From: an uncultured Verrucomicrobia subdivision 3 bacterium | Lineage (GTDB): Bacteria > Verrucomicrobiota > Verrucomicrobiia > Limisphaerales > UBA11358 | Length of the DNA: 53,725 nt | Assembly (NCBI GenBank): GCA_903833055.1 | Contig: CAILDU010000143.1 | Coordinates: 1-53,725 of the forward strand | Direction of reading: 5' to 3' | In this document: one piece after another, positions 1 through 53,725 of the stretch | Numbering within the stretch: the stretch's first letter is position 1 | How the letters are laid out: every line of letters begins with the position of its first letter | Notes under the pieces: generated by a model | The model's database searches: none | What the model was told of the DNA's origin: nothing | The model's input: only the letters and a program-made list of their open reading frames with translations | Translations under genes and position numbers: made by a program

Positions 1-6
1 TATAAA

Positions 7-876
7 TTGCGCGTGCCGCAAACCAGTTTAGCCCCCATCAACGCCGCCACGCGCCTGTGCGCGGTGCTGGGTTCGCCCATCCGGCATTCCGCCTCGCCGG
101 CGATGCACAACGCGGCCTTCGCGGCGCTCGGCCTGAACTGGCGCTACCTCGCCTTTGAAGTGGATCCAAAAAATCTCCGCGCCGCCATCGCGGGCGCGCG
201 CGCGATGAACTTCGTCGGTCTCAATCTCACCGTGCCGCACAAGCTGCTGGCCGTGGATATGGTGGATGAACTCGACGCCTCGGCCAAAACGTGGGGCGCG
301 GTGAACACGATCAAATTTGAAAATGGCCGAGCTATCGGATTCAACACGGACGCGGATGCGATTGTCTCGTCGTTGCGCGAAGATTTGAAAGTGGAGTTGC
401 GCGGCGCAAAAGTTTTGTTGCTCGGCGCGGGCGGCGCAGGTCGCACGGCGGCATTGAAACTCGCGGCGGAAAATGTCGCAGAACTTTTTCTCGTGAACCG
501 CACGGTGAGCAAGGCGGAAGAAATCGCCGTTGAAATCAAAAAACAATTCCCATCCGTCAAAGTTTCCGTTGGTTATCCGAAAGCGGAAATTGATTTATTG
601 CTGAACGCAACTTCGCTTGGTTTGAAGTCGGAAGACGGTTCGCCGCTAGACGAAAAACAATTTTCGCTGAAACAAACGCGCGCGGTTTACGACATGATTT
701 ACCAACCGGCGGAGACGAAGTTGCTGGCTGCCGCCAAAGCCGCCGGATGTAAAACAGCCAATGGAATTGGGATGTTGGTGCATCAAGGCGCGAAGGCATT
801 TGAGATTTGGACGGGTCAGCCCGCGCCGGTCGCCGTGATGCGGCGCGCGGTCGAAGGGAGCGTTTATGGGGTTTGA
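7..876 (+). CDS. aroE: shikimate dehydrogenase
   Basis: N-terminal LGSPIRHSASPAMHN motif and GAGGAGR Rossmann loop typical of AroE. The start is uncertain (TTG at 7, and the frame is open to the window edge). Confidence 0.85.
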   Translation: MRVPQTSLAPINAATRLCAVLGSPIRHSASPAMHNAAFAALGLNWRYLAFEVDPKNLRAAIAGARAMNFVGLNLTVPHKLLAVDMVDELDASAKTWGAVNTIKFENGRAIGFNTDADAIVSSLREDLKVELRGAKVLLLGAGGAGRTAALKLAAENVAELFLVNRTVSKAEEIAVEIKKQFPSVKVSVGYPKAEIDLLLNATSLGLKSEDGSPLDEKQFSLKQTRAVYDMIYQPAETKLLAAAKAAGCKTANGIGMLVHQGAKAFEIWTGQPAPVAVMRRAVEGSVYGV

Positions 877-1975
877 TAATATCTTCAATCCGCAATACTG
901 GGCGCTCGTGCCGTTCCATTTTTGGTCGCTGGTATTCTTTTCGTTTGGCTGCATCGTCGGCAGTTTTTTGAACGTCTGCATTTACCGGATGCCGCTGGAC
1001 TTGAGCGTCGTCTCGCCGCCGTCGCATTGCCCGCATTGTAAATACTCGATCCCATTTTACCTGAACGTGCCGCTGCTGACGTGGCTCTCGCTGCGCGGCA
1101 AATGTAAAAATTGCGGCGCGCCCATCTCGCCGCGCTACTTCATCGTGGAGCTGCTGACCGGCGTGACATTTCTCGCGTGCTGGCTGGCGTTCGGCCACGC
1201 GTCGCCGTGGATCGCGGCGGTCTACTGCCTGTTTCTTGCGGGACTGATCACGGCGACGTTCATTGATTTCGAGCATTTTATTATTCCCGACGAAATCACT
1301 TTTGGCGGCGCAGCCGTGGGATTTGTGATTTCAATTTTTCTGCCGCAATTGCACGGAACAAATTCTTTACGGGAAAGTGTAGGACGCAGCGCGCTGGGCA
1401 TTGCGATTGGTGCGGGTATCGTTTACGCCGTGCTGCGATTGGGAAAATTACTGTTTGGCCGACAAAAAATAAAATTGCCGGACGGCGCAAAAATTATTTT
1501 TACCGAAACCGCGCTGTGTCTGCCGGACAGTGTAATTCCCTACGAAGAAATTTTTTATCGCAAAACGGACGCCATTGTTTTGCAAGCGCGGACGGTGGAG
1601 TTAATTGATCGTAGCTACTGCAACGTCGCGCTGCGACTGACGCCGGAAATGCTCAAGCTCGGCGACGAAAAATTTAATCCAGAACACGAGCCGCACATGG
1701 ACGTGGTCTGTTCGGAAATTATTTTGCCGCGCGAGGCGATGGGTTTGGGCGACGTAAAATTCATGGCTGGCATCGGCGCGTTCATCGGCTGGCAGGGCGC
1801 ATTTTTTTCGCTGCTGGCAAGTTCGCTTATCGGTTCGGCGGCGGGAATTGCCTTGATTCTATTACGCAAACGCGAGTGGTCGTCGCGGATGCCTTACGGC
1901 CCTTACATTGCGCTGGCGGCCGTCATCTGGATTTTCGGCGGCAAAAAACTTTTCGATTTGTTGTTCCAGATGTGA
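866..1975 (+). CDS. pilD: type IV prepilin peptidase / N-methyltransferase (A24 family)
   Basis: CPHC...CKNCG zinc-ribbon box, multiple TM segments and a GLGDVKF second aspartate box. Overlaps the aroE stop by 11 nt. Confidence 0.85.
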   Translation: MGFDNIFNPQYWALVPFHFWSLVFFSFGCIVGSFLNVCIYRMPLDLSVVSPPSHCPHCKYSIPFYLNVPLLTWLSLRGKCKNCGAPISPRYFIVELLTGVTFLACWLAFGHASPWIAAVYCLFLAGLITATFIDFEHFIIPDEITFGGAAVGFVISIFLPQLHGTNSLRESVGRSALGIAIGAGIVYAVLRLGKLLFGRQKIKLPDGAKIIFTETALCLPDSVIPYEEIFYRKTDAIVLQARTVELIDRSYCNVALRLTPEMLKLGDEKFNPEHEPHMDVVCSEIILPREAMGLGDVKFMAGIGAFIGWQGAFFSLLASSLIGSAAGIALILLRKREWSSRMPYGPYIALAAVIWIFGGKKLFDLLFQM

Positions 1976-1983
1976 GCAATTTT

Positions 1984-4900
1984 TTAGCGGAACGAGAGAA
2001 TGACTTTGCTGCCGTCGCGCCGCAGTTCCCCTTGCTTGAGAAATAATCTTGCCGCTGTAACTTTGCCGCTCGCCAACAAATAATTTTGCACGGCCTTCGC
2101 GCGATTGGCGGCGAGCGTTTCCAAATCGCCATCGTTCACGGGATATGTCGCAAGCAAAACGGCCTCGGTCGGGTCGGGCGGGGGAACGAGCTTGGTTTGA
2201 TAACCCGCTTCCGCCGCCGATTTCGGCGCGCCGCCGCCGCGTTTCAATTTCATCGCACCCTTATCAAATGCACTATTGCGTGGCAAAACCTGCGCGGCGT
2301 AGGCGACAAGATTGGAGTTTGCCGCGAGCAGTTGCGGCGTAACTTTGCCGGCGGCGACGGCTTCGGCATAAAGACGCTTCACCCATTTCGCGCGGACTTC
2401 CGGCGTGAGCACAATCGCGTCCACGGAGTTCGTGGCTTGTTCGGCCTTGCGAAATTTCTGCCAGAGGCGCGTGCGGATTTCGCGGTCAATCGCGGCGCGC
2501 TCCAAACCTTCGCAGTCGCCGTTCGCGTCCACGCTGCCGGTGATTTCCAAATTCAGCGATGGGCGCGAGTAAAGTCCTTTCAGCAGCGAATCCAATTTTG
2601 ATTTGTCTGCCGCCGATAATTCCGCGCTGCCGAGCGCAAAATCCTGCTGGCTGAGTTCTTCGCCGCCACCGCCAAACACCGCGCCCAGCAAGGAGAACGG
2701 CGAGGTGGCGACCTTCACCAAAATATTTTCGATGACGCGCACCACGACTTTGCCCACGCGGAATTTCGGGTCGCTCAAATCGCCTTGAACCGGCACGTCC
2801 AAAACAATTTTCCCTTCGCGGTCTTTCAACAGCGCAATCGCGAGTCGCACCGGCAGATGCGTCGCATCGGGACTTTCCACCTTGTCGCCAAAGTTAAACT
2901 GGTCGAGCGTAATGACATTTTTGGAATCCAATTTTTTGCCGATGAGTTCGTAATTCAGGTCGAGATTCAATTTTCCTTCCGCGATTTCGTAGCCGGCAAA
3001 CTTGCCCGCATACGGACTCGCCGGCGTTAAATCCATGTCCTTCACCGAAATGGTGATGTCGTTCGTTTGCGTGCTGTTCAGCGGATTGATTTTGCCGGTG
3101 ATGGCGATGGGGCCAACGCCATCCGCCTTTGCGTGTAAATCAACAATGGCGTGTTGCAGTTGTTCCGAGGAAATTCCCGAAATGCTTCCGTTCATGTCCT
3201 GAATCGCCAGACTCACATTCGGCTGCATCGAATGATCGGTGAAACTTACCGCCGTATTCGTGATGATAATCGCGACGACGGAAACCTGCGGCAAAGTTGA
3301 ATTGGTCGCGGCTGTTGGAGTTACAGCGGCAATTTTTGTTTCGCTCGTCGCGGGAGAATTTGTATTCGTCAAACGCAGCGCATTGAGCAGATTGATTGTT
3401 TTATTGGTCTCGATGACGAGCCGCGCGTAAGCACCGTTCACATCAATTTCCTTAATCTTTACCGACTGCGGATTGAGGTTGGCGTCAATGCCGTTGATTT
3501 GGAGCGAATCCCATTTCAACAAGTCGTCGCCCACCGCGCCGTCCACCGTGCGAAAATTATCCAGCCACGCATCGCCGTGAAAAACGACTTGCGGCAACAC
3601 ATTATCTGGCGTGGTCAGGGTGAGCAGGCCGTGCAAACCAACTTCGCTACCGAGGATGAACAGATTTACTTTCGGTTCGAGATACGGATCAAGCGAGCCG
3701 AGGTCGAGCTTGTCCAAATCAATTTGCACATTCGCCGTCGGCGGCAAAAATGAAGCGCTGACGATGGTCTTGATGGAACCATTTTTATTCCAGCGTAACG
3801 AGAGTTCGGCGGTGAGATTTGTGCCCGGCAGGTTGGAAATATTTTTGGCCGTGAGCGAAATCTCGGTGAGGTCGAGTCGCGCTGGACGGGAATTCACGCG
3901 GTCTTCCAGATGCACCGCGCAGTTGGTGAAATCCACCGCGTTGACCGCGCCGCGCCATTGATTTGTGCTTTCCATCAACATCGCGACGGCGTTCGTGACG
4001 GAGCGGAGCAGTAGTAAAATTCCGTCGCCCGCCGCCGCGTTTGGCACGGACGGTTTGGAAAGTTCGACGACGTTGATGGCGGCATTTTGGTCGCGGCTTA
4101 AAAATATTTTTGCGCCTTCGGCACGAACAGAATCAATCGTAGCTTTGCGCGTTTGCAAATCTGCGCTCATGCCGGCGACGCCGAAGACGGGCAATTCCGC
4201 GAGATTATTGCTGTCGTTGGGCGAACCCAGTTTGAAATCGCGCAATGCAAACGCAGTGTTGTTCACGGACGCGGTGAGGTTAGTGCCGTCCAGTTTGAAT
4301 TTATAATTCACGTCCAACGCGATTTCGCCGTCGCGGATTTCAAACTTAAAGAAGTCCTGATACAGCGGGGCGTATTTGTTCAGTGTAAAATTGAACAGCT
4401 TCAACTCGCCTTCCGAGCGCAACGGCGAGAGATAGAAAAATCCGCGCCAAGAAATTTGTTCGCCCGCGTCCGTCGTGCCGGTGAAGGCGTAGGGATTTTT
4501 GTTGTCCGGGTCGGTGCGGAAATCATCGAGCGTGATGTCCAGCGGGCCGAGCGCGCGTTTGAACGGCGTGCGCGGCGAAAAATCCGCATACGCCGCGACC
4601 GCGCCGCCGATGTGCAATTTTCCAATGTGCAGCGCAATTGGTTTGGATTCGGTTTTCGCCTGTGCTGGCGCGGCGTTGGTGGAAAACTTGGTGATGAGGT
4701 CGGTGAAATTAAAGGTGCCGCCTTTGTTCATCTGCACGCGGACGAACGGTTTGGACGTGCTGATTTCCTTGAACACCCACGCGTGACCGAAGAACGACGA
4801 CAATTGGAAGTTCACATAAACTTCATCCCACGAAACGAACGGCTCGCCGTCCTTGTCCTTGATAAGCAGCCCGCGCACCGTCGTGGAGAGCGCGAACGGA

Positions 4901-5088
4901 TTTATTTTTATCTTTTCAATCGCGACTTCGCGGTCGAGTTGCGTGGACAATTGTTTGACCGCGATGTGCCGGACAATCGGCGGCAGAATCAGGAAACCGA
5001 CAACGGTGTAAAGGAACAACAAACCGGCGATGGCGCCGACGATTTTAACTTTGTTGTGTGAAAGCCAATTCCAGATGGGCGGAGTCAT
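1984..5088 (-). CDS. DUF748/AsmA-like large membrane-anchored protein
   Basis: 1034-aa ORF with one N-terminal TM helix and a long beta-rich repetitive body. The overall look matches DUF748-family proteins. Assignment is from memory of the family, not a search. Confidence 0.6.
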   Translation of the reverse strand: MTPPIWNWLSHNKVKIVGAIAGLLFLYTVVGFLILPPIVRHIAVKQLSTQLDREVAIEKIKINPFALSTTVRGLLIKDKDGEPFVSWDEVYVNFQLSSFFGHAWVFKEISTSKPFVRVQMNKGGTFNFTDLITKFSTNAAPAQAKTESKPIALHIGKLHIGGAVAAYADFSPRTPFKRALGPLDITLDDFRTDPDNKNPYAFTGTTDAGEQISWRGFFYLSPLRSEGELKLFNFTLNKYAPLYQDFFKFEIRDGEIALDVNYKFKLDGTNLTASVNNTAFALRDFKLGSPNDSNNLAELPVFGVAGMSADLQTRKATIDSVRAEGAKIFLSRDQNAAINVVELSKPSVPNAAAGDGILLLLRSVTNAVAMLMESTNQWRGAVNAVDFTNCAVHLEDRVNSRPARLDLTEISLTAKNISNLPGTNLTAELSLRWNKNGSIKTIVSASFLPPTANVQIDLDKLDLGSLDPYLEPKVNLFILGSEVGLHGLLTLTTPDNVLPQVVFHGDAWLDNFRTVDGAVGDDLLKWDSLQINGIDANLNPQSVKIKEIDVNGAYARLVIETNKTINLLNALRLTNTNSPATSETKIAAVTPTAATNSTLPQVSVVAIIITNTAVSFTDHSMQPNVSLAIQDMNGSISGISSEQLQHAIVDLHAKADGVGPIAITGKINPLNSTQTNDITISVKDMDLTPASPYAGKFAGYEIAEGKLNLDLNYELIGKKLDSKNVITLDQFNFGDKVESPDATHLPVRLAIALLKDREGKIVLDVPVQGDLSDPKFRVGKVVVRVIENILVKVATSPFSLLGAVFGGGGEELSQQDFALGSAELSAADKSKLDSLLKGLYSRPSLNLEITGSVDANGDCEGLERAAIDREIRTRLWQKFRKAEQATNSVDAIVLTPEVRAKWVKRLYAEAVAAGKVTPQLLAANSNLVAYAAQVLPRNSAFDKGAMKLKRGGGAPKSAAEAGYQTKLVPPPDPTEAVLLATYPVNDGDLETLAANRAKAVQNYLLASGKVTAARLFLKQGELRRDGSKVILSFR

Positions 5089-5142
5089 AATTCCTCGACC
5101 GGAATTTTCTCTGCAAATCAGGATGGCGTCAACTATTTCGCT

Positions 5143-6459
5143 TCAGATGGCGAAGTCCGCGTATTCCGGCTTGGCAGCTTCGAGCGGCGGAAACAACATG
5201 CCCGCCGCGACCGTCGCGTTCGAGCCTTGTTCCACAAGGATGAACGAGCCGGTAAGCCGGTTCGTTTCGTAGCCGTCGAACAAGAGTGGTTTCGCCGTCT
5301 TGAGGCGAATCGTGCCGATGTCATTCAGCGCAAGTCCGGCGGGATTCGGTTCTGCATCGAAGGTTTCAAAGTTGATTCGATTTTCAATCTGCGTCACCGC
5401 GACCTGAACCATTTGCGTCGTGTGCTTGAGATAAAACTTTTTGCCCGCTGACAACGGACGTTGATTCATCCAGCAAATGCGCGCCTGCAAATCGGTGCTG
5501 CGCCCCGGCAAATTTTCGAGGCCGACAATCATATCGCCACGGCTTACGTCAATGTCGTCCGCCAAACAAATTGTCACCGACTGCGGACAAAACGCTTCGG
5601 CGAGCGAACCGTCGTAACTCCAAATTTCTTTCACCTTGGATTTAATTCCGGCGGGCAGGATGACGACTTCCTGACCCGCGCGCACGATGCCGCTGGCGAT
5701 TTGTCCGCTCAAGCCGCGAAAATCGTGCAGCTCCTTGTTCGTCGGATTGTTCGGACGGTTGACCCATTGCACCGGAAAACGGAACGTGCTCAAATTCCGG
5801 TCGCTCGCGATGTGGACAGTTTCGAGATGATGCAGCAATGCCGGCCCTTCAAACCACGGCGTTTTCGTGGAAGCATCCACGACGTTGTCGCCGGACAGCG
5901 CGCTCATCGGAATAAATTTTACGTCGTGAAACGAACCGAACTTCGGCAGAAAATCTTCAATCTCATCGCGAATTTCCGTGAAGCGTTCCTCGCTCCAATC
6001 CACCAAATCCATTTTGTTGATGGCGATGACGAGATGTGGAATGCCAAGCAGCGCCGCGATATAAGTGTGTCGGCGCGTCTGCTCAATGACGCCCTGTCGC
6101 GCGTCCACCAGCACGATGGAAAGATTTGCCGTGCTCGCGCCCGTGACCATGTTGCGCGTGTATTGCACATGACCCGGCGTGTCGGCGACGATGAATTTTC
6201 TTTTCGGCGTGGCGAAGTAACGATACGCGACATCAATCGTGATTCCTTGTTCGCGTTCGGCGCGCAGTCCGTCGGTGAGATTGGCCAAATTTATTTGCCC
6301 ACCGCCGGTGATGGTGGCGGATTTTTCCATCGCCTCGATCTGGTCTTCCATCAGCGACTTGGAATCGTAAAGCAACCGGCCAATGAGCGTGGACTTGCCG
6401 TCGTCAACACTGCCGCAAGTATTGAAGCGCAAAAGTTCGATGGGATGCGTATGGGGCAT
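5143..6459 (-). CDS. cysN: sulfate adenylyltransferase subunit 1 (GTPase)
   Basis: GSVDDGKSTLIGRL P-loop and DTPGH motif, EF-Tu-like architecture, adjacent to cysD. Confidence 0.9.
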   Translation of the reverse strand: MPHTHPIELLRFNTCGSVDDGKSTLIGRLLYDSKSLMEDQIEAMEKSATITGGGQINLANLTDGLRAEREQGITIDVAYRYFATPKRKFIVADTPGHVQYTRNMVTGASTANLSIVLVDARQGVIEQTRRHTYIAALLGIPHLVIAINKMDLVDWSEERFTEIRDEIEDFLPKFGSFHDVKFIPMSALSGDNVVDASTKTPWFEGPALLHHLETVHIASDRNLSTFRFPVQWVNRPNNPTNKELHDFRGLSGQIASGIVRAGQEVVILPAGIKSKVKEIWSYDGSLAEAFCPQSVTICLADDIDVSRGDMIVGLENLPGRSTDLQARICWMNQRPLSAGKKFYLKHTTQMVQVAVTQIENRINFETFDAEPNPAGLALNDIGTIRLKTAKPLLFDGYETNRLTGSFILVEQGSNATVAAGMLFPPLEAAKPEYADFAI

Positions 6460-6494
6460 TTTAGGAGATGGGAGTTGGCAGATGGAAGTTAGGG
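6460..6494. repeat. heptamer tandem array (5 units: TTTAGGA GATGGGA GTTGGCA GATGGAA GTTAGGG) filling the cysN / four-helix-bundle intergenic gap
   Basis: Read directly: 7-nt periodicity over 35 nt. It contains TAGGAGATGGGAG, the inverted partner of 6870-6887. Confidence 0.8.
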
Positions 6495-6869
6495 TTATGC
6501 GACTCGCGCGCGGGTGGAACGAATCAGACCGGAAACCAATCGCCCGGTTTGGGCGACTTGTTCAAGCAATGTTTTATGTTCTTGTTCAGAAAGGTAACTC
6601 GCATCAAGCATGACGTAAGATAGCGAACGCACCTCGCCACAGGAAGCGCGTGCTACATTGTAAAATTGCAATTTCTCGCCCGGATGAACGCGTTCAAAAC
6701 CTTCGGCAATATTGGTCATGGCCGATACGGCCGCGCGCTGAATCTGATCTCGCAACCCGAAATCAAGCGACGCGGGTTTGCGCCGGAAGAAAGCATAAAC
6801 TGCCCGAACAAGTTCCCTTGCCGTGCGCCAGGCCTCAAGTTGCTCAAAATTTTCAATCCTATCTGTCAT
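6495..6869 (-). CDS. four-helix-bundle protein (23S rRNA intervening-sequence protein / Avd family)
   Basis: 124 aa, all-helical. The FEQLEAWRTARELVRAVY start and NIAEGFER...A.GE motif are characteristic of the TIGR02436/PF05635 family. A GGAG sits directly upstream of the ATG. Confidence 0.8.
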   Translation of the reverse strand: MTDRIENFEQLEAWRTARELVRAVYAFFRRKPASLDFGLRDQIQRAAVSAMTNIAEGFERVHPGEKLQFYNVARASCGEVRSLSYVMLDASYLSEQEHKTLLEQVAQTGRLVSGLIRSTRARVA

Positions 6870-6887
6870 CTCCTATCTCCTATCTGC
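6870..6887. repeat. heptamer array (CTCCTAT CTCCTAT CTGC), inverted partner of 6462-6474
   Basis: The reverse complement GCAGATAGGAGATAGGAG matches TAGGAGATGGGAG at 6462-6474 in 12 of 13 positions. Confidence 0.75.
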
Positions 6888-7826
6888 TTAAAAGTATCCT
6901 GCTTTCTTCCGGTCTTCCATCGCGGCTTCGGAAGCTTTGTCGTCAGCGCGAGTGCCGCGTTCCGTGACGCGCGCGGCGGCGACCTCGGCGATGATGTCAT
7001 CAATCGTGTCCGTCTTCGATTCAATCATGCCGGTGCTGATCATGTCGGCGATGGTGCGGACGCGGACAATCATTTTTTTAATCGGCTCGTTCTGCTTGGG
7101 GCGTGCACCGGCAAATGGATCGGACTTGGTTGAATCAGTATGCGGAGGCGGCACGGGCAACCACTGTCCACCGCGCCAAAAACAATCGCGCTCGTGGCTG
7201 AAATAAAGATTCGGCACTTCGAGTTTTTCTTTTTTGATGTATTCCCAAACGTCCATCTCCGTCCAGTTCGAGAGCGGAAACACGCGCATATTTTCGCCCG
7301 GATTTAACTTGGCGTTGTAAAGATTCCAGATTTCCGGGCGCTGATTTTTCGGATCCCACTGGCCGAACGAATCGCGGAAGCTGAAGAAACGTTCCTTCGC
7401 ACGGGCCTTTTCCTCGTCGCGGCGCGCGCCGCCGATGGCGCAATCGAATTGAAATTCCTCAATCGCGCCGAGCAGCACGGGAATTTGCAGCTTGTTGCGG
7501 CTGATTTCGCCGGGTGCGGGATGCGCGTGACCTTTGGCGATGGCTTCATCCACGGTGCGGACAATCAGCTTCGCGCCAAGCTCCTTCGCGCGACGATCAC
7601 GGAACTCAAGCAGTTCGGGAAATTCATGGCCGGTCTCGACGTTCAGAAACGGCATCGGAATATCGGACGGACGGAACGCCTTTTCCGCGAGGCGCAGCAA
7701 GCAGATGGAATCCTTGCCGCCGGAAAACAGCAAGGCGGGGCGTTCAAATTCGGCGGCGACTTCACGCATGATGTGAATCGCCTCGGTTTCCAGATACTGC
7801 AAATGATCCAAGTGATAGCTGCTCAT
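6888..7826 (-). CDS. cysD: sulfate adenylyltransferase subunit 2
   Basis: LFSGGKDS PP-loop motif, CysD length and C-terminal basic tail. Lies in an operon with cysN and cysH. Confidence 0.9.
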   Translation of the reverse strand: MSSYHLDHLQYLETEAIHIMREVAAEFERPALLFSGGKDSICLLRLAEKAFRPSDIPMPFLNVETGHEFPELLEFRDRRAKELGAKLIVRTVDEAIAKGHAHPAPGEISRNKLQIPVLLGAIEEFQFDCAIGGARRDEEKARAKERFFSFRDSFGQWDPKNQRPEIWNLYNAKLNPGENMRVFPLSNWTEMDVWEYIKKEKLEVPNLYFSHERDCFWRGGQWLPVPPPHTDSTKSDPFAGARPKQNEPIKKMIVRVRTIADMISTGMIESKTDTIDDIIAEVAAARVTERGTRADDKASEAAMEDRKKAGYF

Positions 7827-7844
7827 TTTGACACGGTAATTTTA

Positions 7845-8282
7845 GACACGGATTTCACGGATTAGCACGGATTTTTACAAAATAACTCTTTTCCACTCCA
7901 GTGAATCACCACCGAAGTTGACCAGCAAACCAACGTGCAACTTCGATGCGGCCAGATAATTCAAGACCTGCTTGACGTGCGGGTCAGCCAGTCGTTCGAC
8001 GGCTTTTGCCTCGAATAGAATTTTTCCTTCGACCACAAAATCAGCAAAATAAAAATGCGGTAGGATGACATCCTTGTATTTCACTTCAAATTTCTGTTCG
8101 CGTGCAAACGGAACATTCGCGCGACTTAATTCCACCACAAGTGCATCTTTGTATAGGACTTCATCGTGTCCTTTGCCCAGTTCGCGATGAATCTCCATGC
8201 AAAGCCCGATCAAACGGTGCGTGTCTTCGCGATAGAGAATTTCAGACATAAATAATCCGTGAAAATCCGTGCAATCCGTGTC
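7845..8282. mobile_element. cassette A: 438-bp TIR-bounded, TA-flanked element carrying one GxxExxY gene
   Basis: Left arm 7845-7874 is GACACGGATTTCACGGATTAGCACGGATTT. The reverse complement of 8253-8282 is GACACGGATTGCACGGATTTTCACGGATTA, identical in 26 of 30 positions. Each arm has three CACGGAT units with mirrored 9/10-bp spacing. TA lies at 7843-7844 and 8283-8284. Confidence 0.7.
7875..8249 (-). CDS. GxxExxY family protein (PD-(D/E)XK-like fold)
   Basis: The 124-aa core MSEILYRE...HRELGKGHDEVLYKDAL...DFVVEGKILFEAK...LVNFG matches the TIGR04256 GxxExxY pattern. The ORF-track start at 8327 runs into the repeat arm, so I prefer the ATG at 8249. Confidence 0.8.
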   Translation of the reverse strand: MSEILYREDTHRLIGLCMEIHRELGKGHDEVLYKDALVVELSRANVPFAREQKFEVKYKDVILPHFYFADFVVEGKILFEAKAVERLADPHVKQVLNYLAASKLHVGLLVNFGGDSLEWKRVIL

Positions 8283-8944
8283 TAGTTTTTCACGGCTTTG
8301 CCGCCCCAGCTTGCGTGCAAACCGCATTCGCGCTTTTCATCCGCCTTGGCCGGATCAAAATAATCCCACTCGTTGGGCAGGTTGTGCTGTTTCAGATAAT
8401 TTTCCATGTCCGCGTCGCTCCAGTAAAAGAGCGGGCTGACTTTCAGTGAATTGAAATTCTTGTCCTCGCTCACGATGTCGAGTTCCGCGCGATTCGGATT
8501 TTGCACTTTCCGCAACGCGGTGAGCCAGACGGTTGGCGCAAGTTCCTTCATGCCGCGCTGGAACGGTTCGAGTTTCATCGCGGTGCTGAAGGCTTTGATG
8601 CGCGCTTCATTTTCCGGCGTCGGTTCCGGCATGCCGCCGAACGCGGCGTCGTAATGCGCGGCGGTCATCTTCGGGATGTAAGCCTTGATGTTAAGCTTGA
8701 GCAATTTTTTAACTTCTTCGGCGTGCTTGTAAGTCGCGGGACGATTGTAACCGTGGTCAACCCACAGCACCGGAATGTCCGGCTGAACTTGTGTGACCAA
8801 GTGAAGAATCACCGCTTCGTAAGGCCGATAATTCGTCGAGACAATCGCGCGGCCATTCGCCTGCGCGATGGCCCACTTTACGATTTCCAGCGGCGATTTA
8901 GAACGCAACTCGGCGTTGGTTTGAGCAATTTGTTCAGAAGTCAT
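8282..8944 (-). CDS. cysH: phosphoadenosine phosphosulfate (PAPS/APS) reductase family protein
   Basis: PP-loop-type fold and C-terminal ECGLH motif, located between cysI and cysD. Its TAG stop is formed at the junction with cassette A. Confidence 0.8.
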   Translation of the reverse strand: MTSEQIAQTNAELRSKSPLEIVKWAIAQANGRAIVSTNYRPYEAVILHLVTQVQPDIPVLWVDHGYNRPATYKHAEEVKKLLKLNIKAYIPKMTAAHYDAAFGGMPEPTPENEARIKAFSTAMKLEPFQRGMKELAPTVWLTALRKVQNPNRAELDIVSEDKNFNSLKVSPLFYWSDADMENYLKQHNLPNEWDYFDPAKADEKRECGLHASWGGKAVKN

Positions 8945-8945
8945 T

Positions 8946-10631
8946 TTAGTTCGCAGCGACAGATTGCTCGTTCAAAAACACGCGGTCGCACCAGTCGCCG
9001 AAACGTTCGCTGGCGTTGCGTTCCTTTGCGAAACGCGCGAGGACGGGGCGCAATTCATTTTCGATGTCGGGATCTTTCATGACATCCTTCCAGACGCGAT
9101 TCAGGCGCGTGCCGGTCGCATCGCCGCCGAGCCAGACTTGATAACGTCCCGGCGCTTTGCCGACGAACGCGATTTCCGCCATGTAAGGCCGCGCGCAACC
9201 GTTCGGGCAGCCGGTCGAGCGAATAATAATTTCTTCGCTGCCGAGGCCGAGGTCGTCGCAAACTTTTTGAAGGCGGTCAATCAAGCCGGGCAGATAGCGT
9301 TCGGATTCCGCGAGGCCGAGGCCGCACGTCGGCAGCGAGGGACACGCCATCGAAGCCGCGTGCAAAATCGTGGTTTGATTTTCCGTCTTCACGCCATGCG
9401 CGGCGAGAATCGCGTTGATGGCCGCTTTGTCCGCATCCGAAACATTCGCGAGAATGAGATTTTGATTTGCGGTCAAACGGAATTCCACCTTTGGAAATTT
9501 ATCCGCGACCTGACGCAAACCTGTTTTCATTTTGCAAACGTCCGTGTCTTTCACGCGACCCATGCTGACGAATAGGCCGAGAAAATTGCTGCCGTCAACC
9601 GCCTTGCGCCAGTCGAGCAAGTCGGCGGTGGTCGTAAATTTGTAAGGTGCATTCGGCGCAAGCGTGATGCCGGCGCGCTTATTCACCTCGTCCTGCATGA
9701 ATTTTACGCCGCGTTCGGCTACGACATATTTCAGGCGCGCGTGCTTGCGGTCGGTGCGGTCGCCGAAATCGCGATGAATTGTCAGGACAGCTTTCGCCAC
9801 TTCGACAACTTTGTCCGGCGTGAAAAATCCGATGACGTCCGCGAGGCGCGGATATGTCTGCGTGTTGCCGTGGCTGCGACCGAGTCCGCCGCCGACGCAC
9901 AAATTGTAGCCGATAAGCTTGTCGTTCTCGACCACGGCGATGAAGCCGAGGCAGTTCGTGAACAAATCCAAATCGTTCACCGGCGGAATGACGAACGCGA
10001 TTTTGAATTTGCGCGGCAAATACGTTTTGCCGTAAAGCGGATCCACGAAATTTTTATTTTCCGCCGCGTCGTTGTCGAGCTGCACGCCATCAATCCAGAT
10101 GGAATGATACGCCTTGGTCTGCGGCGCGAGCGCGAGCGCGACTTTGTGCGCGTCGGCAAAAACCTGTTCGCGCGCGGGTGTGTAAGCGGGCGTGGGCGGC
10201 GCGAGAACATTGCGATTTACGTCGCCACAAGCCGCGAGCGTGGAGAGCAGGCACTCGTTAATTTTTTTGACGAGCGGTTGCAATCCGGCCATCACGACGC
10301 CGTGAAACTGGATGCTCTGGCGCGTGGTGATTCGCAAAGTATTATTGCCGTAATCCGTCGCGAGTTGGTCGAAGACGCCGTATTGTTTGGCCGTCATGAC
10401 GCCGCCGGGAATGCGGCCGCGAATCATCATGATATATTTTTTGCCGGTCTTGCGAAGGTCGCGGTCGTCCTGCTGATACGAGCCGTGAAATTTCAGGAAC
10501 TGGTTGTCGTCCTCGGAGAAATGGTCGTTGGCCGGATCGTTGAACGTCGCGGCAATCGTGCCGGCCAAGGTCGGGATGGCGGCCTTGATGTCTTCGTTGT
10601 GTGTCAATTTGACTGGTGCTTCAGCGCTCAT
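8946..10631 (-). CDS. cysI: assimilatory sulfite reductase hemoprotein (siroheme/4Fe-4S)
   Basis: TGCPNGCARP and CPSLPTCGLG cluster-binding motifs; 561 aa. Confidence 0.9.
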   Translation of the reverse strand: MSAEAPVKLTHNEDIKAAIPTLAGTIAATFNDPANDHFSEDDNQFLKFHGSYQQDDRDLRKTGKKYIMMIRGRIPGGVMTAKQYGVFDQLATDYGNNTLRITTRQSIQFHGVVMAGLQPLVKKINECLLSTLAACGDVNRNVLAPPTPAYTPAREQVFADAHKVALALAPQTKAYHSIWIDGVQLDNDAAENKNFVDPLYGKTYLPRKFKIAFVIPPVNDLDLFTNCLGFIAVVENDKLIGYNLCVGGGLGRSHGNTQTYPRLADVIGFFTPDKVVEVAKAVLTIHRDFGDRTDRKHARLKYVVAERGVKFMQDEVNKRAGITLAPNAPYKFTTTADLLDWRKAVDGSNFLGLFVSMGRVKDTDVCKMKTGLRQVADKFPKVEFRLTANQNLILANVSDADKAAINAILAAHGVKTENQTTILHAASMACPSLPTCGLGLAESERYLPGLIDRLQKVCDDLGLGSEEIIIRSTGCPNGCARPYMAEIAFVGKAPGRYQVWLGGDATGTRLNRVWKDVMKDPDIENELRPVLARFAKERNASERFGDWCDRVFLNEQSVAAN

Positions 10632-10710
10632 AGCGAGTTGTCAGGATAACTTGCCGCGTCGTATTGTTCAAGCGCAGCTTAAAGAGGATTTTGTCCGCTG
10701 AAAGATGGTC

Positions 10711-11574
10711 TTACGTCGCCGGCACAAATTTCTGTGACCATTTCGTCAAACCAAATAGCGCCAGCAAAATTAAACTCATCCAGCGCGAACAATCCGGCGC
10801 GATGGCGATCCAATCTACGAAGACAATTCCCGCCAGCAGATTCGCGACGATGAGGCCGACGTTACCGACGCCGCCCAGAAAAATTGTCCGCACGCTGCGG
10901 CCAACCCACAAAATTAAGACGACGGAAATCCAAATCGCGCGCCAGCGGAAACTGCCGGTGTTCATCGCCAGCGCCAGAATGATTGGCGCGGCCAGCAGCA
11001 GTAGCGGCCAGAACGGAATCGGCCCGCGATAACTTTCGCGCCGCGCGACGTAGCTCAAGCCGACGACGTAAAACGCCAATGCCAGTCCGCCGAAAATCGC
11101 CCAGCCGTTCAAGCCCCACGCGCCCGTCGCGCCCGCGATGACATAGACCCAGAAACGGCACGCGCCCATCAGCCACGGCGCGGCGTTGAAAAATTTGTGG
11201 CAGAAATTGTAGAGCAAGATGAACAGCGCGAGAAAAAATGCCGCGCCCGCCGCGACTTGGCCGCAGAAGAGCAGCAGGAAAATTCCCGCAACCAGTTGGC
11301 CGAAGCCGAAGCGCCAGACGAGTTGCGCCGAAATTTTTCCCGACGGAATCGGACGTTCCGGGCGGCGCTGGCGGTCGAAATCCGCGTCGAAGGCGTCGTT
11401 CAAAAACATTCCGCCGGTGTAGAGCAGACTGACGCCGAGAAATAAAAACGGCAGCTTCCAGAAATTGCCGCCGCCGCCGAGCCACCAGCCGGCGAGGCAG
11501 TTCGACCAGACGGTGGGCAAATTCGACACGCGTCCGAGGACGAGCAGCGTGCGGAGTTGCGGGGCGGAATTCAT
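10711..11574 (-). CDS. UbiA-family aromatic prenyltransferase (EboC-like)
   Basis: NDAFDADFDR and a second Asp-rich motif; about 8-9 TM helices. Confidence 0.75.
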   Translation of the reverse strand: MNSAPQLRTLLVLGRVSNLPTVWSNCLAGWWLGGGGNFWKLPFLFLGVSLLYTGGMFLNDAFDADFDRQRRPERPIPSGKISAQLVWRFGFGQLVAGIFLLLFCGQVAAGAAFFLALFILLYNFCHKFFNAAPWLMGACRFWVYVIAGATGAWGLNGWAIFGGLALAFYVVGLSYVARRESYRGPIPFWPLLLLAAPIILALAMNTGSFRWRAIWISVVLILWVGRSVRTIFLGGVGNVGLIVANLLAGIVFVDWIAIAPDCSRWMSLILLALFGLTKWSQKFVPAT

Positions 11575-11682
11575 GATGCGCGCGAAGGAAACCAGAAATG
11601 GCCGCGCGTGAAAAGAAAGTTTGCGGGCGGACGGAGGTGAACGACTAAAGTTTGCAGCCTAGCAAGCTGTGAGATTTCTGTC

Positions 11683-12165
11683 TCATGGCTTGCTAATCAG
11701 TTCCAAAATGTTTGTGTCAATCATGGGAACATCACTCGGCGAATTATCTTTGTGAACCTGTATTGAAACCAAGTTCAATAGGCATTTCTTGCCCGACAAT
11801 TTGCCATCTAAAATTTCTGCGGTAATCCAAATGCGTGGGCCTGCCTCAAAATCATAGGTGTAGTTTACCCTGTTGATTTTCAAAGTTGTGCCTTGTGGCA
11901 AGAGGTCAACATCCCACGCTGATGGGTTCTTTTGGAATTGTTCCAATGTTTCGGGAACTGCACCGAGATCAGCTTCTCCAATTTTAACAAGAAAGTTGCT
12001 GTCATCTATATTTTTACTAATCAATGAGAAAAAGACCGGTTGCTTAAGGACGTAATTTTGTGAGACGGCATAATCTGTATAGTAGTGATTCTTCGGAGAT
12101 GGTCTGTTGGTATTGCAGCCACAAGCCAGCAGGCTGCAACAAATCAGCGCAAAGAGAAATTTTTT
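11683..12165 (-). CDS. hypothetical lipoprotein (AT-rich gene)
   Basis: MKKFLFALICCSLLACGC signal peptide plus lipobox. Composition is visibly AT-rich against GC-rich flanks. I prefer the start at 12165 over the track start at 12210. Confidence 0.6.
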   Translation of the reverse strand, partial: KKFLFALICCSLLACGCNTNRPSPKNHYYTDYAVSQNYVLKQPVFFSLISKNIDDSNFLVKIGEADLGAVPETLEQFQKNPSAWDVDLLPQGTTLKINRVNYTYDFEAGPRIWITAEILDGKLSGKKCLLNLVSIQVHKDNSPSDVPMIDTNILELISKP

Positions 12166-12223
12166 CATAAGTGGCCTGTCTAGTTTTAATTCCCGAACAG
12201 TATTTCGCATTTAAGTTTTGGTT

Positions 12224-13447
12224 TCAAGCCAGCCCGCGCGCGGTTAATTGCGCCAGCGTCCAGTCGTATTCCGCCGCGAGTTGGTCCACGACGTTTTGCG
12301 TTTTCAATTCCGGCGGCAGCACTTCCCAAGTGTAGGTTTCCATTTCGAGGTGCGCGCAAATCTCCGGGCTGGCTTGCAGCAAATCCAAAATGCCGAGCAA
12401 ATGGTCGTTCGTGTTTTCAAACGGCGGCGCGGCGGGCGCGTGCAGCGGAACGTGGAAGTGAATCCGCCATTCGGGCAATTGCGAATTGCGAATTGCGAAT
12501 TGCGAATTTTCAGCAGCCAGCGCGTCGGGTAAATCGCGGAAGATTTTTCGTGCGCCGGTTTCGTCGCGTTCCACGACCTGATGCAGATAAACGTCGTCGG
12601 CAAATTTTTTCAATTCCTCGCGCGCTTCGGGCGTGGGCGAAACTTTGAGCGCGGAACTCAAATGGATTTTGCTGATCTTAATGCCGTGATTGACGAGGCA
12701 GGGCAGGGCGTTGTGCGGTTCCTCAAATTCCACGGCGAAATGGCAGGTGTCGTAATTGACGCCGAGATGCGCGTCGAGGCGCGGGTCGTGCGGATGCTCG
12801 GCGCGCAGGCGGTCAAAAAAATGAATCGTCTCGGCGCTGCTTTCGAGGAGGCAGAGCGGTTCGGGTTCGAGGCCGAGGTGCAAATTTTTGCCGGTCTGCT
12901 TGCTGACGTGCGCGATGTGCTCGACGGTGCGCCAGAGATTTTGGCGGATGGTTTTTAGCGCGTCGGCGGTCGGATGAAATTCCTTGAACGTGCCGGGCAA
13001 CGTGCTGACGCTCCCGGCAATTCCAGCGGGAACAAGTTGCGCGAGCAAATCGAAAAGCAGATTCGTGTAGGCGATACGTTCGGGCGAAGTCCAGTCGGGC
13101 GAATAAACTTTTTCCTTCACGCGCGCGCCGTGAAAATTGCCGTAGGGAAATCCGTTCATCGTGAAGACGTAGCAATTATTTTTTTCGAGCCAGCGCTGGA
13201 ATTGCAACCGCGCGTCGCCTTCGCTCAAATCCACGGCGGCGCGTTCGCTCAAGCGTAAACCGATGGCGAAAGGTTTTTGCGGGCAAACTTTCTCGCGCAC
13301 GGCGAGCGCGTAATTTTTCAGAGACCCAAACGTTTCCGGCCACGTCTCGCCGCGATGGACGTTGGTGCAGTAAGCGAGGTGCAAGCCGTGGTTGAGTTTC
13401 ATTTCTGGAAAAAAGATGCGCGGAAACCTTGATTTTGCAAGGTGCAA
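12224..13447 (-). CDS. xylose-isomerase-like TIM-barrel protein (EboE-like)
   Basis: The LAYCTNVHRGETW N-terminus and length resemble EboE-type sugar-phosphate isomerase/epimerase proteins. An alternative start is at 13402 (MKLNHG). Confidence 0.6.
   Translation of the reverse strand: MHLAKSRFPRIFFPEMKLNHGLHLAYCTNVHRGETWPETFGSLKNYALAVREKVCPQKPFAIGLRLSERAAVDLSEGDARLQFQRWLEKNNCYVFTMNGFPYGNFHGARVKEKVYSPDWTSPERIAYTNLLFDLLAQLVPAGIAGSVSTLPGTFKEFHPTADALKTIRQNLWRTVEHIAHVSKQTGKNLHLGLEPEPLCLLESSAETIHFFDRLRAEHPHDPRLDAHLGVNYDTCHFAVEFEEPHNALPCLVNHGIKISKIHLSSALKVSPTPEAREELKKFADDVYLHQVVERDETGARKIFRDLPDALAAENSQFAIRNSQLPEWRIHFHVPLHAPAAPPFENTNDHLLGILDLLQASPEICAHLEMETYTWEVLPPELKTQNVVDQLAAEYDWTLAQLTARGLA
12474..12508. 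repeat. heptamer tandem array, GCAATT + (GCGAATT)x4, inside the EboE-like CDS
   Basis: Read directly. It is translated as SQFAIRNSQ in the host ORF. Confidence 0.85.
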
Positions 13448-13500
13448 ACGGCGTTGACACTTTTGCTTGCGAGGTTTAGTCTTCAGAAAACAGCAAGACC

Positions 13501-14268
13501 ATGTTACTGCGCATCAGTTTAATTATCGCCATTCTGGCCGGCCTCGGGGCTGGCGTGGTTTCTTATCTCGAAGTGTCCGACAAGATTCCCGCGCTCGCCA
13601 AACAGCGCGACGACGAACATTCCGCCAAAGTCACCGCGCTCGGCGACCTTTCCAAAACCAAGACAGAACTCGCCAAGACCAAAAATGATTTGTCGCAGAC
13701 GAAGCAGGAATTGGCCGACACGCAATCTGAACGCGACAAGGCCGTTGTTCGTGCAGACGCGCAGGGCAAACGTGCTGACGAACTTACCGACAAGTTGAGC
13801 AAGGTCACGACGGAACGCGACGACGCGCAAAATTCTCTAGCCTCTTACAAAGCGACCGATCTGACGCCGGAACAAGTTTTCAAGTTGAGCAAAGATTTGA
13901 AGAGCGCGCGCGCCGAAGTGGAAGTTGTTAATGGCGAGAAAGTAGTTCTGTTCCACACCATCAGCCGCCTGACCAACGAACTCGCAAAATACGTCGGGCC
14001 GGAAGAATTTGTTAAATTGCGCGCCGACTTGCATGGCAAAATTCTCGTCGTGGATCCCAAATGGGATTTCGTCGTGATTAATGTCGGCGAAGATCAAGGC
14101 GTGATTTCCCAAGGCGAAATGCTCGTCAGCCGTCAGGGCAAGCTGGTCGCCAAAGTCGTCGTCCGCAGCGTCCAAAAAGACCGGTGCATCGCCAACCTCG
14201 TCCCCGGTTGGAAGATTGGCGAGATGACCGAAGGCGACGATGTTTCTCCCGCGCATCCTTCCACCTAA
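13501..14268 (+). CDS. hypothetical membrane-anchored coiled-coil protein
   Basis: N-terminal TM helix, a long charged heptad-like region (KTKTELAKTKNDLSQTKQELADTQSE) and a beta-rich C-terminal domain. Confidence 0.6.
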   Translation: MLLRISLIIAILAGLGAGVVSYLEVSDKIPALAKQRDDEHSAKVTALGDLSKTKTELAKTKNDLSQTKQELADTQSERDKAVVRADAQGKRADELTDKLSKVTTERDDAQNSLASYKATDLTPEQVFKLSKDLKSARAEVEVVNGEKVVLFHTISRLTNELAKYVGPEEFVKLRADLHGKILVVDPKWDFVVINVGEDQGVISQGEMLVSRQGKLVAKVVVRSVQKDRCIANLVPGWKIGEMTEGDDVSPAHPST

Positions 14269-14436
14269 ATGAAGTTCCGCGCCGTCAACTGCCTGTTGTT
14301 TCTACTGCTCGCGGCGGTCGTTCTGGTAATCTCCGGTTGCGCTTCTGACGATCCCGAAAACGCTTCCGTTCGTCCGTGGAATTCGCCTGCCGGTTGGGAA
14401 AACGGCCTCGGCGGCATGGACACACAGCACCGTTAA
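14269..14436 (+). CDS. small lipoprotein (55 aa), below the ORF-track length cutoff
   Basis: MKFRAVNCLLFLLLAAVVLVISGC signal peptide plus lipobox. The ATG immediately follows the upstream TAA. The stop overlaps the convergent MTHFS stop. Confidence 0.5.
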   Translation: MKFRAVNCLLFLLLAAVVLVISGCASDDPENASVRPWNSPAGWENGLGGMDTQHR

Positions 14437-15014
14437 TCTTTCTTCCGGCGCACACAGCGCATCGGCGTCAGCATAAAATCCACCTTCGCATCGTGCGGCT
14501 CCGATGGGATTTTTTCCAGCAATTGAAAATCGTGGCAGACGCCGCATTTTATCCCGCTCGCATTTTCCAGCAACCGGTCGTAAAAACCCTGGCCGCGACC
14601 AAGCCGGTTGCCGCTAAAATCAAACGCCATTCCCGGCACGAGGATTAAATTAAACTGGTTCAACGGAATTTCCGCGCAACTCGCCGCCGGTTCGCGCACG
14701 CCAAATTTTCCGGCGACGATGTCCGTCGCCAGCGTTTGAATTGTTTTTGCGCCGTAAGTTTTTTTCTCCGCGTCAAAAAAGGGCAGGGCGCAGTTCACAC
14801 CCAGCGCCAGCGACATTTCCAGCACCGGCCAGACATCCAGTTCATCCGGCAGCGGCGCGAAAAATAAAATCGTGTGCGCGCTCGGAATCTGTGCCTGCAA
14901 CCGCTCGCACAGCCCGATGGATTCCACCGCCCGCACCGCGTCGGAAATTTTTTCCAGCCGCGCGCGGATGTGCGCGCGCAGGTCGGATTTGGAATTGGCG
15001 ATGGAAGAATCCAT
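14433..15014 (-). CDS. ygfA: 5-formyltetrahydrofolate cyclo-ligase
   Basis: LILVPGMAFDFSGNRLGRGQGFYDR motif. I prefer the start at MDSS (15014), because the track start at 15116 overlaps hicA. Confidence 0.85.
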   Translation of the reverse strand: MDSSIANSKSDLRAHIRARLEKISDAVRAVESIGLCERLQAQIPSAHTILFFAPLPDELDVWPVLEMSLALGVNCALPFFDAEKKTYGAKTIQTLATDIVAGKFGVREPAASCAEIPLNQFNLILVPGMAFDFSGNRLGRGQGFYDRLLENASGIKCGVCHDFQLLEKIPSEPHDAKVDFMLTPMRCVRRKKD

Positions 15015-15018
15015 GCCG

Positions 15019-15234
15019 TCACAAATTATCCACGAATTCTTCCGGTGAGATGCCCGCCTGACGCAACACGCCGCGCAACGTGCCTTGATCCACTTCACGG
15101 TGCATCGGCACAACACAGACGCTGCCGCCGCGCCGCAGCACGAGATGGCTGCCTTTTTGCCGCTGGCGGACGAAGCCCAGACGCTCCAGTGCTTTCGCTA
15201 CCTTTGCGCCGGAAACGCAGGGGAGTTTAGGCAT
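15019..15234 (-). CDS. hicA: HicA-family mRNA interferase toxin
   Basis: 71 aa; KVAKALERLGFVRQRQKGSHLVLRR is a typical HicA/YcfA pattern. Confidence 0.8.
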   Translation of the reverse strand: MPKLPCVSGAKVAKALERLGFVRQRQKGSHLVLRRGGSVCVVPMHREVDQGTLRGVLRQAGISPEEFVDNL

Positions 15235-15436
15235 GTTCCAACTCGAAGGTGGTCAGGATGGCGCCGCTGCGGTCGGGCAGGTCCTGCTCCTCCAGAAACA
15301 GCGACGTGGCTTCCTTGAGATTTTTCAACGCCTCCTCGACCGTCTTGCCCTGCGTGGTCGTGCCGGTTTCGGGATTGTAGGCCACCAGCCAGCGTTTGGT
15401 TTCACCGGGATAGATAATCGCCGTGAGCGTCTTCAT
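15227..15436 (-). CDS. hicB: HicB-family antitoxin (UPF0150-type)
   Basis: 69 aa with the GKTVEEALKNLKEA motif. Overlaps hicA by 8 nt. Confidence 0.75.
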   Translation of the reverse strand: MKTLTAIIYPGETKRWLVAYNPETGTTTQGKTVEEALKNLKEATSLFLEEQDLPDRSGAILTTFELEHA

Positions 15437-15611
15437 GCGGCCAAGCTAAACGATGCCGACACCGTTGGCAAATGGGGAAAAACATTCTTGACCGTTGATT
15501 CTCGCGGATTGACGCGGATAATTTTCCGGCGCACACTCGCCGCTGTCCGAAAATAAAATACAAACAACGATTATTATTTAATTAACAATTTTGCGTAGCT
15601 ACGGCTACGGG

Positions 15612-15726
15612 CTGCACCGAAAACCTGGAAATTTTCAAGCCCGCACACAGCAACCGACCGAGCGCGCCCAAATGGGCGCGGCTTGGCGTGCTTGCTGTGT
15701 AGGCGCTTCCAGGTGCCTCGGTGCAG
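15612..15726 (+). ncRNA. GC-rich rod-like hairpin (about 115 nt), candidate structured RNA or leader upstream of the methyltransferase
   Basis: Nested complementary segments: CTGCACCGA/TCGGTGCAG (15612-20 with 15718-26), CCTGGAA/TTCCAGG (15624-30 with 15707-13), ACACAGCAA/TTGCTGTGT (15645-53 with 15692-700), and CGCGCCC-AAAT-GGGCGCG (15663-80). An AT-rich stretch precedes it and a T-run follows at 15748-56. Strand is assumed from the downstream genes. Confidence 0.45.
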
Positions 15727-15791
15727 GGTGCGTTAAGTCCGCGCCTCTTCTTTTTTAGAATTCCCGTTTCCGCCCGCTCGCAGCGGAAACC

Positions 15792-16778
15792 ATGGCAACT
15801 AAAAGTTCAAATTCATTTTTGCAAAAGGCAAAGTCCGCAAAAAAGGATGAGTTTTACACGCAACTTTCTGACATTGAGAAGGAACTAAAAAATTACAAAG
15901 CGCATTTGAAAGGCAAAGTCGTCTTGTGCAATTGCGACGACCCGCGCGTCAGCAATTTTTTCCACTATTTCTCTTACAAATTTAAGCAGTTAGGGTTGAA
16001 GAAGCTCATCGCAACCTGCTACAAAAATCAGTGTGCTGACCTCTTCAGTCAAAACGATTCAGAAAAGGCGATCTACTTGGAATATAATGGTGACAAAAAT
16101 GGAAACAACATTCCCGACTCCGAAGAAATCGGCATTAAGCAATTAAAAGGCGATGGCGATTTTCGCAGTGCTGAATGTGTTGAGCTATTGAAGAGGGCAG
16201 ACCTCGTCGTGACCAATCCACCGTTCTCCCTATTCCGGGAATATGTTGCCCAACTCGTCGAACATGATAAGAAATTCATTATCATCGGCCACCAGAATGC
16301 GATTACCTACAAAGAGATCTTCAAGCTGATTAAGGAAAATAAACTATGGTTGGGATATGGCTTCAACCGTAATTGCGCGCACTTCATAAACCGGCATTAC
16401 GTTGATTATGCATCAGACGCCGACCACAGGGAAGGAATGATAAGAGTTTCAGGCGTTCAATGGTTCACAAATATGGACACCACGAAACGCCACGAAGAAT
16501 TAATTTTATACAAAAAATATCATCCTAACGAATATCCAAAATACGACAATTACGATGCAATCGAAGTTAGCAAGACGACGAATATTCCGATGGATTATGC
16601 CGGCCCTATGGGCGTTCCCATTACGTTCCTTAACAAATATAATCCCGACCAATTTGACATCTTGGGAAATCTTGGTTCGTATGCGCCTGATGGCTATTCC
16701 TTGATTGGGGCAATTTTCATCAACAAAAAGAAGATTTATAAACGCATCCTTATAAAAAATAAAAAACCTTTGGTATGA
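15792..16778 (+). CDS. adenine-specific DNA methyltransferase, EcoRI-methylase-like family
   Basis: DEFYTQ N-terminal motif, VTNPPF catalytic motif (NPPF), 328 aa, AT-rich codon usage. Confidence 0.75.
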   Translation: MATKSSNSFLQKAKSAKKDEFYTQLSDIEKELKNYKAHLKGKVVLCNCDDPRVSNFFHYFSYKFKQLGLKKLIATCYKNQCADLFSQNDSEKAIYLEYNGDKNGNNIPDSEEIGIKQLKGDGDFRSAECVELLKRADLVVTNPPFSLFREYVAQLVEHDKKFIIIGHQNAITYKEIFKLIKENKLWLGYGFNRNCAHFINRHYVDYASDADHREGMIRVSGVQWFTNMDTTKRHEELILYKKYHPNEYPKYDNYDAIEVSKTTNIPMDYAGPMGVPITFLNKYNPDQFDILGNLGSYAPDGYSLIGAIFINKKKIYKRILIKNKKPLV

Positions 16779-17881
16779 ATATTGAACTGAAAAGAATAAC
16801 CGTTGGCGAATTGGCGGATGGCTATGAAGACAACGCGGAAGGTGGCGTTGTTGCGTTCGGCGGCAAGCTGGACGTGCGGCCGCCGTATCAGCGGGAGTTC
16901 ATCTACAAGGACAAGCAGCGCGATGCCGTCATCAACACCGTCACCAAAGGTTTTCCGCTGAACGTGATGTATTGGGCGGTGCGTGCGGACGGCGGCTTTG
17001 AGGTGATTGACGGGCAGCAGCGCACTATTTCCGTTTGCCAGTATGTGACGGGCGTTTTTTCGTTTCAAAACTTGTATATCCACAATCTGCCAGACGACGT
17101 GCGGGAAAAAATTCTCGGCTACAAGCTCATGATTTATCAATGCACCGGCACGGACAGCGAGAGGCTTGATTGGTTCAGAACGATCAACATTGCAGGAGTA
17201 AAACTATCAGACCAGGAATTGCGGAACGCCGTCTATGCCGGCTCGTGGGTTTCCGACGCGAAACGATATTTCAGCAAAACAGGCTGTGCCGCATATCAAA
17301 TCGGACAAGATTATCTCGATGCTGAACTAAATCGTCAGGGATATTTGGAGACCGCTATTGATTGGATTTCGGAAGCATATGGGAACGCGGACATCATCGA
17401 GAAATACATGGGCAAGCATCAGCACGCTAAAGACGCCAAGAAGCTTTGGGAGTATTATCAAGCGGTGATTGATTGGGTGGGTGAAACATTTACCAAGAAG
17501 CGAAGCAAAATAATGAAGGGCGTTCCGTGGGGTGTTCTCTACAATAAATTTAAGGACGAAAAGTTTGACCCGAAGAAAATCGAGGCAGAGACGGTGAAGT
17601 TGATTGACGATGACGAAGTGACAAATCAAAAAGGAATTTACCGATACATTTTGACGCGCGACGAAAAATATCTCTCGCTCCGCACGTTCAACGATAAGGA
17701 GAAGCAAAAGGCTTACGAAAAACAAAAAGGCATCTGCCCGAAATGCCCGAAGTCAAAGCATTGGGAGCTTGAAGAAATGGAAGCCGACCACATTACGCCG
17801 TGGCACGCAGGCGGGAAAACCATGCTGGATAATTGCCAGATGCTTTGCAAAGACCACAACCGGAGAAAGTCAGGGAAGTAA
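16775..17881 (+). CDS. DUF262 (ParB/Srx-like NTPase) - HNH endonuclease fusion protein
   Basis: The N-terminal RPPYQREFIY...IDGQQR motif is typical of DUF262. The C-terminus CPKC...EADHITPWHAGGKTMLDNCQMLCKDHN is a canonical HNH. An ATGA overlap couples it to the methyltransferase. Confidence 0.8.
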   Translation: MNIELKRITVGELADGYEDNAEGGVVAFGGKLDVRPPYQREFIYKDKQRDAVINTVTKGFPLNVMYWAVRADGGFEVIDGQQRTISVCQYVTGVFSFQNLYIHNLPDDVREKILGYKLMIYQCTGTDSERLDWFRTINIAGVKLSDQELRNAVYAGSWVSDAKRYFSKTGCAAYQIGQDYLDAELNRQGYLETAIDWISEAYGNADIIEKYMGKHQHAKDAKKLWEYYQAVIDWVGETFTKKRSKIMKGVPWGVLYNKFKDEKFDPKKIEAETVKLIDDDEVTNQKGIYRYILTRDEKYLSLRTFNDKEKQKAYEKQKGICPKCPKSKHWELEEMEADHITPWHAGGKTMLDNCQMLCKDHNRRKSGK

Positions 17882-17889
17882 TCCGTGTT

Positions 17890-19278
17890 TCATCCGTGTG
17901 CATCTGTGGTATTCCGTTTTTCTGAAAATTGTTTCCGCCAGTTTTCGAGGCGCTCCTTGATTTTCTTTTCCACGCCTTGTTCCGTCGGCTCGTAATAAGT
18001 TTTGTCCACGCCCAGATAATCTTGCGCGACGAAATGGTCCTTGCCGTCGTGCGCGTATTCGTAGCCTTTGCCGTGGCCGAGCCGTTCCGCACCCTTGTAA
18101 CTTTTATCGCGCAAATGTTCCGGCACGGCCAGCGTGCGACCGGAACGCACGTCTTCCAGTGCGGCGTCAATCGCCATGTAAGCGGAATTACTTTTGTTTG
18201 CCGTGGCGATGTAAATCGTCGCTTCGGCCAATGGAATCCGCGCTTCCGGCCAGCCGACAAATTCCGACGCGGCGAGGCACGCGTTCGCCAAAACCAAAGC
18301 CATCGGGTCGGCGAGGCCGACATCTTCCGCCGCGCAAATCACGATGCGCCGCGCGATGAAGCGCGGGTCTTCGCCGGCGTGAATCATCTTGGCGAGCCAG
18401 TAAAGCGCGGCGTCGGGATCGCTGCCGCGCATGGATTTGATGAACGCGGAAATGGTGTCGTAATGCGCGTCGCCATCACCGTCATAAACCACGGCCTTTT
18501 TCTGGATGCTCTGCGCGGCGACTTCCAGCGTGATTCGGACAACGCCATCAGTATCTGGTGAAGTTGTCAGCGCGGCGATTTCGAGCGAGTTGAGCGCCTT
18601 GCGCGCGTCGCCGTCGGCGATTTTGGCAAGATGGCGCAAGGCGTTTTCATCGGCGGAAATTTTCAGATAGCCGAGACCGCGTTCCTCGTCTTTCAACGCG
18701 CGTTGCAGCAATGAAAATAAATCTTCTTCCGTCAGCGGGCGCAGTTCGAAGATTTGCGAGCGCGAGACGAGCGGCGAATTGACGAAGAAAAACGGATTGT
18801 GCGTCGTCGCGCCGATGAGCTTGATGACGCCGCTCTCGACATCCGGCAGCAAAACATCCTGCTGTGATTTGTTGAAGCGGTGGATTTCGTCAATGAAGAG
18901 AATTGTGGATGCGCCAGTGTTTTCAAGGCGATTGGCCGCTGCTGACAAAACGCGCCGCATATCGGCGACGTTGGATTCCACGCCGCTCAATCTTTCAAAT
19001 TTTGATTTGGTCTGCCGCGCGATGATTTGCGCGAGCGAGGTTTTTCCCGTGCCGGGCGGCCCGTAAAAAATCAGCGACTGGATTCTATCTGCTTCAATGG
19101 CGCGGCGCAAAAGTTGGCCGCGGCCGAGGATGTGGGTTTGCCCAGCATACTCATTTAAGTTGCGCGGGCGCATCCGCGCGGCGAGCGGCTGGCTGCGAAA
19201 GTTATTTTCGGCGGCGGACACAATTTCTTCTTCCGGCAATGCTTTTGCCGGTTGGGAAAATAGTTCGTCGCGCGCCAT
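17890..19278 (-). CDS. rarA: replication-associated recombination protein A (AAA+)
   Basis: GPPGTGKTS Walker A, IDEIHRF box and MgsA C-terminal domain. The last codons and the stop lie inside the right repeat arm of cassette C. Confidence 0.9.
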   Translation of the reverse strand: MARDELFSQPAKALPEEEIVSAAENNFRSQPLAARMRPRNLNEYAGQTHILGRGQLLRRAIEADRIQSLIFYGPPGTGKTSLAQIIARQTKSKFERLSGVESNVADMRRVLSAAANRLENTGASTILFIDEIHRFNKSQQDVLLPDVESGVIKLIGATTHNPFFFVNSPLVSRSQIFELRPLTEEDLFSLLQRALKDEERGLGYLKISADENALRHLAKIADGDARKALNSLEIAALTTSPDTDGVVRITLEVAAQSIQKKAVVYDGDGDAHYDTISAFIKSMRGSDPDAALYWLAKMIHAGEDPRFIARRIVICAAEDVGLADPMALVLANACLAASEFVGWPEARIPLAEATIYIATANKSNSAYMAIDAALEDVRSGRTLAVPEHLRDKSYKGAERLGHGKGYEYAHDGKDHFVAQDYLGVDKTYYEPTEQGVEKKIKERLENWRKQFSEKRNTTDAHG

Positions 19279-19315
19279 GCGGAGACGTTAGCAGTTGAAG
19301 TTGTTTGCCCAAAAT

Positions 19316-19346
19316 AAAAAAGCCCGCACGGGTGGCGGGCTTTGAT
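19316..19346 (-). terminator. rho-independent terminator
   Basis: The minus strand reads AAAGCCCGCCACCCGTGCGGGCTTTTTTATTTT: a GC stem followed by a T-run. Confidence 0.75.
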
Positions 19347-19382
19347 TGCCGGGTTGCTAAAAGCAGTCCGGTAATCTTGAAA

Positions 19383-19570
19383 GAAACCCCGCCATTGCCG
19401 TGTCTAACTGTATCCTTCGGACATATGTTTCCATATGTGGGACTCGCCCGATGGCTTACAACTTTCGGACGTAATGCCGACGTGTTGGCCACCGTCTGCG
19501 GCTCATCCCGAGTTCGTTTTATTTACGGTCCAAGGACTGTTGCGAATCACGCACAGGGCAGGGAAATTAT
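19383..19570 (-). ncRNA. ssrS: candidate 6S RNA
   Basis: On the minus strand, the 5' end AAUUUCCCUGCCCUGUGCGUGAUUCGCAACAGUCC and the 3' end ACAGUUAGACACGGCAAUGGCGGGGUUUC resemble the E. coli 6S termini. The closing stem CCCUGCC-CUGUG pairs with CACGG-caau-GGCGGGG using G-U wobbles. Length is about 190 nt, in a 450-nt gene-free gap, followed by a terminator. Confidence 0.5.
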
Positions 19571-19731
19571 TTTCTAGCAAAGATCAAACTGACTGGAGAT
19601 AAGTTCGTTCTGCTCCGCTTTTTTCTCAAGTGAAATTTGAAAATAAATTTTCGCGTTTTTGAAACTGGCGCTTGCGTTCACGGCGCGCGAGGCGTCTAAT
19701 TAAATTTCTTCCCGTTCACCAACCGCGTTTT

Positions 19732-22700
19732 TTATTTTCCCGCTTTGCCGTCCAGATTTTTGCGGATAATTTCGGCGATGGCTTCGGGCTTGAACGGTTT
19801 GCGGATGAAGTTGACGCCTTCGGTGAGTTTGGCGTCGCGGCCTTCGAGATTGCCGGTGTAGCCGCTGGTATAAATGACTTTAAGCGTCGGTTTGTCAGCG
19901 AGCAGTTGGCGGCCAAGTTCAATGCCGTTCAGATTTTCCGGCATAATGATGTCGGTGAGAACGAGTTTGATTTGGTCGCGCTGTTCCTTCCAAACTTTCA
20001 AGGCGGCGGGGCCGGACTCAGCTTCCAGCACAGTGTAGCCGCAACGCTGGAGCAAATCGCTGACGAAGGTGCGGAGCGGAAATTCGTCTTCGACGAGCAA
20101 AATAGTTTCGGTGCCCCACGGCAATACCGGCCGGTTTTGGAAATCAGTTTTTACCTCGGCAGCCGGAGCGGCGATAGGGAAATAAACGTTGAAGGTCGTG
20201 CCTTTGCCGAGTTCGCTTTGCACGGTGATGTCGGCGTGATGTTGCTGCACGATGCCGTAAACCGTGGCGAGACCGAGGCCGGTTCCCTTGCCAACTTCTT
20301 TCGTCGTAAAAAACGGCTCAAAAATGCGTGCGAGAATTTCCGGAGCGATACCGCTGCCGGTGTCGGCCACGGACAGACAGACGCGCGATTCCGCCGCCGG
20401 ATTTTTCGCACCGGCGGCGGGCTGAAATTTTTCCACCTTGCTGCGAATTGTCAGTTGTCCGCCGCCGGGCATGGCGTCGCGGGCATTGACGGCGAGGTTG
20501 AGAATAATTTGTTCAAGCATCCCGACATCGGCGTTGATGAGCGGTAGCGCGGGGGAATATTCCGAACGCAGCGCGATGTCTTCGCCCAGAATGCGCTGGA
20601 GCATTTTGGTCATCTGCGAAACCGTTTCGTTGAGATCGAGATGAACCGGTTGCATCTGCTGCTTGCGCGCGAACATGAGCAACTGGCGCGTGAGGCCAGC
20701 GGCACGTTCGCCCGCGCGCGCGATTTGATTGGAGCAATCGCGAATTTCTGACGGCTGCAAATCGAGACCCTGCAACAATGAAGCGTTGCCCTGAATGACG
20801 GTGAGAATATTATTAAAATCGTGCGCGATGCCGCCGGACAACTGGCCGACCGCTTCCATTTTTTGCGACTGGCGGAGTTGCGCTTCGAGATTGCCGCGTT
20901 CTTTTTCCGCGCGAATTTTTTCAGTGATGTCCGTGACGATGGACAGGCAACCGCAAATTTCGCCCGCCGCGTTGCGCCACGGCGTATTGCGCCATTCACA
21001 GGTGATGCGGCGTCCGTCCTTGGTGAGGTTTTCGTTGACGGAATGGCTGGCCACGTTGCCCGTCTTGATAACTTCATTCCATACGTGATCCACTTGCGGT
21101 TGGACTTCCGGTGGCACAATTAATTTGTAAGCATGTCGGCCGGTGGCCTCAACGGTGCTCCAGCCAAAAATTTCCTCGGCAGCGTGATTCCATTCCGCCA
21201 CACAGAAATTGCAATCAAACGCGATGAACGCCAGCGGCATCCGGTTCATGTAAAACTGTGTGCGTTCCGCCGCGGCGCGCAATTCTTCCTCCATCCGCCG
21301 CCGCTGCGTGATGTCCTGTTTGATGGCGACAAAATGCGTAATTTGTTTTTGGTCGTCGCGCAACGGCGTGATGGTCATCTCCTCCAGATAAAAACTGCCA
21401 TTCTTGCGGCGGTTGGTGATTTCGCCATGCCAAGCCTCGCCCGCAAGAATCGTCTCCCACATCGCCTGATAAAATTCGTGGCCATGCTTGCCGGAGCGGA
21501 TGAGCGCGCCCGGATTTTTCCCGACGCATTCGGCCAGCGTGTAGCCGGAACTGGCGGTGAACGCCGGGTTGACCCATTCAATATTGCCGCGCGGATCGGT
21601 GATGAGAATGGCATTGGCGGCGGTTTCCAGCGCGACGCTTTGCAGGCGCATGGATTTTTCGGCGAACTGCTGTTTGGTGATGTCGCGGCCAATGCCGACG
21701 AGGCCGCCAATTTTTCCCTGCGGATCGCGAAAGGCCACCATGTTGGTCACCACCGTGCGCGCCTGACCGTCGGGGAAAGTGATGGAATCTTCAAACGTGC
21801 AAAACGACTCGGACGTGAGGACTTGTTGTTCGCTCGCACGGAAATGCGCCGCGAGTTCCACCGGCAGAAACTCCGCGTCTGTGTGGTGGAGCATTTCCGC
21901 CGGCTGTTTGCGATAACATTTCGCCAGCGATTCGTTGACCACGAGGTAACGGCTTTCCGTGTCCTTGACAAAAATAAAATCCGGTGCGAGGTCGATGAGT
22001 GTTCGGAGCAACTGCCGTTCGTGTTTCATCGCCTCCTGCGCGCGCTGGTGTTCCGTCACGTCGCGAAAACTCCAGACGCGCCCGATGATTTTTTCACCGA
22101 GCCGTTGCGGGCGCGACACGCGATCGTAAATGCGTCCGTCCTTGAAATGCAACGTGTCGTAAGATTCCTCCGCTGGCTGTTGGTAAAGCTCCTTGATGCG
22201 CTGGAAAAAAGTTTCCGGTTGCCTGAGTTGATCCAGCACCACTTTCAAGATGACTAGATCATCGCCCTGTGTCATCAGTTCCGCCGGGATGCGCCACATT
22301 TCGAGGAACCGGTTGTTGTAAGTCGTAATTTTTCCCGTGAGATCCACTACGAGCAAACCACTCACGCTGGACTCGATGGTCGCGCGCAATAGCGAAACCG
22401 ATTGCGCCAGTTGATCCTCGTATTCCTTGCGTTCGCTGATGTTGCGCGCCTGCGCGGCGAGCACCAGTTGCCCCTGAATTTCGTAGCAGGTCAGGCTAAT
22501 TTCCACCGGAAAACTCGTGCCATCCTTGCGCCGGTGCCGCCCACGCACAATCTGTGAACGCCCCGGATGCAAATTCGACCAGACCTGCCGCACCTCCTCC
22601 AGTCGGGCGTCCTGTTCGATATCCAGCACCGACATCCGCAATAATTCCTTGCGCGAGTAACCCAGACTTTCACACGCGCTCTGGTTCACATCCAGCAAAC

Positions 22701-23529
22701 GGCCTTCCGTGTCGTGCACAAAAATTGCATCCGACGCCTGCTGCACCAGCGTGCGAAAACGTTCCTCGCTGCCGCGCAAGGTTTTTTCCACGCGATCCTT
22801 GACGATGGCCGTGGCTGCCGTATGCGTCACCAATTCAATCAGCCGCACGTCGTCATTTTTCGGCAACCCCGTCTCGCGATGATAAATCGCAAATGTGCCC
22901 AGCACTTTTTTTTGCTCATCGAGAATCGGCGTTGACCAGCACGCGCGCAATTTGTGTGGCAGCGCCAGATGTTTGTAATCCTGCCACAACGGATCGTGCG
23001 CGATGTCGCCGACGAACACCGGCGAACCGCGAAACGCTGCCGTGCCACAACTGCCCACCTTGGGTCCAATCGTCGCCCCGTCAATCGCCCGCACATAATC
23101 CACCGGCAACGACGGTGCGGCTCCGTTCCGCAACCGAGCGCCATCCGCATCCAGCAGTAAAATCGAAACCAGCATATCCGGCGATTGCGTCTCGATGCCG
23201 TGCAGCAACACTTCCAGCGTTTCCTTTAGCGGTTTTCCGCCCGCAATCATCTGCAACGTCTCATTTTGCAGCCGTGTCAACGCCTCCGCCTTTTTCAGTT
23301 CTGCAATTTTTTGTGACTCACGGTGCAACAACTGTTGCATGATGAGAAAGAGCATTACGCCGGTGAACGCGACAAAGCCCCAGCCCTTGTAAGTCTCCAA
23401 CTGCAACAACCGTTCCTTGTCCGAGACCAAATCATCCAGCAGCTTGTCGGAAAATAAAATCCACAGCCCCGCGAACAGCCCGTATAACAGGCTCGCCCGC
23501 AGTGCCACCGCGCTGGATTTTTGGGTCAT
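19732..23529 (-). CDS. hybrid sensor histidine kinase (TM, GAF, multiple PAS, HisKA, HATPase, receiver)
   Basis: GIAHDFNN H-box, DTGSGI and GTGLGL ATPase boxes, and a C-terminal receiver with DIIMP. Confidence 0.85.
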
Positions 23530-23619
23530 GGGTATGGAAAGACCGACAAAGTATGTTTCAACCCATGTGAATCTGCAACCGCCTCCCGTTGGAAAAATTA
23601 CCCGCGCCGTCGTCGCCTT

Positions 23620-26331
23620 TTACTTTTTATCGAGGCATTCGCGAACCGTTTGGGCGAGCTTGTGAATCAGGAATGGCTTGGTAAGAAAATTGACGCCTTC
23701 CTGCAAAACTAAATCTTTCCCGGCCACTTCCGCGCTGTAACCGCTGGCGTAAATGACTTTTAATTTCGGATTGTCCAGCGTGAGCCGCCGCGCGAGTTCC
23801 TTTCCGTTAATGCCGTTCGGCAGCACCATGTCGGTGAGCAGTAAATGAATTTCATCACGGTGTTTTTCCCAAGTCGTCAAAGCGTCCGCGCCATTGGACG
23901 CTTCGAGCACGCGGTAGCCGAGGCCGGTGAGAACCGTATGCACAAGCACGCACAAGGCCGGTTCATCTTCGACGACGAGGATGGTTTCATTTCCGCCACT
24001 TACATTCGTGAGCGTCGCCGGCGCGGCAACTTGTCCGGTGATTTCCGCCAGTCGCGGCAGATAAATTCGGAAGGTTGTGCCGATTTCAACTTCGCTGTAA
24101 ACGCCAATCCAGCCTTGATGTTGCTGCACGATGCCGAAGACCGTGGCCAGTCCCAAACCCGTGCCTTTGCCGACATCTTTGGTGGTGAAGAACGGTTCAA
24201 AAATCCTCGGCAAAATATGTGGGGCAATGCCGCAGCCGGTGTCGCTCACGCTCAAGCAGGTGAACGCACCCGGTCGCGCCTGTGGTGATTGCCGCGCGGT
24301 CATCTCGTCAAATTCCACCGCCGAAGTTTCGATGATGAGCCGTCCGCCTTCCGGCATCGCATCGCGGGAATTCACCGCGAGATTCACCAAAATTTGTTCC
24401 ATCATGCCGAGGTCGGCGCGGATGAATAATGGCTCCGGAAAAAAGTTCAATTGCAGATGCACGTCTTCGCCCAACGTGCGCTGAAGCATTTTGGTAATGT
24501 TGGCAACGATTTCATTCAGGTCGAGGTCTTGCGGCTGGAGCGTTTGCTTGCGGCTGAACAAAAGTAACTGACGCGTCAGATTCGCCGCGCGTTGCGTCGC
24601 CTTGCCAATTTCCTTGGTGACTTCCTGCTGCGCCGGCAGCAGTTCGTTCGTGGTTTCCAGCATGCCGATTTGAAGCTGGATGATGGCGAGAATGTTGTTG
24701 AAATCGTGCGCCACACCGCCCGCGAGTTGGCCGATGGCTTCCATTTTTTGCGACTGACGCAATTGTTCTTCCAGCCGTTTGTATCCCGTAATGTCGCGCG
24801 CAATCTTGGACGCGCCGATGATTTTGCCGTTACTATCTTTGAGCGGAGAGATGGTTACGGAAACATCAATCCGCTTGCCGTCTTTACAGACGCGCACCGT
24901 TTTAAAGTGTTCAACGGTTTCGCCGCGCCGGATTTTTTCCAGAATTTCGTGCTCCTCATGTTCCCGTTCCGGCGGAAAAAGTATGAGGAGCGGGCGACCA
25001 ATGGCTTCCACCGCCGTGTAGCCAAAGACGCGTTCCGCGCCCCGGTTCCAACTGGTGATAATGCCGTCCAGATTTTTGCCGATAATGGCGTCATCCGAGA
25101 ATTCCACAATCGCCGCCAGCCGCGCGTGCGACTGCTCGACCTTCAAGCGTTCCGTGACATCAAACATGATGGCCTGCGAACCCGCAATTTTTCCATTGGC
25201 GTCGTAAGTCGGAGATTTGATGACTTCAAAAAATAGTGTGCGTCCGTCCGGATGGACATATTCCTCGTGCACTTCAATCCGTTGGCCGGTCGTCATGATT
25301 TGCTCATGATGATTGGCGCCGCTCGCCGCCAGCGCCGTGTCAGTCAAGCCAAGTTCCAGCGCCGTTTTACCCAAAAACTGTTCCGCCTTCATGCCTTTCA
25401 ATTTGCAGAAAGCGGAATTGACGAAAACAAAACGTCCCGCCGCATCCTTGCGAAAAACTCCCGCCGGCATTTCGTTGACCAGTGAAAAATAAAGCGCCTG
25501 CGATTCGCGAATCGCATCTTCCGCCCGTTTTTTTGCCGTGTTATCCCGGAACACCAGCACCACCCCGATAATTTTTCCTTCCAGATTACGAATCGGCGCC
25601 CCGCTGTCATCAATGATAAACTCCCGGCCGTCGCGCGCGATCAACACTGTGTGGTTCGCCAATCCCACGACGCCATTCGTGCGAAAAACTTTTTCCACCG
25701 GATCTTCCACCGTTAGCCGCGTTTCCTCGTTGACGATGCGAAAAACCGTTGGCAACGATTTTTCGGCGGCGGCCGCATTCGTCCAGCCTGTCAGCCGTTC
25801 CGCTTCACCGTTCAGAAAAGTGACGCGACCCTGTGCATCCGTCGTGATGACCGCGTCGCCGATGCTCGCCAGCGTCACCGCATACAACGACTGATTGGTA
25901 TTCGCCCGCTGACGCGCGCGGTGCAAGGCCTCATTCAAAAAGCTGGCTACTACGCCGCCCGCAATAAAAATCAGCCATTGGAGAAAATCCATTGGCTTGG
26001 CGAATAAAAAACTGTGCGTTGGCGGCATCAAATAATATTCGGAGCTGATGGCGGAGATAAATGTCGCCACCAAGCCCGGCCCCAGTCCGCCAATGTAGGC
26101 GCTAAAAAGAATCGGCAGAAAAAAGATGACGAGCAGCGGACGGTCGTTGACCCACGGGGAAAAACTCAAGCGCGCCAGCAGCGTCAGCACCGTCACCACG
26201 ACCGCAAATCCATAGGCGAACACCCGCGATTGACTTGCGATAGCCAACCTTCCTGACCCGTCTGCGGGTGATTGTTCGTTATTAACCATTTGGTTACTTG
26301 AGGCGCGTAACTTGTTTGGATGAACATGCAA
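23620..26331 (-). CDS. hybrid sensor histidine kinase (DUF4118-like TM domain, PAS x4, HisKA, HATPase, receiver)
   Basis: GVAHDFNN H-box, DTGCGI/GTGLGL boxes and a DMVLP receiver. A paralog of the upstream kinase. An alternative start is at 26289. Confidence 0.85.
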   Translation of the reverse strand: MHVHPNKLRASSNQMVNNEQSPADGSGRLAIASQSRVFAYGFAVVVTVLTLLARLSFSPWVNDRPLLVIFFLPILFSAYIGGLGPGLVATFISAISSEYYLMPPTHSFLFAKPMDFLQWLIFIAGGVVASFLNEALHRARQRANTNQSLYAVTLASIGDAVITTDAQGRVTFLNGEAERLTGWTNAAAAEKSLPTVFRIVNEETRLTVEDPVEKVFRTNGVVGLANHTVLIARDGREFIIDDSGAPIRNLEGKIIGVVLVFRDNTAKKRAEDAIRESQALYFSLVNEMPAGVFRKDAAGRFVFVNSAFCKLKGMKAEQFLGKTALELGLTDTALAASGANHHEQIMTTGQRIEVHEEYVHPDGRTLFFEVIKSPTYDANGKIAGSQAIMFDVTERLKVEQSHARLAAIVEFSDDAIIGKNLDGIITSWNRGAERVFGYTAVEAIGRPLLILFPPEREHEEHEILEKIRRGETVEHFKTVRVCKDGKRIDVSVTISPLKDSNGKIIGASKIARDITGYKRLEEQLRQSQKMEAIGQLAGGVAHDFNNILAIIQLQIGMLETTNELLPAQQEVTKEIGKATQRAANLTRQLLLFSRKQTLQPQDLDLNEIVANITKMLQRTLGEDVHLQLNFFPEPLFIRADLGMMEQILVNLAVNSRDAMPEGGRLIIETSAVEFDEMTARQSPQARPGAFTCLSVSDTGCGIAPHILPRIFEPFFTTKDVGKGTGLGLATVFGIVQQHQGWIGVYSEVEIGTTFRIYLPRLAEITGQVAAPATLTNVSGGNETILVVEDEPALCVLVHTVLTGLGYRVLEASNGADALTTWEKHRDEIHLLLTDMVLPNGINGKELARRLTLDNPKLKVIYASGYSAEVAGKDLVLQEGVNFLTKPFLIHKLAQTVRECLDKK

Positions 26332-26435
26332 TACATAGTCCTCTTCCCGCCGCTTGCAAAGGATTTTCTCCGGCCAAATTCCAACTCGCCTTTGTTCGCC
26401 AAATCCTGCTATTTTCTGCGTCCAATTTTACCGTG

Positions 26436-29261
26436 ATGACCAGCAACCAAATCCGCCAGTCGTTCCTCGACTTCTTCAAGTCGAAGTCGCACACCATTGT
26501 CCCGTCTTCGAGCCTCATGCCCGATTCGCCGAACCTTTTGTTCACGAATGCCGGTATGAACCAGTTCGTGCCCATCTTCCTTGGCCAGACCAAATGCCCT
26601 TACACGCCCGGTCGCGCGGCGGACACGCAGAAGTGCATCCGCGCCGGCGGCAAGCACAACGACCTCGACGACGTCGGCCTCGACACCTATCACCACACGT
26701 TCTTCGAGATGCTCGGCAACTGGTCTTTCGGCGATTATTTCAAGAAAGACGCCATCAACTGGGCGTGGGAACTCGTCATCGAAGTCTGGAAATTTCCACC
26801 GCAACGCATCTACGCTACGATATACCAGCCGAACAAGGAGAAGAACGACCCCGCCGACCGCGACGACGAAGCGTGGAATTTCTGGGCGGAAAAATTCCGC
26901 AGCGTCGGCCTCGACCCCGCCATCCACATCGTCAACGGCGGCAAGAAAGATAATTTCTGGATGATGGGCGAGACCGGCCCGTGCGGTCCCTGCACCGAAA
27001 TCCACGTGGATCTGCGCCCCGGCCCCGCGCAGACCGACCTCGACGCGCAAACCTCCGGCGCGAAACTCGTCAACGGTTCCGACGCCCGTTGCATCGAGAT
27101 TTGGAACAACGTCTTCATCCAATACAACGCCAATCCCGACGGCACCTTCACGCCGCTGCCCGCGCAGCATGTGGACACCGGCATGGGATTCGAGCGCGTC
27201 ACCAGCATCATCCAGGGCACGAAGAACCTGACCGATTTCCAGAACGCCAAGATTTCCAACTACGAGACCGACATTTTCCGCCCCATCTTCGACGCCATCG
27301 AAAAATTGAGCGGCAAGAAATACGGCTCCACGCTCCCGAAACCCGGCAGCACCGGCGACACCGAGCAGGAAAAAGCCGACGTCGCGTTTCGCGTCATCGC
27401 TGACCACATCCGCACGCTGTCGTTCGCGATTGCCGACGGCATCCAACCCGGCAACAACGACCGCAACTACGTTTTGCGCCGCATCCTGCGCCGCGCGGTG
27501 CGTTACGGCCGCACGCTCGGCTTCCACGAACCGTTCTTCTACAAACTCGTGGACGTGCTCGCCGACACGATGGGCGATGTGTTCCCCGAAATCCGCGCCA
27601 AGAAGAAAATTGTTCAGGAAACAATTCAACGCGAGGAAGAGGCGTTTAATAAAACGCTAGATAAAGGAATTGATTTGTTTGAGGCGTTTATATCTCAAAA
27701 AAGCATTTACAATCCAAACCTTGCCAAGGCAGCTAACCTTGGCGACCGCAATCGTCCGACACTGTTATCACTGGATGATTCGGAGACGTTGGCTTCGGTA
27801 AGAAATCTATCCAATTTTGATTTGCCAGACGTATTTGTCTTCAAACTTTACGACACCTACGGTTTTCCGCTCGACCTCACCGAGTTGATGGCGCGCGAAC
27901 GCGGTTTGACCGTGGACAAGGACGGTTTTGAAAAATTGATGGAAGAGCAGCGCGCCCGCGCCCGCGCCGCGCAGAAAAAAGAAGTCATTTCCCTCTCGCA
28001 AATCGAAACGACGACGCCGACAAAATTTACCGGCTTTGAAAAATTGGAATCGCCCGCGCGCGTGCTCGAAATCGTCAGCGTCAAAGACAAAACCGCCGTC
28101 GTGCTGGACACGTCGCCGTTTTACGCCGAGATGGGCGGCCAGGTCGGCGACACCGGCGAGTTGACCGGCAGCGGCCAGCTCTGGCGCGTCACCAACACGC
28201 AGAAGTCCGGCAACACCTTCCTGCACTTCGTCGAAGGCGGCGATGCTCCGGCTGTCGGCGCAGCCATCACGCTCGCGGTTGAAAAATCCCGCCGCGATGC
28301 GATTCAACGCCACCACACCGTCACGCATTTGCTGCATTGGGCGTTGCACGAAGTCGCCAGCAAGGAGGCGTCGCAGAAGGGTTCGTTCGTCGGGCCGGAC
28401 AAGTTGACGTTCGATTTCAACAGCGCGCCGCTCACGCCCGCGCAGGTCGCCGACATCGAGAAACTCGTCAACGAACGCATCCTCGAAAACGCCGGCGTCT
28501 CGTGGACGGAAGTCGCGCACACCGACGTGAAGAACCGCAAGGACGTGATGCAATTCTTCGGCGACAAATACGGCGACACCGTGCGCGTCGTCCAAATCGG
28601 CGGCACCGCCGGAAAGCTGGACGGCTACTCGATGGAACTCTGCGGCGGAACGCACACGCGCGCGACCGGCGAGATCGGCTTGTTCCGCATCGTCAGCGAA
28701 GCTGCGGTGGCGGCAGGCGTCCGCCGCATCGAAGCCGTCGCCGGATTGAGCGCCTACGATTTGGCGAATCAACAGGTGCAACTCATCAAGACCATTGCCG
28801 GCAAAATCAATTCACCCGTCGGCGAGTTGGAGAAAAAAGTCGAAGCCTTGCTCGCGCATCAAAAAGAATTGGAGAAGTCCCTCAAGTCCGCGCAGCAACG
28901 CGAGGCGGCTGGCAGTGCGAAAGAATTGCTGGAACGGGCCGAGACGGTGCTCGGCGTTCCGGCCATCATCGCGAATCTTGGCGCGACGGATGGCGATACG
29001 CTTCAAACCATCGTGGATTCATTGAAGTCGCAGTTCAAAGGCGTGGTCGTGCTCGGCGGCGCAGCGAATGGCGCGGTCACTTTGATTGCCTCCGTGTCAG
29101 CCGACTACACCGCGAAAGTTCAGGCCGGCAAAATTATCCAGACCATCGCGCCCATCGTCGGCGGCAAAGGCGGCGGCAAGCCGGACAACGCGCGCGGCGG
29201 CGGCAAAGACGCGGGCAAGCTCGACGAAGCGTTGGCGAAAGCAAAGACGTTGCTCGGATGA
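26436..29261 (+). CDS. alaS: alanine--tRNA ligase
   Basis: MTSNQIRQSFLDFFKSKSH start, KHHTFFEMLGNWSFGDYFK motif and C-terminal DHHA1 GGKGGG. The track start at 26298 is an upstream extension. Confidence 0.9.
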   Translation: MTSNQIRQSFLDFFKSKSHTIVPSSSLMPDSPNLLFTNAGMNQFVPIFLGQTKCPYTPGRAADTQKCIRAGGKHNDLDDVGLDTYHHTFFEMLGNWSFGDYFKKDAINWAWELVIEVWKFPPQRIYATIYQPNKEKNDPADRDDEAWNFWAEKFRSVGLDPAIHIVNGGKKDNFWMMGETGPCGPCTEIHVDLRPGPAQTDLDAQTSGAKLVNGSDARCIEIWNNVFIQYNANPDGTFTPLPAQHVDTGMGFERVTSIIQGTKNLTDFQNAKISNYETDIFRPIFDAIEKLSGKKYGSTLPKPGSTGDTEQEKADVAFRVIADHIRTLSFAIADGIQPGNNDRNYVLRRILRRAVRYGRTLGFHEPFFYKLVDVLADTMGDVFPEIRAKKKIVQETIQREEEAFNKTLDKGIDLFEAFISQKSIYNPNLAKAANLGDRNRPTLLSLDDSETLASVRNLSNFDLPDVFVFKLYDTYGFPLDLTELMARERGLTVDKDGFEKLMEEQRARARAAQKKEVISLSQIETTTPTKFTGFEKLESPARVLEIVSVKDKTAVVLDTSPFYAEMGGQVGDTGELTGSGQLWRVTNTQKSGNTFLHFVEGGDAPAVGAAITLAVEKSRRDAIQRHHTVTHLLHWALHEVASKEASQKGSFVGPDKLTFDFNSAPLTPAQVADIEKLVNERILENAGVSWTEVAHTDVKNRKDVMQFFGDKYGDTVRVVQIGGTAGKLDGYSMELCGGTHTRATGEIGLFRIVSEAAVAAGVRRIEAVAGLSAYDLANQQVQLIKTIAGKINSPVGELEKKVEALLAHQKELEKSLKSAQQREAAGSAKELLERAETVLGVPAIIANLGATDGDTLQTIVDSLKSQFKGVVVLGGAANGAVTLIASVSADYTAKVQAGKIIQTIAPIVGGKGGGKPDNARGGGKDAGKLDEALAKAKTLLG

Positions 29262-29692
29262 GCGAAACGCGTTCACTTTACGAACGGCTCGGCGGGCACG
29301 AGGGCATTCTGAAGCTCATCAAACCGTTTTATGCCGACGTGCGCCAACACGAATTGCTCGGCCCAATTTTCAATTCGCACATCCAAGATTGGTCGGCGCA
29401 TCTGGAAAAAATCGCGGACTTCTGGGCGTTGCAAGCGGGCGGCGCCTCGCGTTATCAAGGTGGTTTTGCCCGCGCGCACATGGGGCTAGGCTTGCGTCCG
29501 GAACATTTTCAAAACTGGATTGCGCTGTGGGAATTCAACAATGCCCGTTCGTTGCCGCCTCAAGAAGCGAGTGAGCTGAATGCGCTGGCGCACGAACTTG
29601 GACGGCGGTTATTCGCAATGACGCAAGGCCAGAATCCGCCAGCCGGCTTGCGCGGTTTCAAGTTTTCGGCAGCCAAACCGCCAGTGAATTAG
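29258..29692 (+). CDS. truncated hemoglobin (group III-like globin)
   Basis: 144 aa; LYERLGG...ILKLIKPFYADV is typical of trHb N-termini. An ATGA overlap links it to the alaS stop. It is in frame with the spurious long ORF 28337-29692. Confidence 0.65.
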   Translation: MSETRSLYERLGGHEGILKLIKPFYADVRQHELLGPIFNSHIQDWSAHLEKIADFWALQAGGASRYQGGFARAHMGLGLRPEHFQNWIALWEFNNARSLPPQEASELNALAHELGRRLFAMTQGQNPPAGLRGFKFSAAKPPVN

Positions 29693-29767
29693 TTGCCGGA
29701 GCGTTTGCCGCTAAACTTTTTTAAGCAGGTGCGTGTAACTTGTTTTCAAATTCCCGCGTCCAAGCAG

Positions 29768-29941
29768 ATGATCATGAAAACACTCGTCAATCTGGTGCTC
29801 GCTGCCTTGTTGGTGTCATCCGTCGCGTCTGCGAATGCGGCGGGCTTTGGCAAACATCAGCACGGCAAAAAAGCCGCCCATCACGCTGGCAAACACCACA
29901 AAGGTCACTTCGCCGGCAAGCATCACCACCGCCACGCCTAA
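29768..29941 (+). CDS. small secreted histidine-rich protein (57 aa)
   Basis: The signal peptide MIMKTLVNLVLAALLVSSVASANA is followed by GFGKHQHGKKAAHHAGKHHKGHFAGKHHHRHA. Confidence 0.5.
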   Translation: MIMKTLVNLVLAALLVSSVASANAAGFGKHQHGKKAAHHAGKHHKGHFAGKHHHRHA

Positions 29942-29952
29942 AAACGTGCGGT

Positions 29953-29998
29953 CAAAAAAAATCCCCGCATCTGGCGATGCGGGGATTTTTTGTTTTTC
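29953..29998. terminator. bidirectional rho-independent terminator
   Basis: An A-run, then ATCCCCGCAT-ctggcg-ATGCGGGGAT, then a T-run. It lies between convergent genes. Confidence 0.8.
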
Positions 29999-30015
29999 AG
30001 AATGTGGCAATAATT

Positions 30016-31854
30016 TTATAACCGCGCGATGAGCAGTTCGCGTTGGAAGACGAGTTCCTTAGGTAACTGGCTGTAAAGCTTGATGAACAATTCGTCCTGC
30101 ATTACGAGTTCGCGATGCCATTCGGATTGATCAATTTTTTGCGCCTCAGCAAATTTCTCCACGGTCATTTCGTTTTCCAAGCCGCGCATGTCGAGGTCCT
30201 GATATTCCGGCACCCAGCCGATGGAAGTTTCGATGGCGTGCGCGCCGAGTTGGCAACGTTGCACGACCCATTTTAGCACGCGCATGTTGTCGCCGAAACC
30301 GGGCCAGAGAAATTTTCCTTCCGGCGATTTGCGGAACCAGTTCACATGAAAAACGCGCGGGAGATGTTTGACGAGGCGGCGCATTTCGAGCCAGTGCGCA
30401 AAATAATCGCCCATGTTATAACCGCAAAACGGCAGCATCGCCATCGGATCGCGACGCACTTGACCGAGCGTGCCGGCGGCGGCGGCGGTCATTTCGGAAC
30501 CCACCGTCGCGCCGAGATAAACGCCGTGAACCCAGTTAAACGCCTGAAAAATCAAGGGCATCGTCGTCGCGCGGCGTCCGCCAAAAATCATCGCGCTGAT
30601 GCGCACGCCTTCGGGATTTTCCCAATCGGGATCAATGATTGGGCAATTTTTCGCAGGCGCAGTAAAGCGGCTGTTCGCATGGCTGGTGACGACGGGTTTG
30701 CCTTCCGCATCTTTTTTATCCGGCGTCCAGTCTTTGCCTTTCCAATCAATCAAATGCGCGGGCGGAACTTTGCTCATGCCTTCCCACCACACATCGCCTT
30801 CGTCAGTGAGCGCGACGTTGGTGAAGATGGTATCGCGTTTGATGGAGTCCATCGCCATCGGGTTGCTGCTGTAAGACGTGCCCGGTGCGACGCCAAAGAA
30901 ACCGGCTTCCGGATTGATCGCGTGTAAATGGCCGTCCGCGCCAGGTTTGATCCACGCGATGTCATCGCCGATGCAGGAAATTTCCCAACCTTCATCCTTG
31001 AGATGTTTTGGCGGAATGATCATCGCGAAATTCGTTTTGCCACACGCGCTCGGGAACGCGGCGGAGACGTAAGTTTTTTTGCCGGACGGCTCCTTCACGC
31101 CGAGGATCAACATGTGTTCGGCCATCCAACCTTCGTCGCGCGCCATCGCCGAAGCGATGCGCAGCGCGAAACATTTTTTGCCAAGCAACGCATTGCCGCC
31201 GTAACCGGAGCCGTAGCTCATGATCAATCGGTCTTCAGGAAAATGCGTGATGTAAGTATCCTCGGGATTGCACGGCCACGGCACATCTTTCGCGCCCGCC
31301 GCGAGCGGCATGCCGACGGAGTGGAGACATTTTACAAACGTGCCGGTCTTTTCGATTTGCGCATACACACCCACGCCCATGCGCGTCATGATGCGCATGT
31401 TGGCGACGACATACGGGCTGTCGGAAATCTCGATGCCATATTGCGAAATGGGCGAACCAATCGGTCCCATGCTGAAAGGAATAACGTAAAGCGTGCGGCC
31501 TTTCATGCAACCGGTGAAGAGGCCGTTGAGCTTGGCCTTCATCGTCGCGGGCGCTTCCCAATTATTCGTCGGGCCGGCGTCCTTCGGCGATTTGGAGCAG
31601 ATGAAAGTGCGCTGCTCCACGCGCGCCACGTCGCGCGGGTCGCTACGGACGAGCAGGGAATTCGGGCGCAGTTTTTCGTTGAGCCACAGACCCGCGCCGG
31701 ACGCTACAATCCGGTCGCGCATTACTTTATCTTCCGCCTCGGAGCCATCGCACCAATAAACTTGATCCGGTTGACAGACTTTGATTTGTTCCTCGACCCA
31801 GCGGATGACCGACGGGTTAGTGGTGTTGCAATTGCCAAATGTGTTTTTGCTCAT
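30016..31854 (-). CDS. pckG: phosphoenolpyruvate carboxykinase (GTP)
   Basis: 612 aa with the FPSACGKTN kinase-1a motif and [10 protein letters not shown], both characteristic of GTP-PEPCK. Confidence 0.9.
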
Positions 31855-32030
31855 GTTGATCTTCCTTTTGTAAGTTCCTGCATGCCCCCTAGTGTAATTA
31901 GCCGCCTCGTCCGCAGCTTTGCAAAATTTGCTAAAGTATCAACTTATTTTATTGGCACTAGTTGGCCGCACATTAAGTCAAAATTATTATTACTTCGCGC
32001 CGCAAATGTCCTTGTGCTAGAAGTTAAGCC

Positions 32031-34352
32031 ATGAGTTCAGGACATGGACATCGGCACGAAGAACCGGCGGCAATTTGTCTGGCGCGCTGCGTCGCTGATA
32101 CATTTTCCGAGGAGCCGATGCTGGAAGCGGTGACGATTGATACTGTGCAAAAGAAAATTTCCGTCGCTACGCTCGGTCGCGCCGACGTGGAAAAACTCAC
32201 ACAAAAAATTTCTGCTAAAATTTCGTCCGCACAAAATTCCGCTGCCAGCGAAACCTGTTCTTTATTTTCCGGCAAAAATAATTGCGCCGTGTGCGACTCG
32301 CCATTGTCTGCGAACGAACAAAAACTTATCACCATCCACCGCGACGCCACGGCTACGACCATCGCGCGCGTCACCTGTCCGACCGCACCGAAGTTCTGGC
32401 GCTGGCGCGATATTCCGTTTCCCAAAATTGCGCCGCGCGAAATGGAAATCCACGACGACGACCACCACATTGACGAATGGAAAGGCCAGCTCGTCCTCGC
32501 CATCGCGTGTGGCGTGGCCGGATTGACGGCTTACTTTTTCGGCAAAGCCGATCAACCGGGAATCGCCATTATTAGCTACGCCATTGCTTATCTCGCGGGC
32601 GCATTTTTCGCCGCCGAAGAAGTTTTGGAGCGTCTACACAAACGCATATTGGACGTGCATTTTCTCATGCTTGCCGTTGCGTTTGGCGCGGCCACCATCG
32701 GTGCGTGGGCGGAAGGCGCGACGCTGCTATTTCTGTTTTCCTTTTCCGGCGCACTGGAGCATTACGCCTTTGGCCGCACGCAGAAGGAAATCCGCTCGCT
32801 CTTCCGCGATGCGCCGAAAACCGCCACGCTCATTGACGCGAATGGAAACGAAACAGAAATTCCCGTTGAAAACATTTCCAAAGGCGTGCGTTTGCTCATC
32901 AAGCCCGGCGCGCAATTTCCCGTGGACGCGGAAATCGCCAAGGGAAACACCGCTGCGGATGAATCCAATCTCACCGGTGAAGCTGCGCCCGTCGAAAAAA
33001 TCATTGGCGACACCGCGCTCGCTGGCACTTTGAATCTTTGGGGCGCGGTTGAAGTCATCGTCCTGCGACCGGCGGCGGAAAGCTCGCTGCAAAAAATCAT
33101 CACGCTCATCCGCGAGGCGCAGCATCAGAAAGCGCCCGCGCAAATGTTTGCCGACAAGTTCAGCACCTTTTACACTTACGGCGCGCTCGGCCTGTCGCTC
33201 GCGATGTTTTTTGTGTGGCGGTTTGTTTTGAATTATCCGGCGTTCACTTCCACCGCCGAAGTTCACAGCGCATTTTATCGCACGATGACGCTGCTCGTCG
33301 TGTCATCGCCGTGCGCGCTCGTGCTGTCCATCCCGTCCGCCGTGCTGGCGGCAATCGCGTGGGCGGCGCGGCATGGAATTTTATTTCGCGGCGGCGCAGC
33401 GGTGGAAAAACTGGCCGAAATCAACGTCGTCGCGCTCGACAAAACCGGCACGCTCACGACTGGCGAACTGCGCGTGGAACAGGTGGAAAGTTTTCCGCCC
33501 GGACGCGAAAATGAAATCGCGCAGCTTGCGTATTCGCTGGAAAAATTGTCCACGCATCCGCTCGCCCGCGCCATCACGCGCCACGGCAAACAGCAGAATC
33601 TCGCGACGCACGAATTCTCGCAGTTTGAATCCGTCACCGGCCAAGGCTTGAAAGCGAAGCGCGATGGCAAAGAAGTTTTTTTGGGCAAACGCGAATGGGT
33701 GGAGACGCAAATGGCGCGCGGTGAATTTGCCGCGCCGCAATCCGGCGTGGGCACGTCCGAAGTCTGGATTGCCAGCGACGGTTTGATTGGCCGCGTTGTG
33801 TTGCGCGACGACATCCGTCCGCAGTCGGCGGAGGTGATGGCGCAATTGCGCGCACGCGGGCTGCATATTGTTGTGCTGACCGGCGATCGCGAAGCTGCCG
33901 CTGAACATTTGCGAACGGAATTAAAACTCGACGACGTGCGCGCCGAGTTGAAGCCGGAACAAAAAGTCGCGGCAATTCAGGAATTTTCCGCTGCCGGAAA
34001 AAAGGTGGCGATGATTGGCGACGGCGTGAATGACGCGCCGAGTTTGGCCGTCGCGCATATCGGCGTGGCAATGGGCGCGCGCGGGGCGGACGCCGCGTTG
34101 GAGCAGGCCGACGTGGTGCTGATGAACGACAAGCTGGAAAATTTTCTCGCTGCGTTCCGTTTGAGCCATCGCGCGCGGAGCATTATCCGGCAGAATCTTT
34201 TTATCTCGCTCGGCACGGTCGTCGTGCTGGTGACGTTCGCGTTGTTCGGCAAAATCCCGCTGACCCTCGGCGTGGTCGGCCACGAAGGCAGCACGGTCAT
34301 CGTCGTGATGAACAGCCTGCGGCTGCTATTCGGGGGTGGGAAAAAACTTTAG
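32031..34352 (+). CDS. heavy-metal translocating P1B-type ATPase (SPC motif)
   Basis: DKTGTLT phosphorylation site, SPC in the transmembrane metal site, GDGVNDAP hinge and a His-rich N-terminus (GHGHRHEE). Confidence 0.9.
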   Translation: MSSGHGHRHEEPAAICLARCVADTFSEEPMLEAVTIDTVQKKISVATLGRADVEKLTQKISAKISSAQNSAASETCSLFSGKNNCAVCDSPLSANEQKLITIHRDATATTIARVTCPTAPKFWRWRDIPFPKIAPREMEIHDDDHHIDEWKGQLVLAIACGVAGLTAYFFGKADQPGIAIISYAIAYLAGAFFAAEEVLERLHKRILDVHFLMLAVAFGAATIGAWAEGATLLFLFSFSGALEHYAFGRTQKEIRSLFRDAPKTATLIDANGNETEIPVENISKGVRLLIKPGAQFPVDAEIAKGNTAADESNLTGEAAPVEKIIGDTALAGTLNLWGAVEVIVLRPAAESSLQKIITLIREAQHQKAPAQMFADKFSTFYTYGALGLSLAMFFVWRFVLNYPAFTSTAEVHSAFYRTMTLLVVSSPCALVLSIPSAVLAAIAWAARHGILFRGGAAVEKLAEINVVALDKTGTLTTGELRVEQVESFPPGRENEIAQLAYSLEKLSTHPLARAITRHGKQQNLATHEFSQFESVTGQGLKAKRDGKEVFLGKREWVETQMARGEFAAPQSGVGTSEVWIASDGLIGRVVLRDDIRPQSAEVMAQLRARGLHIVVLTGDREAAAEHLRTELKLDDVRAELKPEQKVAAIQEFSAAGKKVAMIGDGVNDAPSLAVAHIGVAMGARGADAALEQADVVLMNDKLENFLAAFRLSHRARSIIRQNLFISLGTVVVLVTFALFGKIPLTLGVVGHEGSTVIVVMNSLRLLFGGGKKL

Positions 34353-35594
34353 CCACAGATTTCCACAGATGAAACACAGATGGGGAAACGCCAAGACATT
34401 AAGTCGCCGACCAGAATTCAATTTGCTATTAAACGGTTTAGTTCGCCGTAAGTCTTACCTCGGTGTTTTTCAATAAAAGTTGCTAAAACGCGCCAATAAT
34501 TTCTTTTACGATACTTGGTAAGTGTATTGCATAACCAAGTAATGCAGCCCCTACTATCACAAGTTGTTTATGTTTATTAAACACTTTATGCCTCGCAATA
34601 GAATAGGCGGGTCGTTTAATTGCGCCCCATAATGTTGAATGAATGGAAAGCAGCCCTGCTAGAGTGAGTAGCAGGACAACCAAAAACAACCACGCCACTC
34701 CATAAAATCCCAAGAAACAAATTACATAGTCAAAATGAGAGTGTGCTACGAATCCATATAAAACTCGCCCCGTGCTATCAGTGTTTTTGTAAAGACTGCT
34801 ACTCATTGTATAGACAATAAATCCTATAACCATTAAGGCTAAAATTATCCCCTTACTTTTGTTATTAGATTTTTTGCCTATGAATACAGTTTCAACAACA
34901 TTACGAAATATAGGTGGAAACTGAATAATTGCTATCAATGCAAATACAAGAGGGGGCGCATTGATAAACAAATAATCAATCATAGTCATATCGGGATATA
35001 CGTCAGGGCTGATTTTTGAAAAATAAAACGTATCTGTTACTATTTGACATAAGAAAACAAGGATGGAAACCGTAGCAGTAATTAACCACAGCCGTTTACT
35101 TTGCTGATATGTCTTTAGAAGCGGTGATAGTAACAATGCGAGAAATGAGACAGCGAAACTGAATTGGCTAACATTGTGTAATAGGAAATAGTCCAAAGTT
35201 AGTCCCCTGCTCGCAAAATATATTGTGCAGATAGACACCATGGAACTTATTGTAAGAAAAGATAAGCAGCAGTTAGAAACCAGATTTTGTTTAGTCCATA
35301 CCTTATCACCAAAGATTTTAGTTATCCCTAAATTAGCAGCCAGTCCTAGTTTCTGAATAATTGTGACATGGCCACGAATAGCTTTTTCACTCTTTTCATC
35401 TAGAAATCGCCAAAGCTCATCTAACTTATTATGTATAGTATTTTCCTCATTTTCATAAAGGAAAAGACCGCAATACACAAATACCGCACCGGCCATTCCA
35501 GCCAAGCAATGAGAATCAAAAACAAGCCAGTCCATATTTTTGTTTTACTGGATAGGCTTGCCGAATCTGTGTTTCATCTGTGGAAATCTGTGGC
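34352..35594. mobile_element. cassette D: 1243-bp element with perfect 30-bp terminal inverted repeats and TA/TA flanks, carrying one AT-rich membrane-protein gene
   Basis: 34352-34381 GCCACAGATTTCCACAGATGAAACACAGAT is identical (30 of 30) to the reverse complement of 35565-35594. Each arm has three CACAGAT units, spaced 10/11 bp and mirrored. TA lies at 34350-51 and 35595-96. Confidence 0.8.
34483..35535 (-). CDS. orphan polytopic membrane protein (about 8-9 predicted TM helices)
   Basis: 350-aa ORF, strongly AT-rich, with multiple long hydrophobic segments. I recognise no family motif. Confidence 0.6.
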   Translation of the reverse strand: MDWLVFDSHCLAGMAGAVFVYCGLFLYENEENTIHNKLDELWRFLDEKSEKAIRGHVTIIQKLGLAANLGITKIFGDKVWTKQNLVSNCCLSFLTISSMVSICTIYFASRGLTLDYFLLHNVSQFSFAVSFLALLLSPLLKTYQQSKRLWLITATVSILVFLCQIVTDTFYFSKISPDVYPDMTMIDYLFINAPPLVFALIAIIQFPPIFRNVVETVFIGKKSNNKSKGIILALMVIGFIVYTMSSSLYKNTDSTGRVLYGFVAHSHFDYVICFLGFYGVAWLFLVVLLLTLAGLLSIHSTLWGAIKRPAYSIARHKVFNKHKQLVIVGAALLGYAIHLPSIVKEIIGAF

Positions 35595-36604
35595 TAGGAC
35601 TTGGGCGGCGCGGTGCTTTTGCGTTCCACAAATTCGGCGGCGAGGCGTTTCAACTGGATTTTTTCGCCGCGAATCAGCTTCATCATTGTTTCCATCGCCG
35701 TTACGCCGAGCCGGTATTTCGGCTGGCTGACGGTGGTGAGTGGCACGCGATAATGTTCCGCCGTCAAAATATTGCCAAAGCCGACGATGGAAATGTCGCC
35801 GGGAATTTTGATGCCCTGTTGCAATAAAGTTTCCGCGCAGCCGATGGCCACAAGGTCGCTCACGGCCATGATGGCGGTCGGCTCGACGCCTTCGTTGAGC
35901 ATCTGCAACGCGGCTTTCGTGCCGTCTTCAATGGTGTTGCCGGATTGAAAAACCAGTTTGTCGTCCACCTCGATGTTCGCTTCGCGCAGCGCGCGGCGGA
36001 AACCCTCGAAGCGTTCGTGCGCCCACGGCGCGGCGGGCGGGCCGGTGAGATAGGCAATTTTTTTATGGCCGAGCGCGATGAGATGTTTCGTGGCGTTGTA
36101 GCTGGCGACGAGTTCCTCGATTTCGATGGCGGGAAAATTTTTACAAAACGGCGCGGGCGAACCGAGCAAAATGGTCGGCGTATTGCGTGCAATAATTTCC
36201 TGATAAATCCGCGCTTCGGCTTCGAAGCGATAAACGGGAACAATAAAAAGTCCATCCACGCGGCGCGAAAGCAGTCGGCGCAGGCAGGCGTCCTCGCGTT
36301 CGGGTTTGTTGTAAGTGTGGCAGAGCAGTAGGTCGTAACCGAGTTCGTGGGCGCGTTCCTCGATGGCAAAAACGATGCGCGCGTAAATGGGATTCGTCGT
36401 GGACGGAATGACGAGGCCAAACAGTTTGGTGGTCTTGGTGCGGAGACCTTGCGCGCTGGAATCGGGAACGTAACCCATGTCCGCCGCGAGTTTTTTGATC
36501 TTGGCTTTGGTGGCGGCGGAGACATCCGGCTCGTCGCGCAAGGCTTTCGAGACGGTCATCACGGAGACGCCGACGATTTGGGCAATGTCTTTTAAGCGAA
36601 CCAT
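35594..36604 (-). CDS. LacI-family transcriptional regulator
   Basis: N-terminal HTH MVRLKDIAQIVGVSVMTVSKALR followed by a periplasmic-binding-protein-like sugar-binding domain. Confidence 0.9.
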   Translation of the reverse strand: MVRLKDIAQIVGVSVMTVSKALRDEPDVSAATKAKIKKLAADMGYVPDSSAQGLRTKTTKLFGLVIPSTTNPIYARIVFAIEERAHELGYDLLLCHTYNKPEREDACLRRLLSRRVDGLFIVPVYRFEAEARIYQEIIARNTPTILLGSPAPFCKNFPAIEIEELVASYNATKHLIALGHKKIAYLTGPPAAPWAHERFEGFRRALREANIEVDDKLVFQSGNTIEDGTKAALQMLNEGVEPTAIMAVSDLVAIGCAETLLQQGIKIPGDISIVGFGNILTAEHYRVPLTTVSQPKYRLGVTAMETMMKLIRGEKIQLKRLAAEFVERKSTAPPKS

Positions 36605-36610
36605 TTTTCT

Positions 36611-37495
36611 TTAGAGATAAGTTCCGCGCCAGTGAAGTTTGCGTCGCAGCGCTTCGAGAAATGAACTGTTCGCCAGACGCAAAAGTCGAACGGAATGGCG
36701 GCTGCGGCGAATGGTGATTTCGTCGTTCGCCGCAAGTTCGCCGACGATTTGGCCGTCAGCATTGAGGAACGCGGCGGGCACGGTGTTGATCGCTTTCACG
36801 CGAACCGTCGCGGACAGCGGCAAAATAATGGAGCGATTTGAAAGCGCGTGCGGGCAAATCGGCGTGAGCGCGAAGACTTCTGCGGTCGGCAAAACCACCG
36901 CGCCGCCCGCTGCGAGCGAATAGGCCGTCGAGCCGGTCGGCGAACTGACAATCAAACCGTCGCAGCGATAGCGCGTGACGAGATCGCCATTCACGGTCAC
37001 GTCGAGCGCGAGCAAACGCGACACCGCACCGCGCGTGACCACGATGTCGTTGAGCGCAGTCGCCGTAAGTTTTTTCCCGTGGCAGACGCCGGTGGCTTCG
37101 ATGAGCGCGCGGGATTCAAATTTGAATTCACCCGCCCAGACCAGTTTCAGTGCATCGGCAAGTTTGTCCGACGGAACCGCCGTGAGAAAACCGAGGCTGC
37201 CGATGTTGACACCGAGCATGGGTGTTTCCGAACTGGCAATCTGCCGCGCGGTGTGGAGCATCGTGCCGTCGCCGCCGAAAACGAGGATCAAATCAACTTC
37301 GCGCGCGAGCGCAGCGGCGTTGGGCGCGGTCGGGCATTTTAATTTCGCAAGTTGCGCGGTGATTTCGTCGCAGACAATTTTCCGACCGGTGCGCTGGATG
37401 AGACGCACGGCGGCGCGGACGCTGGCGGCGCAGGCGGATTTTTCCGCGTTGCCGACGAGGCCGATGCGTTGGAAATGGTCAGCGGACTTTTTCAA
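36611..37495 (-). CDS. nadK: NAD(+) kinase
   Basis: GGDGTML motif and 294 aa. Confidence 0.9.
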   Translation of the reverse strand: MKKSADHFQRIGLVGNAEKSACAASVRAAVRLIQRTGRKIVCDEITAQLAKLKCPTAPNAAALAREVDLILVFGGDGTMLHTARQIASSETPMLGVNIGSLGFLTAVPSDKLADALKLVWAGEFKFESRALIEATGVCHGKKLTATALNDIVVTRGAVSRLLALDVTVNGDLVTRYRCDGLIVSSPTGSTAYSLAAGGAVVLPTAEVFALTPICPHALSNRSIILPLSATVRVKAINTVPAAFLNADGQIVGELAANDEITIRRSRHSVRLLRLANSSFLEALRRKLHWRGTYL

Positions 37496-38213
37496 TCAGT
37501 GCCAGAAATTCTTTGTTGCCGGCCGGGCCGAGCAGGGGAGATTCAACCACACCGCGCCAGCAAAGGCCAGCCTGCGCGGATACAAATTCTTGCAGCTCCG
37601 CCAGCACGCGGTCATGAATGGCGGAATCAGTAATGACGCCGCGACCTTTATCGGCCTCGGCTTTGCCCGCTTCAAACTGCGGCTTAATTAAAGCGACAAT
37701 TCTTCCATCCGCTTTGATTAGCGGAATGGCAGGCGGCAAAATTTTCTTGAGCGAAATGAAGGAGCAATCCACGACGATTAAATCAGCGGGCGAAGGAAAA
37801 TTTTCCGGCTTGAGAAAACGCGCGTTGGTTTTTTCCATGACGACGACGCGTGGGTCGCTTCGCAATTTCCACGCGAGCTGGCCTTGACCGACGTCTACGG
37901 CAAAAACCTTGGCCGCGCCGCGCTGCAACAAGCAATCCGTGAAGCCGCCGGTGGACGCGCCCAAATCAATGACGACGAGCTTTTCCACGTTCAATTGAAA
38001 ATGTTCCAGTGCGTGTTCGAGTTTGTGGCCGCCGCGCGAAACGAATTTTTCCGGCGTGTCCACGGTGATTTCATCGGCGGGTTTTACGGAGTCGCTGGCT
38101 TTTTTGGCGGGATGGCCGTTGACGCGGATTTGCCCAGCAATAATCAGGCGTTTGGCGCGTTCGCGGCTGTCGCAAAGGGCACGCTCGACGAGCGCTTGAT
38201 CCAGTCGCGTCAC
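37479..38213 (-). CDS. tlyA: TlyA-family rRNA 2'-O-methyltransferase
   Basis: S4 domain (RLDQALVERAL...) plus FtsJ fold (DLGASTGGFTD). I propose a GTG start at 38213, 2 nt after the upstream stop. The track's 380-aa version is an N-terminal over-extension. Confidence 0.8.
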   Translation of the reverse strand: MTRLDQALVERALCDSRERAKRLIIAGQIRVNGHPAKKASDSVKPADEITVDTPEKFVSRGGHKLEHALEHFQLNVEKLVVIDLGASTGGFTDCLLQRGAAKVFAVDVGQGQLAWKLRSDPRVVVMEKTNARFLKPENFPSPADLIVVDCSFISLKKILPPAIPLIKADGRIVALIKPQFEAGKAEADKGRGVITDSAIHDRVLAELQEFVSAQAGLCWRGVVESPLLGPAGNKEFLALIEKVR

Positions 38214-38215
38214 AC

Positions 38216-38689
38216 TCAAAACCGGGTGCCGCTGGCGAAGACGCGGTTTTGGATTTCGCGGAAGCTGTGGAGAAAAGTGTCGTTGTCGGCGACGGCTTTT
38301 TCGACGAGCTGTTTCATCAGGAACATTTCGGAACTGTTGATGACGGCGTGGACGCTGTTCTTGAACGCTTCCATCGGCGTGAACGTCTGGAAGGAATTGC
38401 CGACGAGCAAAACGGTCGCGTGACGGCGCTGATTGACGGGCATATTTTGCAGTGCTTTGAGCGTGAGATTTTCGTCGGGTGTGTTCGCGCCAAAAAGTTC
38501 TTCGACGATGACAACCTGATAACGCGCTTGAGAAAAACGAATCAAAAAATCGCTGTGCGTCGCGGCGGTGTGAACTTTGTAGCCGAGTTCGTTCAGCGCG
38601 GACTTGCAGGTGTCCAGCCATTCCGGCGTGGAAAAGGCAATCAACGCGGGCTTGTCCTCGCTGCCGACAAAATCAAAAGTTCCGTTCAT
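38216..38689 (-). CDS. hypothetical protein (receiver-like alpha/beta fold?) coupled to pilT paralogs
   Basis: 157 aa with an ATGA overlap to the upstream pilT-like gene. No recognisable catalytic motif. Confidence 0.5.
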   Translation of the reverse strand: MNGTFDFVGSEDKPALIAFSTPEWLDTCKSALNELGYKVHTAATHSDFLIRFSQARYQVVIVEELFGANTPDENLTLKALQNMPVNQRRHATVLLVGNSFQTFTPMEAFKNSVHAVINSSEMFLMKQLVEKAVADNDTFLHSFREIQNRVFASGTRF

Positions 38690-39891
38690 CGTATTTTCAA
38701 AACAGGTGGTGCGGGCGTGCCGTCGCCGCCAGCAGCGCCCTTGAGATTTTTCATGCGGAGCGTATTGGCGCTGGCGCTCATTTCACCACGCGCCTTCTTG
38801 ATATTGTCAATGCCGCGCGAAACGACGCTGCGCTTGGTGCAATAGAGCAGGGCGGTTTCCTCGGTAATGATCCCCTCTTCGTAGGCGTCGAGACAGGCGT
38901 TGTCAAACGTGCGCCAGCCGAAGGGATAATTTGCCTCGATGATTTCGTAAAAAGTTTTGCCCTCGCTTTCACCGAGCCGGATGGTTTCCTGCGTGCGCAA
39001 ATTAGTCCCCATCAATTCAATCAAGGCGTAGCGCCCGCCGCCAATCTTGGGCGCGAGCCGCTGGCTGGCGACCCAGCGAAGCGAATCAGAAAGCCGCGTC
39101 CGCACCTGCTCCTGTTCGTCCGGTTCAAACATGCCGAGGATGCGGTTGATGGTTTCGCCGGCGTTAATCGTGTGCAGCGTGCTCAAAACCAAATGGCCGG
39201 TTTCCGCCGCGCTCAAGGCGATTTTCACCGTGTCGCGGTCGCGCATTTCGCCGACGAGAATCACTTTTGGCGCCTGCCGCAACGCTGCGCGCAGACCGTT
39301 CGCATAAGTATCGAAATCAAGGCCAAGCTCGCGTTGGTTGAACGTCGCCATCTGGTGCTTGTGCAGATATTCAACCGGGTCTTCGAGCGTAACGATGTGA
39401 ACGGGTTTAGTGCGATTAATTTCGTCGAGAATGGCCGCCAGCGTGGTGGATTTGCCGGAACCGGTTGCGCCGGTGATTAGCACGAGACCGGTTTTTTCCT
39501 TGGGAATTTCTGTGAATATTTCTGGAAACTTCAACTGTTGCAACGTCGGCACCGACGCGTTCAACTGGCGGCAAACAATGGAAAAACTGCCGCGCTGCGA
39601 AAAAATATTTACACGAAAACGCGCCTGATCGGACAACGAATACGACGCATCGCACGAGCCGTGCCGCAATAAATCCTCGATGTGCCAGAGGTTGTCACCG
39701 ATGATGTTCATCACAATCGTTTCAATCTGAAACGGCGTGAGCTTGCCGATGGGCGGGTCAAAAATTACCGGTTTAAGTTCGCCGTAAGCTTCCACTTGCG
39801 GCGGGCGATCCACGGTGAATAGTAAATCAGAAACTTCCGGCTGCGAAGCCAGCATCGTCGTCAAAAGTTGGTCTAGCTCCGGGCGACGCAT
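38686..39891 (-). CDS. PilT/PilU-family type IV pilus retraction ATPase
   Basis: GATGSGKST Walker A, GEMRD box, and a C-terminal Gly/Pro-rich extension. Confidence 0.85.
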   Translation of the reverse strand: MRRPELDQLLTTMLASQPEVSDLLFTVDRPPQVEAYGELKPVIFDPPIGKLTPFQIETIVMNIIGDNLWHIEDLLRHGSCDASYSLSDQARFRVNIFSQRGSFSIVCRQLNASVPTLQQLKFPEIFTEIPKEKTGLVLITGATGSGKSTTLAAILDEINRTKPVHIVTLEDPVEYLHKHQMATFNQRELGLDFDTYANGLRAALRQAPKVILVGEMRDRDTVKIALSAAETGHLVLSTLHTINAGETINRILGMFEPDEQEQVRTRLSDSLRWVASQRLAPKIGGGRYALIELMGTNLRTQETIRLGESEGKTFYEIIEANYPFGWRTFDNACLDAYEEGIITEETALLYCTKRSVVSRGIDNIKKARGEMSASANTLRMKNLKGAAGGDGTPAPPVLKIR

Positions 39892-39897
39892 AAAAAA

Positions 39898-41019
39898 TTA
39901 CATCGTGTCGTCGTCTTCCGGCGGATGCGCGAGCAGTGCGCGGAATTTTTTCTTGTCGAGCGCCTTGTCGTAGGCGTCTTCCGGCGTGATGCGTTTCATG
40001 CGGACGTGTTCCATGATGTGATCGTCCAACTGCTGGTTGCCAAATTTCTTGCCGACCTGAATCATGCCTTGGATTTGATGCGTCTTGCCTTCGCGCACAA
40101 GGTTCGCAACCGCCGTGTTGAAAACGAGAACTTCAAATGCCGCCACGCGACCTTTTTTATCCGAGCGTTTGAACAACGTCTGCGCCACGACACCTTTCAA
40201 TGCTTCGGAAAGCGTCTGGCGAATCTTGTTTTGTTGGTCAGCCGGAAAAACGTCGATGATACGATCCACCGTCTTGGCCGCGCTCTGCGTGTGCAACGTG
40301 CCGAAAACCAAGTGCCCGGTCGCCGCCGCCGTAATCGCGAGTTCAATCGTTTCCAAATCACGCATTTCGCCGACGAGAATGATGTCCGGGTCTTCGCGCA
40401 ACGCACCGCGCAAACCGGACGCGAACGACTTCGTGTGCACGCCGACTTCGCGATGGTTCACGAGACAGTTTTTGCTTTCGTGAACGAACTCAATCGGGTC
40501 TTCCAGCGTGATGATGTGATCTTTGCGATTGCGATTGCAGTAGTCCACCACCGCCGCAAGCGTCGTGGATTTACCGGAACCCGTTGGCCCGGTTACAACG
40601 ACAAGTCCGCGATGGAGCATCGCAAATTTTTTGAAAACGGCAGGCAACGGCGCTTCCAATTTTTCAAAATCTTCAAACGACAATACGCGGCTTGGAATCT
40701 GGCGGAACACCGCGCTCACGCCGTTTTTCTGGTTGAAGAAATTTACACGGAAGCGCGAGATGTTTGGAATTTCGTAGCCGAAGTCCACATCACCAGTTTC
40801 CTCGAACTGTTTGATTTTGTAATCCGGCGCGATTTCGTAGAGCATCGCCTTGAGCACGTCGTTTTCGAGCGGCGGATAATCCACGCGCTGGAGTTCGCCG
40901 TGGATTCGCATCATGGGCGGATTGCCGGAAGCCATGTGAAGGTCAGAAGCCTTCTGCTCAAACATCAGGTTGAAAAATGCGTCAATTTTAGCCATAAGTC
41001 CTCTCTCGTGAAACGACAC
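39898..41019 (-). CDS. pilT: type IV pilus twitching motility ATPase
   Basis: ASDLH...GPTGSGKST, GEMRDLETI and AHLVFGTLHT-like motifs. An alternative start is at 40995. Confidence 0.9.
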   Translation of the reverse strand: MSFHERGLMAKIDAFFNLMFEQKASDLHMASGNPPMMRIHGELQRVDYPPLENDVLKAMLYEIAPDYKIKQFEETGDVDFGYEIPNISRFRVNFFNQKNGVSAVFRQIPSRVLSFEDFEKLEAPLPAVFKKFAMLHRGLVVVTGPTGSGKSTTLAAVVDYCNRNRKDHIITLEDPIEFVHESKNCLVNHREVGVHTKSFASGLRGALREDPDIILVGEMRDLETIELAITAAATGHLVFGTLHTQSAAKTVDRIIDVFPADQQNKIRQTLSEALKGVVAQTLFKRSDKKGRVAAFEVLVFNTAVANLVREGKTHQIQGMIQVGKKFGNQQLDDHIMEHVRMKRITPEDAYDKALDKKKFRALLAHPPEDDDTM

Positions 41020-41047
41020 TAACTAAAGCCATGCAGCACTGCAAGCA

Positions 41048-42145
41048 ATGAAAATGCCGACCGCCGCCATCCGCGAAGAAATTCTGCAAAGCGGTGCAAT
41101 TCCCTTTGCGCGCTTCATGGAACTGGCGCTTTACTGTCCTGAAACCGGCTATTACGAGACACAAAAAAATACAGTCGGACGCGCGGGCGACTTCATTACC
41201 AGCGTCAGTGTGGGAAGTTTATTTGGTGAATTGCTCGCGTTCCAGTTCGCGGAATGGCTGGAGGAATTGCGAATTGCGAATTGCAAATTGCGAATTGTAG
41301 AAGCCGGCGCGCATGATGGCAAACTTGCCGCCGACATTTTGAACTGGCTGAAAATACATCGCCCAAAACTTTTTTCCGAAATCAAATACGTCATCATCGA
41401 ACCGTCTTTGCGCCGGCAAGAATGGCAGCGGAACACGCTTAAATCTTTTACAAACGTCCGCTGGCATTCCAGTTTTGAAAACTTAAAATTAAAAATTCAA
41501 AACTCAAAACTGCACGGAGTGCTTTTCAGCAACGAATTGCTCGACGCCTTTCCCGTCCGCCGTCTCGGCTGGGACTCGAAAGCAAAAAGCTGGTTCGAGT
41601 GGGGCGTCACGCTGGACGGTAAAAAATTCAGTTGGACAAAAATTTCGCCGACGGATTTGCCATCTGCCATCTGCCATCTGCCATCTGCTCTTTTGTCCGT
41701 CTTGCCCGACAATTACACCATCGAAATTTCCCCTGCCGCTGAAAATTGGTGGCGCGAGGCCGCTGGAATTTTGACGCACGGCAAACTGCTGGCGATTGAT
41801 TACGGCTTTAATTCGGACGAACAATTTTTGCCCGCGCGACTTAAAGGAACACTACGCGCCTATTATCGCCATCAAGTCTCTGATGATTTGCTGGCGAACG
41901 TCGGCGAACAGGATTTGACCGCGCACGTCAATTTCTCCGCCATTCAAAAAGTTGGCGAGGAAGTTGGTTTGAAAACGGAAAAATATTGCACGCAGCCGCA
42001 ATTTTTGACGCGCATTTTGCAAAAAGCCGTGGCGGAAAAAACCTTTGCCAGCTTGGACGCAAAGCAGATTCGCCAGTTTCAAACATTGACGCATCCCGAA
42101 CATCTTGGCCGTGCGTTTCGTGTGCTGGTGCAGTCGCGCGCGTGA
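41048..42145 (+). CDS. class I SAM-dependent methyltransferase, MidA/NDUFAF7 (DUF185) family
   Basis: YYE...GDFITS, VE.GAG.G and SNELLDAFPV motifs. It contains three in-frame heptamer arrays. Confidence 0.8.
   Translation: MKMPTAAIREEILQSGAIPFARFMELALYCPETGYYETQKNTVGRAGDFITSVSVGSLFGELLAFQFAEWLEELRIANCKLRIVEAGAHDGKLAADILNWLKIHRPKLFSEIKYVIIEPSLRRQEWQRNTLKSFTNVRWHSSFENLKLKIQNSKLHGVLFSNELLDAFPVRRLGWDSKAKSWFEWGVTLDGKKFSWTKISPTDLPSAICHLPSALLSVLPDNYTIEISPAAENWWREAAGILTHGKLLAIDYGFNSDEQFLPARLKGTLRAYYRHQVSDDLLANVGEQDLTAHVNFSAIQKVGEEVGLKTEKYCTQPQFLTRILQKAVAEKTFASLDAKQIRQFQTLTHPEHLGRAFRVLVQSRA
41264..41296. repeat. heptamer array GAATT GCGAATT GCGAATT GCAAATT GCGAATT inside the MidA-like CDS
   Basis: Read directly. 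Translated as ELRIANCKLRI. It uses the same unit as the array at 12474-12508. Confidence 0.85.
41476..41510. repeat. heptamer array GAAAACT TAAAATT AAAAATT CAAAACT CAAAACT inside the MidA-like CDS
   Basis: Read directly. Translated as ENLKLKIQNSKL. Confidence 0.75.
41659..41688. repeat. heptamer array (GCCATCT)x4 + GC inside the MidA-like CDS
   Basis: Read directly. Translated as LPSAICHLPSAL. The complement GGCAGATGG also occurs in the cysN-side flank of the four-helix-bundle gene (6476-6484). Confidence 0.85.
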
Positions 42146-42160
42146 TGTTACGATTTATTT

Positions 42161-42574
42161 ATGGGCGCATTTTCCGTCAGCATCGAAAAAGAAAACCAGC
42201 TCGCGCAGCGCATGGCCGCGCTGGGTGTGCGCGAGGCGGAGATCGAAGAAAGTTTTGTCCGCTCCGGCGGTCACGGCGGCCAGAATGTGAACAAGGTTTC
42301 CACCTGCGTCATGCTCATTCATCGTCCGACCGGCGTGCAGGTGAAATGTCAGGAGACGCGCCAGCAGGGACTCAATCGTTTCATCGCGCGTCGGTTGTTG
42401 CTCGATAAAATTGAGGAACGGAAGAATGGTTTTGTCGCCGCCCAACGCGCGGAGATTGAAAAAATCCGTCGGCAGAAGCGCAAGCGTTCGCGGCGCGCCA
42501 AAAATAAAATGCTCGCGGACAAGTCCCATCACGCCGGTAAAAAAGCCGCGCGTCGTTCGGTCGCGCCGGAGTAA
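42161..42574 (+). CDS. arfB: alternative ribosome-rescue factor / peptidyl-tRNA hydrolase
   Basis: SGGHGGQNVNKVST GGQ motif, a basic C-terminal tail and 137 aa. Confidence 0.85.
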   Translation: MGAFSVSIEKENQLAQRMAALGVREAEIEESFVRSGGHGGQNVNKVSTCVMLIHRPTGVQVKCQETRQQGLNRFIARRLLLDKIEERKNGFVAAQRAEIEKIRRQKRKRSRRAKNKMLADKSHHAGKKAARRSVAPE

Positions 42575-42630
42575 AGATAATCGGAGATATGTTGCCAGTT
42601 AAGTCTGGCCGTCTGTTACGTTGGCGTTCT

Positions 42631-42861
42631 ATGAACATCATGATCGAGAACGCCGACAGCCTCGAATACCTCACCGGCGATAATCACTGGACGAAAATTC
42701 CTGCCGACGGCAAACATTTCCCCCGCACCGGCGCAGCGTTTGACGTGGCGAAAAAAGAGGCGATTGGCAAGTTCAACATCGTCGGCTACGTCACGGAAAC
42801 GCGGCAGTTCATTAATCTGAATCACGGTCGCGGTCGTGGCGTGGCGGATGCGGCGGCTTGA
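42631..42861 (+). CDS. hypothetical protein
   Basis: ORF with plausible codon usage and no recognised motif. The start is chosen at MNIMIE. Confidence 0.35.
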   Translation: MNIMIENADSLEYLTGDNHWTKIPADGKHFPRTGAAFDVAKKEAIGKFNIVGYVTETRQFINLNHGRGRGVADAAA

Positions 42862-42947
42862 AGTTGTTGCTGCCGTTTAAAATCAAGCTGGACACGCAGT
42901 TTGATTATGCTTTGATTTAGTATTCCTTAATCAGACCAGAAACCGTT

Positions 42948-43103
42948 ATGCCGATGAATTTTTTAGGCAAGGTGCTATTTCCGCGCCTCGCTCCGTGGCA
43001 GCGCAAACGACAGGCCAAAATTATCTTGCTGGTCACTTTGACCGCCGTGATTTTTGCGGTGACCATCGCCGCCATCATGCTGTTCCAGAATTCCCGAAGG
43101 TAA
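42948..43103 (+). CDS. possible small membrane protein (51 aa), below the ORF-track cutoff
   Basis: A single TM helix (IILLVTLTAVIFAVTIAAIML) is bracketed by basic residues. It competes with the antisense track ORF 42917-43147. Confidence 0.3.
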   Translation: MPMNFLGKVLFPRLAPWQRKRQAKIILLVTLTAVIFAVTIAAIMLFQNSRR

Positions 43104-43143
43104 GTGCCGCGTTGTCGGCGCTTCGTAATTTCGTCCGTCAGTT

Positions 43144-43446
43144 TCAAACCAACGCTTCTTGTTCCTCGACGGCGGATTTTTTCAATTCATCCAGCGCGCG
43201 AAAACGGCTCGCCGCAAAACCGGCTTCTACGCCGATATTATTTGTGGGATTGTAAATGCTGACGAGCAAGATGGATTGCTCCAACACGCGGCGATGATCC
43301 ATGATGAGTTCGTCCGCGCGCACGCCCACGCGCACGGCGCGGACGACATAGACCGTTTCAAGAACCGGCAATTGCAGGTAAAGCTGCTTGACCGTTTCCG
43401 GCCATTTGTCATCCACCAAAACCACTTTTTGTCCGACGCTGAACAT
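43144..43446 (-). CDS. hypothetical protein
   Basis: 100-aa ORF directly downstream of the fusion ORF on the same strand. No motif recognised. Confidence 0.4.
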   Translation of the reverse strand: MFSVGQKVVLVDDKWPETVKQLYLQLPVLETVYVVRAVRVGVRADELIMDHRRVLEQSILLVSIYNPTNNIGVEAGFAASRFRALDELKKSAVEEQEALV

Positions 43447-43454
43447 GATGCTTA

Positions 43455-45632
43455 TTAATATGGCAGCGGAAATTTCGCCGTCAACTCGCGCACGCGGTCG
43501 CGGACTTTGTGCGCCGCGTCCACGTTTTTGATGTCCATCAACACTTCAGAAATCATGTCGGCGATCGCGGCCATCTCCGCTTCCTTCATGCCGCGCGTTG
43601 TGCAGGCCGGCGTTCCCAAACGAATGCCACTGGCCTGAAACGGTGAGCGCGTCTCGAACGGAATCGTATTTTTGTTCGTCGTGATTCCCGCTTCGTCCAA
43701 AGCAATCTGGCAATCTTTGCCGGTAATGCCTTTCGCGCCAACGTCCACGAGCATCAAATGATTATCCGTGCCGCCGCTGACGAGGCGATAGCCGTTGCGT
43801 TTCATGCCGTCCGCAAGCGCGGCGGCGTTCTTCACAATTTGCTGCTGATACGATTTGAAGCTGGGCTGCAACGCTTCGTTAAAGCAAACGGCTTTCGCGG
43901 CGATGACGTGTTCCAGCGGTCCGCCTTGAATGCCGGGAAAAATGTTCGAGTCAATTTCCTTCGCGTATTTTTCGCGCGTCAAAATCAAACCGCCGCGCGG
44001 CCCGCGCAACGTTTTGTGCGTCGTCGTCGTCACGAAATCCGCATGCTCCATCGGGCTCGGATGCACGCCCGCCGCGACGAGACCCGCGATGTGCGCGATG
44101 TCCGCGAGCAGATACGCGCCGACTTCGCGCGCGATTTCGCCCATGCGTTTGAAATCAATGATGCGGGGATACGCACTCGCGCCGATGGTGATCATCTTCG
44201 GCTTGTGTTCACGCGCCATCGTCGCGATTTGATCGTAATCAATCCGCTCCGTTTCCTTGCTCACGCCGTAATGAACAATCTCAAAAAACTTGCCGGAGAA
44301 ATTTGCCTTGTTGCCGTGCGTCAAATGGCCGCCGTGGCTCAAATCCATCGTCAACATTTTGTCGCCCGGTTTCAGCACGGAAAAATAAACGGCCATGTTC
44401 GCGCCGGAACCGGAATGCGGCTGGACGTTCGCGTGTTCCGCGCCGAAAAGTTTCTTCGCGCGGTCAATCGCGAGTTGCTCAATCGTGTCAATGTTTTCGC
44501 AGCCGCCATACCAGCGTTTCTTCGGATAGCCTTCGGCGTATTTGTTCGTCAGCACCGAACCTTGCGCTTCCATCACGGCGGGCGAAGTGAAATTTTCCGA
44601 GGCGATTAACTCAATATTTTCCTGCTGGCGCGTGCGTTCATGGTCAATCGCCGTCGCGATTTCTGGGTCAACATTCGCGAGGCGCAAATTCGCGGCGGGA
44701 AATTTGGAGTCCATTTTCAACACGCGCCGTTCGTGGCGTCCGCCTTCAAATTTAGCCTTGATGAACGCGTCGAGAATTTTTTTACCAAGTTCAGCGGAAG
44801 TTTTTTTGCCGCTTAAACAAAGGACATTTACGTCATTGTGCTGGCGCATCATGCTCGCGGTTTCCACATCCTCGGCCACGCCCGCGCGGACGCCGGTGAC
44901 TTTATTCGCGGTGATGCAGATGCCCACGCCGCTGGTGCAAACGAGCAAACCGAGTTCGGCTTTGCCATCCGCGACCGCTTGCGCGACCGGCTTGGCGAAG
45001 TCGGGATAATCATCCGCCGGATCTTTGGTCGTCGCGCCAAAATCGCTGACCGTCAATCCGCGTTCACGCAAAAATGCCTTGAGCGATTCCTTGAGTTCCA
45101 GTCCGCCGTGATCCGCGCCGAGCGCGAAATTAATGACGGCCGAGGACGATTGATTTTGATTCTTCGACAGGAAGTTGTGTTGTTCCATAAATTTCAAAAG
45201 CGTGACGATGCCTTGTTCGATCTGGTCGCGGCATTCGACATAAATATGATACGGGCTGCCAATCGGATCGCTGATGTCCTTTTCGTAAGGCTCCAGCGTC
45301 TCGTCAAATTCGCGCAGCAAAAAAGTTTTTTCCGCTGCCTTCGGATACAGCAGCGCCACCGTGTCCGTGTGGCTGTGCGTCATGCCCAAAATCAAATCCG
45401 CCGAGCGCACCAATTCCGACGTGAGCGCGCGACTGCGTTGATGGGAAATATTAATTCCAATTTCGCGCATCGCCTGCACCGAATGTTGCGTCGGCACTTC
45501 GCCGTCCACCGCGCCGATGCCCGCCGACACGATGCGGAACTCGCCACGGCCTTTGACGGCGTGACGGAAAAGTCCCTCGGCCATCGGGCTGCGACAGACA
45601 TTGCCGGTGCAAAGAAAAAGAATTGTTTTCAT
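43455..45632 (-). CDS. glyA: single-ORF fusion: LMW protein-tyrosine/arginine phosphatase + ribose-5-phosphate isomerase B + serine hydroxymethyltransferase
   Basis: The N-terminus has the [10 protein letters not shown]5R loop and a DISDP Asp. The middle has ALGADHGG...[13 protein letters not shown] (RpiB/LacAB). The C-terminus has LIASENFTS...[13 protein letters not shown] (SHMT PLP-Lys). There is no stop codon between modules. Confidence 0.8.
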
Positions 45633-45709
45633 CCCAAACGCGGACAGAAAAGGTGATTGTTCGGAGGCAAATCGTCAATGCGAAAGGTAGTATCCAAACT
45701 TGGCGTGAA

Positions 45710-46105
45710 TTATTGATATACAATCGCCTTGGCTCGGAATACTGCCCTGCTGCCACCGTGCCCCATTTGAAAGTCACTGCCTAGATTAGCATTCAAAATC
45801 ACGATTGCATCAGCTCCTAATAGACGGGCTTTTTCAGCCATTCCTTTGGTCATGTCTATTTCTTCTTTAGCCGCCCCTTCACAAGTAAGAAATGCAATTG
45901 GCTTATTGGCTTTGGCGGTAGGGCTAGATTCTTCAATTATAATATCCACTTTCATTGAAGGTGAACGCGGGGTCGCATCAATCATCAAGACATTTACGCG
46001 GTTCAAACATTGCATTTCCCTGTGAGTAAGTTTGTGACCGTCAGTTGTGTGAGTTGTGCAACCAGCGACAAAGAGCAATACAGCAAAGGTGATTATTTTT
46101 CTCAT
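45710..46105 (-). CDS. hypothetical lipoprotein (AT-rich gene)
   Basis: MRKIITFAVLLFVAGC signal peptide plus lipobox. AT-rich relative to neighbours. I prefer the start at 46105. Confidence 0.55.
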   Translation of the reverse strand: MRKIITFAVLLFVAGCTTHTTDGHKLTHREMQCLNRVNVLMIDATPRSPSMKVDIIIEESSPTAKANKPIAFLTCEGAAKEEIDMTKGMAEKARLLGADAIVILNANLGSDFQMGHGGSRAVFRAKAIVYQ

Positions 46106-46212
46106 AAATAGATGGGATACTTGCCTAGTGGTTGTAGTCAACGAAGATTTTGTGCGGCGACACTATGAATTTTCAGAAAGTGAATTTCAAATTTGGACGC
46201 TATCATGCGAAA

Positions 46213-46899
46213 TCAACCGCGCGCCGGTTGCAGCGCCGCCAGCGCCTTGAACAAATCCAGCGCCCGCGCCAGTGCGGGATCGCGGACGACCGGCACGCTC
46301 GGCGCAACGCGCGGCGTGGCGGAACTGTCTTCATCGCCATCTTTCACGCGCTGACGAACGAGATCGTCCTCACTCGTGTGATCCACAAACTCCGCGAATT
46401 CATTGGTCGAAACCGGCGTCACATTTTTTGGCGCGACCGGAATGAAGAACGGATTTGCGAGAAAATTAATTTCGTCCGCACTCGAAACTGTCACCGCGAT
46501 GTCGGGAATTTTTCCGGAAAAATTGGTGCTGCCGACCAAAATGCCTTCGCCCGCCGACCGCAAATCCACCGCCAAATCCGCCGCCGCCCCGCGCGTCTGG
46601 CCGTTGACGAGGATGACCAGTGGAATTTTTTTGGCCGCAAAAAAACCGCTCGCCGCCGCCACCGCGTTCTTGTCGCCGTCCGCCGCGCGCAGGTCGAGAA
46701 TGATGCCGGCCAGTTTATTCGTCGGCTGCGCGGCGAGAAAATCCCGCCCAAAATCGGACGTCAAATGTGCGACACGCAACCGCAGCACATCACTATCCAG
46801 CAGCGAAGCGGACAGCGCCGCCGTTTCGCCCGCGCCCGCGCGCGCGCTGATTTGCGTGGCAAAAATAATTGCCCAAAGAATAAAAAACGGACGAATCAT
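46213..46899 (-). CDS. S41-peptidase-like secreted protein, probably non-catalytic
   Basis: Signal peptide MIRPFFILWAIIFATQISA. IILDLRAADGD and PLVILVNGQTRGAAADLA resemble the S41 core, but the usual Ser-containing SASA(S/A)E box reads TRGAAAD. The track start at 47136 reads through a repeat element. Confidence 0.5.
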   Translation of the reverse strand: MIRPFFILWAIIFATQISARAGAGETAALSASLLDSDVLRLRVAHLTSDFGRDFLAAQPTNKLAGIILDLRAADGDKNAVAAASGFFAAKKIPLVILVNGQTRGAAADLAVDLRSAGEGILVGSTNFSGKIPDIAVTVSSADEINFLANPFFIPVAPKNVTPVSTNEFAEFVDHTSEDDLVRQRVKDGDEDSSATPRVAPSVPVVRDPALARALDLFKALAALQPARG

Positions 46900-47034
46900 G
46901 TCCCGCCAAATTGCGCCATGAACCTGCGAAAGTAAAGTGGCTTGCGCGCAAGTTTCGGTTGTCCTGTTCAACCGCGAAATACACGAACCACGCGAACATG
47001 AAGCAATGTTCCAAGGGAACATTTGAAAATAGCC

Positions 47035-47173
47035 CGGCATTTTAATGCCGGGTTGAACCCGCAAAGATTTTAAGTCCCGCAGGGACGGCTGACGTTTCCG
47101 GTCGTTCCTGCGGGACTTTATCTTTTCACCGCGCACCCGGCGTTGAAACGCCGGGCTATTTTCATTTTGTCTC
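47035..47173. repeat. nested-hairpin REP/MITE-like element (139 nt)
   Basis: The outer inverted repeat is GAAAATAGCCCGGC (47035-48) with GCCGGGCTATTTTC (47160-73). Inside are three hairpins: CCCGGCAT-ttta-ATGCCGGG, AAGTCCCGCAGG...CCTGCGGGACTT (47082-93 with 47117-28), and CCCGGCG-ttgaaa-CGCCGGG. Confidence 0.7.
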
Positions 47174-47195
47174 TTCGAGACGTGGCGGTGCTGGT

Positions 47196-49685
<2,490 letters not shown>

Positions 49686-49698
49686 TTAAAACGCGCGC

Positions 49699-49977
49699 AT
49701 GAAACACAATTCTTATTTTGAAGGCAAAGTCCAGAGTCTCGCCATCGGCACGTCCGACGGTCCGGCGACCGTGGGCGTGATTGAACCCGGCAAATACAGC
49801 TTCGGCACGGATTGCATCGAACATATGCACGTCGTGGTGGGCACGCTCAAGGCCAAATTGCCCGATGGCGACTGGCAAAGCTACTGCGCGGGCAAATTTT
49901 TTATCGTGCCGCGCGGCGTGAAGTTTGAAGTCGAAGCCGTTGGCGATGTCGCCTATCTCTGCTACTACAAACGGTGA
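49699..49977 (+). CDS. ppnP: pyrimidine/purine nucleoside phosphorylase (DUF1255)
   Basis: 92 aa; the MKHNSYFEGKVQS start and cupin-like sequence are typical of PpnP/YaiE. Confidence 0.8.
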   Translation: MKHNSYFEGKVQSLAIGTSDGPATVGVIEPGKYSFGTDCIEHMHVVVGTLKAKLPDGDWQSYCAGKFFIVPRGVKFEVEAVGDVAYLCYYKR

Positions 49978-50000
49978 AGTTAAAACTAAATTCAACTGAA

Positions 50001-50038
50001 CTGCCGGACGAAAATAATTTCGTCCGGCAGTTTTTTTA
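50001..50038. terminator. rho-independent terminator between convergent ppnP and cobA-hemD
   Basis: CTGCCGGACGAA-aataa-TTTCGTCCGGCAG followed by TTTTTTT. Confidence 0.8.
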
Positions 50039-51556
50039 TTTCGTCGCTTTGAGCAACGCGGCAATCAAACCGTCCGTCGTGTGCTCCTTCGCTTCGAGCG
50101 TCGGTTTTAATCCAAGCGCGATAATCGCCTTGCTCGTTTCCGGGCCGATGGAGGCGAGTTTCATTTGCGGAAATTGTTTCACCAGCTTCGGCAAATCGAA
50201 GCGCGCGTGAAAATGTTCCACCGTTGAACTGCTGGTGAACGTCACCCAATCCGCGCCGTCGGCGAGCAGGCGTTCGCTCGCGCCGGTGTGGTCTTCGGTT
50301 TCAGGAATGGTTTTGTAAATCGCGATGTCGTCCACGATCGCGCCTTCTTCCTGCAACGCGTCCGGCAATTCCTTGTTCGCCACTTCGGCGCGCAGCAGAC
50401 ACATTTTCACGCTCTCGATGTTTTGAAATTTCTTGAACGCATCGGCGACTTTGCTCGCGGTAAATTCTTCCGGCTGCAAATCCACTTGCAGATGCAGCTC
50501 GCGCAATTTCGCCGCCGTCGCCGGGCCGACCGCCGCGATGCGCGCGCCGCCGATATCGCGCAAATCTTGAAAGCGTTTGAAGAACAAATCGAAAAACGCC
50601 GTTACGCCGTTTGCGCTTGTAAAGACAAGCCATTCGTAAGAATTCAATTCCAGCAGACAATCAATGATGGCGTCTTTTTCCGTCGGCAATGTAAGTTTGA
50701 TCGTTGGCACTTTCAAAACATCCGCGCCGAGTTCCGCGAGGCGTTGCGCGAACGTGGCGGCTTGTTCCGAACGGCGCGTGACGACGATGCGCTGGCCGAA
50801 TAGTGGACGATTTTCAAACCAGTTTAATTTTCCGCGCAGCTTCACCACGTCGCCGATGATGGTGAGCGCGGGCGGAACAATTTTTTCTTTTGCTGCGAGC
50901 GCGGCAATCGTTGCGAGCGTGCCCGCCACGGTTTTTTGCCGACCCGTCGTGCCGCGATGAATTATTGCGATGTGCGTCTGCGGCGACATTCCATTTTTGA
51001 TGAGCGCAGTTGTCCAATCGTCCAATTGTTCCGTGCCCATTAGCACGACTTTCGTGCCGGGAATTTTGGCGATTTGATCGTAGCGCAAGGCCGTCGCCGC
51101 GTCCGCCGAATCGCTGTGGCCGGTGAAAACGGTGAAGCTGGAACAATGGTCGCGGTGTGTGAGCGGAATGCCCGCGTAATTCGGCACGGCGGTGATGGAC
51201 GAAACGCCGGGGACGATTTCAAAGGAAATTTTTTCCGCCGCAAGCGCCTCGGCTTCTTCGCCGCCGCGTCCGAAAATAAATGGATCGCCGCCCTTGAGCC
51301 GCACGACAATTTTTCCTTCGCGTGCCTTGGCGATGATGAGCGCGGTGATTTCAATTTGCGGCATCGCCATATTTTTGCCGCGCGAAATAAATTCAGCGGT
51401 GGCGGGCGCGAGCCGGAGCAAATCGGGATTGGCGAGCGCGTCGTAAATGACCACGTCCGCGCGCTTGAGCAATTCCGCGCCGCGCAACGTGAGCAAGCCC
51501 GCGTCGCCCGGTCCCGCGCCGACTAAATAAACTGTGCCTTTGGATTTCACGCACAC
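50036..51556 (-). CDS. cobA: bifunctional uroporphyrinogen-III C-methyltransferase / uroporphyrinogen-III synthase
   Basis: VYLVGAGPGDAGLLTLRG and GGDPFIFGRGGEE (SUMT) at the N-terminus, plus a HemD-like C-terminal half. Consistent with siroheme supply for CysI. Confidence 0.85.
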   Translation of the reverse strand: MCVKSKGTVYLVGAGPGDAGLLTLRGAELLKRADVVIYDALANPDLLRLAPATAEFISRGKNMAMPQIEITALIIAKAREGKIVVRLKGGDPFIFGRGGEEAEALAAEKISFEIVPGVSSITAVPNYAGIPLTHRDHCSSFTVFTGHSDSADAATALRYDQIAKIPGTKVVLMGTEQLDDWTTALIKNGMSPQTHIAIIHRGTTGRQKTVAGTLATIAALAAKEKIVPPALTIIGDVVKLRGKLNWFENRPLFGQRIVVTRRSEQAATFAQRLAELGADVLKVPTIKLTLPTEKDAIIDCLLELNSYEWLVFTSANGVTAFFDLFFKRFQDLRDIGGARIAAVGPATAAKLRELHLQVDLQPEEFTASKVADAFKKFQNIESVKMCLLRAEVANKELPDALQEEGAIVDDIAIYKTIPETEDHTGASERLLADGADWVTFTSSSTVEHFHARFDLPKLVKQFPQMKLASIGPETSKAIIALGLKPTLEAKEHTTDGLIAALLKATK

Positions 51557-51652
51557 AGTCTATTCGCGGAAAGCCGTCAGGGCAATTGAGAGATTCAGCC
51601 GCGCCGGATTTTTCAATTTGCGATTGCGCTGCCGGGTGATTAAATTGGAACC

Positions 51653-51826
51653 ATGACTGAATCGCAAAAACGATTGAAGCGGATCATGAAGGATGCGCTC
51701 CGCATTCAGGATCGTTTTGCCGCCGAACCCGTGCTTGCGCGAACGGGTAAAGGTTATCTCAAGAGCGAAGGCGTTGGGACGCTGCAACGCATCAAGGCCG
51801 GTTTGAGAAAATCGGCGGCGCACTAA
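51653..51826 (+). CDS. possible small basic protein (57 aa), below the ORF-track cutoff
   Basis: ORF MTESQKRLKRIMKDALRIQDRF... sits 16 nt upstream of the 132-aa ORF. No obvious SD. Confidence 0.3.
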   Translation: MTESQKRLKRIMKDALRIQDRFAAEPVLARTGKGYLKSEGVGTLQRIKAGLRKSAAH

Positions 51827-51842
51827 ATCCTAAATTGTTTCC

Positions 51843-52241
51843 ATGCCGCACTTCGTCAAACCTTGGCTCGCGGCCTTTGACTGGAATTTTGTCACGGAAA
51901 TCAATCGCGGACTTTGCCGGCAAAAGAACGCGCTGCACAAACCCACTTCCGACGGACATCTGCCTGCCAAAACTCTTTGGGAGAAAAATCAATTTGTTGA
52001 ACTCGCCTTGGCCGATGCGCTTGACGTTTGTCTGAAATGTCACCGGCTCGCGCCGTTTTGTTTTTACAACGGGAATACTTTTGCCGCCATCGCGCGCGAC
52101 TTCATTGCGGAACTATCACCCGGACTGGCCGCCGACCAGACGCACATTTTGCGCAGTATTGCCGGGCATATTGTGGCGGGGACGGCGACGGACATTGAAC
52201 GGAAACAACTGGATGACATGCTGGCGGCTTTGGAAAAATAA
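51843..52241 (+). CDS. hypothetical protein
   Basis: 132-aa ORF. It contains PFCFYNGNTFAAIAR, which only loosely resembles a Fic/Doc HxFx(D/N)(A/G)N(K/G)R loop and lacks the His. Confidence 0.4.
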   Translation: MPHFVKPWLAAFDWNFVTEINRGLCRQKNALHKPTSDGHLPAKTLWEKNQFVELALADALDVCLKCHRLAPFCFYNGNTFAAIARDFIAELSPGLAADQTHILRSIAGHIVAGTATDIERKQLDDMLAALEK

Positions 52242-52488
52242 ACTGGCCGGAATTTTATTGCGGAGTCAAAGGTGTAATTGGCGTCAGCGTTTTTCTATCT
52301 TTCACCCAACCTAAAATAATTTCAAAAAAGTATTGCAATCAATTTGGCATTTGATAATTTCACCGCTCCTCGCCGCCCGAAAGGATGGCAGGACAGCATT
52401 GTTTGTGAACCGATAACTGATTCCCTCCTTGGGACAGGATTGATGGCTCGCTGACTTCAAAAAGTTGCTGAAAAAAACTTTAGTTATT

Positions 52489-53343
52489 ATGCCCGTAAAA
52501 ACATTTAGACCGCTAACGCCGTCCACGCGATACATCACGATCGCGGACTTTAGCGACATTACGAAGACGAAGCCGGAGAAGTCGCTTGTGGAAATCCGCA
52601 AGAAGACTGGCGGCCGCAATATGTATGGTCGCGTCACTGCGCGCGGCATCGGCGGCGGTCACAAACAAAAAATCCGCCTCGTAGATTTCAAGCGCAACAA
52701 GCACGGCGTCGAGGCGACGGTCGCGGCGATTGAATATGATCCGATGCGTTCGGCTCGTCTCGCGCTCCTCGAATACAAAGACGGCGAGAAGCGTTATATC
52801 ATCGCGCCGGTCGGCGTGACGGTCGGTCGCATCATCTCCAGTGGGCCGACGGCTCCGCCGGAAGTTGGCAATTCTCTTCCGCTCAAGGCGATTCCGGTCA
52901 GCACGGCGATTCACAATTTGGAACTGCAGCCCGGCCGTGGCGGCCAGATGGTTCGTTCCGCCGGCGGTTCGGCGACCTTGATGTCCAAAGACGAAGGTTA
53001 CGCGCAAATCCGTTTGCCCTCAGGCGAAATCCGCAAGATCAACGAAGAGTGCTACGCGACCATCGGCCAGGTCGGCAACACGGAACACGAAAACGTCATT
53101 CTCGGCAAGGCGGGGCGCACCCGTCATCGCGGTCATCGCGGTATTACGCGCGGTGTGGCGCGCAACCCGGTGGACCATCCGAACGGCGGCGGTCAGGGCA
53201 AATCCAAGGGCGGCGGCGGCTGGCAGCAGCTCGTTTCGCCTTGGGGCAAAGTCGCAAAGGGCGGCAAGACCCGCGCGAAATACAAGGCTTCAAACCGGTT
53301 CATTGTTGTTCAACGCAATGGCCTGCCGATGAAAAATAAATAA
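52489..53343 (+). CDS. rplB: 50S ribosomal protein L2
   Basis: The MPVKTFRPLTPSTR start, RNMYGRVT and GGG...HP.GGG motifs. Confidence 0.95.
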   Translation: MPVKTFRPLTPSTRYITIADFSDITKTKPEKSLVEIRKKTGGRNMYGRVTARGIGGGHKQKIRLVDFKRNKHGVEATVAAIEYDPMRSARLALLEYKDGEKRYIIAPVGVTVGRIISSGPTAPPEVGNSLPLKAIPVSTAIHNLELQPGRGGQMVRSAGGSATLMSKDEGYAQIRLPSGEIRKINEECYATIGQVGNTEHENVILGKAGRTRHRGHRGITRGVARNPVDHPNGGGQGKSKGGGGWQQLVSPWGKVAKGGKTRAKYKASNRFIVVQRNGLPMKNK

Positions 53344-53346
53344 TTT

Positions 53347-53628
53347 ATGGGACGCTCGATTAAAAAAGGCCCGTTTGTAGAAGCCAGTCTGCTGGAGAAA
53401 ATCCTGAAGGCGAAGGCGGCCAACCAGAAGACGCCGATTAAGACCTGGTCGCGCCGCTCGACGATTACGCCGGAGTTTGTCGGCCTGACGTTCACCGTTC
53501 ACAACGGCAAAGTTTTTAACCCGGTTTTCATCACGGAAAACATGGTCGGTCACAAGTTGGGGGAATTCTCCCTGACGCGCACGTTCAAGAAGCACGGCGC
53601 CCACACCGCGAAGGCGGAAGCCAAATAG
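53347..53628 (+). CDS. rpsS: 30S ribosomal protein S19
   Basis: [11 protein letters not shown]...[13 protein letters not shown]...HNGK canonical S19 sequence. Confidence 0.95.
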
Positions 53629-53633
53629 TTTTT

Positions 53634-53725
53634 ATGGAAGTTTTCGCCATCACCAAAAATATCCCGATGTCCGCGCAGAAGATGCGCGAAGTCGTGCGGC
53701 AGATCCAAGGATTGCCGGCGTTGCA
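53634..53725 (+). CDS. rplV: 50S ribosomal protein L22 (5' partial, runs off the window)
   Basis: MEVFAITKNIPMSAQKMREVVRQIQG matches the L22 N-terminus and its position after rpsS. Confidence 0.8.
   Translation, partial: MEVFAITKNIPMSAQKMREVVRQIQGLPAL

Follow-up and report, generated by a model that had tools for sequence, protein, structure and literature searches.

Why a gene for a small GxxExxY protein lies within a cys operon, enclosed by mirrored arrays of the heptamer CACGGAT, is the question raised by a 53,725-nucleotide stretch of DNA from an uncultured Verrucomicrobia subdivision 3 bacterium (contig CAILDU010000143.1), referred to below as the window. We give an even chance to the reading that this unit, cassette A, belongs to an ancient, non-autonomous family of heptamer-array palindromes that crosses phyla, is polymorphic for gain and loss, has putative multi-site protein-binding ends, and is co-transcribed with the operon in which it is found.

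Structure of cassette A and its neighborhood

Proteins of the PAPS_reduct family (220 and 312 amino acids) are encoded on the two sides of cassette A, followed by an EF-Tu-type GTPase. These genes fit cysH, cysD, and cysN, with the cysD and cysN names taken from family and context. A repeat search returned the arms of cassette A as 34-nt inverted repeats that are 88% complementary and 374 nt apart (Table 1). The initial annotation had described three CACGGAT units per arm, spaced 9 and then 10 bp inward on each side, and this arrangement was reproduced for both arms (units at 7847, 7856, and 7866 on the forward strand and at 8255, 8265, and 8274 on the reverse strand). Its 30-nt inverted arms were likewise near-identical, with 27 rather than 26 of the 30 positions matching on recount, and the TA that it placed at both flanks is present at 7843 to 7844 and 8283 to 8284. 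Six of the 11 copies of CACGGAT in the window (7.2 ± 2.5 expected) are in the arms of cassette A. The best inverted-repeat score of the cassette was 26, compared to 13.9 ± 2.6 in 200 dinucleotide shuffles; the score counts contiguous palindromes twice, and 1 of the 200 shuffles reached 27.

Table 1. Features of cassette A, its neighboring genes, and sister elements in the window
Feature	Positions	Strand	Remarks
cysH-proximal arm, upstream on the coding strand	8251..8284	-	TAGA-CACGGAT-tg-CACGGAT-ttt-CACGGAT-tatt; the outer TAG is the cysH stop
cysD-proximal (downstream) arm	7843..7876	-	Coding strand aaaa-ATCCGTG-cta-ATCCGTG-aa-ATCCGTG-TCTA
Partial unit GACACGGTAATTT	7830..7842	-	CCGTGTC on the coding strand, 16 nt past the downstream arm, beside the cysD ATG
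Cargo gene, 124-aa GxxExxY/PDDEXK_3 nuclease-fold protein	7875..8249	-	Profile match
cysH-like PAPS reductase gene	8282..8944	-	C terminus shortened, fused to the cassette A TAG
cysD-like gene	6888..7826	-	Directly downstream of cassette A
Sister cassette B: IVP/four-helix-bundle gene (PF05635) between cysD and cysN	6460..6887	-	Mirrored period-7 arrays GGAGAT[A/G]/complementary
Sister element C: 350-aa membrane-protein ORF	34350..35596		Perfect 32-nt mirrored arms, three CACAGAT each
Probable sister element D: type II restriction-modification pair	15503..17908		Arrays CGCGGAT x2 and ATCCGTG/ATCTGTG x3

The stop codon of cysH (CTA at 8282 to 8284, TAG on the coding strand) is inside an arm of cassette A, and compared to relatives with an empty site, the cysH of the window is without its last ~5 codons at the cassette junction. 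The empty site that had been reconstructed by removing the cassette together with one TA proved to be incorrect; relatives instead read ...GGAGI, the stop codon TAA, tttttcaaa, and then ATG. The partial unit had been taken as a solo fourth copy left by repeated visits to the site. Nested and adjacent elements do show repeated colonization of the junction, but the partial unit is kept in four orthologous cassettes (L207, L208, L160, and L193), and it looks like part of the cysD-side end of the cassette rather than proof of repeated visits. Rfam searches (the whole window at the gathering threshold, positions 7700 to 8400 at a permissive E value) matched only a 6S RNA elsewhere and left the arms unmatched.

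The cargo ORF starts with an ATG 5 nt past one arm and stops with a TAA 5 nt short of the other. Its product scored 117 bits against PF13366 (cutoff, 22; E value, 6.7e-34) and 129 bits against TIGR04256 (cutoff, 35; E value, 8e-38). The GxxExxY motif and PD-(D/E)XK residues (G27, E30, Y33, D70, E/D80, and K82) are kept in six distant members, and a dN/dS of 0.04 to 0.12 indicates purifying selection. With the cargo protein as the query, 10,884 GxxExxY representatives were detected at 50% identity. Previous studies have read GxxExxY and "23S rRNA IVS" proteins as functional partners of the host operon, for example, as candidate cas genes (PMC3936711). The arms were not described in the full-text literature searched with the repeat sequences, with GxxExxY/PF13366/TIGR04256, and for small dispersed repeats.

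A heptamer-array family that is gained and lost at operon junctions

The arms recur beyond cassette A, as had been proposed. The window holds two other CACRGAT-armed elements, and triple arrays of CACRGAT were found in at least 120 genome loci from many phyla, compared to ~10 expected by chance for uniform base composition. The matches listed were from Verrucomicrobiota, Planctomycetota, Acidobacteriota, Proteobacteria, Leptospirales, Bacteroidota, and two archaea. The family is very widespread and previously unnamed. Each end is made up of CACRGAT-type heptamers phased at about one helical turn; three is the usual number, the range is two to four, and the two ends mirror each other. At least 66 facing array pairs were detected, at least 58 of them with gaps of 3 to 168 nt; most copies are gene-free palindromes of 60 to 170 bp, and a minority have cargo, chiefly GxxExxY. 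The elements occupy the few bases between genes and often supply or borrow stop codons. GxxExxY genes lie inside CACRGAT arms in the window and at five other loci (L007, L052, L054, L093, and L074). Among the matches listed, the cargo inside arrays comprised GxxExxY, a membrane protein, PIN/antitoxin, a restriction-modification pair, and proteins of no assigned kind.

A sample of PLSDB replicons provided eight GxxExxY and six IVP genes. All six of the GxxExxY genes with annotated neighbors were co-directional and wedged between genes, as were five of the six IVP genes; examples of the junctions are fabD-X-fabG, radA-X, and cas10-X-cmr3. Of the eight GxxExxY genes, four had inverted unit arrays and two more had direct repeats; among the six IVP genes, five had inverted arrays. 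The IVP-type arms in this sample were built from many unrelated unit sequences, and for such arms it may be complementarity and repetitiveness, rather than any specific site, that matter. Peptides encoded by the arrays (HGFHGLHGF and DTDFTDSTD) are present in representatives of the extended family.

Consistent with the treatment of cassette A as an insertion in the initial annotation, relatives with a cysH-cysD junction free of the cassette were found. The junction is empty in ~20 relatives; in the nearest relatives of the window (L129, L130, and L134), it is empty. Other relatives have a short heptamer palindrome, a GxxExxY cassette, or an IVP cassette at this junction, and L190 has a cassette with an internal deletion. 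At the site of element C, the same arms enclose an inverted interior in L212, and a palindrome is nested in L216; there was no clean empty site for element C because all of the relatives compared (89 to 92% LacI identity) carry the arms. These comparisons showed that junction elements are present, absent, replaced, or inverted by lineage at orthologous sites.

Cassette A was also shown to have been kept for a long time in its lineage, with the ORF and the arms both under purifying selection. The arms are 87 to 100% identical between orthologous cassettes, while dS ranges from 0.8 to saturation. The closest homologues of the cargo protein (90 to 92% identity) are all encoded in the cysH-cysD junction, and the dS of the cargo is about that of the flanks; thus, much of the distribution could reflect vertical descent with losses. 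No two sites were seen to carry identical copies, so there is no sign of recent transposition.

Selection this strongly purifying, together with a long stay at a single locus, would suit a domesticated host module, in which GxxExxY serves the host, for example, in defense or repair, the arrays are operator-like or stabilize mRNA or couple translation, and presence or absence is ordinary gene gain and loss. The defense-like nature of other cargoes (restriction-modification and toxin-antitoxin genes) is in line with this. However, most copies have the same arms but no gene, the same junction is taken by unrelated cargo and unit types, and insertions are found in unrelated operons (fab, radA, cmr, and nrd). 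Known defense models were also unmatched, with none of the PADLOC models matching GxxExxY, IVP, or the cargo of element C. We regard a host module as highly improbable.

Recognition of the arrays and routes of mobility

The initial annotation had suggested that the phased triple units are multi-site recognition ends, and comparison of the arms supported this putative role. Heptamer columns are 95.7% identical between arms compared to 67% for spacer columns, and G/A variants gave no sign of covariation between mirrored units (31 of 54 observed, 32.4 expected). The heptamers are kept, the spacers are not, and mirrored units do not covary, which argues for recognition of the specific sequence over a plain stem.

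The same arms are nevertheless predicted to pair in RNA. The arm-arm stem was present in both the minimum free energy (MFE) and centroid folds of cassette A RNA (z = -5.2), and the initial annotation had offered an IVS-like stem as an alternative. In its strict form, this alternative confines the element to RNA: the two arms would pair over a long range in the cys transcript, RNase III would cut the resulting stem in order to excise or insulate the cassette, as in the 23S rRNA intervening sequences (IVSs), and the DNA would not be actively mobile. The IVS of Coxiella has the same architecture: its IVP-family ORF sits within a 28-bp terminal stem of tandem heptamers (GACAGAT x3), and RNase III cleaves this stem (PMC4990558). 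Heptamer hairpins of the cyanobacterial STRR kind are found between operon genes (PMC2670836). Cargo in the cys operon is always co-oriented with the operon, and the arms have been conserved over long times. However, the spacers between heptamers are non-complementary, the mirrored units are without covariation, and the bias in G-U pairs is not toward the sense strand; of 51 junction elements, 33 had an antisense strand that folded into the more stable structure, and antisense strands had more G-U pairs than sense strands (201 versus 140). A mere stem would not need the exact heptamer that is common to many phyla. Furthermore, presence or absence, nesting, and inversion at one site are DNA-level events, and one IVP cassette is antisense to its host operon. 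It seems unlikely that the element is purely RNA level.

The TA at both flanks had been taken as a target duplication typical of IS630/Tc1-mariner. Under that explanation, cassette A would be a non-autonomous transposon (a MITE or mobile insertion cassette) that targets and duplicates TA and depends for its movement on a DDE transposase supplied in trans from elsewhere in the genome. Cassette A and element C both have ends of the form TA-G...C-TA, and the terminal inverted repeats, the missing internal transposase, and the dispersal of the family are as would be expected. TA is self-complementary, however, and closes the inverted repeat on the outside (TAGAC...GTCTA), where, in cassette A, it is indistinguishable from a duplication. 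In 38 paired elements, direct repeats of 2 to 5 bp were never above shuffled controls, apart from the palindromic GC (left-flank offsets of 0 to 11, right offsets within 2 of the left, lengths of 2 to 5). Many copies end in TGAAC, TGGC, or TTGC rather than TA, the flanks of L191 are TGA...TGA, and the empty junction spacer, TTTTTCAAA, is without TA. No transposase gene bounded by the same ends was seen in the window or among the at least 120 loci. To our knowledge, ends of three phased heptamers are atypical of IS630. Taken with this evidence, the duplication claim was not supported, and we consider an IS630-type transposon very unlikely.

Mobile insertion cassettes (MICs), or transporter insertion sequences, carry a passenger gene between transposon-like inverted ends and have no transposase, and their ends match a known insertion sequence family whose transposase can be identified. 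For cassette A, the window and the at least 120 loci yielded no partner of this sort. Correia/NEMIS and ERIC-type MITEs are short palindromic intergenic repeats that are transcribed along with adjacent genes and differ in presence among orthologous sites; RNase III acts on NEMIS hairpins, and TA flanks Correia elements. As far as is known, they are restricted to a genus or family; they have non-iterated terminal repeats and a defined TA duplication and are not known to carry cargo genes. The heptamer-array family, in contrast, crosses phyla and has no consistent duplication.

Our preferred reading remains that of a cross-phylum, non-autonomous palindrome family, in which the heptamers would be the binding sites of a sequence-specific, multimerizing protein that pairs the two ends. 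Such a protein would mediate gain, loss, and inversion at the DNA level and would not leave a fixed target duplication. As had been noted, cassette A encodes no transposase, and the element is probably non-autonomous because most copies do not encode an end-reading enzyme. At the at least 120 loci, neither the interior of the arrays nor any recurrent neighbor encoded a recombinase or transposase that could read the array ends; ORFs inward of unpaired arrays resemble ordinary host genes, with one insertion sequence-like N terminus (L102), as judged by eye. No promoter- or terminator-like site was found within cassette A, and it is co-oriented with the operon, which suggests that it is part of the cys operon transcript. 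With the cysH stop in one arm and the cysD start after the other, the insertion is probably non-polar, kept so by translation, by processing of the arm-arm stem by RNase III, or by both. Such processing would resemble that of the rRNA intervening sequences.

The GxxExxY nuclease is an obvious, but unproven, candidate for the mobilizing enzyme. If it were a homing-type or hairpin/cruciform-specific nuclease that recognizes the arrays, cassette A would be an autonomous minimal selfish element, and gene-less palindromes and copies with other cargo would be non-autonomous passengers. CACRGAT arms enclose GxxExxY more often than any other cargo, and GxxExxY genes that were sampled regardless of arrays have flanking units of the C[AG]C[AG]G[AG][TG] type in Bacteroidota, Spirochaetota, Gemmatimonadota, and Fusobacteriota, as well as in family-wide representatives. 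The conserved catalytic residues, the low dN/dS, and the very large size of the family are consistent with this possibility. Relative to its flanks, the cargo is also the younger part in comparisons among the window, L207, and L208 (cargo/flank distance ratio, 0.7 to 1.05, compared to 1.25 to 2.8 in other pairs). However, the protein is a single domain of 124 amino acids with no obvious DNA-binding module, and short palindromes are without GxxExxY remnants in their loops, L190 being the only exception and the rest equaling a shuffled control. Orthologous cassettes whose proteins are 77 to 85% identical have either CACGGAT or CACGAAT arms, so specificity is not tightly coupled, and IVP cassettes share the architecture but not the nuclease. 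AlphaFold2 modeling on 28 close GxxExxY homologues reached a pLDDT of 57 and gave no structural support. As with PADLOC, sequence searches of the PDB had no match for GxxExxY; the sole match for IVP was 2gsc (XCC0516). A scan of viral contigs with a single GxxExxY protein confirmed no locus. On balance, autonomy is rather unlikely.

Relationship to known repeats and broader implications

Integron attC cassettes, like cassette A, consist of a promoterless single gene with an imperfect palindrome, and the outer bases are often ...AAC / GTT.... Unlike integron cassettes, which have a single attC at the 3' end and lie in arrays beside intI/attI, cassette A has arms on both sides and belongs to a family isolated in operon junctions; it is not in a cassette array beside an integrase, and no R''-L''/L'-R' organization was shown. 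REP and REPIN sequences, which are mobilized by RAYT (PMC3116915, PMC3733652), share with the heptamer family inverted doublets, hairpins, great abundance, intergenic location, non-autonomy, and no target duplication. REPs have a GTAG or CGTC tag, are single palindromes, are species specific, and are linked to a RAYT gene; none of these features was seen in the heptamer family. The outer consensus of the arrays is TTTARC, not GTAG, and no Y1/HUH gene was seen near them.

Among the closest known systems are the rRNA IVSs and the STRRs, whose architecture cassette A resembles. In the 23S rRNA of Coxiella burnetii and Leptospira, a small S23p/IVP ORF is found between terminal inverted repeats, which in Coxiella are made of tandem heptamers (GACAGAT x3, in the arm upstream of the ORF); repeat number varies between strains, and a selfish or mobile origin has been suspected (PMC4990558). 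As in cassette A, the ORF lies in the same orientation between heptamer-built inverted repeats within a highly transcribed unit, and the cassette A arms (34 nt) are likewise predicted to form a long stem around the insert. The IVS ORF family, PF05635, also supplies the gene inside cassette B, 1 kb away, and those inside the IVP cassettes that relatives have at the cysH-cysD junction. Cassette A differs from the rRNA IVSs in lying between protein-coding genes rather than in helix 9, 25, or 45 of 23S rRNA, in encoding a PDDEXK_3 GxxExxY protein rather than a four-helix bundle, and in having heptamers split by non-complementary spacers of 2 to 4 nt (period, 9 to 11), whereas IVS heptamers are contiguous.

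STRR heptamer hairpins have been described between the co-transcribed genes hupS and hupL (PMC2670836) and, according to a secondary account, inside the RNase P RNA gene (Vioque 1997, via PMC4748335). They resemble cassette A in being intergenic, hairpin-capable tandem units of 7 bp. STRRs were described solely in heterocystous cyanobacteria, with contiguous heptamers, and the accessible papers do not link them to cargo genes. The 7-bp units of cassette A are mirrored but spaced (period, 9 to 11), and it comes from a verrucomicrobial host; STRR is a better fit for cassette B and the IVP cassettes. The PLSDB plasmid sample included IVP genes from Nostoc, Aulosira, and Calothrix, whose arms are arrays of precisely the STRR kind.

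A broader proposal, which we advance tentatively and regard as rather doubtful, is that GxxExxY and IVP genes with mirrored heptamer arrays make up one hitherto unrecognized superfamily of minimal selfish elements in bacteria and some archaea. It would unite the rRNA IVSs, the STRR hairpins, and thousands of operon-junction "hitchhiker" genes, and the small encoded protein would itself move or maintain the element via the phased heptamers. If this is true, the nuclease (PD-(D/E)XK, 124 aa) or the four-helix bundle would represent a new and very small kind of mobility or maintenance enzyme.

GxxExxY and IVP proteins are among the most numerous uncharacterized small proteins of environmental bacteria. 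Finding both families as the cargo of palindromes that come and go at gene junctions recasts them as hitchhikers and ties two puzzles that date from about 1990, the rRNA IVSs and the cyanobacterial STRRs, to one architecture. Arrays of CACRGAT, as duplex, hairpin, or RNA, are testable substrates for GxxExxY and IVP proteins. The cassettes also change the stop codons and C termini of their neighbors and mislead predictions of function that are based on operons.

Cassette A and other armed elements of the window

All genes in the cys part of the window are on the minus strand, and cassette A, a GxxExxY gene with its two arms, sits in operon orientation in a spacer of ∼10 nt between cysH and cysD. 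Each arm contains three exact CACGGAT units, spaced 9 and then 10 bp apart when counted inward. The outer TAG of one arm doubles as the cysH stop codon; the GxxExxY ORF starts (ATG) 5 nt inward of that arm and stops (TAA) 5 nt ahead of the opposite arm. No promoter- or terminator-like site was found within the cassette. The initial annotation had described the arms, the triple CACGGAT units, and their spacing correctly in all essentials; the inverted identity that it reported also stood, with a recount giving 27 rather than 26 of 30 positions.

Features of the cys region and of the armed elements in the window
Feature	Position	Strand	Evidence
cysN-like EF-Tu-type GTPase	5143-6459	-	
Cassette B: IVP gene between cysD and cysN, mirrored period-7 arrays GGAGAT[A/G] (GCAGATA GGAGATA GGAGATG...)	6460-6887	-	
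IVP ("23S rRNA intervening sequence protein," a four-helix-bundle protein), 124-aa ORF	6495-6869	-	Profile match
cysD-like PAPS_reduct-family protein, 312 aa	6888-7826	-	
Cassette A arms: inverted repeat, 34 nt, 88% complementary	7843-7876 / 8251-8284		Repeat search
GxxExxY / PDDEXK_3 protein, 124-aa ORF	7875-8249	-	Profile match
cysH-like PAPS-reductase protein, 220 aa	8282-8944	-	
Sulfite reductase	8946-10631	-	
Element D: CGCGGAT x2 (15503-15519) and ATCCGTG/ATCTGTG x3 (17881-17908) around a type II restriction-modification pair	15503-17908		
Element C: perfect 32-nt inverted repeat, CACAGAT x3 per arm	34350-34381 + 35565-35596		

The idea that such elements are repeated was borne out by a search of the window for clustered units with one mismatch tolerated, which gave two more, elements C and D. 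An arm of cassette B contains the IVP start codon. In relatives, the cysD-cysN junction varies over the same range as cysH-cysD: some have no insert, and others have CACGGAT palindromes, IVP cassettes, or different cargo. Element C carries a 350-aa multipass membrane ORF, for which a family match was absent, and its ends supply TAG stops to both convergent neighbors, a P-type ATPase gene and a LacI gene. Element D encloses an EcoRI-like methyltransferase and a GmrSD_N+HNH restriction enzyme (PADLOC REase_II, E 4e-130); its left arm is weak, and it may represent a third cargo type of the CACRGAT element family. Directly upstream of the methyltransferase gene is a 115-nt near-perfect hairpin (15612-15726; −91.6 kcal/mol, z = −6.6) with no Rfam match. 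Overlapping small ORFs at 15019-15436 (minus strand) resemble, by eye, a HicB antitoxin and a HicA toxin (69 and 71 aa, respectively), and a 6S RNA is located at 19382-19567 on the minus strand (Rfam RF00013, 65.9 bits).

In relatives with LacI proteins 89 to 92% identical, the arms and position of element C are unchanged and the interior is merely 85 to 100 nt. One interior (L212, 3509-3655) is a fragment of the 3′ region of the window cargo, reversed relative to the flanks, and in another relative (L216, 3509-3666) a CGCAGAT-type palindrome is nested within the loop. Inversion, nesting, and internal deletion are DNA-level events.

Array distribution and states of the cysH-cysD junction

The arms were sought in other genomes, as the initial annotation had recommended, by scanning one genome per species for CACGGAT-N2-4-CACRGAT-N2-4-CACRGAT. 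At least 120 loci carried this triple array, with at least 170 matches compared to ∼10 expected by chance, a figure calculated for uniform base composition. Hosts among the matches listed were Verrucomicrobiota, Planctomycetota, Acidobacteriota, several proteobacterial classes, Leptospirales, Bacteroidota, and others, as well as the archaeal Methanosarcinaceae and Methanoperedens. There were at least 66 facing array pairs, and in 58 of the 66 listed the inter-arm gap was 3 to 168 nt; these are therefore gene-less palindromes of ∼60 to 220 bp. Larger pairs enclosed GxxExxY genes in the window, L007 (Terriglobia), L052 (Verrucomicrobiota), L054 (Pyrinomonadaceae), L093, and L074 (Schlesneria), and the other enclosed cargo was a PIN/antitoxin island (L002), two unknown genes (L058), and the element C membrane protein. 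Cassette A had been described as lacking a transposase, which held, and likewise no transposase or recombinase was present between paired arms among the matches listed, where ORFs directly inward of unpaired arrays resembled ordinary host genes. Short CACGGAT palindromes also occurred in tandem runs (L043, 1013-1768; L104, 4510-5204; L106, 3828-4294), as in a deltaproteobacterial MAG with six copies at ∼131-nt spacing.

When metagenomes were scanned with cysH, 80 loci were obtained (cysH 78 to 94% identical), and their cysH-cysD spacers fell into four states. Junctions without an element, looked for in these relatives, were found at ∼20 loci with spacers of 5 to 14 nt (e.g., TAA tttttcaaa ATG). 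Heptamer-array palindromes of 50 to 180 nt, composed of CACGGAT, CACAGAT, CGCAGAT, CACGAAT, or GGAGAT-type units, occupied ∼25 loci; GxxExxY cassettes with TAGACACGGAT-type arms were present at L142, L160, L162, L168, L177, L191, and L193; and nine loci had IVP cassettes with TCTGGCG/CCAGACG period-7 arms. At L190, the GxxExxY gene is internally deleted between arms like those of the GxxExxY cassettes. Occupied loci were dispersed over a cysH+cysD tree (1,510 nt), and the junction was empty in the nearest relatives of the window (L129, L130, and L134; JC distance, 0.12 to 0.13; cysD dS, ∼0.6).

The closest GxxExxY homologues (90 to 92% identity) were all at the cysH-cysD junction. Because they share this junction and their dS (0.8 to 0.9) is about that of the flanking genes, the cassette is old and probably largely vertically inherited, with losses and/or recombinational reacquisition. 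The ratio of cargo to flank distance was 0.7 to 1.05 among the window, L207, and L208 versus 1.25 to 2.8 for other pairs; the lower ratio hints at some lateral spread to the cysH-cysD site and is not decisive. In a related lineage (L208 to L211, 1340-1789), a gene for an AbiEii-like protein of 149 aa separates sulfite reductase from cysH, and the cys operon of this clade gathers small inserted genes at several junctions.

The TA on both sides of cassette A had been considered a target duplication typical of IS630/Tc1-mariner elements. Since TA is self-complementary, TAGAC...GTCTA is equally an inverted repeat. Direct repeats of 2 to 5 bp, tested at near-symmetric offsets in 38 elements, did not exceed shuffled controls, the sole signal being a palindromic GC adjoining the first unit. 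The outer end has a conserved consensus, TTTARC; many ends are TGAAC, TGGC, or TTGC, and L191 has TGA at both flanks. L207 retains the native cysH end (GGAGI, TAA), followed by ttt and then TAGACACGG; the empty spacer TTTTTCAAA has no TA, and the window cysH is additionally short by ∼5 codons at the junction. With no direct-repeat excess, a TA-less empty spacer, and many non-TA ends, the claim of a TA duplication was not sustained. IS630-type membership, rejected for this reason and in view of the TTTARC ends and L191 flanks, is very improbable. Even so, cassette A behaves as a non-autonomous mobile cassette would.

Constraint on the gene and the arms

The median dN/dS of ten orthologous cassettes was 0.07, and the PD-(D/E)XK residues are kept in distant GxxExxY members. 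Among the 150 best family representatives, ∼15 (P0260, P0279, P0286, P0288, and others) are two-domain (tandem) GxxExxY proteins of 250 to 282 aa. Between the window and L207 (ORF dS, 0.88), the cysH-side arm is identical at 30 of 30 positions and the opposite arm at 28 of 30; with L142, L162, and L191, for which dS is saturated, 26 to 29 of 30 positions match. Given such near-identity at dS from 0.88 to saturation, the arms are functional sequence rather than decaying scars.

Pairing of the arms as an IVS-like stem in the operon mRNA had been proposed as an alternative, and the MFE and centroid structures predicted for the cassette RNA do include the arm-arm stem (z = −5.2). However, in 75 elements that had been selected by one arm alone, partner-arm identity was 95.7% in heptamer columns (n = 1,538) versus 67% in spacer columns (n = 400). 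Nor did CACGGAT/CACAGAT variants covary at mirrored positions, with 31 of 54 agreeing versus 32.4 expected in 18 mixed elements. The antisense strand folded more stably than the operon-sense strand in 33 versus 18 of 51 cysH-cysD junction elements (L128 to L208), which are not independent loci; in this same non-independent set the mean difference was 3.8 kcal/mol, with 201 G-U pairs in antisense versus 140 in sense. One possible explanation for the antisense excess is a G-to-A bias on the coding strand; another is structure that matters on the opposite strand. Thus, there was no sign of selection on a sense-strand RNA helix in the three tests (columns, covariation, and strand folding), and a purely RNA-level role for the arms is improbable. 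The individually conserved heptamers, phased at about one helical turn, look like an array of putative protein-binding sites.

Cargo families, known systems, and a proposed mechanism

In a sample of eight GxxExxY genes on PLSDB replicons, taken regardless of arrays, all six with annotated neighbors were wedged co-directionally between genes; sites included fabD-X-fabG-acpP (Sphingomonas), radA-X (Bacteroides), and ade-X (Bernardetia). Mirrored arrays of CACAGAG flanked the genes of Bernardetia and Bacteroides; in the flanks, Treponema had a mirrored CACGGAT unit, Gemmatirosa a palindrome of CGCGGAT, and Fusobacteria (ATCCGTG-containing) and Prevotella (ACAAAT units) direct repeats. Family-wide representatives with ORFs called too long contain array-encoded peptides (HGFHGLHGF, DTDFTDSTD, PQITQISQIS, and C-terminal SAKSAKSADS). 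Five of six IVP genes, chosen in the same manner, had mirrored tandem arrays, the unit differing each time (TAGGGAG x8, GAGTCAG, AGGAGAT, AAGGTT[TC], and GGGAAAA). An IVP gene on a Nostoc plasmid lies antisense between nrdA and nrdB (L229, 601-1099), with arms (TAGGGAG)x8 / (CTCCCTA)x5, and one with heptamer arms lies between cas10/cmr2 and cmr3 on a Picosynechococcus plasmid (L228, 656-1085). The cmr-located case was previously interpreted as a functional CRISPR-Cas association (PMC3936711).

The architecture of cassette A is common to the Coxiella 23S rRNA intervening sequence (IVS) and cyanobacterial STRR. Judging from the title of a 1997 paper by Vioque (listed among the references of PMC4748335), the latter are reportedly found within the gene for RNase P RNA as well. 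The Coxiella IVS spans 428 nt and has a 28-bp terminal stem and three tandem GACAGAT repeats, variable in number among strains, upstream of the S23p (IVP) ORF; RNase III cuts at the first repeat, and a mobile-element origin was proposed but never shown (PMC4990558). STRR consist of 7-bp units in tandem, which fold into hairpins in the spaces between the genes of an operon and have no assigned function (PMC2670836). Cassette A differs in cargo family, spaced rather than contiguous heptamers, host phylum, and mRNA location. Functional analogues exist in Correia/NEMIS, ERIC, REPIN, MIC, and integron cassettes, and every one of them fails on at least one defining feature. No published account of CACGGAT arrays, or of GxxExxY linked to such arms, was found in a literature coverage that was incomplete, and an earlier description is possible.

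In cassette A, a conserved gene with a nuclease fold lies between two mirrored arrays, each of three phased heptamers that are conserved individually; the cassette belongs to a dispersed family with gain and loss, nesting, inversion, and deletion derivatives. The heptamers may bind a multimerizing protein that would pair both ends and catalyze DNA-level insertion, excision, or inversion with no fixed target duplication; this enzyme could be either unlinked or the GxxExxY nuclease itself. The cassette would travel on the operon transcript, and because one arm contains the host stop and the start codon that follows comes after the other arm, expression of downstream cysD would be sustained by terminating ribosomes, by RNase III action on the arm duplex, or by both. 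This combination of heptamer-bound mobile cassette and operon transcript rider has about an even chance of being correct, and an autonomous version of it is unlikely. Cassette A itself is real and is a new variety of the known, poorly understood IVS/STRR-type heptamer-armed cassettes, with one testable architecture linking two orphan protein families, both abundant, and two puzzles of long standing, the IVS and STRR.

Follow-up and report, generated by a model that had tools for sequence, protein, structure and literature searches.

The window, that is, the whole stretch of 53,725 nt from an uncultured Verrucomicrobia subdivision 3 bacterium (GCA_903833055.1 CAILDU010000143.1:1-53725), contains six arms made of two or three CACRGAT heptamers spaced 9–11 bp apart, which form three inverted pairs designated cassettes A (7843-8284), C (15491-17910), and D (34350-35596). 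Such arms are absent from shuffled sequence. The window has 20 copies of the heptamer, whereas shuffles have 10.3 ± 3.3, and 15 of the 20 fall within five arms; the pattern AATCYGTG-N2-4-ATCYGTG-N2-4-ATCYGTG gives 4 matches against 0 in 100 shuffles; the left arm of D fails to match the three-heptamer pattern by its first base alone, and 4–5 three-heptamer arrays are found where 0 are expected. Furthermore, a generalised scan of the 53.7 kb (ATC[CT]G[TC]G with at most one mismatch, chained) recovers exactly the six arms and no other match. The initial annotation had proposed a single inverted-arm architecture with differing contents, devoid of transposase and abutting host stop codons, and each of these points is borne out: the arms bracket distinct genes, no transposase domain is present within A, C, or D, and stop codons of host genes (cysH, a P-type ATPase gene, a LacI gene, and the RarA gene) abut or fall within the arms of all three.

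Cassette D is bounded by arms of 39 nt that are 92% complementary. The left arm (34350-34388) opens with the 3-nt stop codon (TAG) of the P-type ATPase gene, and the right arm (35558-35596) closes with that of the LacI gene (CTA). Between them, on the minus strand and with 36% GC, lies a gene (34483-35535) for a multi-pass membrane protein of 350 aa belonging to an uncharacterised family. Close relatives were not found in a first homology search, and an exhaustive HMMER search yielded 510 distant relatives, of which the closest shares 37% identity and two are fused to LRR domains, so that the membrane protein, previously described as an orphan, is not one in the strict sense. A TA dinucleotide lies directly outside all five intact arm ends of the window, and taking away D with one TA restores, at the sequence level, both host stop codons. 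Together with terminal inverted repeats that contain internal sub-repeats, these features would suit ordinary non-autonomous TIR transposons (MITEs or MICs, the latter being an established category for elements with passenger genes) of a DDE insertion sequence, for example IS630/Tc1-mariner-like and TA-duplicating, whose transposase would reside elsewhere in the genome and whose most frequent passenger would be the GxxExxY gene found in cassette A.

In cassette C, the left arm (15491-15520; CCGTTGAT-TCT-CGCGGAT-TGA-CGCGGAT) is degenerate, two of its heptamers reading CGCGGAT, as had been recognised in the initial annotation, and a fall in GC from 58% to 47% begins there. The right arm (17880-17910; ATCCGTG-TTTC-ATCCGTG-TGC-ATCTGTG-G-TA) is intact and encodes, on the minus strand, the last six codons and the stop codon of RarA. 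The plus strand carries a GC-rich, near-perfect 115-nt hairpin (15612-15727; −93 kcal/mol, z = −6.65) with no Rfam match, upstream of the gene for an EcoRI-type N6-adenine methyltransferase of type II (15792-16778; PF13651, 8e-132; PADLOC MTase_II, 6e-121, covering positions 1–326 of 332), and then a full-length GmrSD_N/DUF262 and HNH endonuclease gene (16775-17881; PADLOC REase_II, 4e-130, covering positions 1–368 of 372). The hairpin, methyltransferase, and DUF262-HNH protein listed previously are thus all present, and on the basis of these profile matches the adjacent genes are more precisely predicted to be a full-length type II restriction-modification pair. Both C and D are foreign in composition.

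Cassette A is located between cysH and cysD, with arms of 34 nt that are 88% complementary, one beside cysD (7843-7876; TA-GA-CACGGAT-TT-CACGGAT-TAG-CACGGAT) and the other beside cysH (8251-8284), whose stop codon forms the final 3 nt (CTA). All the space from arm to arm is occupied by a minus-strand gene (7875-8249) for a protein of 124 aa, which profile scores place in the GxxExxY family (TIGR04256, 129.4 bits for a cut-off of 35; PF13366 PDDEXK_3, 117 bits for a cut-off of 22) and which is the only GxxExxY copy of the window. The GxxExxY and D...ExK...QxxxY motifs are both present, and the alignment shows no variation at G27, E30, Y33, D70, E80, K82, Q94, and Y98. The structure model is poor (pLDDT 63), and its best fold matches, namely Cas4 SSO0001, Bax1, and AddAB, are not significant (E ≥ 0.18). 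Orthologues are found at the same cysH|cysD junction in three related lineages (L227, L228, and L354), with dS values of 0.77–0.87 and dN/dS ratios of 0.04–0.07 equal to those of cysD. Of the four lineages compared, three share the same left arm: 32 of 32 positions are shared by the window and L227, heptamers and spacers are unchanged in L354, and one heptamer has been lost in L228. Cassette A has long been inherited vertically, its gene and its arms alike being under purifying selection, and its behaviour is that of a selected gene passed on stably, not of an active transposon. Because the junction, the selection, and the left arm are maintained at a dS of about 0.8, the imperfect pairing of the arms (26 of 30), previously attributed to the age of the insertion, does not denote a decaying element, and arms unaltered over such a divergence are not what would be expected of immobile MITE ends.

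Since the palindromic elements stand directly after stop codons and inside operons, and since A has the same orientation as cysH-cysD-cysN, the arms might act in RNA, as a long transcript stem comparable to 23S rRNA intervening sequences or to REP and Correia elements, serving as an RNase III cleavage site, a terminator, or an mRNA stabiliser; host genes would thereby be insulated from the inserted ORF, and spread would be secondary. However, the arm spacers of A are conserved among orthologues and yet are not complementary between the two arms, the recurrence of three identical 7-mers every 9–10 bp is not explained by a stem, C and D are outside operons of co-oriented genes, and no Rfam family matches the elements.

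The search for inverted pairs elsewhere and the catalogue of cargos that the initial annotation had suggested both give positive results. The arm pattern, which by our own estimate should turn up about 5 times by chance in the entire 596-Gb collection, is found at at least 120 loci in genome contigs, spanning Verrucomicrobiota, Acidobacteriota, Planctomycetota, Bacteroidota, Chloroflexota, Proteobacteria, Patescibacteria, and archaea, and at at least 120 loci in viral contigs. Inverted pairs number 148 among the 240 loci listed (78 and 70 in the two sets). Among these listed matches, 133 of the 148 pairs are shorter than 300 bp (72 of 78 and 61 of 70), most are cargo-less palindromes of 50–200 bp, a few hold toxin-antitoxin or nuclease genes, and three of the six cargo-bearing pairs of the genome loci contain GxxExxY. 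Moreover, GxxExxY genes number four in 2 Mb of array-centred loci, and all of them lie beside arms. In viral contigs, GxxExxY is almost absent, being found at one locus with CGCNAAA arms, and as CACRGAT arrays are common there, the arms need no GxxExxY gene in cis.

These loci also bear on the TIR-transposon explanation. About 290 arms yielded no transposase, and neither a transposase nor a recurrent ORF family is seen between the 148 arm pairs or beside about 110 unpaired arms (2 Mb, among the matches listed). A transposase of the IS630/Tc1-mariner type (DDE_3 or HTH_Tnp) was not seen beside any of these arms; TA is found in the window and, elsewhere, in a minority of elements. Ends reading N-Y/A-T-A past the outermost heptamer, which would favour TA-duplicating transposition, amount to 26%, but TA at an equal 2-nt gap on both ends is found in only 15 of 144 pairs elsewhere (among the matches listed). 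For this reason, and because TA is palindromic and indistinguishable from a part of the inverted repeat, TA duplication stays a candidate. A GTTRRRY-like flank, to be compared with integron cassettes, is limited to a minority of elements. In favour of a role in RNA, a run of TTTT follows within 14 nt on the outer side of 44 of the 133 short doublets.

The association was then considered from the gene side with an unselected sample of 74 GxxExxY genes with sufficient flank. Approximately 70% of them carry inverted heptamer arrays on their flanks. An inverted repeat between upstream and downstream flanks exceeding every shuffled control is found for 52 of the 74, three or more periodic heptamers on a flank for 53 of the 74 versus 4 of 75 controls, and a 6-mer found two or more times on each flank, inverted between the flanks, for 35 of the 74 versus 0 of 97 controls. 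The arms have a mode of three heptamers and a spacing of 9–10 bp, and the arrays overlap start and stop codons. The heptamer varies from locus to locus (CACGGAT, CGCAGAT, CACGAAT, CGCGAAG, and others) but matches between the arms of one locus; proteins flanked by the same heptamer class are 52.7% identical versus 48.0% otherwise (permutation p = 0.007), a weak relationship that is confounded by phylogeny. Hence, GxxExxY is the usual partner of the heptamer arms across phyla, in an association that is positional, and not one of three equivalent cargos as had been supposed. A mere passenger would not show arrays in such a share of a cross-phylum sample, with heptamers changing together on both sides, and we consider the TIR-transposon explanation unlikely. 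In the same sample, arm-arm mismatches compatible with G:U pairing on the sense strand are not in excess (117 versus 103, no bias), which argues against a purely RNA-level stem, an explanation that we hold to be quite unlikely.

A second, related type of cassette (6460-6887, minus strand) lies between cysD and cysN, one gene from A and in the same orientation as the operon. It encloses a 23S_rRNA_IVP gene, coding for a four-helix-bundle protein (6495-6869), in inverted period-7 arrays (GGAGATR/GCAGATR) whose units are contiguous, in contrast to the spaced CACRGAT arms, with the ATG and an AGGAG box inside the array. Its site is empty in one relative (L143) and holds other ORFs in three others (L139, L145, and L354). 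At cysH|cysD, four lineages nested among those that carry A orthologues have other contents: L139 carries another CACRGAT doublet, without cargo, L140 a doublet of CGCAGAT, L143 a palindrome of period 7, and L145 an IVP gene within other arrays. Among the relatives examined no empty cysH|cysD junction is seen, other family members filling it; contigs of the same population all carry A, C, and D, and a clean pair of empty and filled sites with a target duplication was not found for any CACRGAT element. Elements are therefore shown to turn over at one junction, which agrees with the earlier idea of exchangeable content. This turnover is relevant to a further explanation, in which the arrays would be fixed and immobile regulatory or architectural sites, either operators for autoregulation or binding sites of a nucleoid or silencing protein that bracket foreign genes and are recognised by a shared host factor. 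The retention in place of the gene and arms of A as strongly as a housekeeping gene, the extension of arrays over start and stop codons, and the foreign composition of C and D all fit such sites. However, differing array types at the same junction in sister lineages require replacement rather than drift, near-identical arm designs recur in Bacteroidota, Acidobacteriota, archaea, and viral contigs, and cargo-less doublets regulate nothing, which makes this explanation very unlikely in our opinion.

We propose instead that A, C, and D are members of one very widespread family, whose elements are palindromic heptamer arrays centred on the GxxExxY nuclease and akin to REPIN/RAYT or MITE/MIC systems, a proposal whose mechanistic part is inferred and which could prove right or wrong with about equal chance. 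The canonical unit would be that of A, in which two inverted arms enclose a GxxExxY gene for a minimal PD-(D/E)XK nuclease of about 125 aa, each arm usually having three 7-mers (CRCNNAN; CACRGAT here) at 9–10 bp spacing. The commonest form would be the cargo-less doublet of both arms (50–200 bp), and rare derivatives would have kept the arms around other small selfish or conflict genes (restriction-modification in C, the membrane protein in D, toxin-antitoxin elsewhere). The arms would be bound at the DNA level by a protein acting in trans, for which the GxxExxY nuclease itself is the most economical candidate, and nuclease-bearing copies would relate to empty or cargo-substituted ones as RAYTs do to REPINs, or insertion sequences to MITEs and MICs. 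Spread or exchange might start with breaks made by the nuclease at the arms and be completed by repair or recombination of the host. A bolder and more tentative form of the proposal, which we regard as possible but rather doubtful, is that the GxxExxY protein of about 125 aa forms the catalytic core of minimal DNA elements of a new class, mobile or self-maintaining. It would recognise helically phased arrays at the ends of its own gene and cause thousands of doublets, empty or with cargo, to spread, persist, or exchange cassettes in most prokaryotic phyla and their viruses.

GxxExxY (PF13366/TIGR04256) and free-standing four-helix-bundle IVP proteins are abundant families of no known function, and a 2012 survey of PD-(D/E)XK proteins listed PDDEXK_3 as 'Unknown' with many horizontal transfers. 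The systematic bracketing of GxxExxY by inverted, co-varying heptamer arrays, which also occur empty or around restriction-modification, toxin-antitoxin, and membrane protein genes, gives this family a concrete context, that of a nuclease with candidate cognate DNA sites, and provides a cross-phylum marker of cargo-bearing cassettes. Should the arms be the substrate of the nuclease, the system would amount to a mobile or self-maintaining element based on a fold not known as a standalone transposase, by which small conflict genes are slotted beside stop codons with host genes undamaged. If GxxExxY is indeed the core, a large family so far without an assigned function would be explained.

A description of these arm-bounded elements was not found in the literature, and the family is apparently undescribed; the statement that no described family accommodates them nevertheless has to be amended, as their general kind is already known from MITEs/MICs and REPINs/RAYTs. 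REPIN-RAYT systems associate doublets of REP sequences with a REP-associated tyrosine transposase (PMC3116915, PMC5581495, bioRxiv 10.1101/2021.07.10.451892). They resemble the present elements in the short palindromic doublets that dot extragenic DNA, in the small enzyme gene bracketed by inverted copies of the repeat, in its purifying selection and long vertical inheritance, and in the lineage-specific repeat sequence. They differ in the enzyme, which is an IS200/IS605-type HUH/Y1 transposase instead of a PD-(D/E)XK protein, and in the single REP hairpin instead of three-heptamer arms; moreover, the arms described here also hold other genes and extend to many phyla, archaea, and viral contigs. 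GxxExxY families are reported to be multi-copy, whereas RAYTs are single-copy. MITEs and MICs are TIR-bounded elements without transposase and with optional passenger genes (ISfinder/ISsaga category; PMC3129680; PMC6199540). The terminal inverted repeats, the intergenic location, the lack of transposase, and contents ranging from nil to several genes are common to both, but here a cognate insertion sequence with these ends was not found at the listed pairs and unpaired arms mentioned above, the arms have stayed conserved in place over long periods, and the usual 'passenger' is one nuclease family with co-changing flanks.

Correia elements (CREE/NEMIS) of Neisseria are palindromic elements of 100–150 bp with TIRs and TA ends that adjoin genes and are co-transcribed with them, and we know of no transposase for them. 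These traits are shared with the elements of the window, but Correia elements are restricted to one genus, contain no ORF, and have a 26-bp TIR that is unrelated to the arms and lacks heptamer arrays. Integron cassettes are promoterless single-gene units with an attC site at the 3' end, composed of R'', L'', L', and R' boxes. The likeness drawn by the initial annotation lies in imperfect palindromes that bound promoterless single-gene units with varied cargos. It does not extend further, as Pfam scans of the genes beside A, C, and D found no tyrosine recombinase or integrase, and no IntI, attI, attC-like architecture, or cassette array was seen, the arms being on both sides rather than at one 3' end.

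Finally, intervening sequences of 23S and 16S rRNA may carry a 23S_rRNA_IVP ORF (bioRxiv 10.1101/2024.02.27.582315). As in the present elements, a small ORF lies between inverted ends, ORF-bearing and ORF-less versions occupy the same sites, and the route of spread is equally undescribed; the IVP gene of the window is itself in a like cassette. Such intervening sequences, in which IVP genes classically reside (a point in favour of a role in RNA), exist in Leptospira and Coxiella. The window has no rRNA gene, so A, C, and D are not rRNA intervening sequences: they sit in protein-gene operons and intergenic DNA, and their arms are heptamer arrays. If the GxxExxY-core reading is true, it could by extension account for free-standing 23S_rRNA_IVP genes with arrays of their own and possibly for the origin of rRNA intervening sequences, and the family may bear on how the latter spread. 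The IVP protein of the window is a relative of PDB 2gsc (3.6e-11).

The gene-shuttling cassettes proposed in the initial annotation form a real and very widespread family to which A, C and D belong; what did not hold is their equivalence and novelty, A being the core of the family, and ancient, and the general kind of element being already known. Each cassette lies between inverted arms of two to three CACRGAT heptamers, and the coordinates and consensus first reported proved correct by heptamer counts, pattern matching, a repeat finder and a generalised scan. The window holds 20 copies of CACRGAT against 10.3 +/- 3.3 in shuffles, 15 of them in five tight clusters, and AATCYGTG-N2-4-ATCYGTG-N2-4-ATCYGTG matches four times in the window versus none in 100 shuffles. 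The arms of D (34350-34388 and 35558-35596; 39 nt, 92%) rank first and those of A (7843-7876 and 8251-8284; 34 nt, 88%) third of all inverted repeats in the window by the repeat finder. In C, the right arm (17880-17910) is intact and the left one (15491-15520), located at a fall in GC from 58% to 47%, degenerate, with two CGCGGAT and a weaker third unit; these six arms are all that the generalised scan detects in the window. Known motifs that resemble the heptamer (DnaA boxes, the V(D)J-type CACAGTG heptamer, PhoB-type direct repeats) do not fit in spacing, orientation and flanks. Away from the arms, only five copies of CACRGAT occur in the whole window where about ten are expected, a borderline depletion of the kind that would be expected if the heptamer were a nuclease or binding target.

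The cargos differ. Cassette A encodes a 124-aa GxxExxY / PDDEXK_3 protein between cysH and cysD, all three genes sharing one strand. Cassette C carries genes for a type II methyltransferase of full length and for a DUF262-HNH restriction enzyme. Ahead of the methyltransferase gene stands a near-perfect GC-rich 115-nt hairpin (15612-15727; -93 kcal/mol, z = -6.65; no Rfam match), which may be an independent palindromic element or else a leader. The product of cassette D is a 350-aa membrane protein, encoded at 36% GC against 55% for the genome. That the heptamers of D are all of the A form does not point to a donor of low GC: whether a heptamer has G or A is uncorrelated with locus GC (Spearman 0.08, p = 0.36). 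Described as an orphan, this protein indeed has no close relative by word-indexed search, but an exhaustive search retrieves 510 distant ones. Two of these, P0321 and P0381, are fused at the N-terminus to leucine-rich repeats spanning about 340 aa, a domain arrangement which hints that the D membrane domain may act as the effector within a sensor-effector protein. Remnants of GxxExxY were looked for inside C and D, and none was found. The host itself is placed by its cysD homologues in Verrucomicrobiota, close to Limisphaerales.

That the cassettes abut stop codons of host genes was borne out: the outermost three arm bases are the stop codons of cysH (A) and of the P-type ATPase and LacI genes (D), and in C the right arm takes in the final six codons of RarA. 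TA stands directly outside all five intact arm ends in the window, and taking out D together with one TA re-creates the stop codons of both host genes; the empty site of D is expected to read AAAAAACTTTAGGACTTGG, with one TA common to both stops. Across phyla, just 15 of 144 pairs have TA at an equal gap on both ends. Genes for a HicA toxin (15019-15234, minus strand) and its DUF7387 partner (15227-15436, minus strand) immediately adjoin the degenerate left arm of C on its outer side. A weak pair of heptamer-like units at 15020-15037 may reflect an earlier, larger extent of element C.

The special position of A emerges from its homologues. A metagenome-contig search queried with four aligned GxxExxY proteins, and so without selection for arms, gave 80 diverse loci, 74 of which had enough flank for testing. 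Most of the 74 carry inverted 7-mer arrays on both sides; the 7-mers, as a rule three to an arm, are spaced 9-10 bp. The upstream/downstream inverted alignment beats every shuffled control in 52/74, at least three periodic heptamers stand on a flank in 53/74 (4/75 control windows), and a 6-mer is present at least twice on each flank, inverted, in 35/74 (0/97 controls). The heptamer varies by locus (CACGGAT, CACAGAT, CGCAGAT, CGCGGAT, CACGAAT, CACAAAT, CACTAAT, CGCGAAT, CACGAAG, CGCGAAG, CACGAAC and others), while within one locus both arms match in heptamer, ending outward in ...GTGG or ...GCGG. Arrays often extend into the ORF, with N-termini like MNTDEHG and MNADE that are translated heptamers and stop codons that fall inside a heptamer; at some loci, arms and gene are arranged as [L][R]-ORF-[R] or [L][R]-ORF-[L][R]. 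The array-centred loci, 2 Mb in all, contain four GxxExxY genes, each of them adjoining arms. The survey thus identifies A as the canonical unit, and C and D, initially counted as its equals, as exceptions. The protein shows RecB/Cas4-type nuclease motifs (D...ExK...QxxxY); by sequence it has no relative in the PDB, and an AlphaFold model of modest quality (pLDDT 62.7) finds its best fold matches, none of them significant, among RecB/Cas4-type proteins (Cas4 SSO0001, Bax1, AddAB).

Inverted pairs also recur well outside the window, as had been predicted. Scanning with the arm pattern gave at least 120 loci in a reference-genome collection and at least 120 in a viral one, where we estimate about 5 matches in 596 Gb by chance; those listed span Verrucomicrobiota, Acidobacteriota, Planctomycetota, Bacteroidota, Chloroflexota, Proteobacteria, Spirochaetota, Patescibacteria and archaea, and include the complete MAG chromosomes OZ244846.1, OY970193.1 and OZ246960.1. 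Among the matches listed, left-then-right pairs number 78 in genomes and 70 in viruses, and 72/78 and 61/70 of them, respectively, are shorter than 300 bp, so that most often the element is a doublet of 50-200 bp without cargo. The inverted repeat extends just 2-8 nt past the outermost heptamer, with the outward consensus GTG-G-Y-T-A-A-A. Six genome pairs among the matches listed are of the cargo class: three carry GxxExxY, one a YafQ toxin with a putative partner ORF, one, a 2.6-kb element, an HSDR_N-type nuclease-like protein with DUF3368/UPF0175 and a HicB-like gene, and one has no ORF. In a Patescibacteria MAG (L043, 4576-5176), a complete CACAGAT doublet, with 4-5 heptamers in each arm, stands on either side of a tmRNA gene (4667-5070). 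A doublet sub-family (L047, L100, L127) is conserved over about 20 extra bases beyond the heptamers (…AAAAGCAGTTCAGC|CACGGATTAACAC…), the arrays there being sub-terminal instead of terminal.

The cys operon offers a view of how such elements persist. Close GxxExxY homologues (78-92% identity) would, as paralogues at other sites, have proved transposition; each one looked up is the cysH|cysD orthologue in another species. The A-gene orthologues have dS 0.77-0.87 and dN/dS 0.04-0.07, cysD showing the same, and the left arm of A is identical to that of one related locus, L227 (32/32), has the same heptamers and spacers in L354 and has lost one heptamer in L228. These values make A ancient, and not the decaying insertion for which it was taken; its spacers are kept among orthologues, yet left and right spacers are not complementary. 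Lineages with a cysD closer to that of the window than the A-orthologue lineages have other content at cysH|cysD: a different cargo-less CACRGAT doublet (L139, 98% cysD identity), a CGCAGAT doublet (L140), a period-7 GGAGATR palindrome (L143) or an IVP (23S_rRNA_IVP, four-helix-bundle) gene between CCAGACG-type arrays (L145). At cysD|cysN, an IVP gene stands between period-7 arrays in L228 as in the window, a 70+134-aa gene pair in L139 (4978-5591) and L145 (5190-5594), a Bro-N ORF in L354 (4359-4823), and L143 is empty (17 bp, 4940-4956); in L140 and L145, small ORFs including DUF433 and AbiEii occupy the space between sir and cysH. The gaps between genes in this operon are hot spots at which small accessory genes gather. 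Since A orthologues are kept and other elements occupy the same junction, the elements are long-lived and replaceable, and exchange between family members fits the cys junctions better than simple decay. Population-level absence was not seen, each contig coding for the exact cargo or neighbour proteins having the cassettes.

As to the nature of the arms, a test for strand asymmetry argues against a purely RNA stem: mismatches between the two arms show no excess of G:U-compatible pairs on the sense strand (117 versus 103). Agreement between arms is 84% at variable heptamer positions versus 67% in spacers. Identical 7-mers, three in a row and spaced by about one helical turn, usually betray a protein lying along one DNA face, from which we infer a DNA site. 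A T run follows about one third of short doublets, some of which may therefore also serve as terminators. The ORFs lying within arm pairs or beside unpaired arms were compared all against all, and some were scanned with Pfam. No transposase or recombinase lies between any of the listed arm pairs, and neither a transposase nor a recurrent ORF family beside unpaired arms; the autonomous copy that had been sought was thus found in neither place. GxxExxY is the only protein consistently tied to arms and is nearly absent from viral contigs, in which arrays are common; its action on arms, if real, would be in trans.

The integron-like logic initially suggested fails each defining feature tested, a GTTRRRY-like flank reminiscent of attC being present in a minority of elements and in none of the window. 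MITEs and mobile insertion cassettes have the same form, whereas no cognate insertion sequence was found for the elements described here. Closest in logic is REPIN-RAYT, with its dispersed palindromic doublets, repeat-bracketed small enzyme gene and long vertical persistence under selection (PMC3116915; bioRxiv 10.1101/2021.07.10.451892), but enzyme fold, arm design, cargo range and phyletic breadth all differ. That the elements constitute a new class of nuclease-based element is a tentative and rather doubtful proposition. The arrays and their GxxExxY link are apparently described neither in Rfam nor in the searchable literature, in which we found no paper with the arm sequences and none tying GxxExxY, PDDEXK_3 or IVP to flanking repeats.

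The IVP cassette at cysD|cysN (6460-6887) is bounded by inverted period-7 arrays (GCAGATA GGAGATA GGAGATG ... / ...CATCTGCCAACTCCCATCTCC), with the ATG and AGGAG box of its gene inside the array. Its layout parallels that of A; the repeat type differs. Versions of rRNA intervening sequences with and without an ORF have been described, unexplained, at the same sites (bioRxiv 10.1101/2024.02.27.582315), and the IVP cassette beside A appears to link heptamer elements to them.

Perfect or near-perfect tandem heptamer arrays also occur inside long ORFs at 12477-12508, 41264-41297, 41478-41511, 41658-41688 and 47623-47651 (units AATTGCG x4.6, GAATTGC x4.9, AAAACTC x4.9, TGCCATC x4.4 and TCCGCAC x4.1), three of the five in one 365-aa ORF; TGCCATC is the unit flanking the IVP gene. 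These arrays are reminiscent of the cyanobacterial STRR heptamer repeats. An Rfam gathering search of the window and 18 loci, with an E-value search around the C hairpin, returned only 6S, tmRNA and tRNA, the 6S RNA gene lying at 19382-19567 on the minus strand (65.9 bits). Finally, two inverted segments of 44 nt each with a GC hairpin (AGCCCGGC…GCCGGG) are found at 47010-47178, between two minus-strand ORFs.

Follow-up and report, generated by a model that had tools for sequence, protein, structure and literature searches.

What is the long GC-rich hairpin that precedes a two-gene operon in an uncultured Verrucomicrobia subdivision 3 bacterium, and how might it act on the genes behind it? The hairpin lies in a contig segment of 53,725 nt (CAILDU010000143.1, positions 1 to 53,725), the whole of which we analyzed and call the window. 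A preliminary description of this DNA, made from the letters alone, had drawn an imperfect rod at 15612-15726 with a trailing U-run upstream of a methyltransferase gene, and had named several roles for it: an attenuator or leader that times the expression of methyltransferase versus nuclease, a small regulatory or antitoxin-like RNA, or a DNA-level recombination hairpin.

The operon and the parts of the element

The flanking genes place the hairpin within a divergent intergenic region of 355 bp, on the side that faces an operon with the order methyltransferase (M), then restriction enzyme (R). The genes of the locus and the parts of the element are listed below in window coordinates.

14433-15116, minus strand: 5-formyl-THF cyclo-ligase
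15019-15234, minus strand: HicA
15227-15436, minus strand: HicB-like DUF7387 protein
15509-15537, plus strand: putative sigma-70-like promoter recognized by a conserved pattern, with -35 TTGACG (15509-15514), a 17-nt spacer and -10 CACACT (15532-15537)
15544-15592, plus strand: A/U-rich 5' tail of ~50 nt, ending ...GAAAAUAAAAUACAAACAACGAUUAUUAUUUAAUUAACAAUUUU / AACAAUUUU, a sequence type kept across copies
15594-15609, plus strand: P1, a 6-bp hairpin CGUAGC-UACG-GCUACG with a UNCG-type tetraloop, from folds and alignments
15612-15726, plus strand: P2, a 115-nt rod, from the fold z score and covariation
15727-15756, plus strand: P3, an intrinsic-terminator-like hairpin GGUGCG-UUAAGUC-CGCGCC and then UCUUCUUUUUU, from a terminator scan
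15761-15767, plus strand: UUCCCGU motif 3' of the U-run (YCCGU family-wide), from alignments
15766-15790, plus strand: gene-proximal GC-rich hairpin GUUUCCGC-CCGCUCGCA-GCGGAAAC, from the fold of the identical sequence at locus L218
15792-16778, plus strand: EcoRI-family N6-adenine DNA methyltransferase, first gene of the operon (Pfam PF13651, E = 8e-132; PADLOC MTase_II, E = 6e-121)
16775-17881, plus strand: DUF262 (GmrSD_N) and HNH nuclease, the restriction partner (Pfam PF03235 and PF01844; PADLOC REase_II, E = 4e-130)
17890-19278, minus strand: RarA/MgsA

The methyltransferase begins with the ATG at 15792, as first annotated, and its stop codon is overlapped by the start of the DUF262-HNH gene (ATGA). 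PADLOC calls both genes type II and full length, and we classify the operon 15792-17881 as a type II restriction-modification (R-M) system. In lake metagenomes that hold the exact sequence, we found empty sites in which ~14982-14997 is joined to ~17892-17936; related strains thus lack hicAB together with the whole leader-R-M module. Both junctions of the empty sites fall outside the hairpin. The depth of the island in lake metagenomes is 7-21x, compared with about 15-280x for its flanks.

In the minimum free energy (MFE) fold of 15600-15760 as RNA (-83.7 kcal/mol), C15612 pairs with G15726. Dinucleotide shuffles of this segment have a mean of -60.0 +/- 3.7 kcal/mol, which gives z = -6.34, and none of 200 folds as well; the 115-nt hairpin therefore exists as it was first drawn. 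The minus strand of the region folds too (z = -5.6), as the minus strand of any palindrome would. The "four nested segments" of the preliminary description correspond to P2a (9 bp), P2b (7-8 bp), a variable stem of ~12 bp and a GC-rich apex of ~12 bp. Its U-run, TCTTCTTTTTT, is found at 15746-15756, directly 3' of a separate hairpin of 6-7 bp (15727-15745), and the contrast in composition that it pointed out is likewise real: GC content is 0.61-0.63 in the element, 0.40 in the methyltransferase ORF and 0.56 in the upstream flank. The hairpin at 15612-15726 is the core stem (P2) of a module of ~165 nt that is made up of P1, P2, and P3 with its U-run.

P2 has several characteristic features: (i) a covarying basal stem of 9 bp and a next stem of 8 bp, (ii) an invariant internal loop AA // GCC within GAAAAC // GUGCCU, (iii) an asymmetric AAUUUUC(C)AAG loop before the variable middle stem, which spans 9-12 bp across copies, and (iv) a conserved GC-rich apex of ~12 bp with the form CCGACCGAGCGCGCCC-AAAU-GGGCGCGGCUUGGCG. 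Downstream of the module, the gene-specific hairpin at 15766-15790 ends 1 nt 5' of the methyltransferase ATG, and no Shine-Dalgarno sequence precedes this ATG. Across the family, 34% of 166 copies have a z below -1.5 for the 45 nt past the terminator, versus 4% in a coding control.

Copies of the element and their covariation

At least ~175 copies of the element were recovered, nearly all of them in MAGs of Verrucomicrobiota or in metagenomes of peat, lakes and soil. The exact P1 18-mer occurs at 89 places in the GTDB genomes. True copies account for 54 of these, and nearly all are in Verrucomicrobiota MAGs (Limisphaerales, Pedosphaera and "subdivision 3"); the other ~35 matches, outside Verrucomicrobia, are due to chance, and many lie in a conserved coding stretch that is probably trpB. 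Several MAGs have two or more copies. A search pattern made of the apex and the 3' arm led to at least 120 metagenome contigs and to none of the viral contigs of IMG/VR. The 18-mer had one match in viral contigs, a chance match in a phage tail-like gene. The region of about 15562-15767 is also covered by many short, high-depth contigs from lakes, peat and sediment, which are 85-100% identical, continue into unrelated sequence at both ends and carry variants that look compensatory. Loci of 8-54 kb have one copy each, truncated copies are present at two loci (L028 and L207), and the element lies among other intergenic repeats. The sole other match of the covariance model in the window, at 47034-47166 (23 bits), is an unrelated long hairpin and not a second copy.

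No family of Rfam 15 matches the element; its 4227 models include 6S, SRP, the riboswitches, EAR and Pedo-repair. At the gathering threshold, a scan of the whole window, the check that the preliminary description had proposed, left the element unmatched and returned only 6S RNA. This 6S RNA gene (RF00013, 65.9 bits) lies elsewhere in the window, at 19382-19567; since RF00013, the model of a ~185-nt rod with a central bubble like an open promoter, matches there and not at 15612-15726, the element is not 6S RNA. A search of 15400-15900 at E <= 10 yielded noise only (10-16 bits, eukaryotic snoRNA and miRNA models), and a search of 20 diverse copies at E <= 0.5 yielded nothing on the element. In the literature, we found no description of a Verrucomicrobial or R-M-associated structured RNA. 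The element apparently represents a large, undescribed RNA family of Verrucomicrobiota, distributed in Limisphaerales/Pedosphaera-type lineages.

The preliminary description had read the GC-rich composition as a sign of selection for structure. Pairing and double changes were counted in three alignments, each with slid controls.

39 seed copies, MAFFT alignment not fitted by a covariance model, structure from the majority of single-sequence folds: 95.4% of cells paired, 18 pairs and 130 cells with double change (slid controls: 34-44% paired, 5-21 double-change cells)
50 distinct genome copies, alignment fitted by the covariance model and leaning towards structure: 96.6% of cells paired, 23 pairs and 252 cells with double change (slid controls: 34-44% paired, 12-49 double-change cells)
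95 distinct metagenome copies, alignment fitted by the covariance model and leaning towards structure: 95.6% of cells paired, 30 of 56 pairs and 635 cells with double change (slid controls: 34-44% paired, 66-118 double-change cells)

The model behind the second and third alignments (R1) was built from the MAFFT alignment. Each search pattern forces invariance within its own segment; the 95 metagenome copies are outside the model seed, and the criteria by which they were chosen ignore P1 and the 5' half. In this metagenome set, 3 of the 6 pairs of P1 show compensatory changes, with UACG, UUCG and UUUG as loops, and none of 500 shuffles reaches the observed values in any of five measures. Up to four pair types occur at single positions with pairing kept. 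This massive covariation in all three alignments supports selection for the structure.

The same alignments bear on the strand. Pair 84/118 is G-U in 50 and A-U in 43 copies of the metagenome set, and one pair of P3 is U-G in 51 and C-G in 40. On the other strand such G-U pairs would be A-C mismatches, which settles the plus strand as that of the predicted RNA. The scores of the covariance model are 85-193 bits in the sense direction and at most 40 bits in antisense.

Transcription signals and downstream genes

The AT-rich stretch at 15545-15595 had been taken for a promoter. Its AT-richness is real (15545-15592), but it is probably not the promoter; a conserved -35/-10 pair lies just upstream. 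The strict pattern TTGNNN-N16-18-YAnnHT, ending 50-65 nt 5' of P1, matches no more than about half of the copies (69 of 128, versus 7 of 128 in a coding control). A generic promoter scan of 14900-16300 gave TTGATT/GATAAT at 15495-15522 as its sole match, that is, another pairing of hexamers at the same place. Transcription is predicted to start near 15544. Promoter-like matches between P2 and the ATG are found in just 13 of 168 copies and are lacking in the other 92%, so the downstream ORFs would depend on read-through. In the window, the hicB neighbor is divergent, and the methyltransferase must therefore be transcribed from within the same intergenic region. Because the conserved promoter lies just upstream and few promoter matches follow P2, the stretch 15544-15592 is probably a 5' tail rather than a promoter, its transcription being deduced from the promoter position. 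The tail has no ATG (15544-15592) and thus no ORF for a leader peptide.

P3 was flagged as terminator-like by a pattern scan (15726-15756), and its stem and a U-rich tail are kept in nearly all copies (~150). P2 and P3 coexist in every MFE fold. Inspection of the alignments by eye revealed no antiterminator helix that would exclude P3: neither the pairing of AGGCGC or GGCGCG with the 3' strand of P3 nor that of CCAAGCC with GGCUUGG is accompanied by compensating changes. A long-range helix of the tail-loop or J1/2-CCCGU type was dropped for the same lack of compensating changes. As P2 and P3 are compatible, the sequence gives no sign of regulated as opposed to constitutive termination.

Metatranscriptome contigs of 180-430 nt from peat, wetland and bioreactor samples cover the element, and the A/U-rich tail too is covered by metatranscriptome contigs. 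Several of them run 37-98 nt past the U-run, one reaches a methyltransferase-like ORF, and some are deeper than neighboring contigs. These contigs are assembled and undirected, may include DNA, and in some cases reach back beyond the predicted start; they speak for expression of the element without defining its ends.

A same-strand ORF of at least 100 aa adjoins the element at 113 of the 131 loci with enough sequence, and the distance from the element to the first in-frame ATG has a median of 34 nt (IQR 27-43). For the 50 genome copies, the first ORF encodes N6_N4_Mtase (17), EcoRI_methylase (4), N6_Mtase (2) or a PAPS-reductase domain (2, DndC-like by N-terminal sequence), and also HSDR_N_2, a type ISP coupler and a PLDc_2/SNF2/ResIII protein. 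The genome copies of a divergent subfamily precede ORFs for Laminin_G_3, beta-propeller, peptidase M4 and DUF2130 proteins. The first ORFs behind 82 metagenome copies include methyltransferases (18), MORN_2 (10), secreted-repeat proteins with Ig, LRR, Ank, Kelch or NHL repeats, and others. In one subfamily, DNA methyltransferases of R-M or defence operons predominate among these ORFs; other subfamilies lie before genes for secreted-repeat and MORN proteins. For the methyltransferase subfamily, to which the window copy belongs, the ORF falls below the flank 5' of the element in GC content in 32 of 35 cases, the mean difference being 6 points. No conserved protein family that could supply a partner was found beside the element, the only large clusters being spurious ORFs across the element itself.

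The MTase/DUF262-HNH pair, with which the preliminary description had linked the hairpin, is a conserved two-gene unit across many phyla; a protein search returned at least 8000 homologues, and the 120 matches listed are at least 71% identical. Next to an 88%-identical methyltransferase in another MAG, in a different genomic context, the element is kept with identical loops and apex and with compensatory changes in all three variable stems. Locus L218, with an 82%-identical methyltransferase, carries the element as well (177 bits). Upstream of the pairs from Methylovorus, a Flavobacteriaceae MAG, Anaerolineae and an unclassified bacterium, the covariance model has no match, and the 120 nt before each of these four pairs fold no better than shuffles. 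The proposed link thus stands in part: the element is kept at the Verrucomicrobial homologues L002, L003 and L218, but it is absent at the homologous pairs of other phyla, and it is not specific to the pair, as many unrelated genes carry it upstream.

The window, L002 and L218 present the same module in three unrelated genomic contexts, with similarity that starts near the promoter (around -10) and ends exactly at the HNH stop codon. From these shared edges and from the absence of the element at the pairs of other phyla, we conclude that "promoter + leader + M + R" travels together within the lineage, and that the leader was not a part of the ancestral R-M cassette.

A proposed cis-acting leader and its alternatives

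A cis-acting 5' leader is the reading best supported by the evidence as a whole, that is, by the structure, the strand, the promoter, the terminator, the spacing and the fact that a second promoter is lacking. We assign a probability of roughly 0.55 to the following proposal: (i) the element is a portable promoter with a cis-acting leader RNA that attenuates transcription of the downstream operon, (ii) in the window, this leader RNA of ~210-250 nt runs rightwards from the promoter at 15509-15537 and forms the 5' UTR of the type II R-M operon, and (iii) the same "promoter + leader" cassette precedes strain-variable genes, many of them horizontally acquired. Among the roles named at the outset, the leader or attenuator on the same strand as the methyltransferase operon is accordingly the best reading; nothing points to control of the timing of methyltransferase versus nuclease, or to an antitoxin-like role.

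Under the leader model, RNA polymerase would start at the conserved promoter and transcribe the A/U-rich tail, P1 and the P2 rod. Most transcripts would end at the P3 hairpin and its U-run, giving a short leader RNA, and the fraction that reads through would carry the downstream genes. The start codon, placed directly behind a GC-rich hairpin and lacking a Shine-Dalgarno sequence, would add to a low basal expression; the conserved terminator and the structured start region suggest low expression as the default state. The invariant internal loops and the apex of P2 suggest a bound factor, and they would be a likely dock for a trans-acting one (a protein, RNA polymerase or a ligand) that sets the level of read-through. 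We infer, then, that termination at P3 would be partial or regulated and that P2 would bind a factor; the short terminated transcript may also function in its own right.

In kind, the new family is a terminator-containing leader RNA. It shares with attenuators and with riboswitch- or protein-dependent 5' leaders the position in a same-strand 5' UTR, the covarying structure and the conserved loops; P3 with its U-run lies 35 nt before the ORF, which has no promoter of its own. Unlike these leaders, it has no antiterminator pairing that we could find, it precedes accessory and defence genes and not a metabolic regulon, and it travels with its own promoter as one unit. The family is thus unusual in being multi-copy, in having its own promoter and in serving R-M and other strain-variable genes. 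The known control of R-M operons by C proteins, methyltransferase autorepression and EcoRI-type antisense RNAs resembles the present case in that the element lies upstream of an overlapping M-then-R operon, the usual place of R-M regulation. However, those controllers are system-specific proteins or antisense transcripts, whereas the element is a sense leader common to many R-M types and to non-R-M genes, and our literature searches brought up no comparable RNA leader in R-M systems. The Pedo-repair motif (RF01715), known from five instances in Pedobacter sp. BAL39 (Bacteroidetes), is also a candidate cis-regulatory RNA upstream of DNA-processing genes and is followed by a possible terminator (PMC2864571). 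It is a three-stem junction unrelated to the element, which has no match in Rfam, and the two are not the same RNA.

The architecture of promoter, structure and terminator is complete in itself, and the element could be an independent multi-copy small-RNA gene, the product of which, ~210 nt long, acts in trans, for instance through sequestration of a protein in the manner of 6S or CsrB-type RNAs. Its position before accessory genes would in that case be a by-product of insertion sites or of occasional read-through. The invariant loops and apex, which suggest protein binding, the two or more copies in several MAGs, and the discrete RNA contigs of 180-430 nt centred on the element, some at higher depth, all agree with such a gene. 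Against it speak the tight spacing to the same-strand ORF, the conservation of the stretch between terminator and ATG (UUCCCGU and the hairpin), the lack of a separate promoter for the ORF in 92% of the copies, and some RNA contigs that continue into the ORF; we regard such a gene as unlikely, though worth keeping in mind. The roles of a trans-acting sRNA and of a cis leader can coexist.

Processive-antitermination RNAs (put of phage HK022, EAR of Bacillus) and the leader elements of NusG-paralogue systems (ops/JUMPStart of RfaH, the LoaP leaders) are structured elements at the start of acquired or accessory operons, just before terminators. By analogy, an activity of this type would explain how one element can serve many unrelated low-GC genes; the element has no match in sequence or structure to these systems, EAR and related RNAs being represented in Rfam. 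A more speculative version of the leader, which we consider doubtful, is a lineage-wide RNA "expression adaptor" for foreign and strain-variable genes: P2 would modify RNA polymerase directly or recruit a specialised elongation factor, in a put-, EAR- or LoaP-like processive antitermination, and thereby switch on R-M and defence operons, as well as variable surface-protein genes, that are silenced by P3. The trigger would be some cellular signal, possibly phage infection.

A riboswitch-type sensor, in which the loops of P2 bind a small molecule or an ion and P3 serves as the expression platform, would be compatible with the 5' UTR position, the strong covariation, the conserved unpaired nucleotides and the terminator that follows directly. 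Rod-like hairpin aptamers with internal loops exist, as in NMT1/xanthine, nhaA-I and THF-II. The genes behind the element, from R-M methyltransferases to MORN and to secreted Ig, LRR and Kelch proteins, follow no metabolite logic, and without an obvious metabolic theme among them no ligand suggests itself. Moreover, no switching helix is evident, and none of the riboswitches of Rfam matches; a sensor of this type is improbable.

We hold it to be quite improbable that the element is a selfish MITE- or REP-like intergenic DNA repeat, the hairpin of which is a palindromic shape without RNA function. Such a repeat would account for the multiple copies, the short high-depth metagenome contigs that break at its edges, the surrounding intergenic repeats and the truncated copies at L028 and L207. 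The Correia (Neisseria), BOX (pneumococcal) and ERIC (enterobacterial) repeats are comparable in being palindromic, intergenic, ~100-150 nt long, lineage-restricted and multi-copy, and they can carry promoters and fold in mRNA leaders. However, those repeats occur in either orientation and at variable distance, with terminal inverted repeats and target duplications, whereas the element has a strict orientation and spacing to the downstream ORF and shows strong compensatory evolution. Pairing is kept through up to four pair types per position, and read from the opposite strand the conserved G-U pairs would become A-C mismatches. Apart from the RNA helices there are no terminal inverted repeats, and where the similarity of the window, L002 and L218 breaks off, no target-site duplication is seen; copy number is one per 8-54 kb locus and IMG/VR has none. 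The preliminary description had also raised, as evidence against its reading, a known repeat family unrelated to the cassette. This applies only in part: a repeat family it is, but one that is RNA-structured and gene-coupled.

Integron attC sites have R''/L'' and L'/R' boxes conserved at the base below a variable apex, and they lie 3' of cassettes, in arrays beside intI. An attC-like single-stranded DNA recombination site that captures or exchanges gene cassettes, for which one may cite the module edge that the element marks in different contexts, the island missing from related strains of the same lakes, a cargo reminiscent of integron cassettes (R-M and TA genes) and a P3 loop that, as read from sequence, happens to fit GTTRRRY (GTTAAGT), is rejected on architecture, since the empty-site junctions lie outside the element and remove hicAB too, the apex is conserved and the base variable (the opposite of attC), arrays and an integrase are lacking in the window and the loci, G-U pairs are conserved on the plus strand, and the element stands 5' of its gene with a promoter; the DNA-recombination hairpin of the preliminary description falls with it.

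If the leader reading holds, one structured leader drives or throttles many horizontally acquired genes, those of R-M systems above all, in the abundant but poorly studied Verrucomicrobia that inhabit peat, lakes and soil. The element adds a large, strongly covarying RNA family (at least ~175 copies) to the catalogue, and its leader function would constitute a new layer in the control of R-M and defence genes, for which we found no published leader common to R-M types. Were the expression adaptor real, it would represent the first case of an RNA that regulates restriction-modification and defence genes in common. The leader would also provide a sequence tag for locating accessory and defence islands, and it is a clean target for the biochemical discovery of a binding protein or ligand.

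The strain-variable island and its flanks

The entire hicA-hicB-leader-MTase-HNH stretch, at about 14990-17930, forms a strain-variable island. In contigs of the same lake metagenomes, positions ~14982-14997 are joined to positions ~17892-17936, and the depth of the lake metagenome contigs is 7-21x for the island versus ~15-280x for its flanks. Besides the structured RNA leader and the restriction-modification operon of an EcoRI-family methyltransferase (MTase) and a DUF262-HNH nuclease, the island carries a toxin-antitoxin pair oriented divergently to the leader, in which the HicB-like gene lies upstream of the HicA gene and overlaps it. The features of the island and of its rarA side are as follows:

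15019-15436, minus strand: HicA toxin (PF07927, E = 1e-16) and HicB-like DUF7387 protein
19382-19567, minus strand: 6S RNA (RF00013, 65.9 bits, full length)
19732-23529 (1265 aa) and 23620-26331 (903 aa), minus strand: two adjacent large ORFs

On the minus strand, the 6S RNA gene is found immediately upstream of rarA. If the accessory island is left out, the gene order is 6S RNA, rarA and 5-formyl-THF cyclo-ligase, an arrangement reminiscent of the linkage of ssrS to ygfA in E. coli. Judging by their translations, the two large ORFs probably encode sensor histidine kinases that have multiple domains and end in receiver domains. They appear to be mutually paralogous, with 71-78% DNA identity between the C-terminal regions (repeats D1 and D4).

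Other repeats and hairpins in the window

Several further repeated or self-complementary elements were found in the window:

47010-47178: further long, imperfectly paired hairpin (two 44-nt arms with 80% complementarity, separated by 81 nt)
7843-8284 and 34350-35596: inverted repeats with short units of the CACGGATT / CACAGAT type
12477-12522 and 41265-41310: AATTGCG heptamer tandem repeats at two distant sites, 97% identical to each other

The hairpin at 47010-47178 is the only further match in the window to the covariance model of the leader family (23 bits, E = 0.002), and it lacks the conserved motifs of the family. One pair of inverted repeats brackets a 150-aa ORF (7875-8327), probably encoding a GxxExxY-type protein as judged from its sequence, and the other pair brackets a 1.2-kb segment of low GC content (0.45). 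Together with their contents, these inverted repeats look like a different sort of small inserted cassette.

Leader copies and the promoter module

Leader copies at two other loci, L028 (4974-5133) and L207, are truncated or rearranged, being intact as far as the apex or 3' arm, with unrelated sequence in place of the remainder; thus, leader copies decay. True copies were also found at loci L010, L018 and L058, whose MAGs carry the labels Limnocylindrales, Bifidobacteriaceae and 'beta proteobacterium'; mis-binning of Verrucomicrobial contigs is the most likely explanation, rather than genuine occurrence outside the phylum. Further lineage-specific intergenic repeats surround the leader modules (L002, 8100-8200; L218, 4620-4700) and lie upstream of many copies. 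Two of these repeats and the promoter module, a repeat in its own right, are:

GGTCGCTGCGC...GGGCTAATTTCCGTAGC: lineage-specific intergenic repeat
TCCCTCTCC...GGAGAGGGCCGGGGTGAGG: lineage-specific intergenic repeat, hairpin
15485-15541: promoter module, GGATTGACGC(G/T)GATAATTTTCCGGCGCACACTCGCCG

In peat metagenomes, the promoter module is far more common (depth of about 300 in X9) than the hairpin (50-100). Since other A-rich sequences follow the module in these metagenomes, it probably serves many further genes or leaders.

Follow-up and report, generated by a model that had tools for sequence, protein, structure and literature searches.

The DNA analysed here, referred to as the window, is a 53,725-nucleotide stretch from an uncultured Verrucomicrobia subdivision 3 bacterium. 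Inside it, two neighbouring genes on the forward strand, M and R, are preceded by several non-coding features (Table 1). The anatomy of the pair can be read directly. M ends in TGA and R begins with ATG, the two codons overlapping within the letters ATGA (junction GGTATGAAT), and both genes are poorer in GC than the window as a whole (0.40 for M and 0.49 for R versus 0.54). Reading frames, junction and GC values all agree with an earlier note on this DNA, which had described two overlapping AT-rich genes at these coordinates. Similarly tight M/R junctions are annotated elsewhere, with a 1-nt overlap in Aeromonas and a 4-nt overlap in a Flavobacterium phage.

Table 1. Features of the M-R locus, in window coordinates
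Feature	Position	Strand	Basis
Promoter-like site TTGATT-16 nt-GATAAT (predicted)	15495..15522	+	Consensus scan; consensus match only
Structured leader RNA, ~157 nt	15592..15748	+	Covariance model R1, 181 bits
Terminator-like hairpin (third helix of the leader), then CTTCTTTTTT	15726..15756	+	Terminator scan
Start-proximal hairpin GUUUCCGC...GCGGAAAC	15766..15791	+	Sequence
M, EcoRI-family (PF13651) N6-adenine DNA methyltransferase, 328 aa	15792..16778	+	Pfam, PADLOC, sequence
ATGA overlap of M stop and R start	16775..16778	+	Read from sequence
R, 368-aa nuclease: DUF262 N-domain, helical middle, zinc-ribbon HNH C-domain	16775..17881	+	Pfam, PADLOC, conservation, AF2

In a Pfam profile search M matched EcoRI_methylase (PF13651) over its full length and far above the cut-off (7.9e-132, 440 bits versus 26.4; residues 10-324 on model positions 2-345 of 345), which bears out the earlier assignment of M to the EcoRI-family adenine methyltransferases with an NPPF motif. 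This motif occupies residues 142-145 (nt 16215-16226). The PADLOC-DB v2 model PDLC03297 (MTase_II) also aligns with M end to end (6e-121). Compared along its whole length, M shares 50.8% identity with the M.EcoRI encoded beside R.EcoRI on an E. coli plasmid. M.EcoRI itself shows up to 68.7% identity to methyltransferases linked to a DUF262-HNH nuclease (locus L064), on par with the 66% that it shares with a second EcoRI-linked methyltransferase. Judged from these protein identities, one methyltransferase clade alternates between R.EcoRI and the DUF262-HNH nuclease as its partner. Such a swap would mean that the DUF262-HNH protein fills the slot of a classical methylation-blocked restriction endonuclease.

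R joins an N-terminal ParB/Srx-like DUF262 domain (PF03235 GmrSD_N, 1.5e-17, above the curated Pfam cut-off) to a C-terminal HNH domain (PF01844, 4.1e-9, 36.9 bits, cut-off 21.4). The N-domain carries YQREF (residues 38-42, with YQR at 38-40) and IDGQQR (78-83), and the C-domain carries CPKC (321-324), D338-H339, N353 and CKDHN (358-362, with C358, H361 and N362). There is no Pfam match to DUF1524 (PF07510) in R, the C-terminus being a PF01844 HNH with a CxxC...CxxH zinc site. Among 113 family members with 36-91% identity, Q39, R40, D79, G80, R83, C321 and N353 are invariant, and Q81, Q82, H339, C324 and C358 are conserved in at least 90%. The fusion of DUF262 (IDGQQR) to HNH is thus as the earlier note described it, with the catalytic residues of both domains conserved. 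An AF2 model built from the 113-sequence alignment reached a pLDDT of 94.5 (92-98 across residues 300-360) and superseded an initial model from 38 close homologues, in which the N-domain was unfolded (pLDDT 56.7). According to Foldseek, the N-domain resembles ParB, Noc, BrxU and SspE, and the C-domain resembles Gme HNH, McrA and Cas9 HNH domains; structure searches found no solved structure for any member of the R family. RNA guidance of the HNH domain was considered and rejected, the NCBIfam Cas9d and IscB matches being weak and far under their cut-offs.

We compared the pair with available defence catalogues and literature. R matches the PADLOC model PDLC03418 (REase_II) along its whole length (3.7e-130, residues 1-368 on model positions 1-372 of 372); additional PADLOC matches, to NsnA, PD-T4-2_A and mREase_IV, are weak and partial. 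The restriction/defence module proposed earlier is therefore supported by Type II RM models for both proteins. Because these models in PADLOC-DB v2 (2023) are full-length, standard defence annotation would label the locus RM type II, and the system is not 'undescribed' in the sense of the earlier note. That note had named a match to an already characterised system as grounds against its proposal: we found the pair catalogued as Type II RM and found no characterised member, so that this objection applies in part. The PADLOC papers do not reveal the seeds of the RM models. The architecture of R is common in nature, yet in the sources searched the family has no descriptive name, just 'DUF262 domain-containing protein' or 'HNH endonuclease', and the literature searched yielded neither a biochemical study of the R family nor a description of a system made of a DUF262-HNH protein and an EcoRI-family methyltransferase.

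The R family comprises 492 clusters at 50% identity, distributed over more than 12 phyla, hundreds of species, plasmids and one phage. The earlier note had called for co-occurrence statistics on the pair: of 80 species genomes, which represent more than 12 phyla, 73 have M directly upstream of R (<450 nt, same strand). The M-then-R order also holds for plasmids of Enterococcus and Aeromonas, even where identity falls to 41%, and for Flavobacterium phage laban6-1; in one representative protein (P0160) M and R are fused. A single genome encodes an apparently solitary R, with M absent from 1.7 kb of upstream sequence. Far from rare, the pair is a large and promiscuous family, of a type that is widespread, already catalogued and apparently unstudied.

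M and R are a genuine horizontally acquired restriction-modification pair. Between rarA and MTHFS, a close Verrucomicrobiae relative has only 409 nt, an empty site, versus 2.9 kb in the window, made up of hicAB, the leader, M and R. Homology of the window to another Verrucomicrobiota genome (L003) is limited to leader, M and R. Both observations substantiate the cassette-type boundaries that had been noticed earlier. The GC content of the leader (0.63) is unlike that of the cargo genes. We found no integrase or transposase travelling with the M-R cassette, and no conserved target site or duplication at its ends.

The EcoRI RM system is, like the window pair, a two-gene Type II-style operon with a PF13651 methyltransferase. 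However, R.EcoRI, which has the PD-(D/E)XK fold, is unrelated to R with its ParB/Srx-like and HNH domains, and the genes on EcoRI plasmids run R then M, whereas in the window M comes first and overlaps R by ATGA. The window pair has the Type II features of separate, adjacent and co-oriented methyltransferase and endonuclease genes, both matching RM models. With GmrSD, BrxU and SspE, R shares an N-terminal DUF262 domain with a DGQQR pocket, a helical linker and a C-terminal His-Me-finger nuclease (domain roles in PMC4619093, PMC10952713 and PMC12707154). In those proteins, however, the C-domain is DUF1524, in contrast to the classical zinc-ribbon PF01844 HNH of R, and the BrxU and SspE chains have 560-580 residues versus 368 in R. 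Enzymes of the GmrSD type sense modification or phosphorothioate, whereas R is paired with a methyltransferase, implying methylation-blocked restriction. Of the features of the GmrSD family of Type IV enzymes, DUF262 and IDGQQR are present in R, but DUF1524 and the stand-alone state are absent. The beta-beta-alpha-metal HNH core with a zinc site is also found in KpnI, Hpy99I, PacI and McrA (PMC4081073); McrA is among the sequence and fold matches of R, and KpnI, Hpy99I and PacI are not. Similarity of R to McrA and Gme HNH is confined to ~50-130 residues.

We consider it likely that M and R work as a two-gene, horizontally acquired RM operon, in which M protects, R cuts unmarked DNA and the leader module drives expression. 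M would methylate the N6 position of adenine in a short target and so protect the host chromosome. R, translated by coupling to M, would be the cognate restriction endonuclease, and its HNH domain would cut DNA without the M mark. R is probably nucleotide-regulated: as in GmrSD, BrxU and SspE, the DUF262 domain would gate or clamp the nuclease, most likely through NTP binding or hydrolysis in its intact DGQQR pocket. Compared with those enzymes, R would follow an inverse logic, with methylation blocking rather than triggering the cut. As a methylation-blocked, Type II-like restriction enzyme under the control of a nucleotide switch, the ParB/Srx-HNH nuclease could be the first of its kind. If the ParB/Srx switch does control R, its reach would extend beyond chromosome segregation and Type IV or phosphorothioate defence into classical restriction. 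The R family might also supply new reagent enzymes.

Given that GmrSD, BrxU and SspE are the best-known DUF262 proteins and appear among the Foldseek domain matches, one could expect R to be a modification-dependent (Type IV, GmrSD-like) nuclease and M to be unrelated or accessory, for example self-marking DNA for another purpose. The weak partial PADLOC matches to NsnA, PD-T4-2_A and mREase_IV and the one solitary R are consistent with this. However, we regard it as very improbable. The best PADLOC match of R is the full-length Type II endonuclease model, R is without DUF1524, and a nuclease attacking the DNA that its co-translated methylase has marked would kill its own cell. The M clade also pairs with R.EcoRI, a methylation-blocked enzyme, which lends support to R being one too. 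The near-obligatory upstream M, together with the overlapping junctions and the M-R fusion, argues for a modification-blocked enzyme, one of the options in the earlier note, rather than for Type IV. Phage defence itself may be questioned. The horizontal spread of the pair is extreme (65-86% amino acid identity over more than 12 phyla, plasmids and a phage), the tiny cassette sits in a variable slot beside the hicAB toxin-antitoxin pair, and the cassette itself avoids many palindromes. These traits might indicate a mainly selfish addiction or mobility module, relying on post-segregational killing or HNH homing. They are nevertheless compatible with restriction, since classical Type II RM systems act likewise, and the cassette has neither a travelling integrase or transposase nor conserved ends, so we find a mainly selfish role quite unlikely.

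The restriction operon is preceded by a structured RNA whose distribution differs from that of the pair. The promoter-like site lies ~70 nt upstream of this leader, and a GATAAT...CGCACACTCGCCGC stretch recurs upstream of many leader copies (L088, L168, L170, L124, L107, L121, L094 and L152). The leader consists of three hairpins: a small one at the 5' end (GCGUAGC-UACG-GCUAC), a long imperfect one of ~110 nt whose internal loops are conserved, and a third that is retained with its T-rich tail throughout the family. Its fold has a z-score of -6.5 versus shuffled sequences. In the family alignment both sides change in 33 of 49 pairs, 92% of cells are paired versus 32-47% with the partners slid, and G-U outnumbers A-C by 371 to 128 (2.9-fold), favouring the gene strand. 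The structured upstream RNA that had been pointed out earlier is thus supported by both the z-score and strong covariation. Downstream, the start-proximal hairpin ends 1 nt ahead of the M start codon and has a UUCCCGU box on its 5' side family-wide. In the MFE fold, base pairs take up on average 7.5 of the 12 nt ahead of the start codon (29 leader family members). The distance from leader to start codon has a median of 44 nt and falls into two subgroups (about 20-55 nt or 73-99 nt).

No Rfam 15 match (E <= 0.1-1) was found for the window leader or for 11 other family members. The 6S RNA gene ssrS classically lies upstream of ygfA/MTHFS, and 6S RNA was suspected for the hairpin because MTHFS/ygfA is nearby. 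It was rejected on account of the missing Rfam match, the strand opposite to MTHFS, the movement of the element with the cassette, and the presence of MTHFS near 0 of 81 other copies. A pairing between leader and M-R junction was also considered and set aside, the duplexfold signal being ~2 sd from shuffles and uninformative.

In one metagenome scan, of contigs without a taxonomic label, we listed at least 80 leader loci, each confirmed by the covariance model. From these copies it is ~40-90 nt to the downstream RM genes, which belong to unrelated families and cover Types I, II, IIG and III. At 34 loci an ORF of 150 aa or more begins close behind the leader, and these ORFs included 13 Type III Mod, 4 MmeI/Eco57I-type, 3 Type I HsdM, 3 HSDR_N, 1 EcoRI-family M and 1 Mrr, and genes further 3' included Res; genes upstream of the leader are heterogeneous. 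The leader is missing from most loci of this M-R family, the other 75 genome loci among them. Hence, it is no part of the enzyme mechanism, and the link between the RNA and this particular gene pair, drawn in the earlier note, does not hold, the leader preceding unrelated RM systems as well. The leader is a family absent from Rfam that stands ahead of many unrelated restriction systems, and neither Rfam 15 nor the literature searched contained an RM-associated RNA motif or a cis-regulatory RNA shared by restriction systems. Known regulation of RM systems involves C-protein/operator circuits and the antisense RNAs of EcoRI. Unlike C-protein-regulated operons, the window operon encodes no C protein; the conserved RNA of ~157 nt also differs from known regulation in being common to unrelated Type I, II, IIG and III systems.

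Overall, the leader appears to be part of a portable module, promoter plus leader, for the restriction systems of this lineage, and the module seems native to Verrucomicrobiota, where it would serve as a practical marker for defence genes. Its layout (structured domain, terminator-like hairpin, start-proximal hairpin) resembles that of transcription attenuators, such as those of the riboswitch type, and we take it to be a regulatory element 5' of the RM operon. AT-rich RM genes of foreign origin, whether Type I, II, IIG or III, would be placed behind this GC-rich module of promoter, structured RNA, terminator-like hairpin and start-codon-adjacent hairpin, and be expressed from it. The likeliest role of the leader is that of a cis-acting attenuator or translational gate that would set or co-regulate expression of the restriction system, with the terminator-like hairpin gating transcription and the start-proximal one translation. 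The signal would be a common one, supplied by a protein or by a metabolite, for example SAM. That the whole ~260-nt module (15495-15791) represents an RM-dedicated RNA class, a portable platform gating both steps via a common signal, is a tentative proposal to which we give somewhat less than an even chance. If it is right, the coordination or taming of very many RM systems per cell becomes testable, and a common signal would let a cell with many restriction systems switch all of them together. The leader RNA may then matter more than the nuclease.

The element might instead be a free-standing sRNA gene ending at the T-run and serving as an insertion hotspot, or an attC-like single-stranded DNA recombination site mobilising RM cassettes. 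A T-run follows the terminator-like hairpin ahead of the coding region, the mobile unit has the element at its 5' border in several contexts, the element's GC content of 0.63 sets it apart from the cargo genes, and GTTAAGT beside the hairpin, judged by eye, fits the integron R' consensus GTTRRRY. An integron attC was nevertheless rejected: the element lies upstream of genes and co-oriented with them, whereas attC lies downstream, it occurs as a single copy per up to 14 kb at most loci without arrays, and an integrase is near just 1 of 54 loci. The fixed orientation and narrow spacing to the downstream start codon, the conserved UUCCCGU box and start-proximal hairpin that follow the element, and the 2.9-fold G-U to A-C bias for the gene strand also speak for a cis-regulatory leader. 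The upstream neighbours are unconserved, so there is no fixed housekeeping locus. We therefore hold the sRNA-gene and attC-like explanations, taken together, to be unlikely.

For the target of M, homology permits a guess: a palindrome with an AATT core, GAATTC or RAATTY for instance. M.CjeNI, a member of the PF13651 family, recognises RAATTY (PMC3526280). GAATTC is only mildly depleted in the window (17 observed versus 30 expected), which avoids many palindromes. Pooled over 73 carrier loci, no palindrome is specifically depleted in the flanks, and the cassettes themselves avoid many sites generally. Site avoidance was therefore rejected as a guide to the recognition site, and no conclusion was reached from it. 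Kangiella aquimarina DSM 16071 carries the M-R pair, its M being 74% identical to that of the window (locus L026, whose M gene was matched to the published locus tag by position alone). GAATTC methylation was not detected in the published SMRT methylome of this strain, so some copies of M may be silent. The methylome study lists the EcoRI-family methyltransferase as 'possibly active', without a partner endonuclease, and leaves the motifs AGTACT and CYGATG without an assigned methyltransferase.

The window contains zero GTAC, CTCGAG and GTCGAC sites. GTAC/AGTACT was considered as a recognition site, given the lack of GTAC in the window and the AGTACT motif in Kangiella, and was rejected. The observed/expected ratio of carrier genomes is 0.80; they do not in general avoid GTAC, and its absence from the window is thus a feature of the host.

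A leader RNA, a methyltransferase gene (M) and a nuclease gene (R) make up the cassette analysed here. An earlier note had described both genes as AT-rich, M as EcoRI-family and NPPF-bearing, and R as encoding DUF262 (with IDGQQR) and a C-terminal HNH. Both reading frames and their ATGA overlap were recovered exactly: the junction is GGTATGAAT, in which ATGA is common to the M stop codon and the R start codon. Against a window GC content of 0.54, M has 0.40 and R has 0.49. The domain assignments hold as well. PF13651 (EcoRI_methylase) spans M end to end (Pfam, 7.9e–132, 440 bits, cut-off 26.4), with NPPF at residues 142–145; the N-terminus of R matches PF03235 (GmrSD_N/DUF262; Pfam, 1.5e–17) and its C-terminus PF01844 (HNH; Pfam, 4.1e–9). 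The pair had also been put forward as a candidate undescribed system, and this claim falls: M and R each have a full-length model in PADLOC-DB v2, where both are classed as Type II restriction-modification (RM). PDLC03297 MTase_II aligns with M residues 1–326 on model positions 1–330 of 332 (6.3e–121), and PDLC03418 REase_II with R residues 1–368 on positions 1–372 of 372 (3.7e–130). Typical defence-annotation pipelines would report RM type II here.

Features of the cassette and of other parts of the window
Feature	Position	Strand	Details
rarA-to-MTHFS slot	14999-17928		~2.9 kb
hicA toxin gene (PF07927, 1.3e-16) overlapping hicB-like DUF7387 antitoxin gene	15019-15436	-	
Promoter-like TTGATT-16-GATAAT	~70 nt upstream of leader core		
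A-rich spacer	between promoter-like site and structured core		
Structured core of leader	15592-15748	+	157 nt
Terminator-like hairpin and U-rich tail	15726-15756		
Conserved UUCCCGU box	3' of terminator-like hairpin		
Hairpin abutting start codon	3' of UUCCCGU box		
M ORF	15792-16778	+	328 aa
R ORF	16775-17881	+	368 aa
R motifs	R residues		YQREF 38-42; IDGQQR 78-83; CPKC 321-324; D338-H339; N353; CKDHN 358-362
CGTG-rich short repeats	17882-17912		after R stop codon
Trp_leader, sub-threshold Rfam match	19314-19400	-	28 bits vs gathering score 41
ORF adjoining LacI-family regulator	34483-35535	-	350 aa, no Pfam match

Relatives of R are numerous. A word-indexed search gave at least 8000 (the best 120 listed are all full-length, with at least 68% identity), and an exhaustive search of 1.84 billion representatives clustered at 50% identity gave 4816 proteins at E ≤ 1e–3 and 492 at E ≤ 1e–30; most of the 150 best proteins listed from the latter search are 360–420 aa long. 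Scanning one genome per species, we found 465 relatives, the best 80 of which have 65–86% amino-acid identity and come from Verrucomicrobiota, Omnitrophota, Chloroflexi, Planctomycetota, Bacteroidota, Patescibacteria, Gamma-, Alpha- and Deltaproteobacteria, Campylobacterota, Acidobacteriota, Ignavibacteria, Spirochaetes and Armatimonadota. Taxonomic scatter at such identity is a signature of rampant horizontal transfer. An EcoRI-family methylase lies at most 450 nt upstream of R on the same strand in 73 of these 80 loci. Among the seven exceptions, two contigs are too short, three have M 1–2 kb upstream, and the other two show none in the sequence preceding R (0.8 and 1.7 kb). The M-then-R order also occurs on plasmids of Enterococcus faecium (41% identity) and Aeromonas caviae, and in the cultured Flavobacterium phage vB_FspS_laban6-1, where the genes overlap by 4 nt. 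One representative protein, P0160 (688 aa), joins part of an EcoRI_methylase domain to DUF262 and HNH. This M-R fusion is either a form of the system in one chain or the product of a misassembly or frameshift. In an Ignavibacteria MAG (L020), an intact DUF262-HNH homologue (1635–2780) has no methylase in 1.7 kb upstream and two unannotated ORFs (209 and 187 aa) in the methylase's place; it may be a solitary nuclease or one paired with a different partner.

The identity of the partner bears on what R does. M of the window is 50.8% identical over the whole length to M.EcoRI from an E. coli plasmid, where the gene adjoins one annotated 'type-2 restriction enzyme EcoRI'. Identity of M.EcoRI reaches 68.7% with a methylase linked to DUF262-HNH (L064) and 66% with another linked to an EcoRI nuclease, so that it is equally near to methylases of both nuclease types. 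Hence, methylases of a single clade occur with either of two unrelated nucleases: the EcoRI system shares the clade of M, but its nuclease is unrelated to R. We infer that DUF262-HNH fills the role of R.EcoRI, as a putative methylation-blocked restriction endonuclease. R might instead be a Type IV (modification-dependent) nuclease. In parallel with GmrSD and BrxU, it has a nucleotide-pocket domain, then a helical linker, then a His-Me nuclease. However, these have DUF1524 where R has a zinc-ribbon PF01844 HNH, the BrxU and SspE chains exceed R by ~200 residues, and the genomic logic of GmrSD/BrxU is inverted in R. The partner swap with R.EcoRI, the M-R fusion protein and co-translation all oppose the Type IV reading, under which R would be directed against what M, its operon partner, produces. 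Together they argue strongly against it.

The catalytic residues of both R domains proved conserved rather than degenerate. In an alignment of 113 family members (36–91% identity), Q39, R40, D79, G80, R83, N138, Q147, E148, C321, G347 and N353 are invariant, and conservation is at least 90% at Q81, Q82, H339, C324 and C358. Hence, selection acts on the DGQQR pocket as well as on the HNH/zinc site. An AF2 model from this alignment (pLDDT 94.5, pTM 0.83) has no whole-chain relative in the PDB by Foldseek and no match at E ≤ 0.001. The N-domain hits are BrxU, SspE and the CTP-binding domains of ParB and Noc; the C-domain hits are the Gme HNH nickase, McrA and Cas9 HNH domains. By analogy with GmrSD, BrxU and SspE, cleavage by R would be gated by nucleotide binding or hydrolysis. 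The architecture (ParB/Srx nucleotide pocket plus HNH) appears biochemically unexplored. A literature search for a DUF262-HNH plus EcoRI-family methylase system found no description, and the sources give R homologues no name more specific than 'DUF262 domain-containing protein', 'HNH endonuclease' or 'hypothetical protein'. Neither M nor R has a model in NCBIfam, which gave only sub-threshold HNH similarity to Cas9d and IscB; sequence searches of the PDB gave HNH fragments for R (McrA 6ghc, Gme HNH 4h9d) and no match for M.

Homology suggests an AATT-core palindrome as the target of M. The M.EcoRI site is GAATTC, and identities of 50–69% are below the level normally trusted for motif transfer. 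GAATTC is mildly underrepresented in the window (observed 17 versus expected 30.4 ± 5.7), and no palindrome is specifically depleted in the pooled flanks of 73 carrier loci. M.CjeNI was first reported as GAATTC-specific and later assigned RAATTY by SMRT sequencing (PMC3526280). The cultured Kangiella aquimarina DSM 16071 (L026) carries the pair, with an M 74% identical to that of the window. Its B158DRAFT_0961 (M.Kaq16071ORFDP), which we equated with this M gene by position only, is predicted to be GAATTC-specific and 'possibly active', with no partner nuclease listed (PMC4752239). GAATTC methylation is absent from the motifs detected in the SMRT methylome of this strain, in which AGTACT (56% methylated) and CYGATG have no assigned methylase (PMC4752239). 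The specificity of the pair could readily be tested in this strain. Several palindromes are avoided to an extreme degree across the window (1–53725; observed/Markov-expected): GTAC 0/50, CTCGAG 0/19, CCGCGG 2/44, CAGCTG 0/8.6, GTCGAC 0/8.2, ATCGAT 0/5.5 and GATC 95/233. The imported cassette is likewise without them. Such avoidance suggests that several restriction systems exert strong pressure on the lineage.

Cassette-type boundaries, also proposed in the earlier note, are borne out by two comparisons. A locus from another member of the Verrucomicrobiota (L003, 3762–6108) matches window positions 15533–17882 over ~2.35 kb at 85% identity. The homology covers ~260 nt of upstream sequence, M and R, and ends 3 nt past the R stop codon; the flanking genes are unrelated. 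Names in the RarA cluster assign the window to a Verrucomicrobiae bacterium. In a relative (L215), whose RarA falls in the same 90%-identity cluster as that of the window, rarA is followed by 409 nt, 5-formyltetrahydrofolate cyclo-ligase (MTHFS) and the same 255-aa gene. This 409-nt slot (6348–6756) holds a different, AT-rich ORF of 101 aa, versus hicA, a hicB-like gene, leader, M and R in the window. Hence, the rarA-MTHFS interval is a variable site. The unit of leader, M and R lies in other contexts on three further contigs, and no recombinase travels with it in the contexts compared. Overall, the M-R pair is genuine and was acquired recently, and the RM family to which it belongs is widespread. 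The hicA/hicB-like pair shares the variable slot and is absent from L215. The repeats after R are of the type CATCCGTGTGCATCTGTGG; similar ones follow the cassette in L089, and they may be a lineage-specific intergenic repeat.

The upstream RNA is a more unusual result than the gene pair itself. It had been presented as a structured part of the system; the structure is real, but the membership is not general. The core folds far better than shuffled sequences (z = –6.5), with many compensatory changes between the window leader and L003, L088, L089 and L004, such as GCACCGA/UCGGUGC versus GGUCCGA/UCGGACC and CCUGG/CCAGG versus CCGCG/CGCGG. A covariance model built from these five sequences (R1) matches only the same five among 87 sources holding the RM family. 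Hence, the EcoRI-M/DUF262-HNH system does not generally include the RNA. An RNA-only pattern (GCGTAGCTNCGGCTNC, 90–115 nt, GGTGCCT) matched at least 120 stretches of the metagenome collection (chance matches roughly estimated at about a dozen), and all 80 loci taken from these matches were confirmed by R1 (51–166 bits). In an 82-sequence alignment, fitted to R1 and hence biased toward the structure, 33 of 49 pairs change on both sides with up to six pair types per pair, 92.1% of cells are paired versus 32–47% with partners slid by 1–3 columns, and the observed covariation measures are reached by none of 500 shuffles. The structure is nonetheless secure because of this effect size and an independent MAFFT/RNAalifold result.

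We classified by Pfam and PADLOC the downstream ORFs of 34 loci (at least 150 aa, same strand, start –30 to +130 nt from the element). These include 13 Type III Mod methylases (N6_N4_Mtase), three Type I HsdM, two MmeI-type, two Eco57I-type, three HSDR_N_2, one Mrr-like and several helicase or PLD proteins. The single EcoRI-family M (L120) precedes a DUF262-HNH just 40% identical to R of the window. Second genes include five ResIII, one Type I S subunit and one GmrSD_N protein. The element is a conserved structured leader, matched by no Rfam 15 family, common to unrelated RM systems, as judged from a single metagenome sample (80 of at least 120 matches, taxonomy unassigned).

The simplest reading is a portable promoter-leader controlling RM operon expression, putatively via attenuation and/or start-site occlusion. 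Its orientation is fixed relative to the downstream gene, the start codon follows at a median distance of 44 nt (subgroups at ~20–55 nt and 73–99 nt), and the flank GATAAT...CGCACACUCGCCGC recurs at many copies. We ranked lower a free-standing sRNA gene acting as an insertion hotspot, an attC-like single-stranded DNA site and 6S RNA. The genes upstream of the element differ among loci and include glycosidases, transporters and regulators; G-U pairs outnumber A-C pairs (371 versus 128), a bias in favour of the gene-sense strand as the one that folds, i.e. RNA; and no Rfam 15 family matches the leader in the window or in 11 other members. Since its GC content is 0.63 versus 0.40–0.49 for the cargo genes, the promoter-leader may be a host-lineage module placed ahead of imported genes. 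The viral contig collection holds one copy only. On a 4.7-kb metagenome contig (L173), two copies face each other (887–1038, plus strand; 3696–3844, minus strand) around short ORFs. Elsewhere in the window, a second AT-rich patch lies at 34–36 kb (GC ~0.45) and includes the 350-aa ORF, and the Trp_leader match, a GC hairpin with a U-run, is probably just an intrinsic terminator.

Follow-up and report, generated by a model that had tools for sequence, protein, structure and literature searches.

A probably captured membrane-protein gene in a MITE/REPIN-like palindromic element between convergent P-type ATPase and LacI-family genes

Within the window (the whole 53,725-nt stretch of DNA analyzed here, from an uncultured Verrucomicrobia subdivision 3 bacterium), a P-type ATPase gene (E1-E2_ATPase, 6e-42) and a gene for a LacI-family regulator (Peripla_BP_1, 3e-34; LacI, 1e-13) converge on an element, here called D, which consists of two inverted arms around a single long open reading frame (ORF):

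34350–34352, forward strand: P-type ATPase gene (32031–34352) stop codon, TAG, the last base doubling as base 1 of the arm
34352–34381, forward strand: ATPase-side arm, a G followed by three phased heptamers (CCACAGAT ttc CACAGAT gaaa CACAGAT)
34382–34482, no strand assigned: putative backbone of a resident short element, about 100 nt, non-coding, homologous to the interiors of arms-only elements
34446–34471, reverse strand: degraded second copy of the inner arm and junction, GAAAAACACCGAGGTAAGACTTACGG, directly past the ORF stop
34483–35535, reverse strand: cargo ORF of 350 aa with about eight transmembrane segments, GC3 0.32
35536–35564, reverse strand: LacI-side junction, TCGGCAAGCCTATCC...AAAAAT, separating the arm from the start of the ORF
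35565–35594, reverse strand: LacI-side arm, the inverted copy of 34352–34381
35594–35596, reverse strand: TAG stop codon (CTA on the forward strand) of the LacI-family gene (35594–36604), the last base doubling as base 1 of the arm

The arm at 34352–34381, GCCACAGATTTCCACAGATGAAACACAGAT, equals the reverse complement of 35565–35594 at 30 of 30 positions, a match absent from all 100 dinucleotide-preserving shuffles, and TA is present on each side (34350–34351 and 35595–35596), as a preliminary description of this DNA had reported. The inverted repeat including its flanks spans 39 nt at 92%, and the ATPase-side arm has a profile score of 44.7 bits. Each arm opens with the G that completes a TAG stop codon (34350–34352 and 35594–35596); the TA flanks themselves are palindromic and overlap the stop codons. 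The interior has a GC content of 0.36–0.37 versus approximately 0.54–0.58 outside, and ORF 34483–35535, on the reverse strand, is its sole long ORF, confirming a low-GC interior with one 350-aa multi-transmembrane ORF and about 100 nt of non-coding DNA. No transposase was found inside D, also in agreement with the preliminary description, and any mobilization would therefore have to occur in trans. An Rfam scan of D gave no match, and a promoter and terminator scan gave nothing exceeding shuffled sequence, with no terminator-like T-run seen by a simple scan.

The cargo ORF is compositionally foreign, with a GC3 of 0.32 versus 0.67–0.70 in the neighboring genes. Word-indexed searches with the ORF or a 40-sequence profile returned the ORF alone, and to that extent its earlier designation as an orphan is correct, but exhaustive HMMER searches retrieved 510 remote homologs (representatives) at E ≤ 1e-3, the closest at 37% identity. 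The cargo is a divergent member of an uncharacterized family of membrane proteins of about 330–350 aa, in which W42, G76, W303, R308, and Y311 are invariant. An alignment-based AF2 model (pLDDT 86, pTM 0.72) superseded a poor single-sequence AlphaFold model (pLDDT 45), and Foldseek searches against PDB and BFVD gave nothing under E 0.05 (TM ≤ 0.22). Apart from leucine-rich repeat (LRR) domains fused to two cargo homologs, no Pfam, NCBIfam, or PADLOC (PADLOC-DB) model matched the cargo, its closest homologs, or its operon neighbors; the suggested role in abortive infection or exclusion thus found no match in any of these resources or in the structure searches. Cargo and arms appear separable, as cargo homologs occur elsewhere without such arms; none of the five homolog loci searched (L133–L137) had inverted arms. 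An arm-like sequence adjoining homolog P0003, GCCTCACGCAAAGGCGCAGAGAC, was rejected as an arm for want of an inverted partner.

Each arm consists of three phased CACRGAT heptamers, and a genome scan recovered the same arm family in more than 120 stretches of Verrucomicrobiota and Planctomycetota genomes (89 inverted pairs and 67 singles), in keeping with the expectation that the arms are a dispersed repeat. The family is widespread and apparently undescribed. Most pairs are arms-only hairpins of 67–200 nt; D exceeds all others in length. Arm sequences are strongly conserved from genome to genome, with the same 29-nt pattern spanning phyla and also present on IMG/VR (viral) contigs. The outer flank follows a graded consensus (aaaaTTTTAG followed by C), in which TA is the commonest flank, at 62%–71% per position. 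Hairpins are very stable (z = −10 to −13; approximately −57 kcal/mol for an arms-only transcript), elements are located at gene ends and after terminators, and their presence is patchy at orthologous sites. At other sites too, interiors differ between near-identical arms (L090 versus L094, and L087 versus L051 and L077); L094 contains a nested palindrome. One 818-nt "pair" around a response regulator (L085) was judged a false pairing because its second arm scored merely 10.4 bits.

The only gene recurring in this family, carried by about 10% of copies, encodes a GxxExxY nuclease of about 130 aa in the PD-(D/E)XK superfamily (TIGR04256, 2.9e-37; PF13366, 3.2e-36), and it starts in one of the arms. 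The window holds one such element:

7843–8284, reverse strand: related 442-nt element, with arms TAGACACGGATTTCACGGATTAGCACGGAT and an inverted copy
7878–8249: GxxExxY/PDDEXK_3 nuclease gene inside this element

The ORF at 7878–8249 scores 129.4 bits against TIGR04256 (cut-off 35; E 8.2e-38). Of the GxxExxY genes in the fetched loci, 13 were evaluable, and inverted heptamer arms bracket every one of them; an arm-blind scan added one further bracketed case. Heptamer sequence and spacing vary: the window's nuclease element has CACGGAT at 9–10-nt spacing versus CACAGAT at 10–11 nt in D, and two bracketed GxxExxY genes use other heptamers. Because every GxxExxY gene examined lies between co-varying phased-heptamer arms, and many hairpins have no gene, it is a testable hypothesis that the nuclease recognizes the heptamers; judging from this association, GxxExxY nucleases are a candidate class of trans-acting partner for the arms. 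We know of no 130-aa PD-(D/E)XK nuclease that performs transposition unaided. Exact copies of one GxxExxY protein (P0175, from the one element tested for multi-site copies) were found on many contigs at a single site. The GxxExxY/PDDEXK_3 family, which comprises at least 7994 clusters, is listed as "function unknown" in a survey of the superfamily (PMC3424549), and a full-text literature search turned up no publication dealing with the genomic context of its genes.

Among relatives, the orthologous LacI/ATPase junction exists in four states (empty, arms only, arms with other ORFs, and D), the first three of which are represented as follows:

Empty: L138–L140 and L152
Arms only: L163, L169, L145, L146, and L149
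Arms with an LRR_5 ORF: L147
Single arm with a 233-aa ORF: L150

The junction in L141 additionally shows the apparent start of an IS3-type OrfA. The real empty sites have spacers of 11 nt or 4 nt between separate stop codons, and the empty site predicted earlier, CTTTAGGAC, was seen in no relative; the proposal that D is an insertion relative to its relatives holds insofar as L138–L140 and L152 lack the element, and fails as to the predicted junction sequence. The possibility that the 11-nt spacer of L138 is a backbone remnant was rejected, since 480 of 5000 shuffles matched equally well.

The D backbone (34382–34482) is 79% identical to L146 over 78 nt, the only match in approximately 1.5 Mb of fetched loci, and is homologous to the entire interiors of the arms-only elements in L146 and in L145 and L149, where it is inverted. 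By these alignments, the backbone is specific to this site and complete in D. The ORFs in L147 and L150 occupy backbone positions different from that of the D cargo. The first ~15 nt of the LacI-side junction (35536–35564) are homologous to the start of the backbone in L146, L147, and L163, and an imperfect direct repeat of about 30 nt (34446–34471 versus 35536–35575) brackets the ORF, both copies aligning to positions ~22–51 of L146. Alignment of its two copies gives approximately 15 matched positions with 3 mismatches and 5 gaps, so that this imperfect repeat could be over-read; the degraded inner-arm copy lies in direct, not inverted, orientation. In the LacI tree, a simple neighbor-joining tree of one gene from metagenome contigs that recombination could mislead, the arm pair is ancestral in the clade, with the empty L138 and L140 nested within it. 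This indicates that the empty sites are secondary losses and the ORFs lineage-specific additions. The ATPase-side arm is identical at 29 of 29 positions between the window and L163 despite 83% identity of the LacI gene. The arms are thus conserved beyond the neighboring coding DNA, and perfect arms, taken earlier as a mark of recent mobility, are on this evidence conserved or homogenized rather than young. This series of sites, where sister lineages have different foreign ORFs in one conserved hairpin element, is relevant to the question of how a lone foreign gene can become established amid essential genes when no classical mobile-element machinery is present.

The model put forward in the preliminary description, a non-autonomous cassette recently moved by an IS630/Tc1-type transposase in trans into the TA of shared stop codons, with duplication of that TA, accounts for the perfect arms with TA on both sides, for the dispersed arm family in which TA is the commonest flank, and for the absence of the element from the closest relatives by LacI identity (L138–L140, all empty). 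The family as a whole, however, gives no duplication signal: among 54 family pairs, the flanking dinucleotides were identical in 13 versus 13.4 expected (TA/TA in 10/54), and a scan of family pairs for target-site duplications at offsets 0–6 and lengths 2–8 found no signal. In the fetched loci (~1 Mb), no DDE transposase was found inside the 89 pairs, no transposase or integrase adjoined the 33 unpaired arms, the neighbors of which were ordinary Pfam families, and no integrase family occurred among ORFs scanned around arms; the arms are also, we presume, unlike integron attC core sites. D was seen nowhere else: the 15 contigs that carry the exact ORF and the nine that carry the exact LacI protein all represent one site. 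An apparent second insertion site (L007) proved to be this one, differing only in its gene calls. Recent movement of the cassette as a unit is further contradicted by the LacI tree, by sister lineages that share the arms and backbone without the ORF or with other ORFs, by the degraded inner-arm copy behind the ORF and the direct repeat around it, by the missing predicted empty site, and by the arm-less cargo homologs. Taken together, we consider such a move quite unlikely, and perfect inverted ends with a palindromic TA flank insufficient grounds for annotating a recent transposition.

It is likewise unlikely, in our assessment, that the ORF arrived between arms of the same family and swapped out the resident interior by arm recombination or gene conversion, with arms serving as portable homology anchors. 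Such replacement would fit the varied interiors between near-identical arms, both at this junction (window, L147, L163, and L169) and at the other sites noted above, as well as the high conservation of arms between genomes, their occurrence on IMG/VR contigs, and the spacer of the LacI-side arm in D, which is TTC as in its other arm versus TTT in the nearest relatives. Nonetheless, D keeps the complete resident backbone behind the ORF, its degraded inner-arm copy is direct and not inverted, the ORF homologs found so far lack such arms, and thirty nucleotides are short for RecA-dependent exchange. We regard as improbable, and very much so, the view that the arms are host regulatory sites under host selection (two-way terminators, RNase III sites, or sites for nucleoid or regulatory proteins), with the ORF entering a permissive intergenic spot by illegitimate recombination. 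Arm conservation exceeding that of adjacent coding DNA, positions at gene ends and after terminators, stable and fixed residence, and very stable hairpins agree with host function, but patchy presence at orthologous sites, a 29-nt pattern shared across phyla and viral contigs, the tight, co-varying tie to a nuclease gene with its start inside the arm, and the lack of a terminator-like T-run in D by simple scan do not; arms-only, gene-bearing, and nested forms are moreover typical of repeat-element families.

We therefore describe D as a captured gene in a MITE/REPIN-like element and not as a freshly jumped transposon. Probably, though with some reservation, D combines an old resident palindromic element with a foreign low-GC ORF segment captured later. 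The resident element, two inverted triple-heptamer arms and a backbone of about 100 nt, would have been located at the convergent LacI and ATPase stops since before the related lineages split. A foreign segment of about 1.1 kb encoding the ~8-transmembrane protein would then have been captured in the window's lineage only, 4–15 nt inside the LacI-side arm, with the imperfect ~30-nt direct repeat that flanks it as a result of the capture. The foreign DNA may have entered when a staggered cut in the extruded hairpin was filled in during repair. The phased heptamers are putative binding sites for a protein, the likeliest being a GxxExxY nuclease; such nucleases could spread or maintain the family in trans, and arm identity may be kept by constraint or gene conversion. 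Pairing of the arms in transcripts might create an insulator or processing site that works in both directions, with possible readthrough from LacI into the co-oriented ORF. At present D is presumably immobile. As a counterpoint to a resident-element history, the empty L138–L140 junctions, alone, fit a recent insertion.

The heptamer-arm family resembles REPIN-RAYT systems (for background on REP, BIME, and RAYT, see PMC3733652) in having a small nuclease-type gene enclosed by a short repeat in inverted orientation, numerous inverted doublets that lack a gene and form strong hairpins in intergenic DNA, and long, largely vertical residence at fixed sites. In contrast, the flanked gene here is a PD-(D/E)XK GxxExxY nuclease (TIGR04256/PF13366) and not an HUH Y1 (IS200-like) transposase, and the arm is three direct heptamers at a 10–11-nt phase, whereas REP sequences are self-palindromic with a GTAG/CGTC tag. 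That tag is absent here: the outer flank is TTTTAG, and the position at which the tag requires G has that base in only 6%. Some members of the present family also carry unrelated passenger ORFs, which to our knowledge is not a reported REPIN feature. It is possible, if rather doubtful, that the heptamer arms and GxxExxY gene together form an undescribed, REPIN-RAYT-like nuclease-based element with co-varying arms, the hairpin of which is a landing pad capturing and swapping foreign ORFs with no need for an integrase or transposase. Such an element would account for the different contents of a single junction in sister lineages: a membrane protein, an LRR protein, a further secreted protein, or none of these.

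The family also has parallels among the neisserial Correia repeat-enclosed elements (CREE/NEMIS) and other bacterial MITEs, which are 70–300 nt long with inverted and often TA-flanked ends and no internal transposase, adjoin or overlap gene ends, can invert, and can form hairpin transcripts cut by RNase III (PMC2649163, PMC10969869, PMC2229807). Shared features are TA as the commonest flank, stop codons abutting the arms, the inverted backbone in L145 and L149, and strong hairpins, although TA duplication here is without statistical support, and the phased-heptamer arms, the recurrent nuclease-gene form, and the 1-kb ORF in D set the family apart. No sequence relationship to CREE was seen or expected, given the different phylum, and the likeness is functional only (PMC2649163). 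Mobile insertion cassettes, in which IS or Tn inverted ends enclose passenger genes without a transposase (PMC4337579, PMC5444012, PMC6542083), were in effect the model of the preliminary description, and D does have inverted ends, a passenger gene, and no transposase. However, the ends of those cassettes match a known IS or Tn with a moving transposase, and no such partner was found for D, which occurs at one site only, where its ends and backbone are older than the passenger. Palindromic repeats also serve as insertion targets, as with IS elements in REP/BIME units and with pneumococcal BOX, RUP, and SPRITE elements, which insert into each other. Such insertion of one repeat element into another is noted in PMC10969869. 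Comparably, the junction hairpin has repeatedly received DNA: the 350-aa ORF in the window, the LRR_5 ORF in L147, the 233-aa ORF in L150, and the apparent IS3-type OrfA start in L141. Known inserts of this kind are insertion sequences or other repeats that bring their own transposition machinery, unlike the lone ORFs here, which have no recognizable mobility gene.

One further arm of the family is present in the window:

17881–17910, reverse strand: lone related arm, TACCACAGATGCACACGGATGAAACACGGAT, arm profile 33.8 bits

This arm lies at the end of a low-GC block containing a methylase and GmrSD_N/HNH genes.

Cassette D (34350-35596) lies between a P-type ATPase gene and a LacI-family gene. 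Its inverted arms, as first described, were confirmed at 30/30 identity: the 30-mer GCCACAGATTTCCACAGATGAAACACAGAT at 34352-34381 has its exact reverse complement at 35565-35594, and no shuffled window contained an arm match, even with 3 mismatches allowed. Both ends are bordered by TA. The ATPase ORF (32031-34352) stops with TAG, the G of which is base 1 of the left arm, and the LacI-family ORF (35594-36604, minus strand) ends likewise at the opposite arm. GC content, ORF structure and hydrophobicity also bore out an AT-rich interior with a lone membrane-protein ORF: GC is 0.36-0.37 compared with ~0.55 outside, and the interior comprises a single 350-aa ORF (34483-35535, minus strand; ~8 hydrophobic segments) plus ~100 nt of non-coding DNA, with GC3 of the ORF at 0.32 versus 0.67-0.70 in neighbor genes. 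Cassette D matched no Rfam family.

Scanning metagenomes with the LacI protein as query yielded 80 orthologous loci (76%–97% identity), at which the content of the junction varied.

Content of the LacI junction in fetched loci (L-numbers) and the window, with distance between the flanking stops
L138-140: no element; 11-nt spacer (taa ATTTTTGTCGG tca)
L152: no element; 4-nt spacer
L163: arms only; 80 nt
L169: arms only; 141 nt
L145, L146, L149: arms only, different downstream gene, no ATPase; 135-150 nt
L147/148: arms and a secreted BspA-type LRR_5 protein of 260 aa; 886 nt
L150: one arm and a 233-aa secreted protein; 835 nt
Window: arms and the 350-aa ORF; 1243 nt

Element-free junctions thus exist, as the preliminary description anticipated, but with 11- or 4-nt spacers; the empty site it predicted, CTTTAGGAC, is absent from the relatives' junctions. 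At most occupied junctions the flanking genes stop with TAG against the arm (TAA in L149). Cassette D occupied one and the same site on all 15 contigs carrying the exact ORF and all 9 carrying the exact LacI protein. In L141 (4508-4650), a close relative with its locus at the same LacI junction, the LacI-side arm breaks off after heptamer 2. There, TGATTGGG... intervenes and leads into the beginning of an ORF, MKKTHHTTEQIIRILRE, at the contig end; this ORF may resemble an IS3-family OrfA. In four relatives of 95% identity (L142-L144, L184), the LacI frame continues into an arm remnant (..AAGTTGGCCACAGATTCACACAAATTATAA), with neither a second arm nor an ATPase gene within the following 3.4 kb; the arm may therefore mark a rearrangement point.

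Judged from sequence comparison, cassette D consists of a short element that harbors an ORF. Its non-coding segment 34382-34482 (the ~100-nt backbone) aligns with the whole interior of the arms-only L146 element at 79% over 78 nt, and also with the L145/149 interior, where it is inverted. Across ~1.5 Mb of fetched loci, matches to this backbone occurred only at the same chromosomal site. Just inside the LacI-side arm, the initial bases (TCGGCAAG...) are shared with L163, L169, L147 and L146, and the L147 cargo sits at another position in the same backbone, on the opposite strand relative to the ORF of cassette D. By local alignment, a ~30-nt stretch from the L146-type element (AAACACGGAT-TCGG..CAAGACTTCC) occurs twice in cassette D, once as the intact LacI-side arm and junction and once, degraded, at 34446-34471, right after the ORF stop. 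Because this stretch is present on both sides, an imperfect direct repeat brackets the ORF block.

Perfect arms had been read as a sign of recent mobility. This was not sustained: the window and L163 share the ATPase-side arm at 29/29 positions despite only 83% identity between their LacI genes, and the arms are therefore conserved or homogenized. Since the perfect arms of cassette D stand beside a diverged direct repeat, their perfection is no sign of a recent event. In a neighbor-joining tree of LacI genes, arms were present at the junction in all members of the window's clade except L138/140, which are nested within it as sister to the arm-bearing L141. The L163/L169 clade and the L150/L154 clade have arms as well; the outgroups have none. 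The simplest reading of this distribution would be one old element insertion, followed by losses and lineage-specific ORF additions.

The TA flanks, previously interpreted as a target duplication, are present at both ends of cassette D, but 54 pairs of the wider arm family gave no direct-repeat signal above shuffled pairings (offsets 0-6, lengths 2-8). The same dinucleotide lay directly outside both arms in 13 pairs versus 13.4 expected, and TA on both sides in 10/54. The family flank is a graded consensus rather than a strict TA: outward from the heptamers, C (98%), G (97%), A (71%) and T (62%) at positions 1-4, then a T-run and an A-rich tract. In comparisons of occupied with empty sites between species, the element lies exactly at a stop/start overlap (L071 versus L160) or right after the T-run of a terminator (L067/L103 versus L054), with a clean TA duplication in neither. 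The flanks of cassette D are compatible with, rather than a demonstration of, TA duplication.

A single arm comprises three CACRGAT heptamers at 10-11 nt spacing, and the window holds two further members of this repeat family:
7843-8284, a 442-nt element with CACGGAT arms
17881-17910, a lone arm

The preliminary description had proposed searching for the arm beyond the window, and the arm does recur: a pattern covering both arm types, CCACAGATNNNCACRGATGAAACACRGAT, hit >120 stretches among the matches listed from species-representative genomes, nearly all in Verrucomicrobiota or Planctomycetota MAGs, and matched 11 IMG/VR contigs. The few MAGs with other labels may reflect bin contamination. 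Searched with an arm profile, these loci contain 89 inverted pairs as well as 67 arms without a partner. The majority of pairs span only 67-200 nt, with a separate class at ~450-520 nt, 3 pairs at 800-980 nt, and cassette D, at 1243 nt, the longest. Whichever strand is folded, the short forms give highly stable predicted hairpins (~-57 kcal/mol, z -10 to -13). Beside 33 unpaired arms we found no transposase, integrase or recombinase family; their neighbors were ordinary genes. An IMG/VR contig classed as viral (L226:4284-8530) carries several same-orientation arms ~2 kb apart between genes, some adjoining another repeat, CTTCGCG(N)CTTCGCGCGACCC.

The recurrent gene of the family encodes a GxxExxY nuclease. 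All pairs of the ~460-nt class carry a ~131-137-aa ORF matching TIGR04256 'GxxExxY protein' (2.9e-37) and PF13366 PDDEXK_3 (3.2e-36), the first codons of which (MDTDETQI) are encoded by the arm: CAG ATG GAC ACA GAT GAA ACA CAG AT. The window's copy (7878-8249; TIGR04256, 8.2e-38) lies in the 442-nt element. Inverted arms of heptamer design surround 13/13 evaluable GxxExxY genes in fetched loci, two with other heptamers (CACAGAG/CGCAGAG in L085, AACAAAG in L071), and the one gene picked from IMG/VR without regard to arms was also bracketed. Non-GxxExxY cargos are rare: L092 encloses a protein with an Mrr_cat nuclease domain, and L068 a 208-aa protein without a family match. The GxxExxY family comprises at least 7994 clusters and is of unknown function in a superfamily survey (PMC3424549); a full-text literature search returned nothing on the genomic setting of these genes. 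In the one element checked for multi-site copies, the GxxExxY protein P0175 occurred on many contigs but always at one site, within the conserved gene order HIT-GxxExxY-PhoH-YbeY.

Interiors also differ by species between the same CACAGAT arms at one orthologous site (L090:1680-2138 and L094:4458-4618), the arms enclosing a GxxExxY gene in one and a nested palindrome of CGCAGAT heptamers in the other. Gene-bearing (~460 nt) and arms-only (76-180 nt) counterparts also occur in L087/L051/L077 and L054/L103. In the window's 442-nt element, the arm encodes the residues immediately upstream of the nuclease's conserved core, and the element is wedged between same-strand ORFs of 312 aa (6888-7826) and 220 aa (8282-8944), presumably sulfate-assimilation genes by the look of their sequence.

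Among known systems, REPIN-RAYT is the closest architecture: a small nuclease-type gene lies between inverted repeats, doublets without a gene are numerous, and residence is long and vertical. However, the arm family fails both defining tests of that system, because its repeat is no GTAG-tagged REP and the flanked gene does not encode an HUH Y1 transposase. In their short forms, family members resemble Correia-type MITEs in behavior (PMC2649163, PMC10969869). The match to mobile insertion cassettes (PMC4337579, PMC5444012) is superficial, as cassette D has neither a cognate transposase nor a second copy, and its ends are older than its passenger.

The mechanism we favor, with moderate confidence in the whole, combines a resident element, ORF capture, GxxExxY-bound heptamers, arm upkeep and arm pairing. 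The comparison of loci shows the anatomy and the history, in which a resident hairpin element of the GxxExxY-associated family captured a foreign ORF; protein binding, capture mode and transcript behavior are inferred. Capture may have begun when the extruded hairpin suffered a staggered break, with repair fill-in leaving the ~30-nt direct repeat. The phased heptamers most likely bind GxxExxY nucleases, and these would spread or maintain the arm family in trans; constraint or gene conversion would maintain arm identity. In transcripts, the arms would pair around the ORF, which runs in the same direction as the LacI gene and may receive read-through from it.

The cargo membrane protein, previously considered an orphan, proved to have relatives: an exhaustive HMMER scan returned 510 representatives at E<=1e-3, of which 47 reach E<=1e-10; most are 320-370 aa long, and the closest shows 37% identity. 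W42, G76, W303, R308 and Y311 are invariant in 40 aligned members, none of which matched a Pfam family. Supplied with this alignment, AlphaFold modeled an all-helical membrane protein with good confidence (pLDDT 86, pTM 0.72), and the model had no significant structural match in PDB or BFVD. In two homologs (P0081, P0141; ~680 aa), an N-terminal LRR domain is fused to the cargo-type membrane domain; the alternative cargo at L147:4588-5370 is, perhaps by coincidence, also an LRR protein (secreted, BspA-type LRR_5). No PADLOC model matched any family member or neighbor, and a defense role is speculation. Homologs elsewhere have no heptamer arms around them, and their genomic contexts are unrelated; one, P0003, is also a low-GC island. 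Downstream of it, L135:1679-2091 contains inverted pairs of another repeat family (CCCGGGGGAGAGGGCCG..GTGAGGGCGG; arms <=48 nt), and immediately behind the TAA of the upstream gene, GCCTCACGCAAAGGCGCAGAGAC resembles a partnerless heptamer arm.

Elsewhere in the window, a 44-nt inverted repeat (47010-47178; 80%; ..AAAATAGCCCGGCATTTTAATGCCGGGT..), each arm of which is hairpin-like, probably represents two terminator-like palindromes and has no relation to the heptamer arms. A low-GC block (15497-17910) terminates at the lone CACRGAT arm and contains:
15792-16778, an EcoRI-type adenine methyltransferase (7.9e-132)
16775-17881, a GmrSD_N and HNH nuclease

A convergent MgsA-like gene (17890-19278) has its stop codon inside this arm, and the opposite end of the block may be marked by a degenerate CGCGGAT motif of two heptamers at ~15503-15527.
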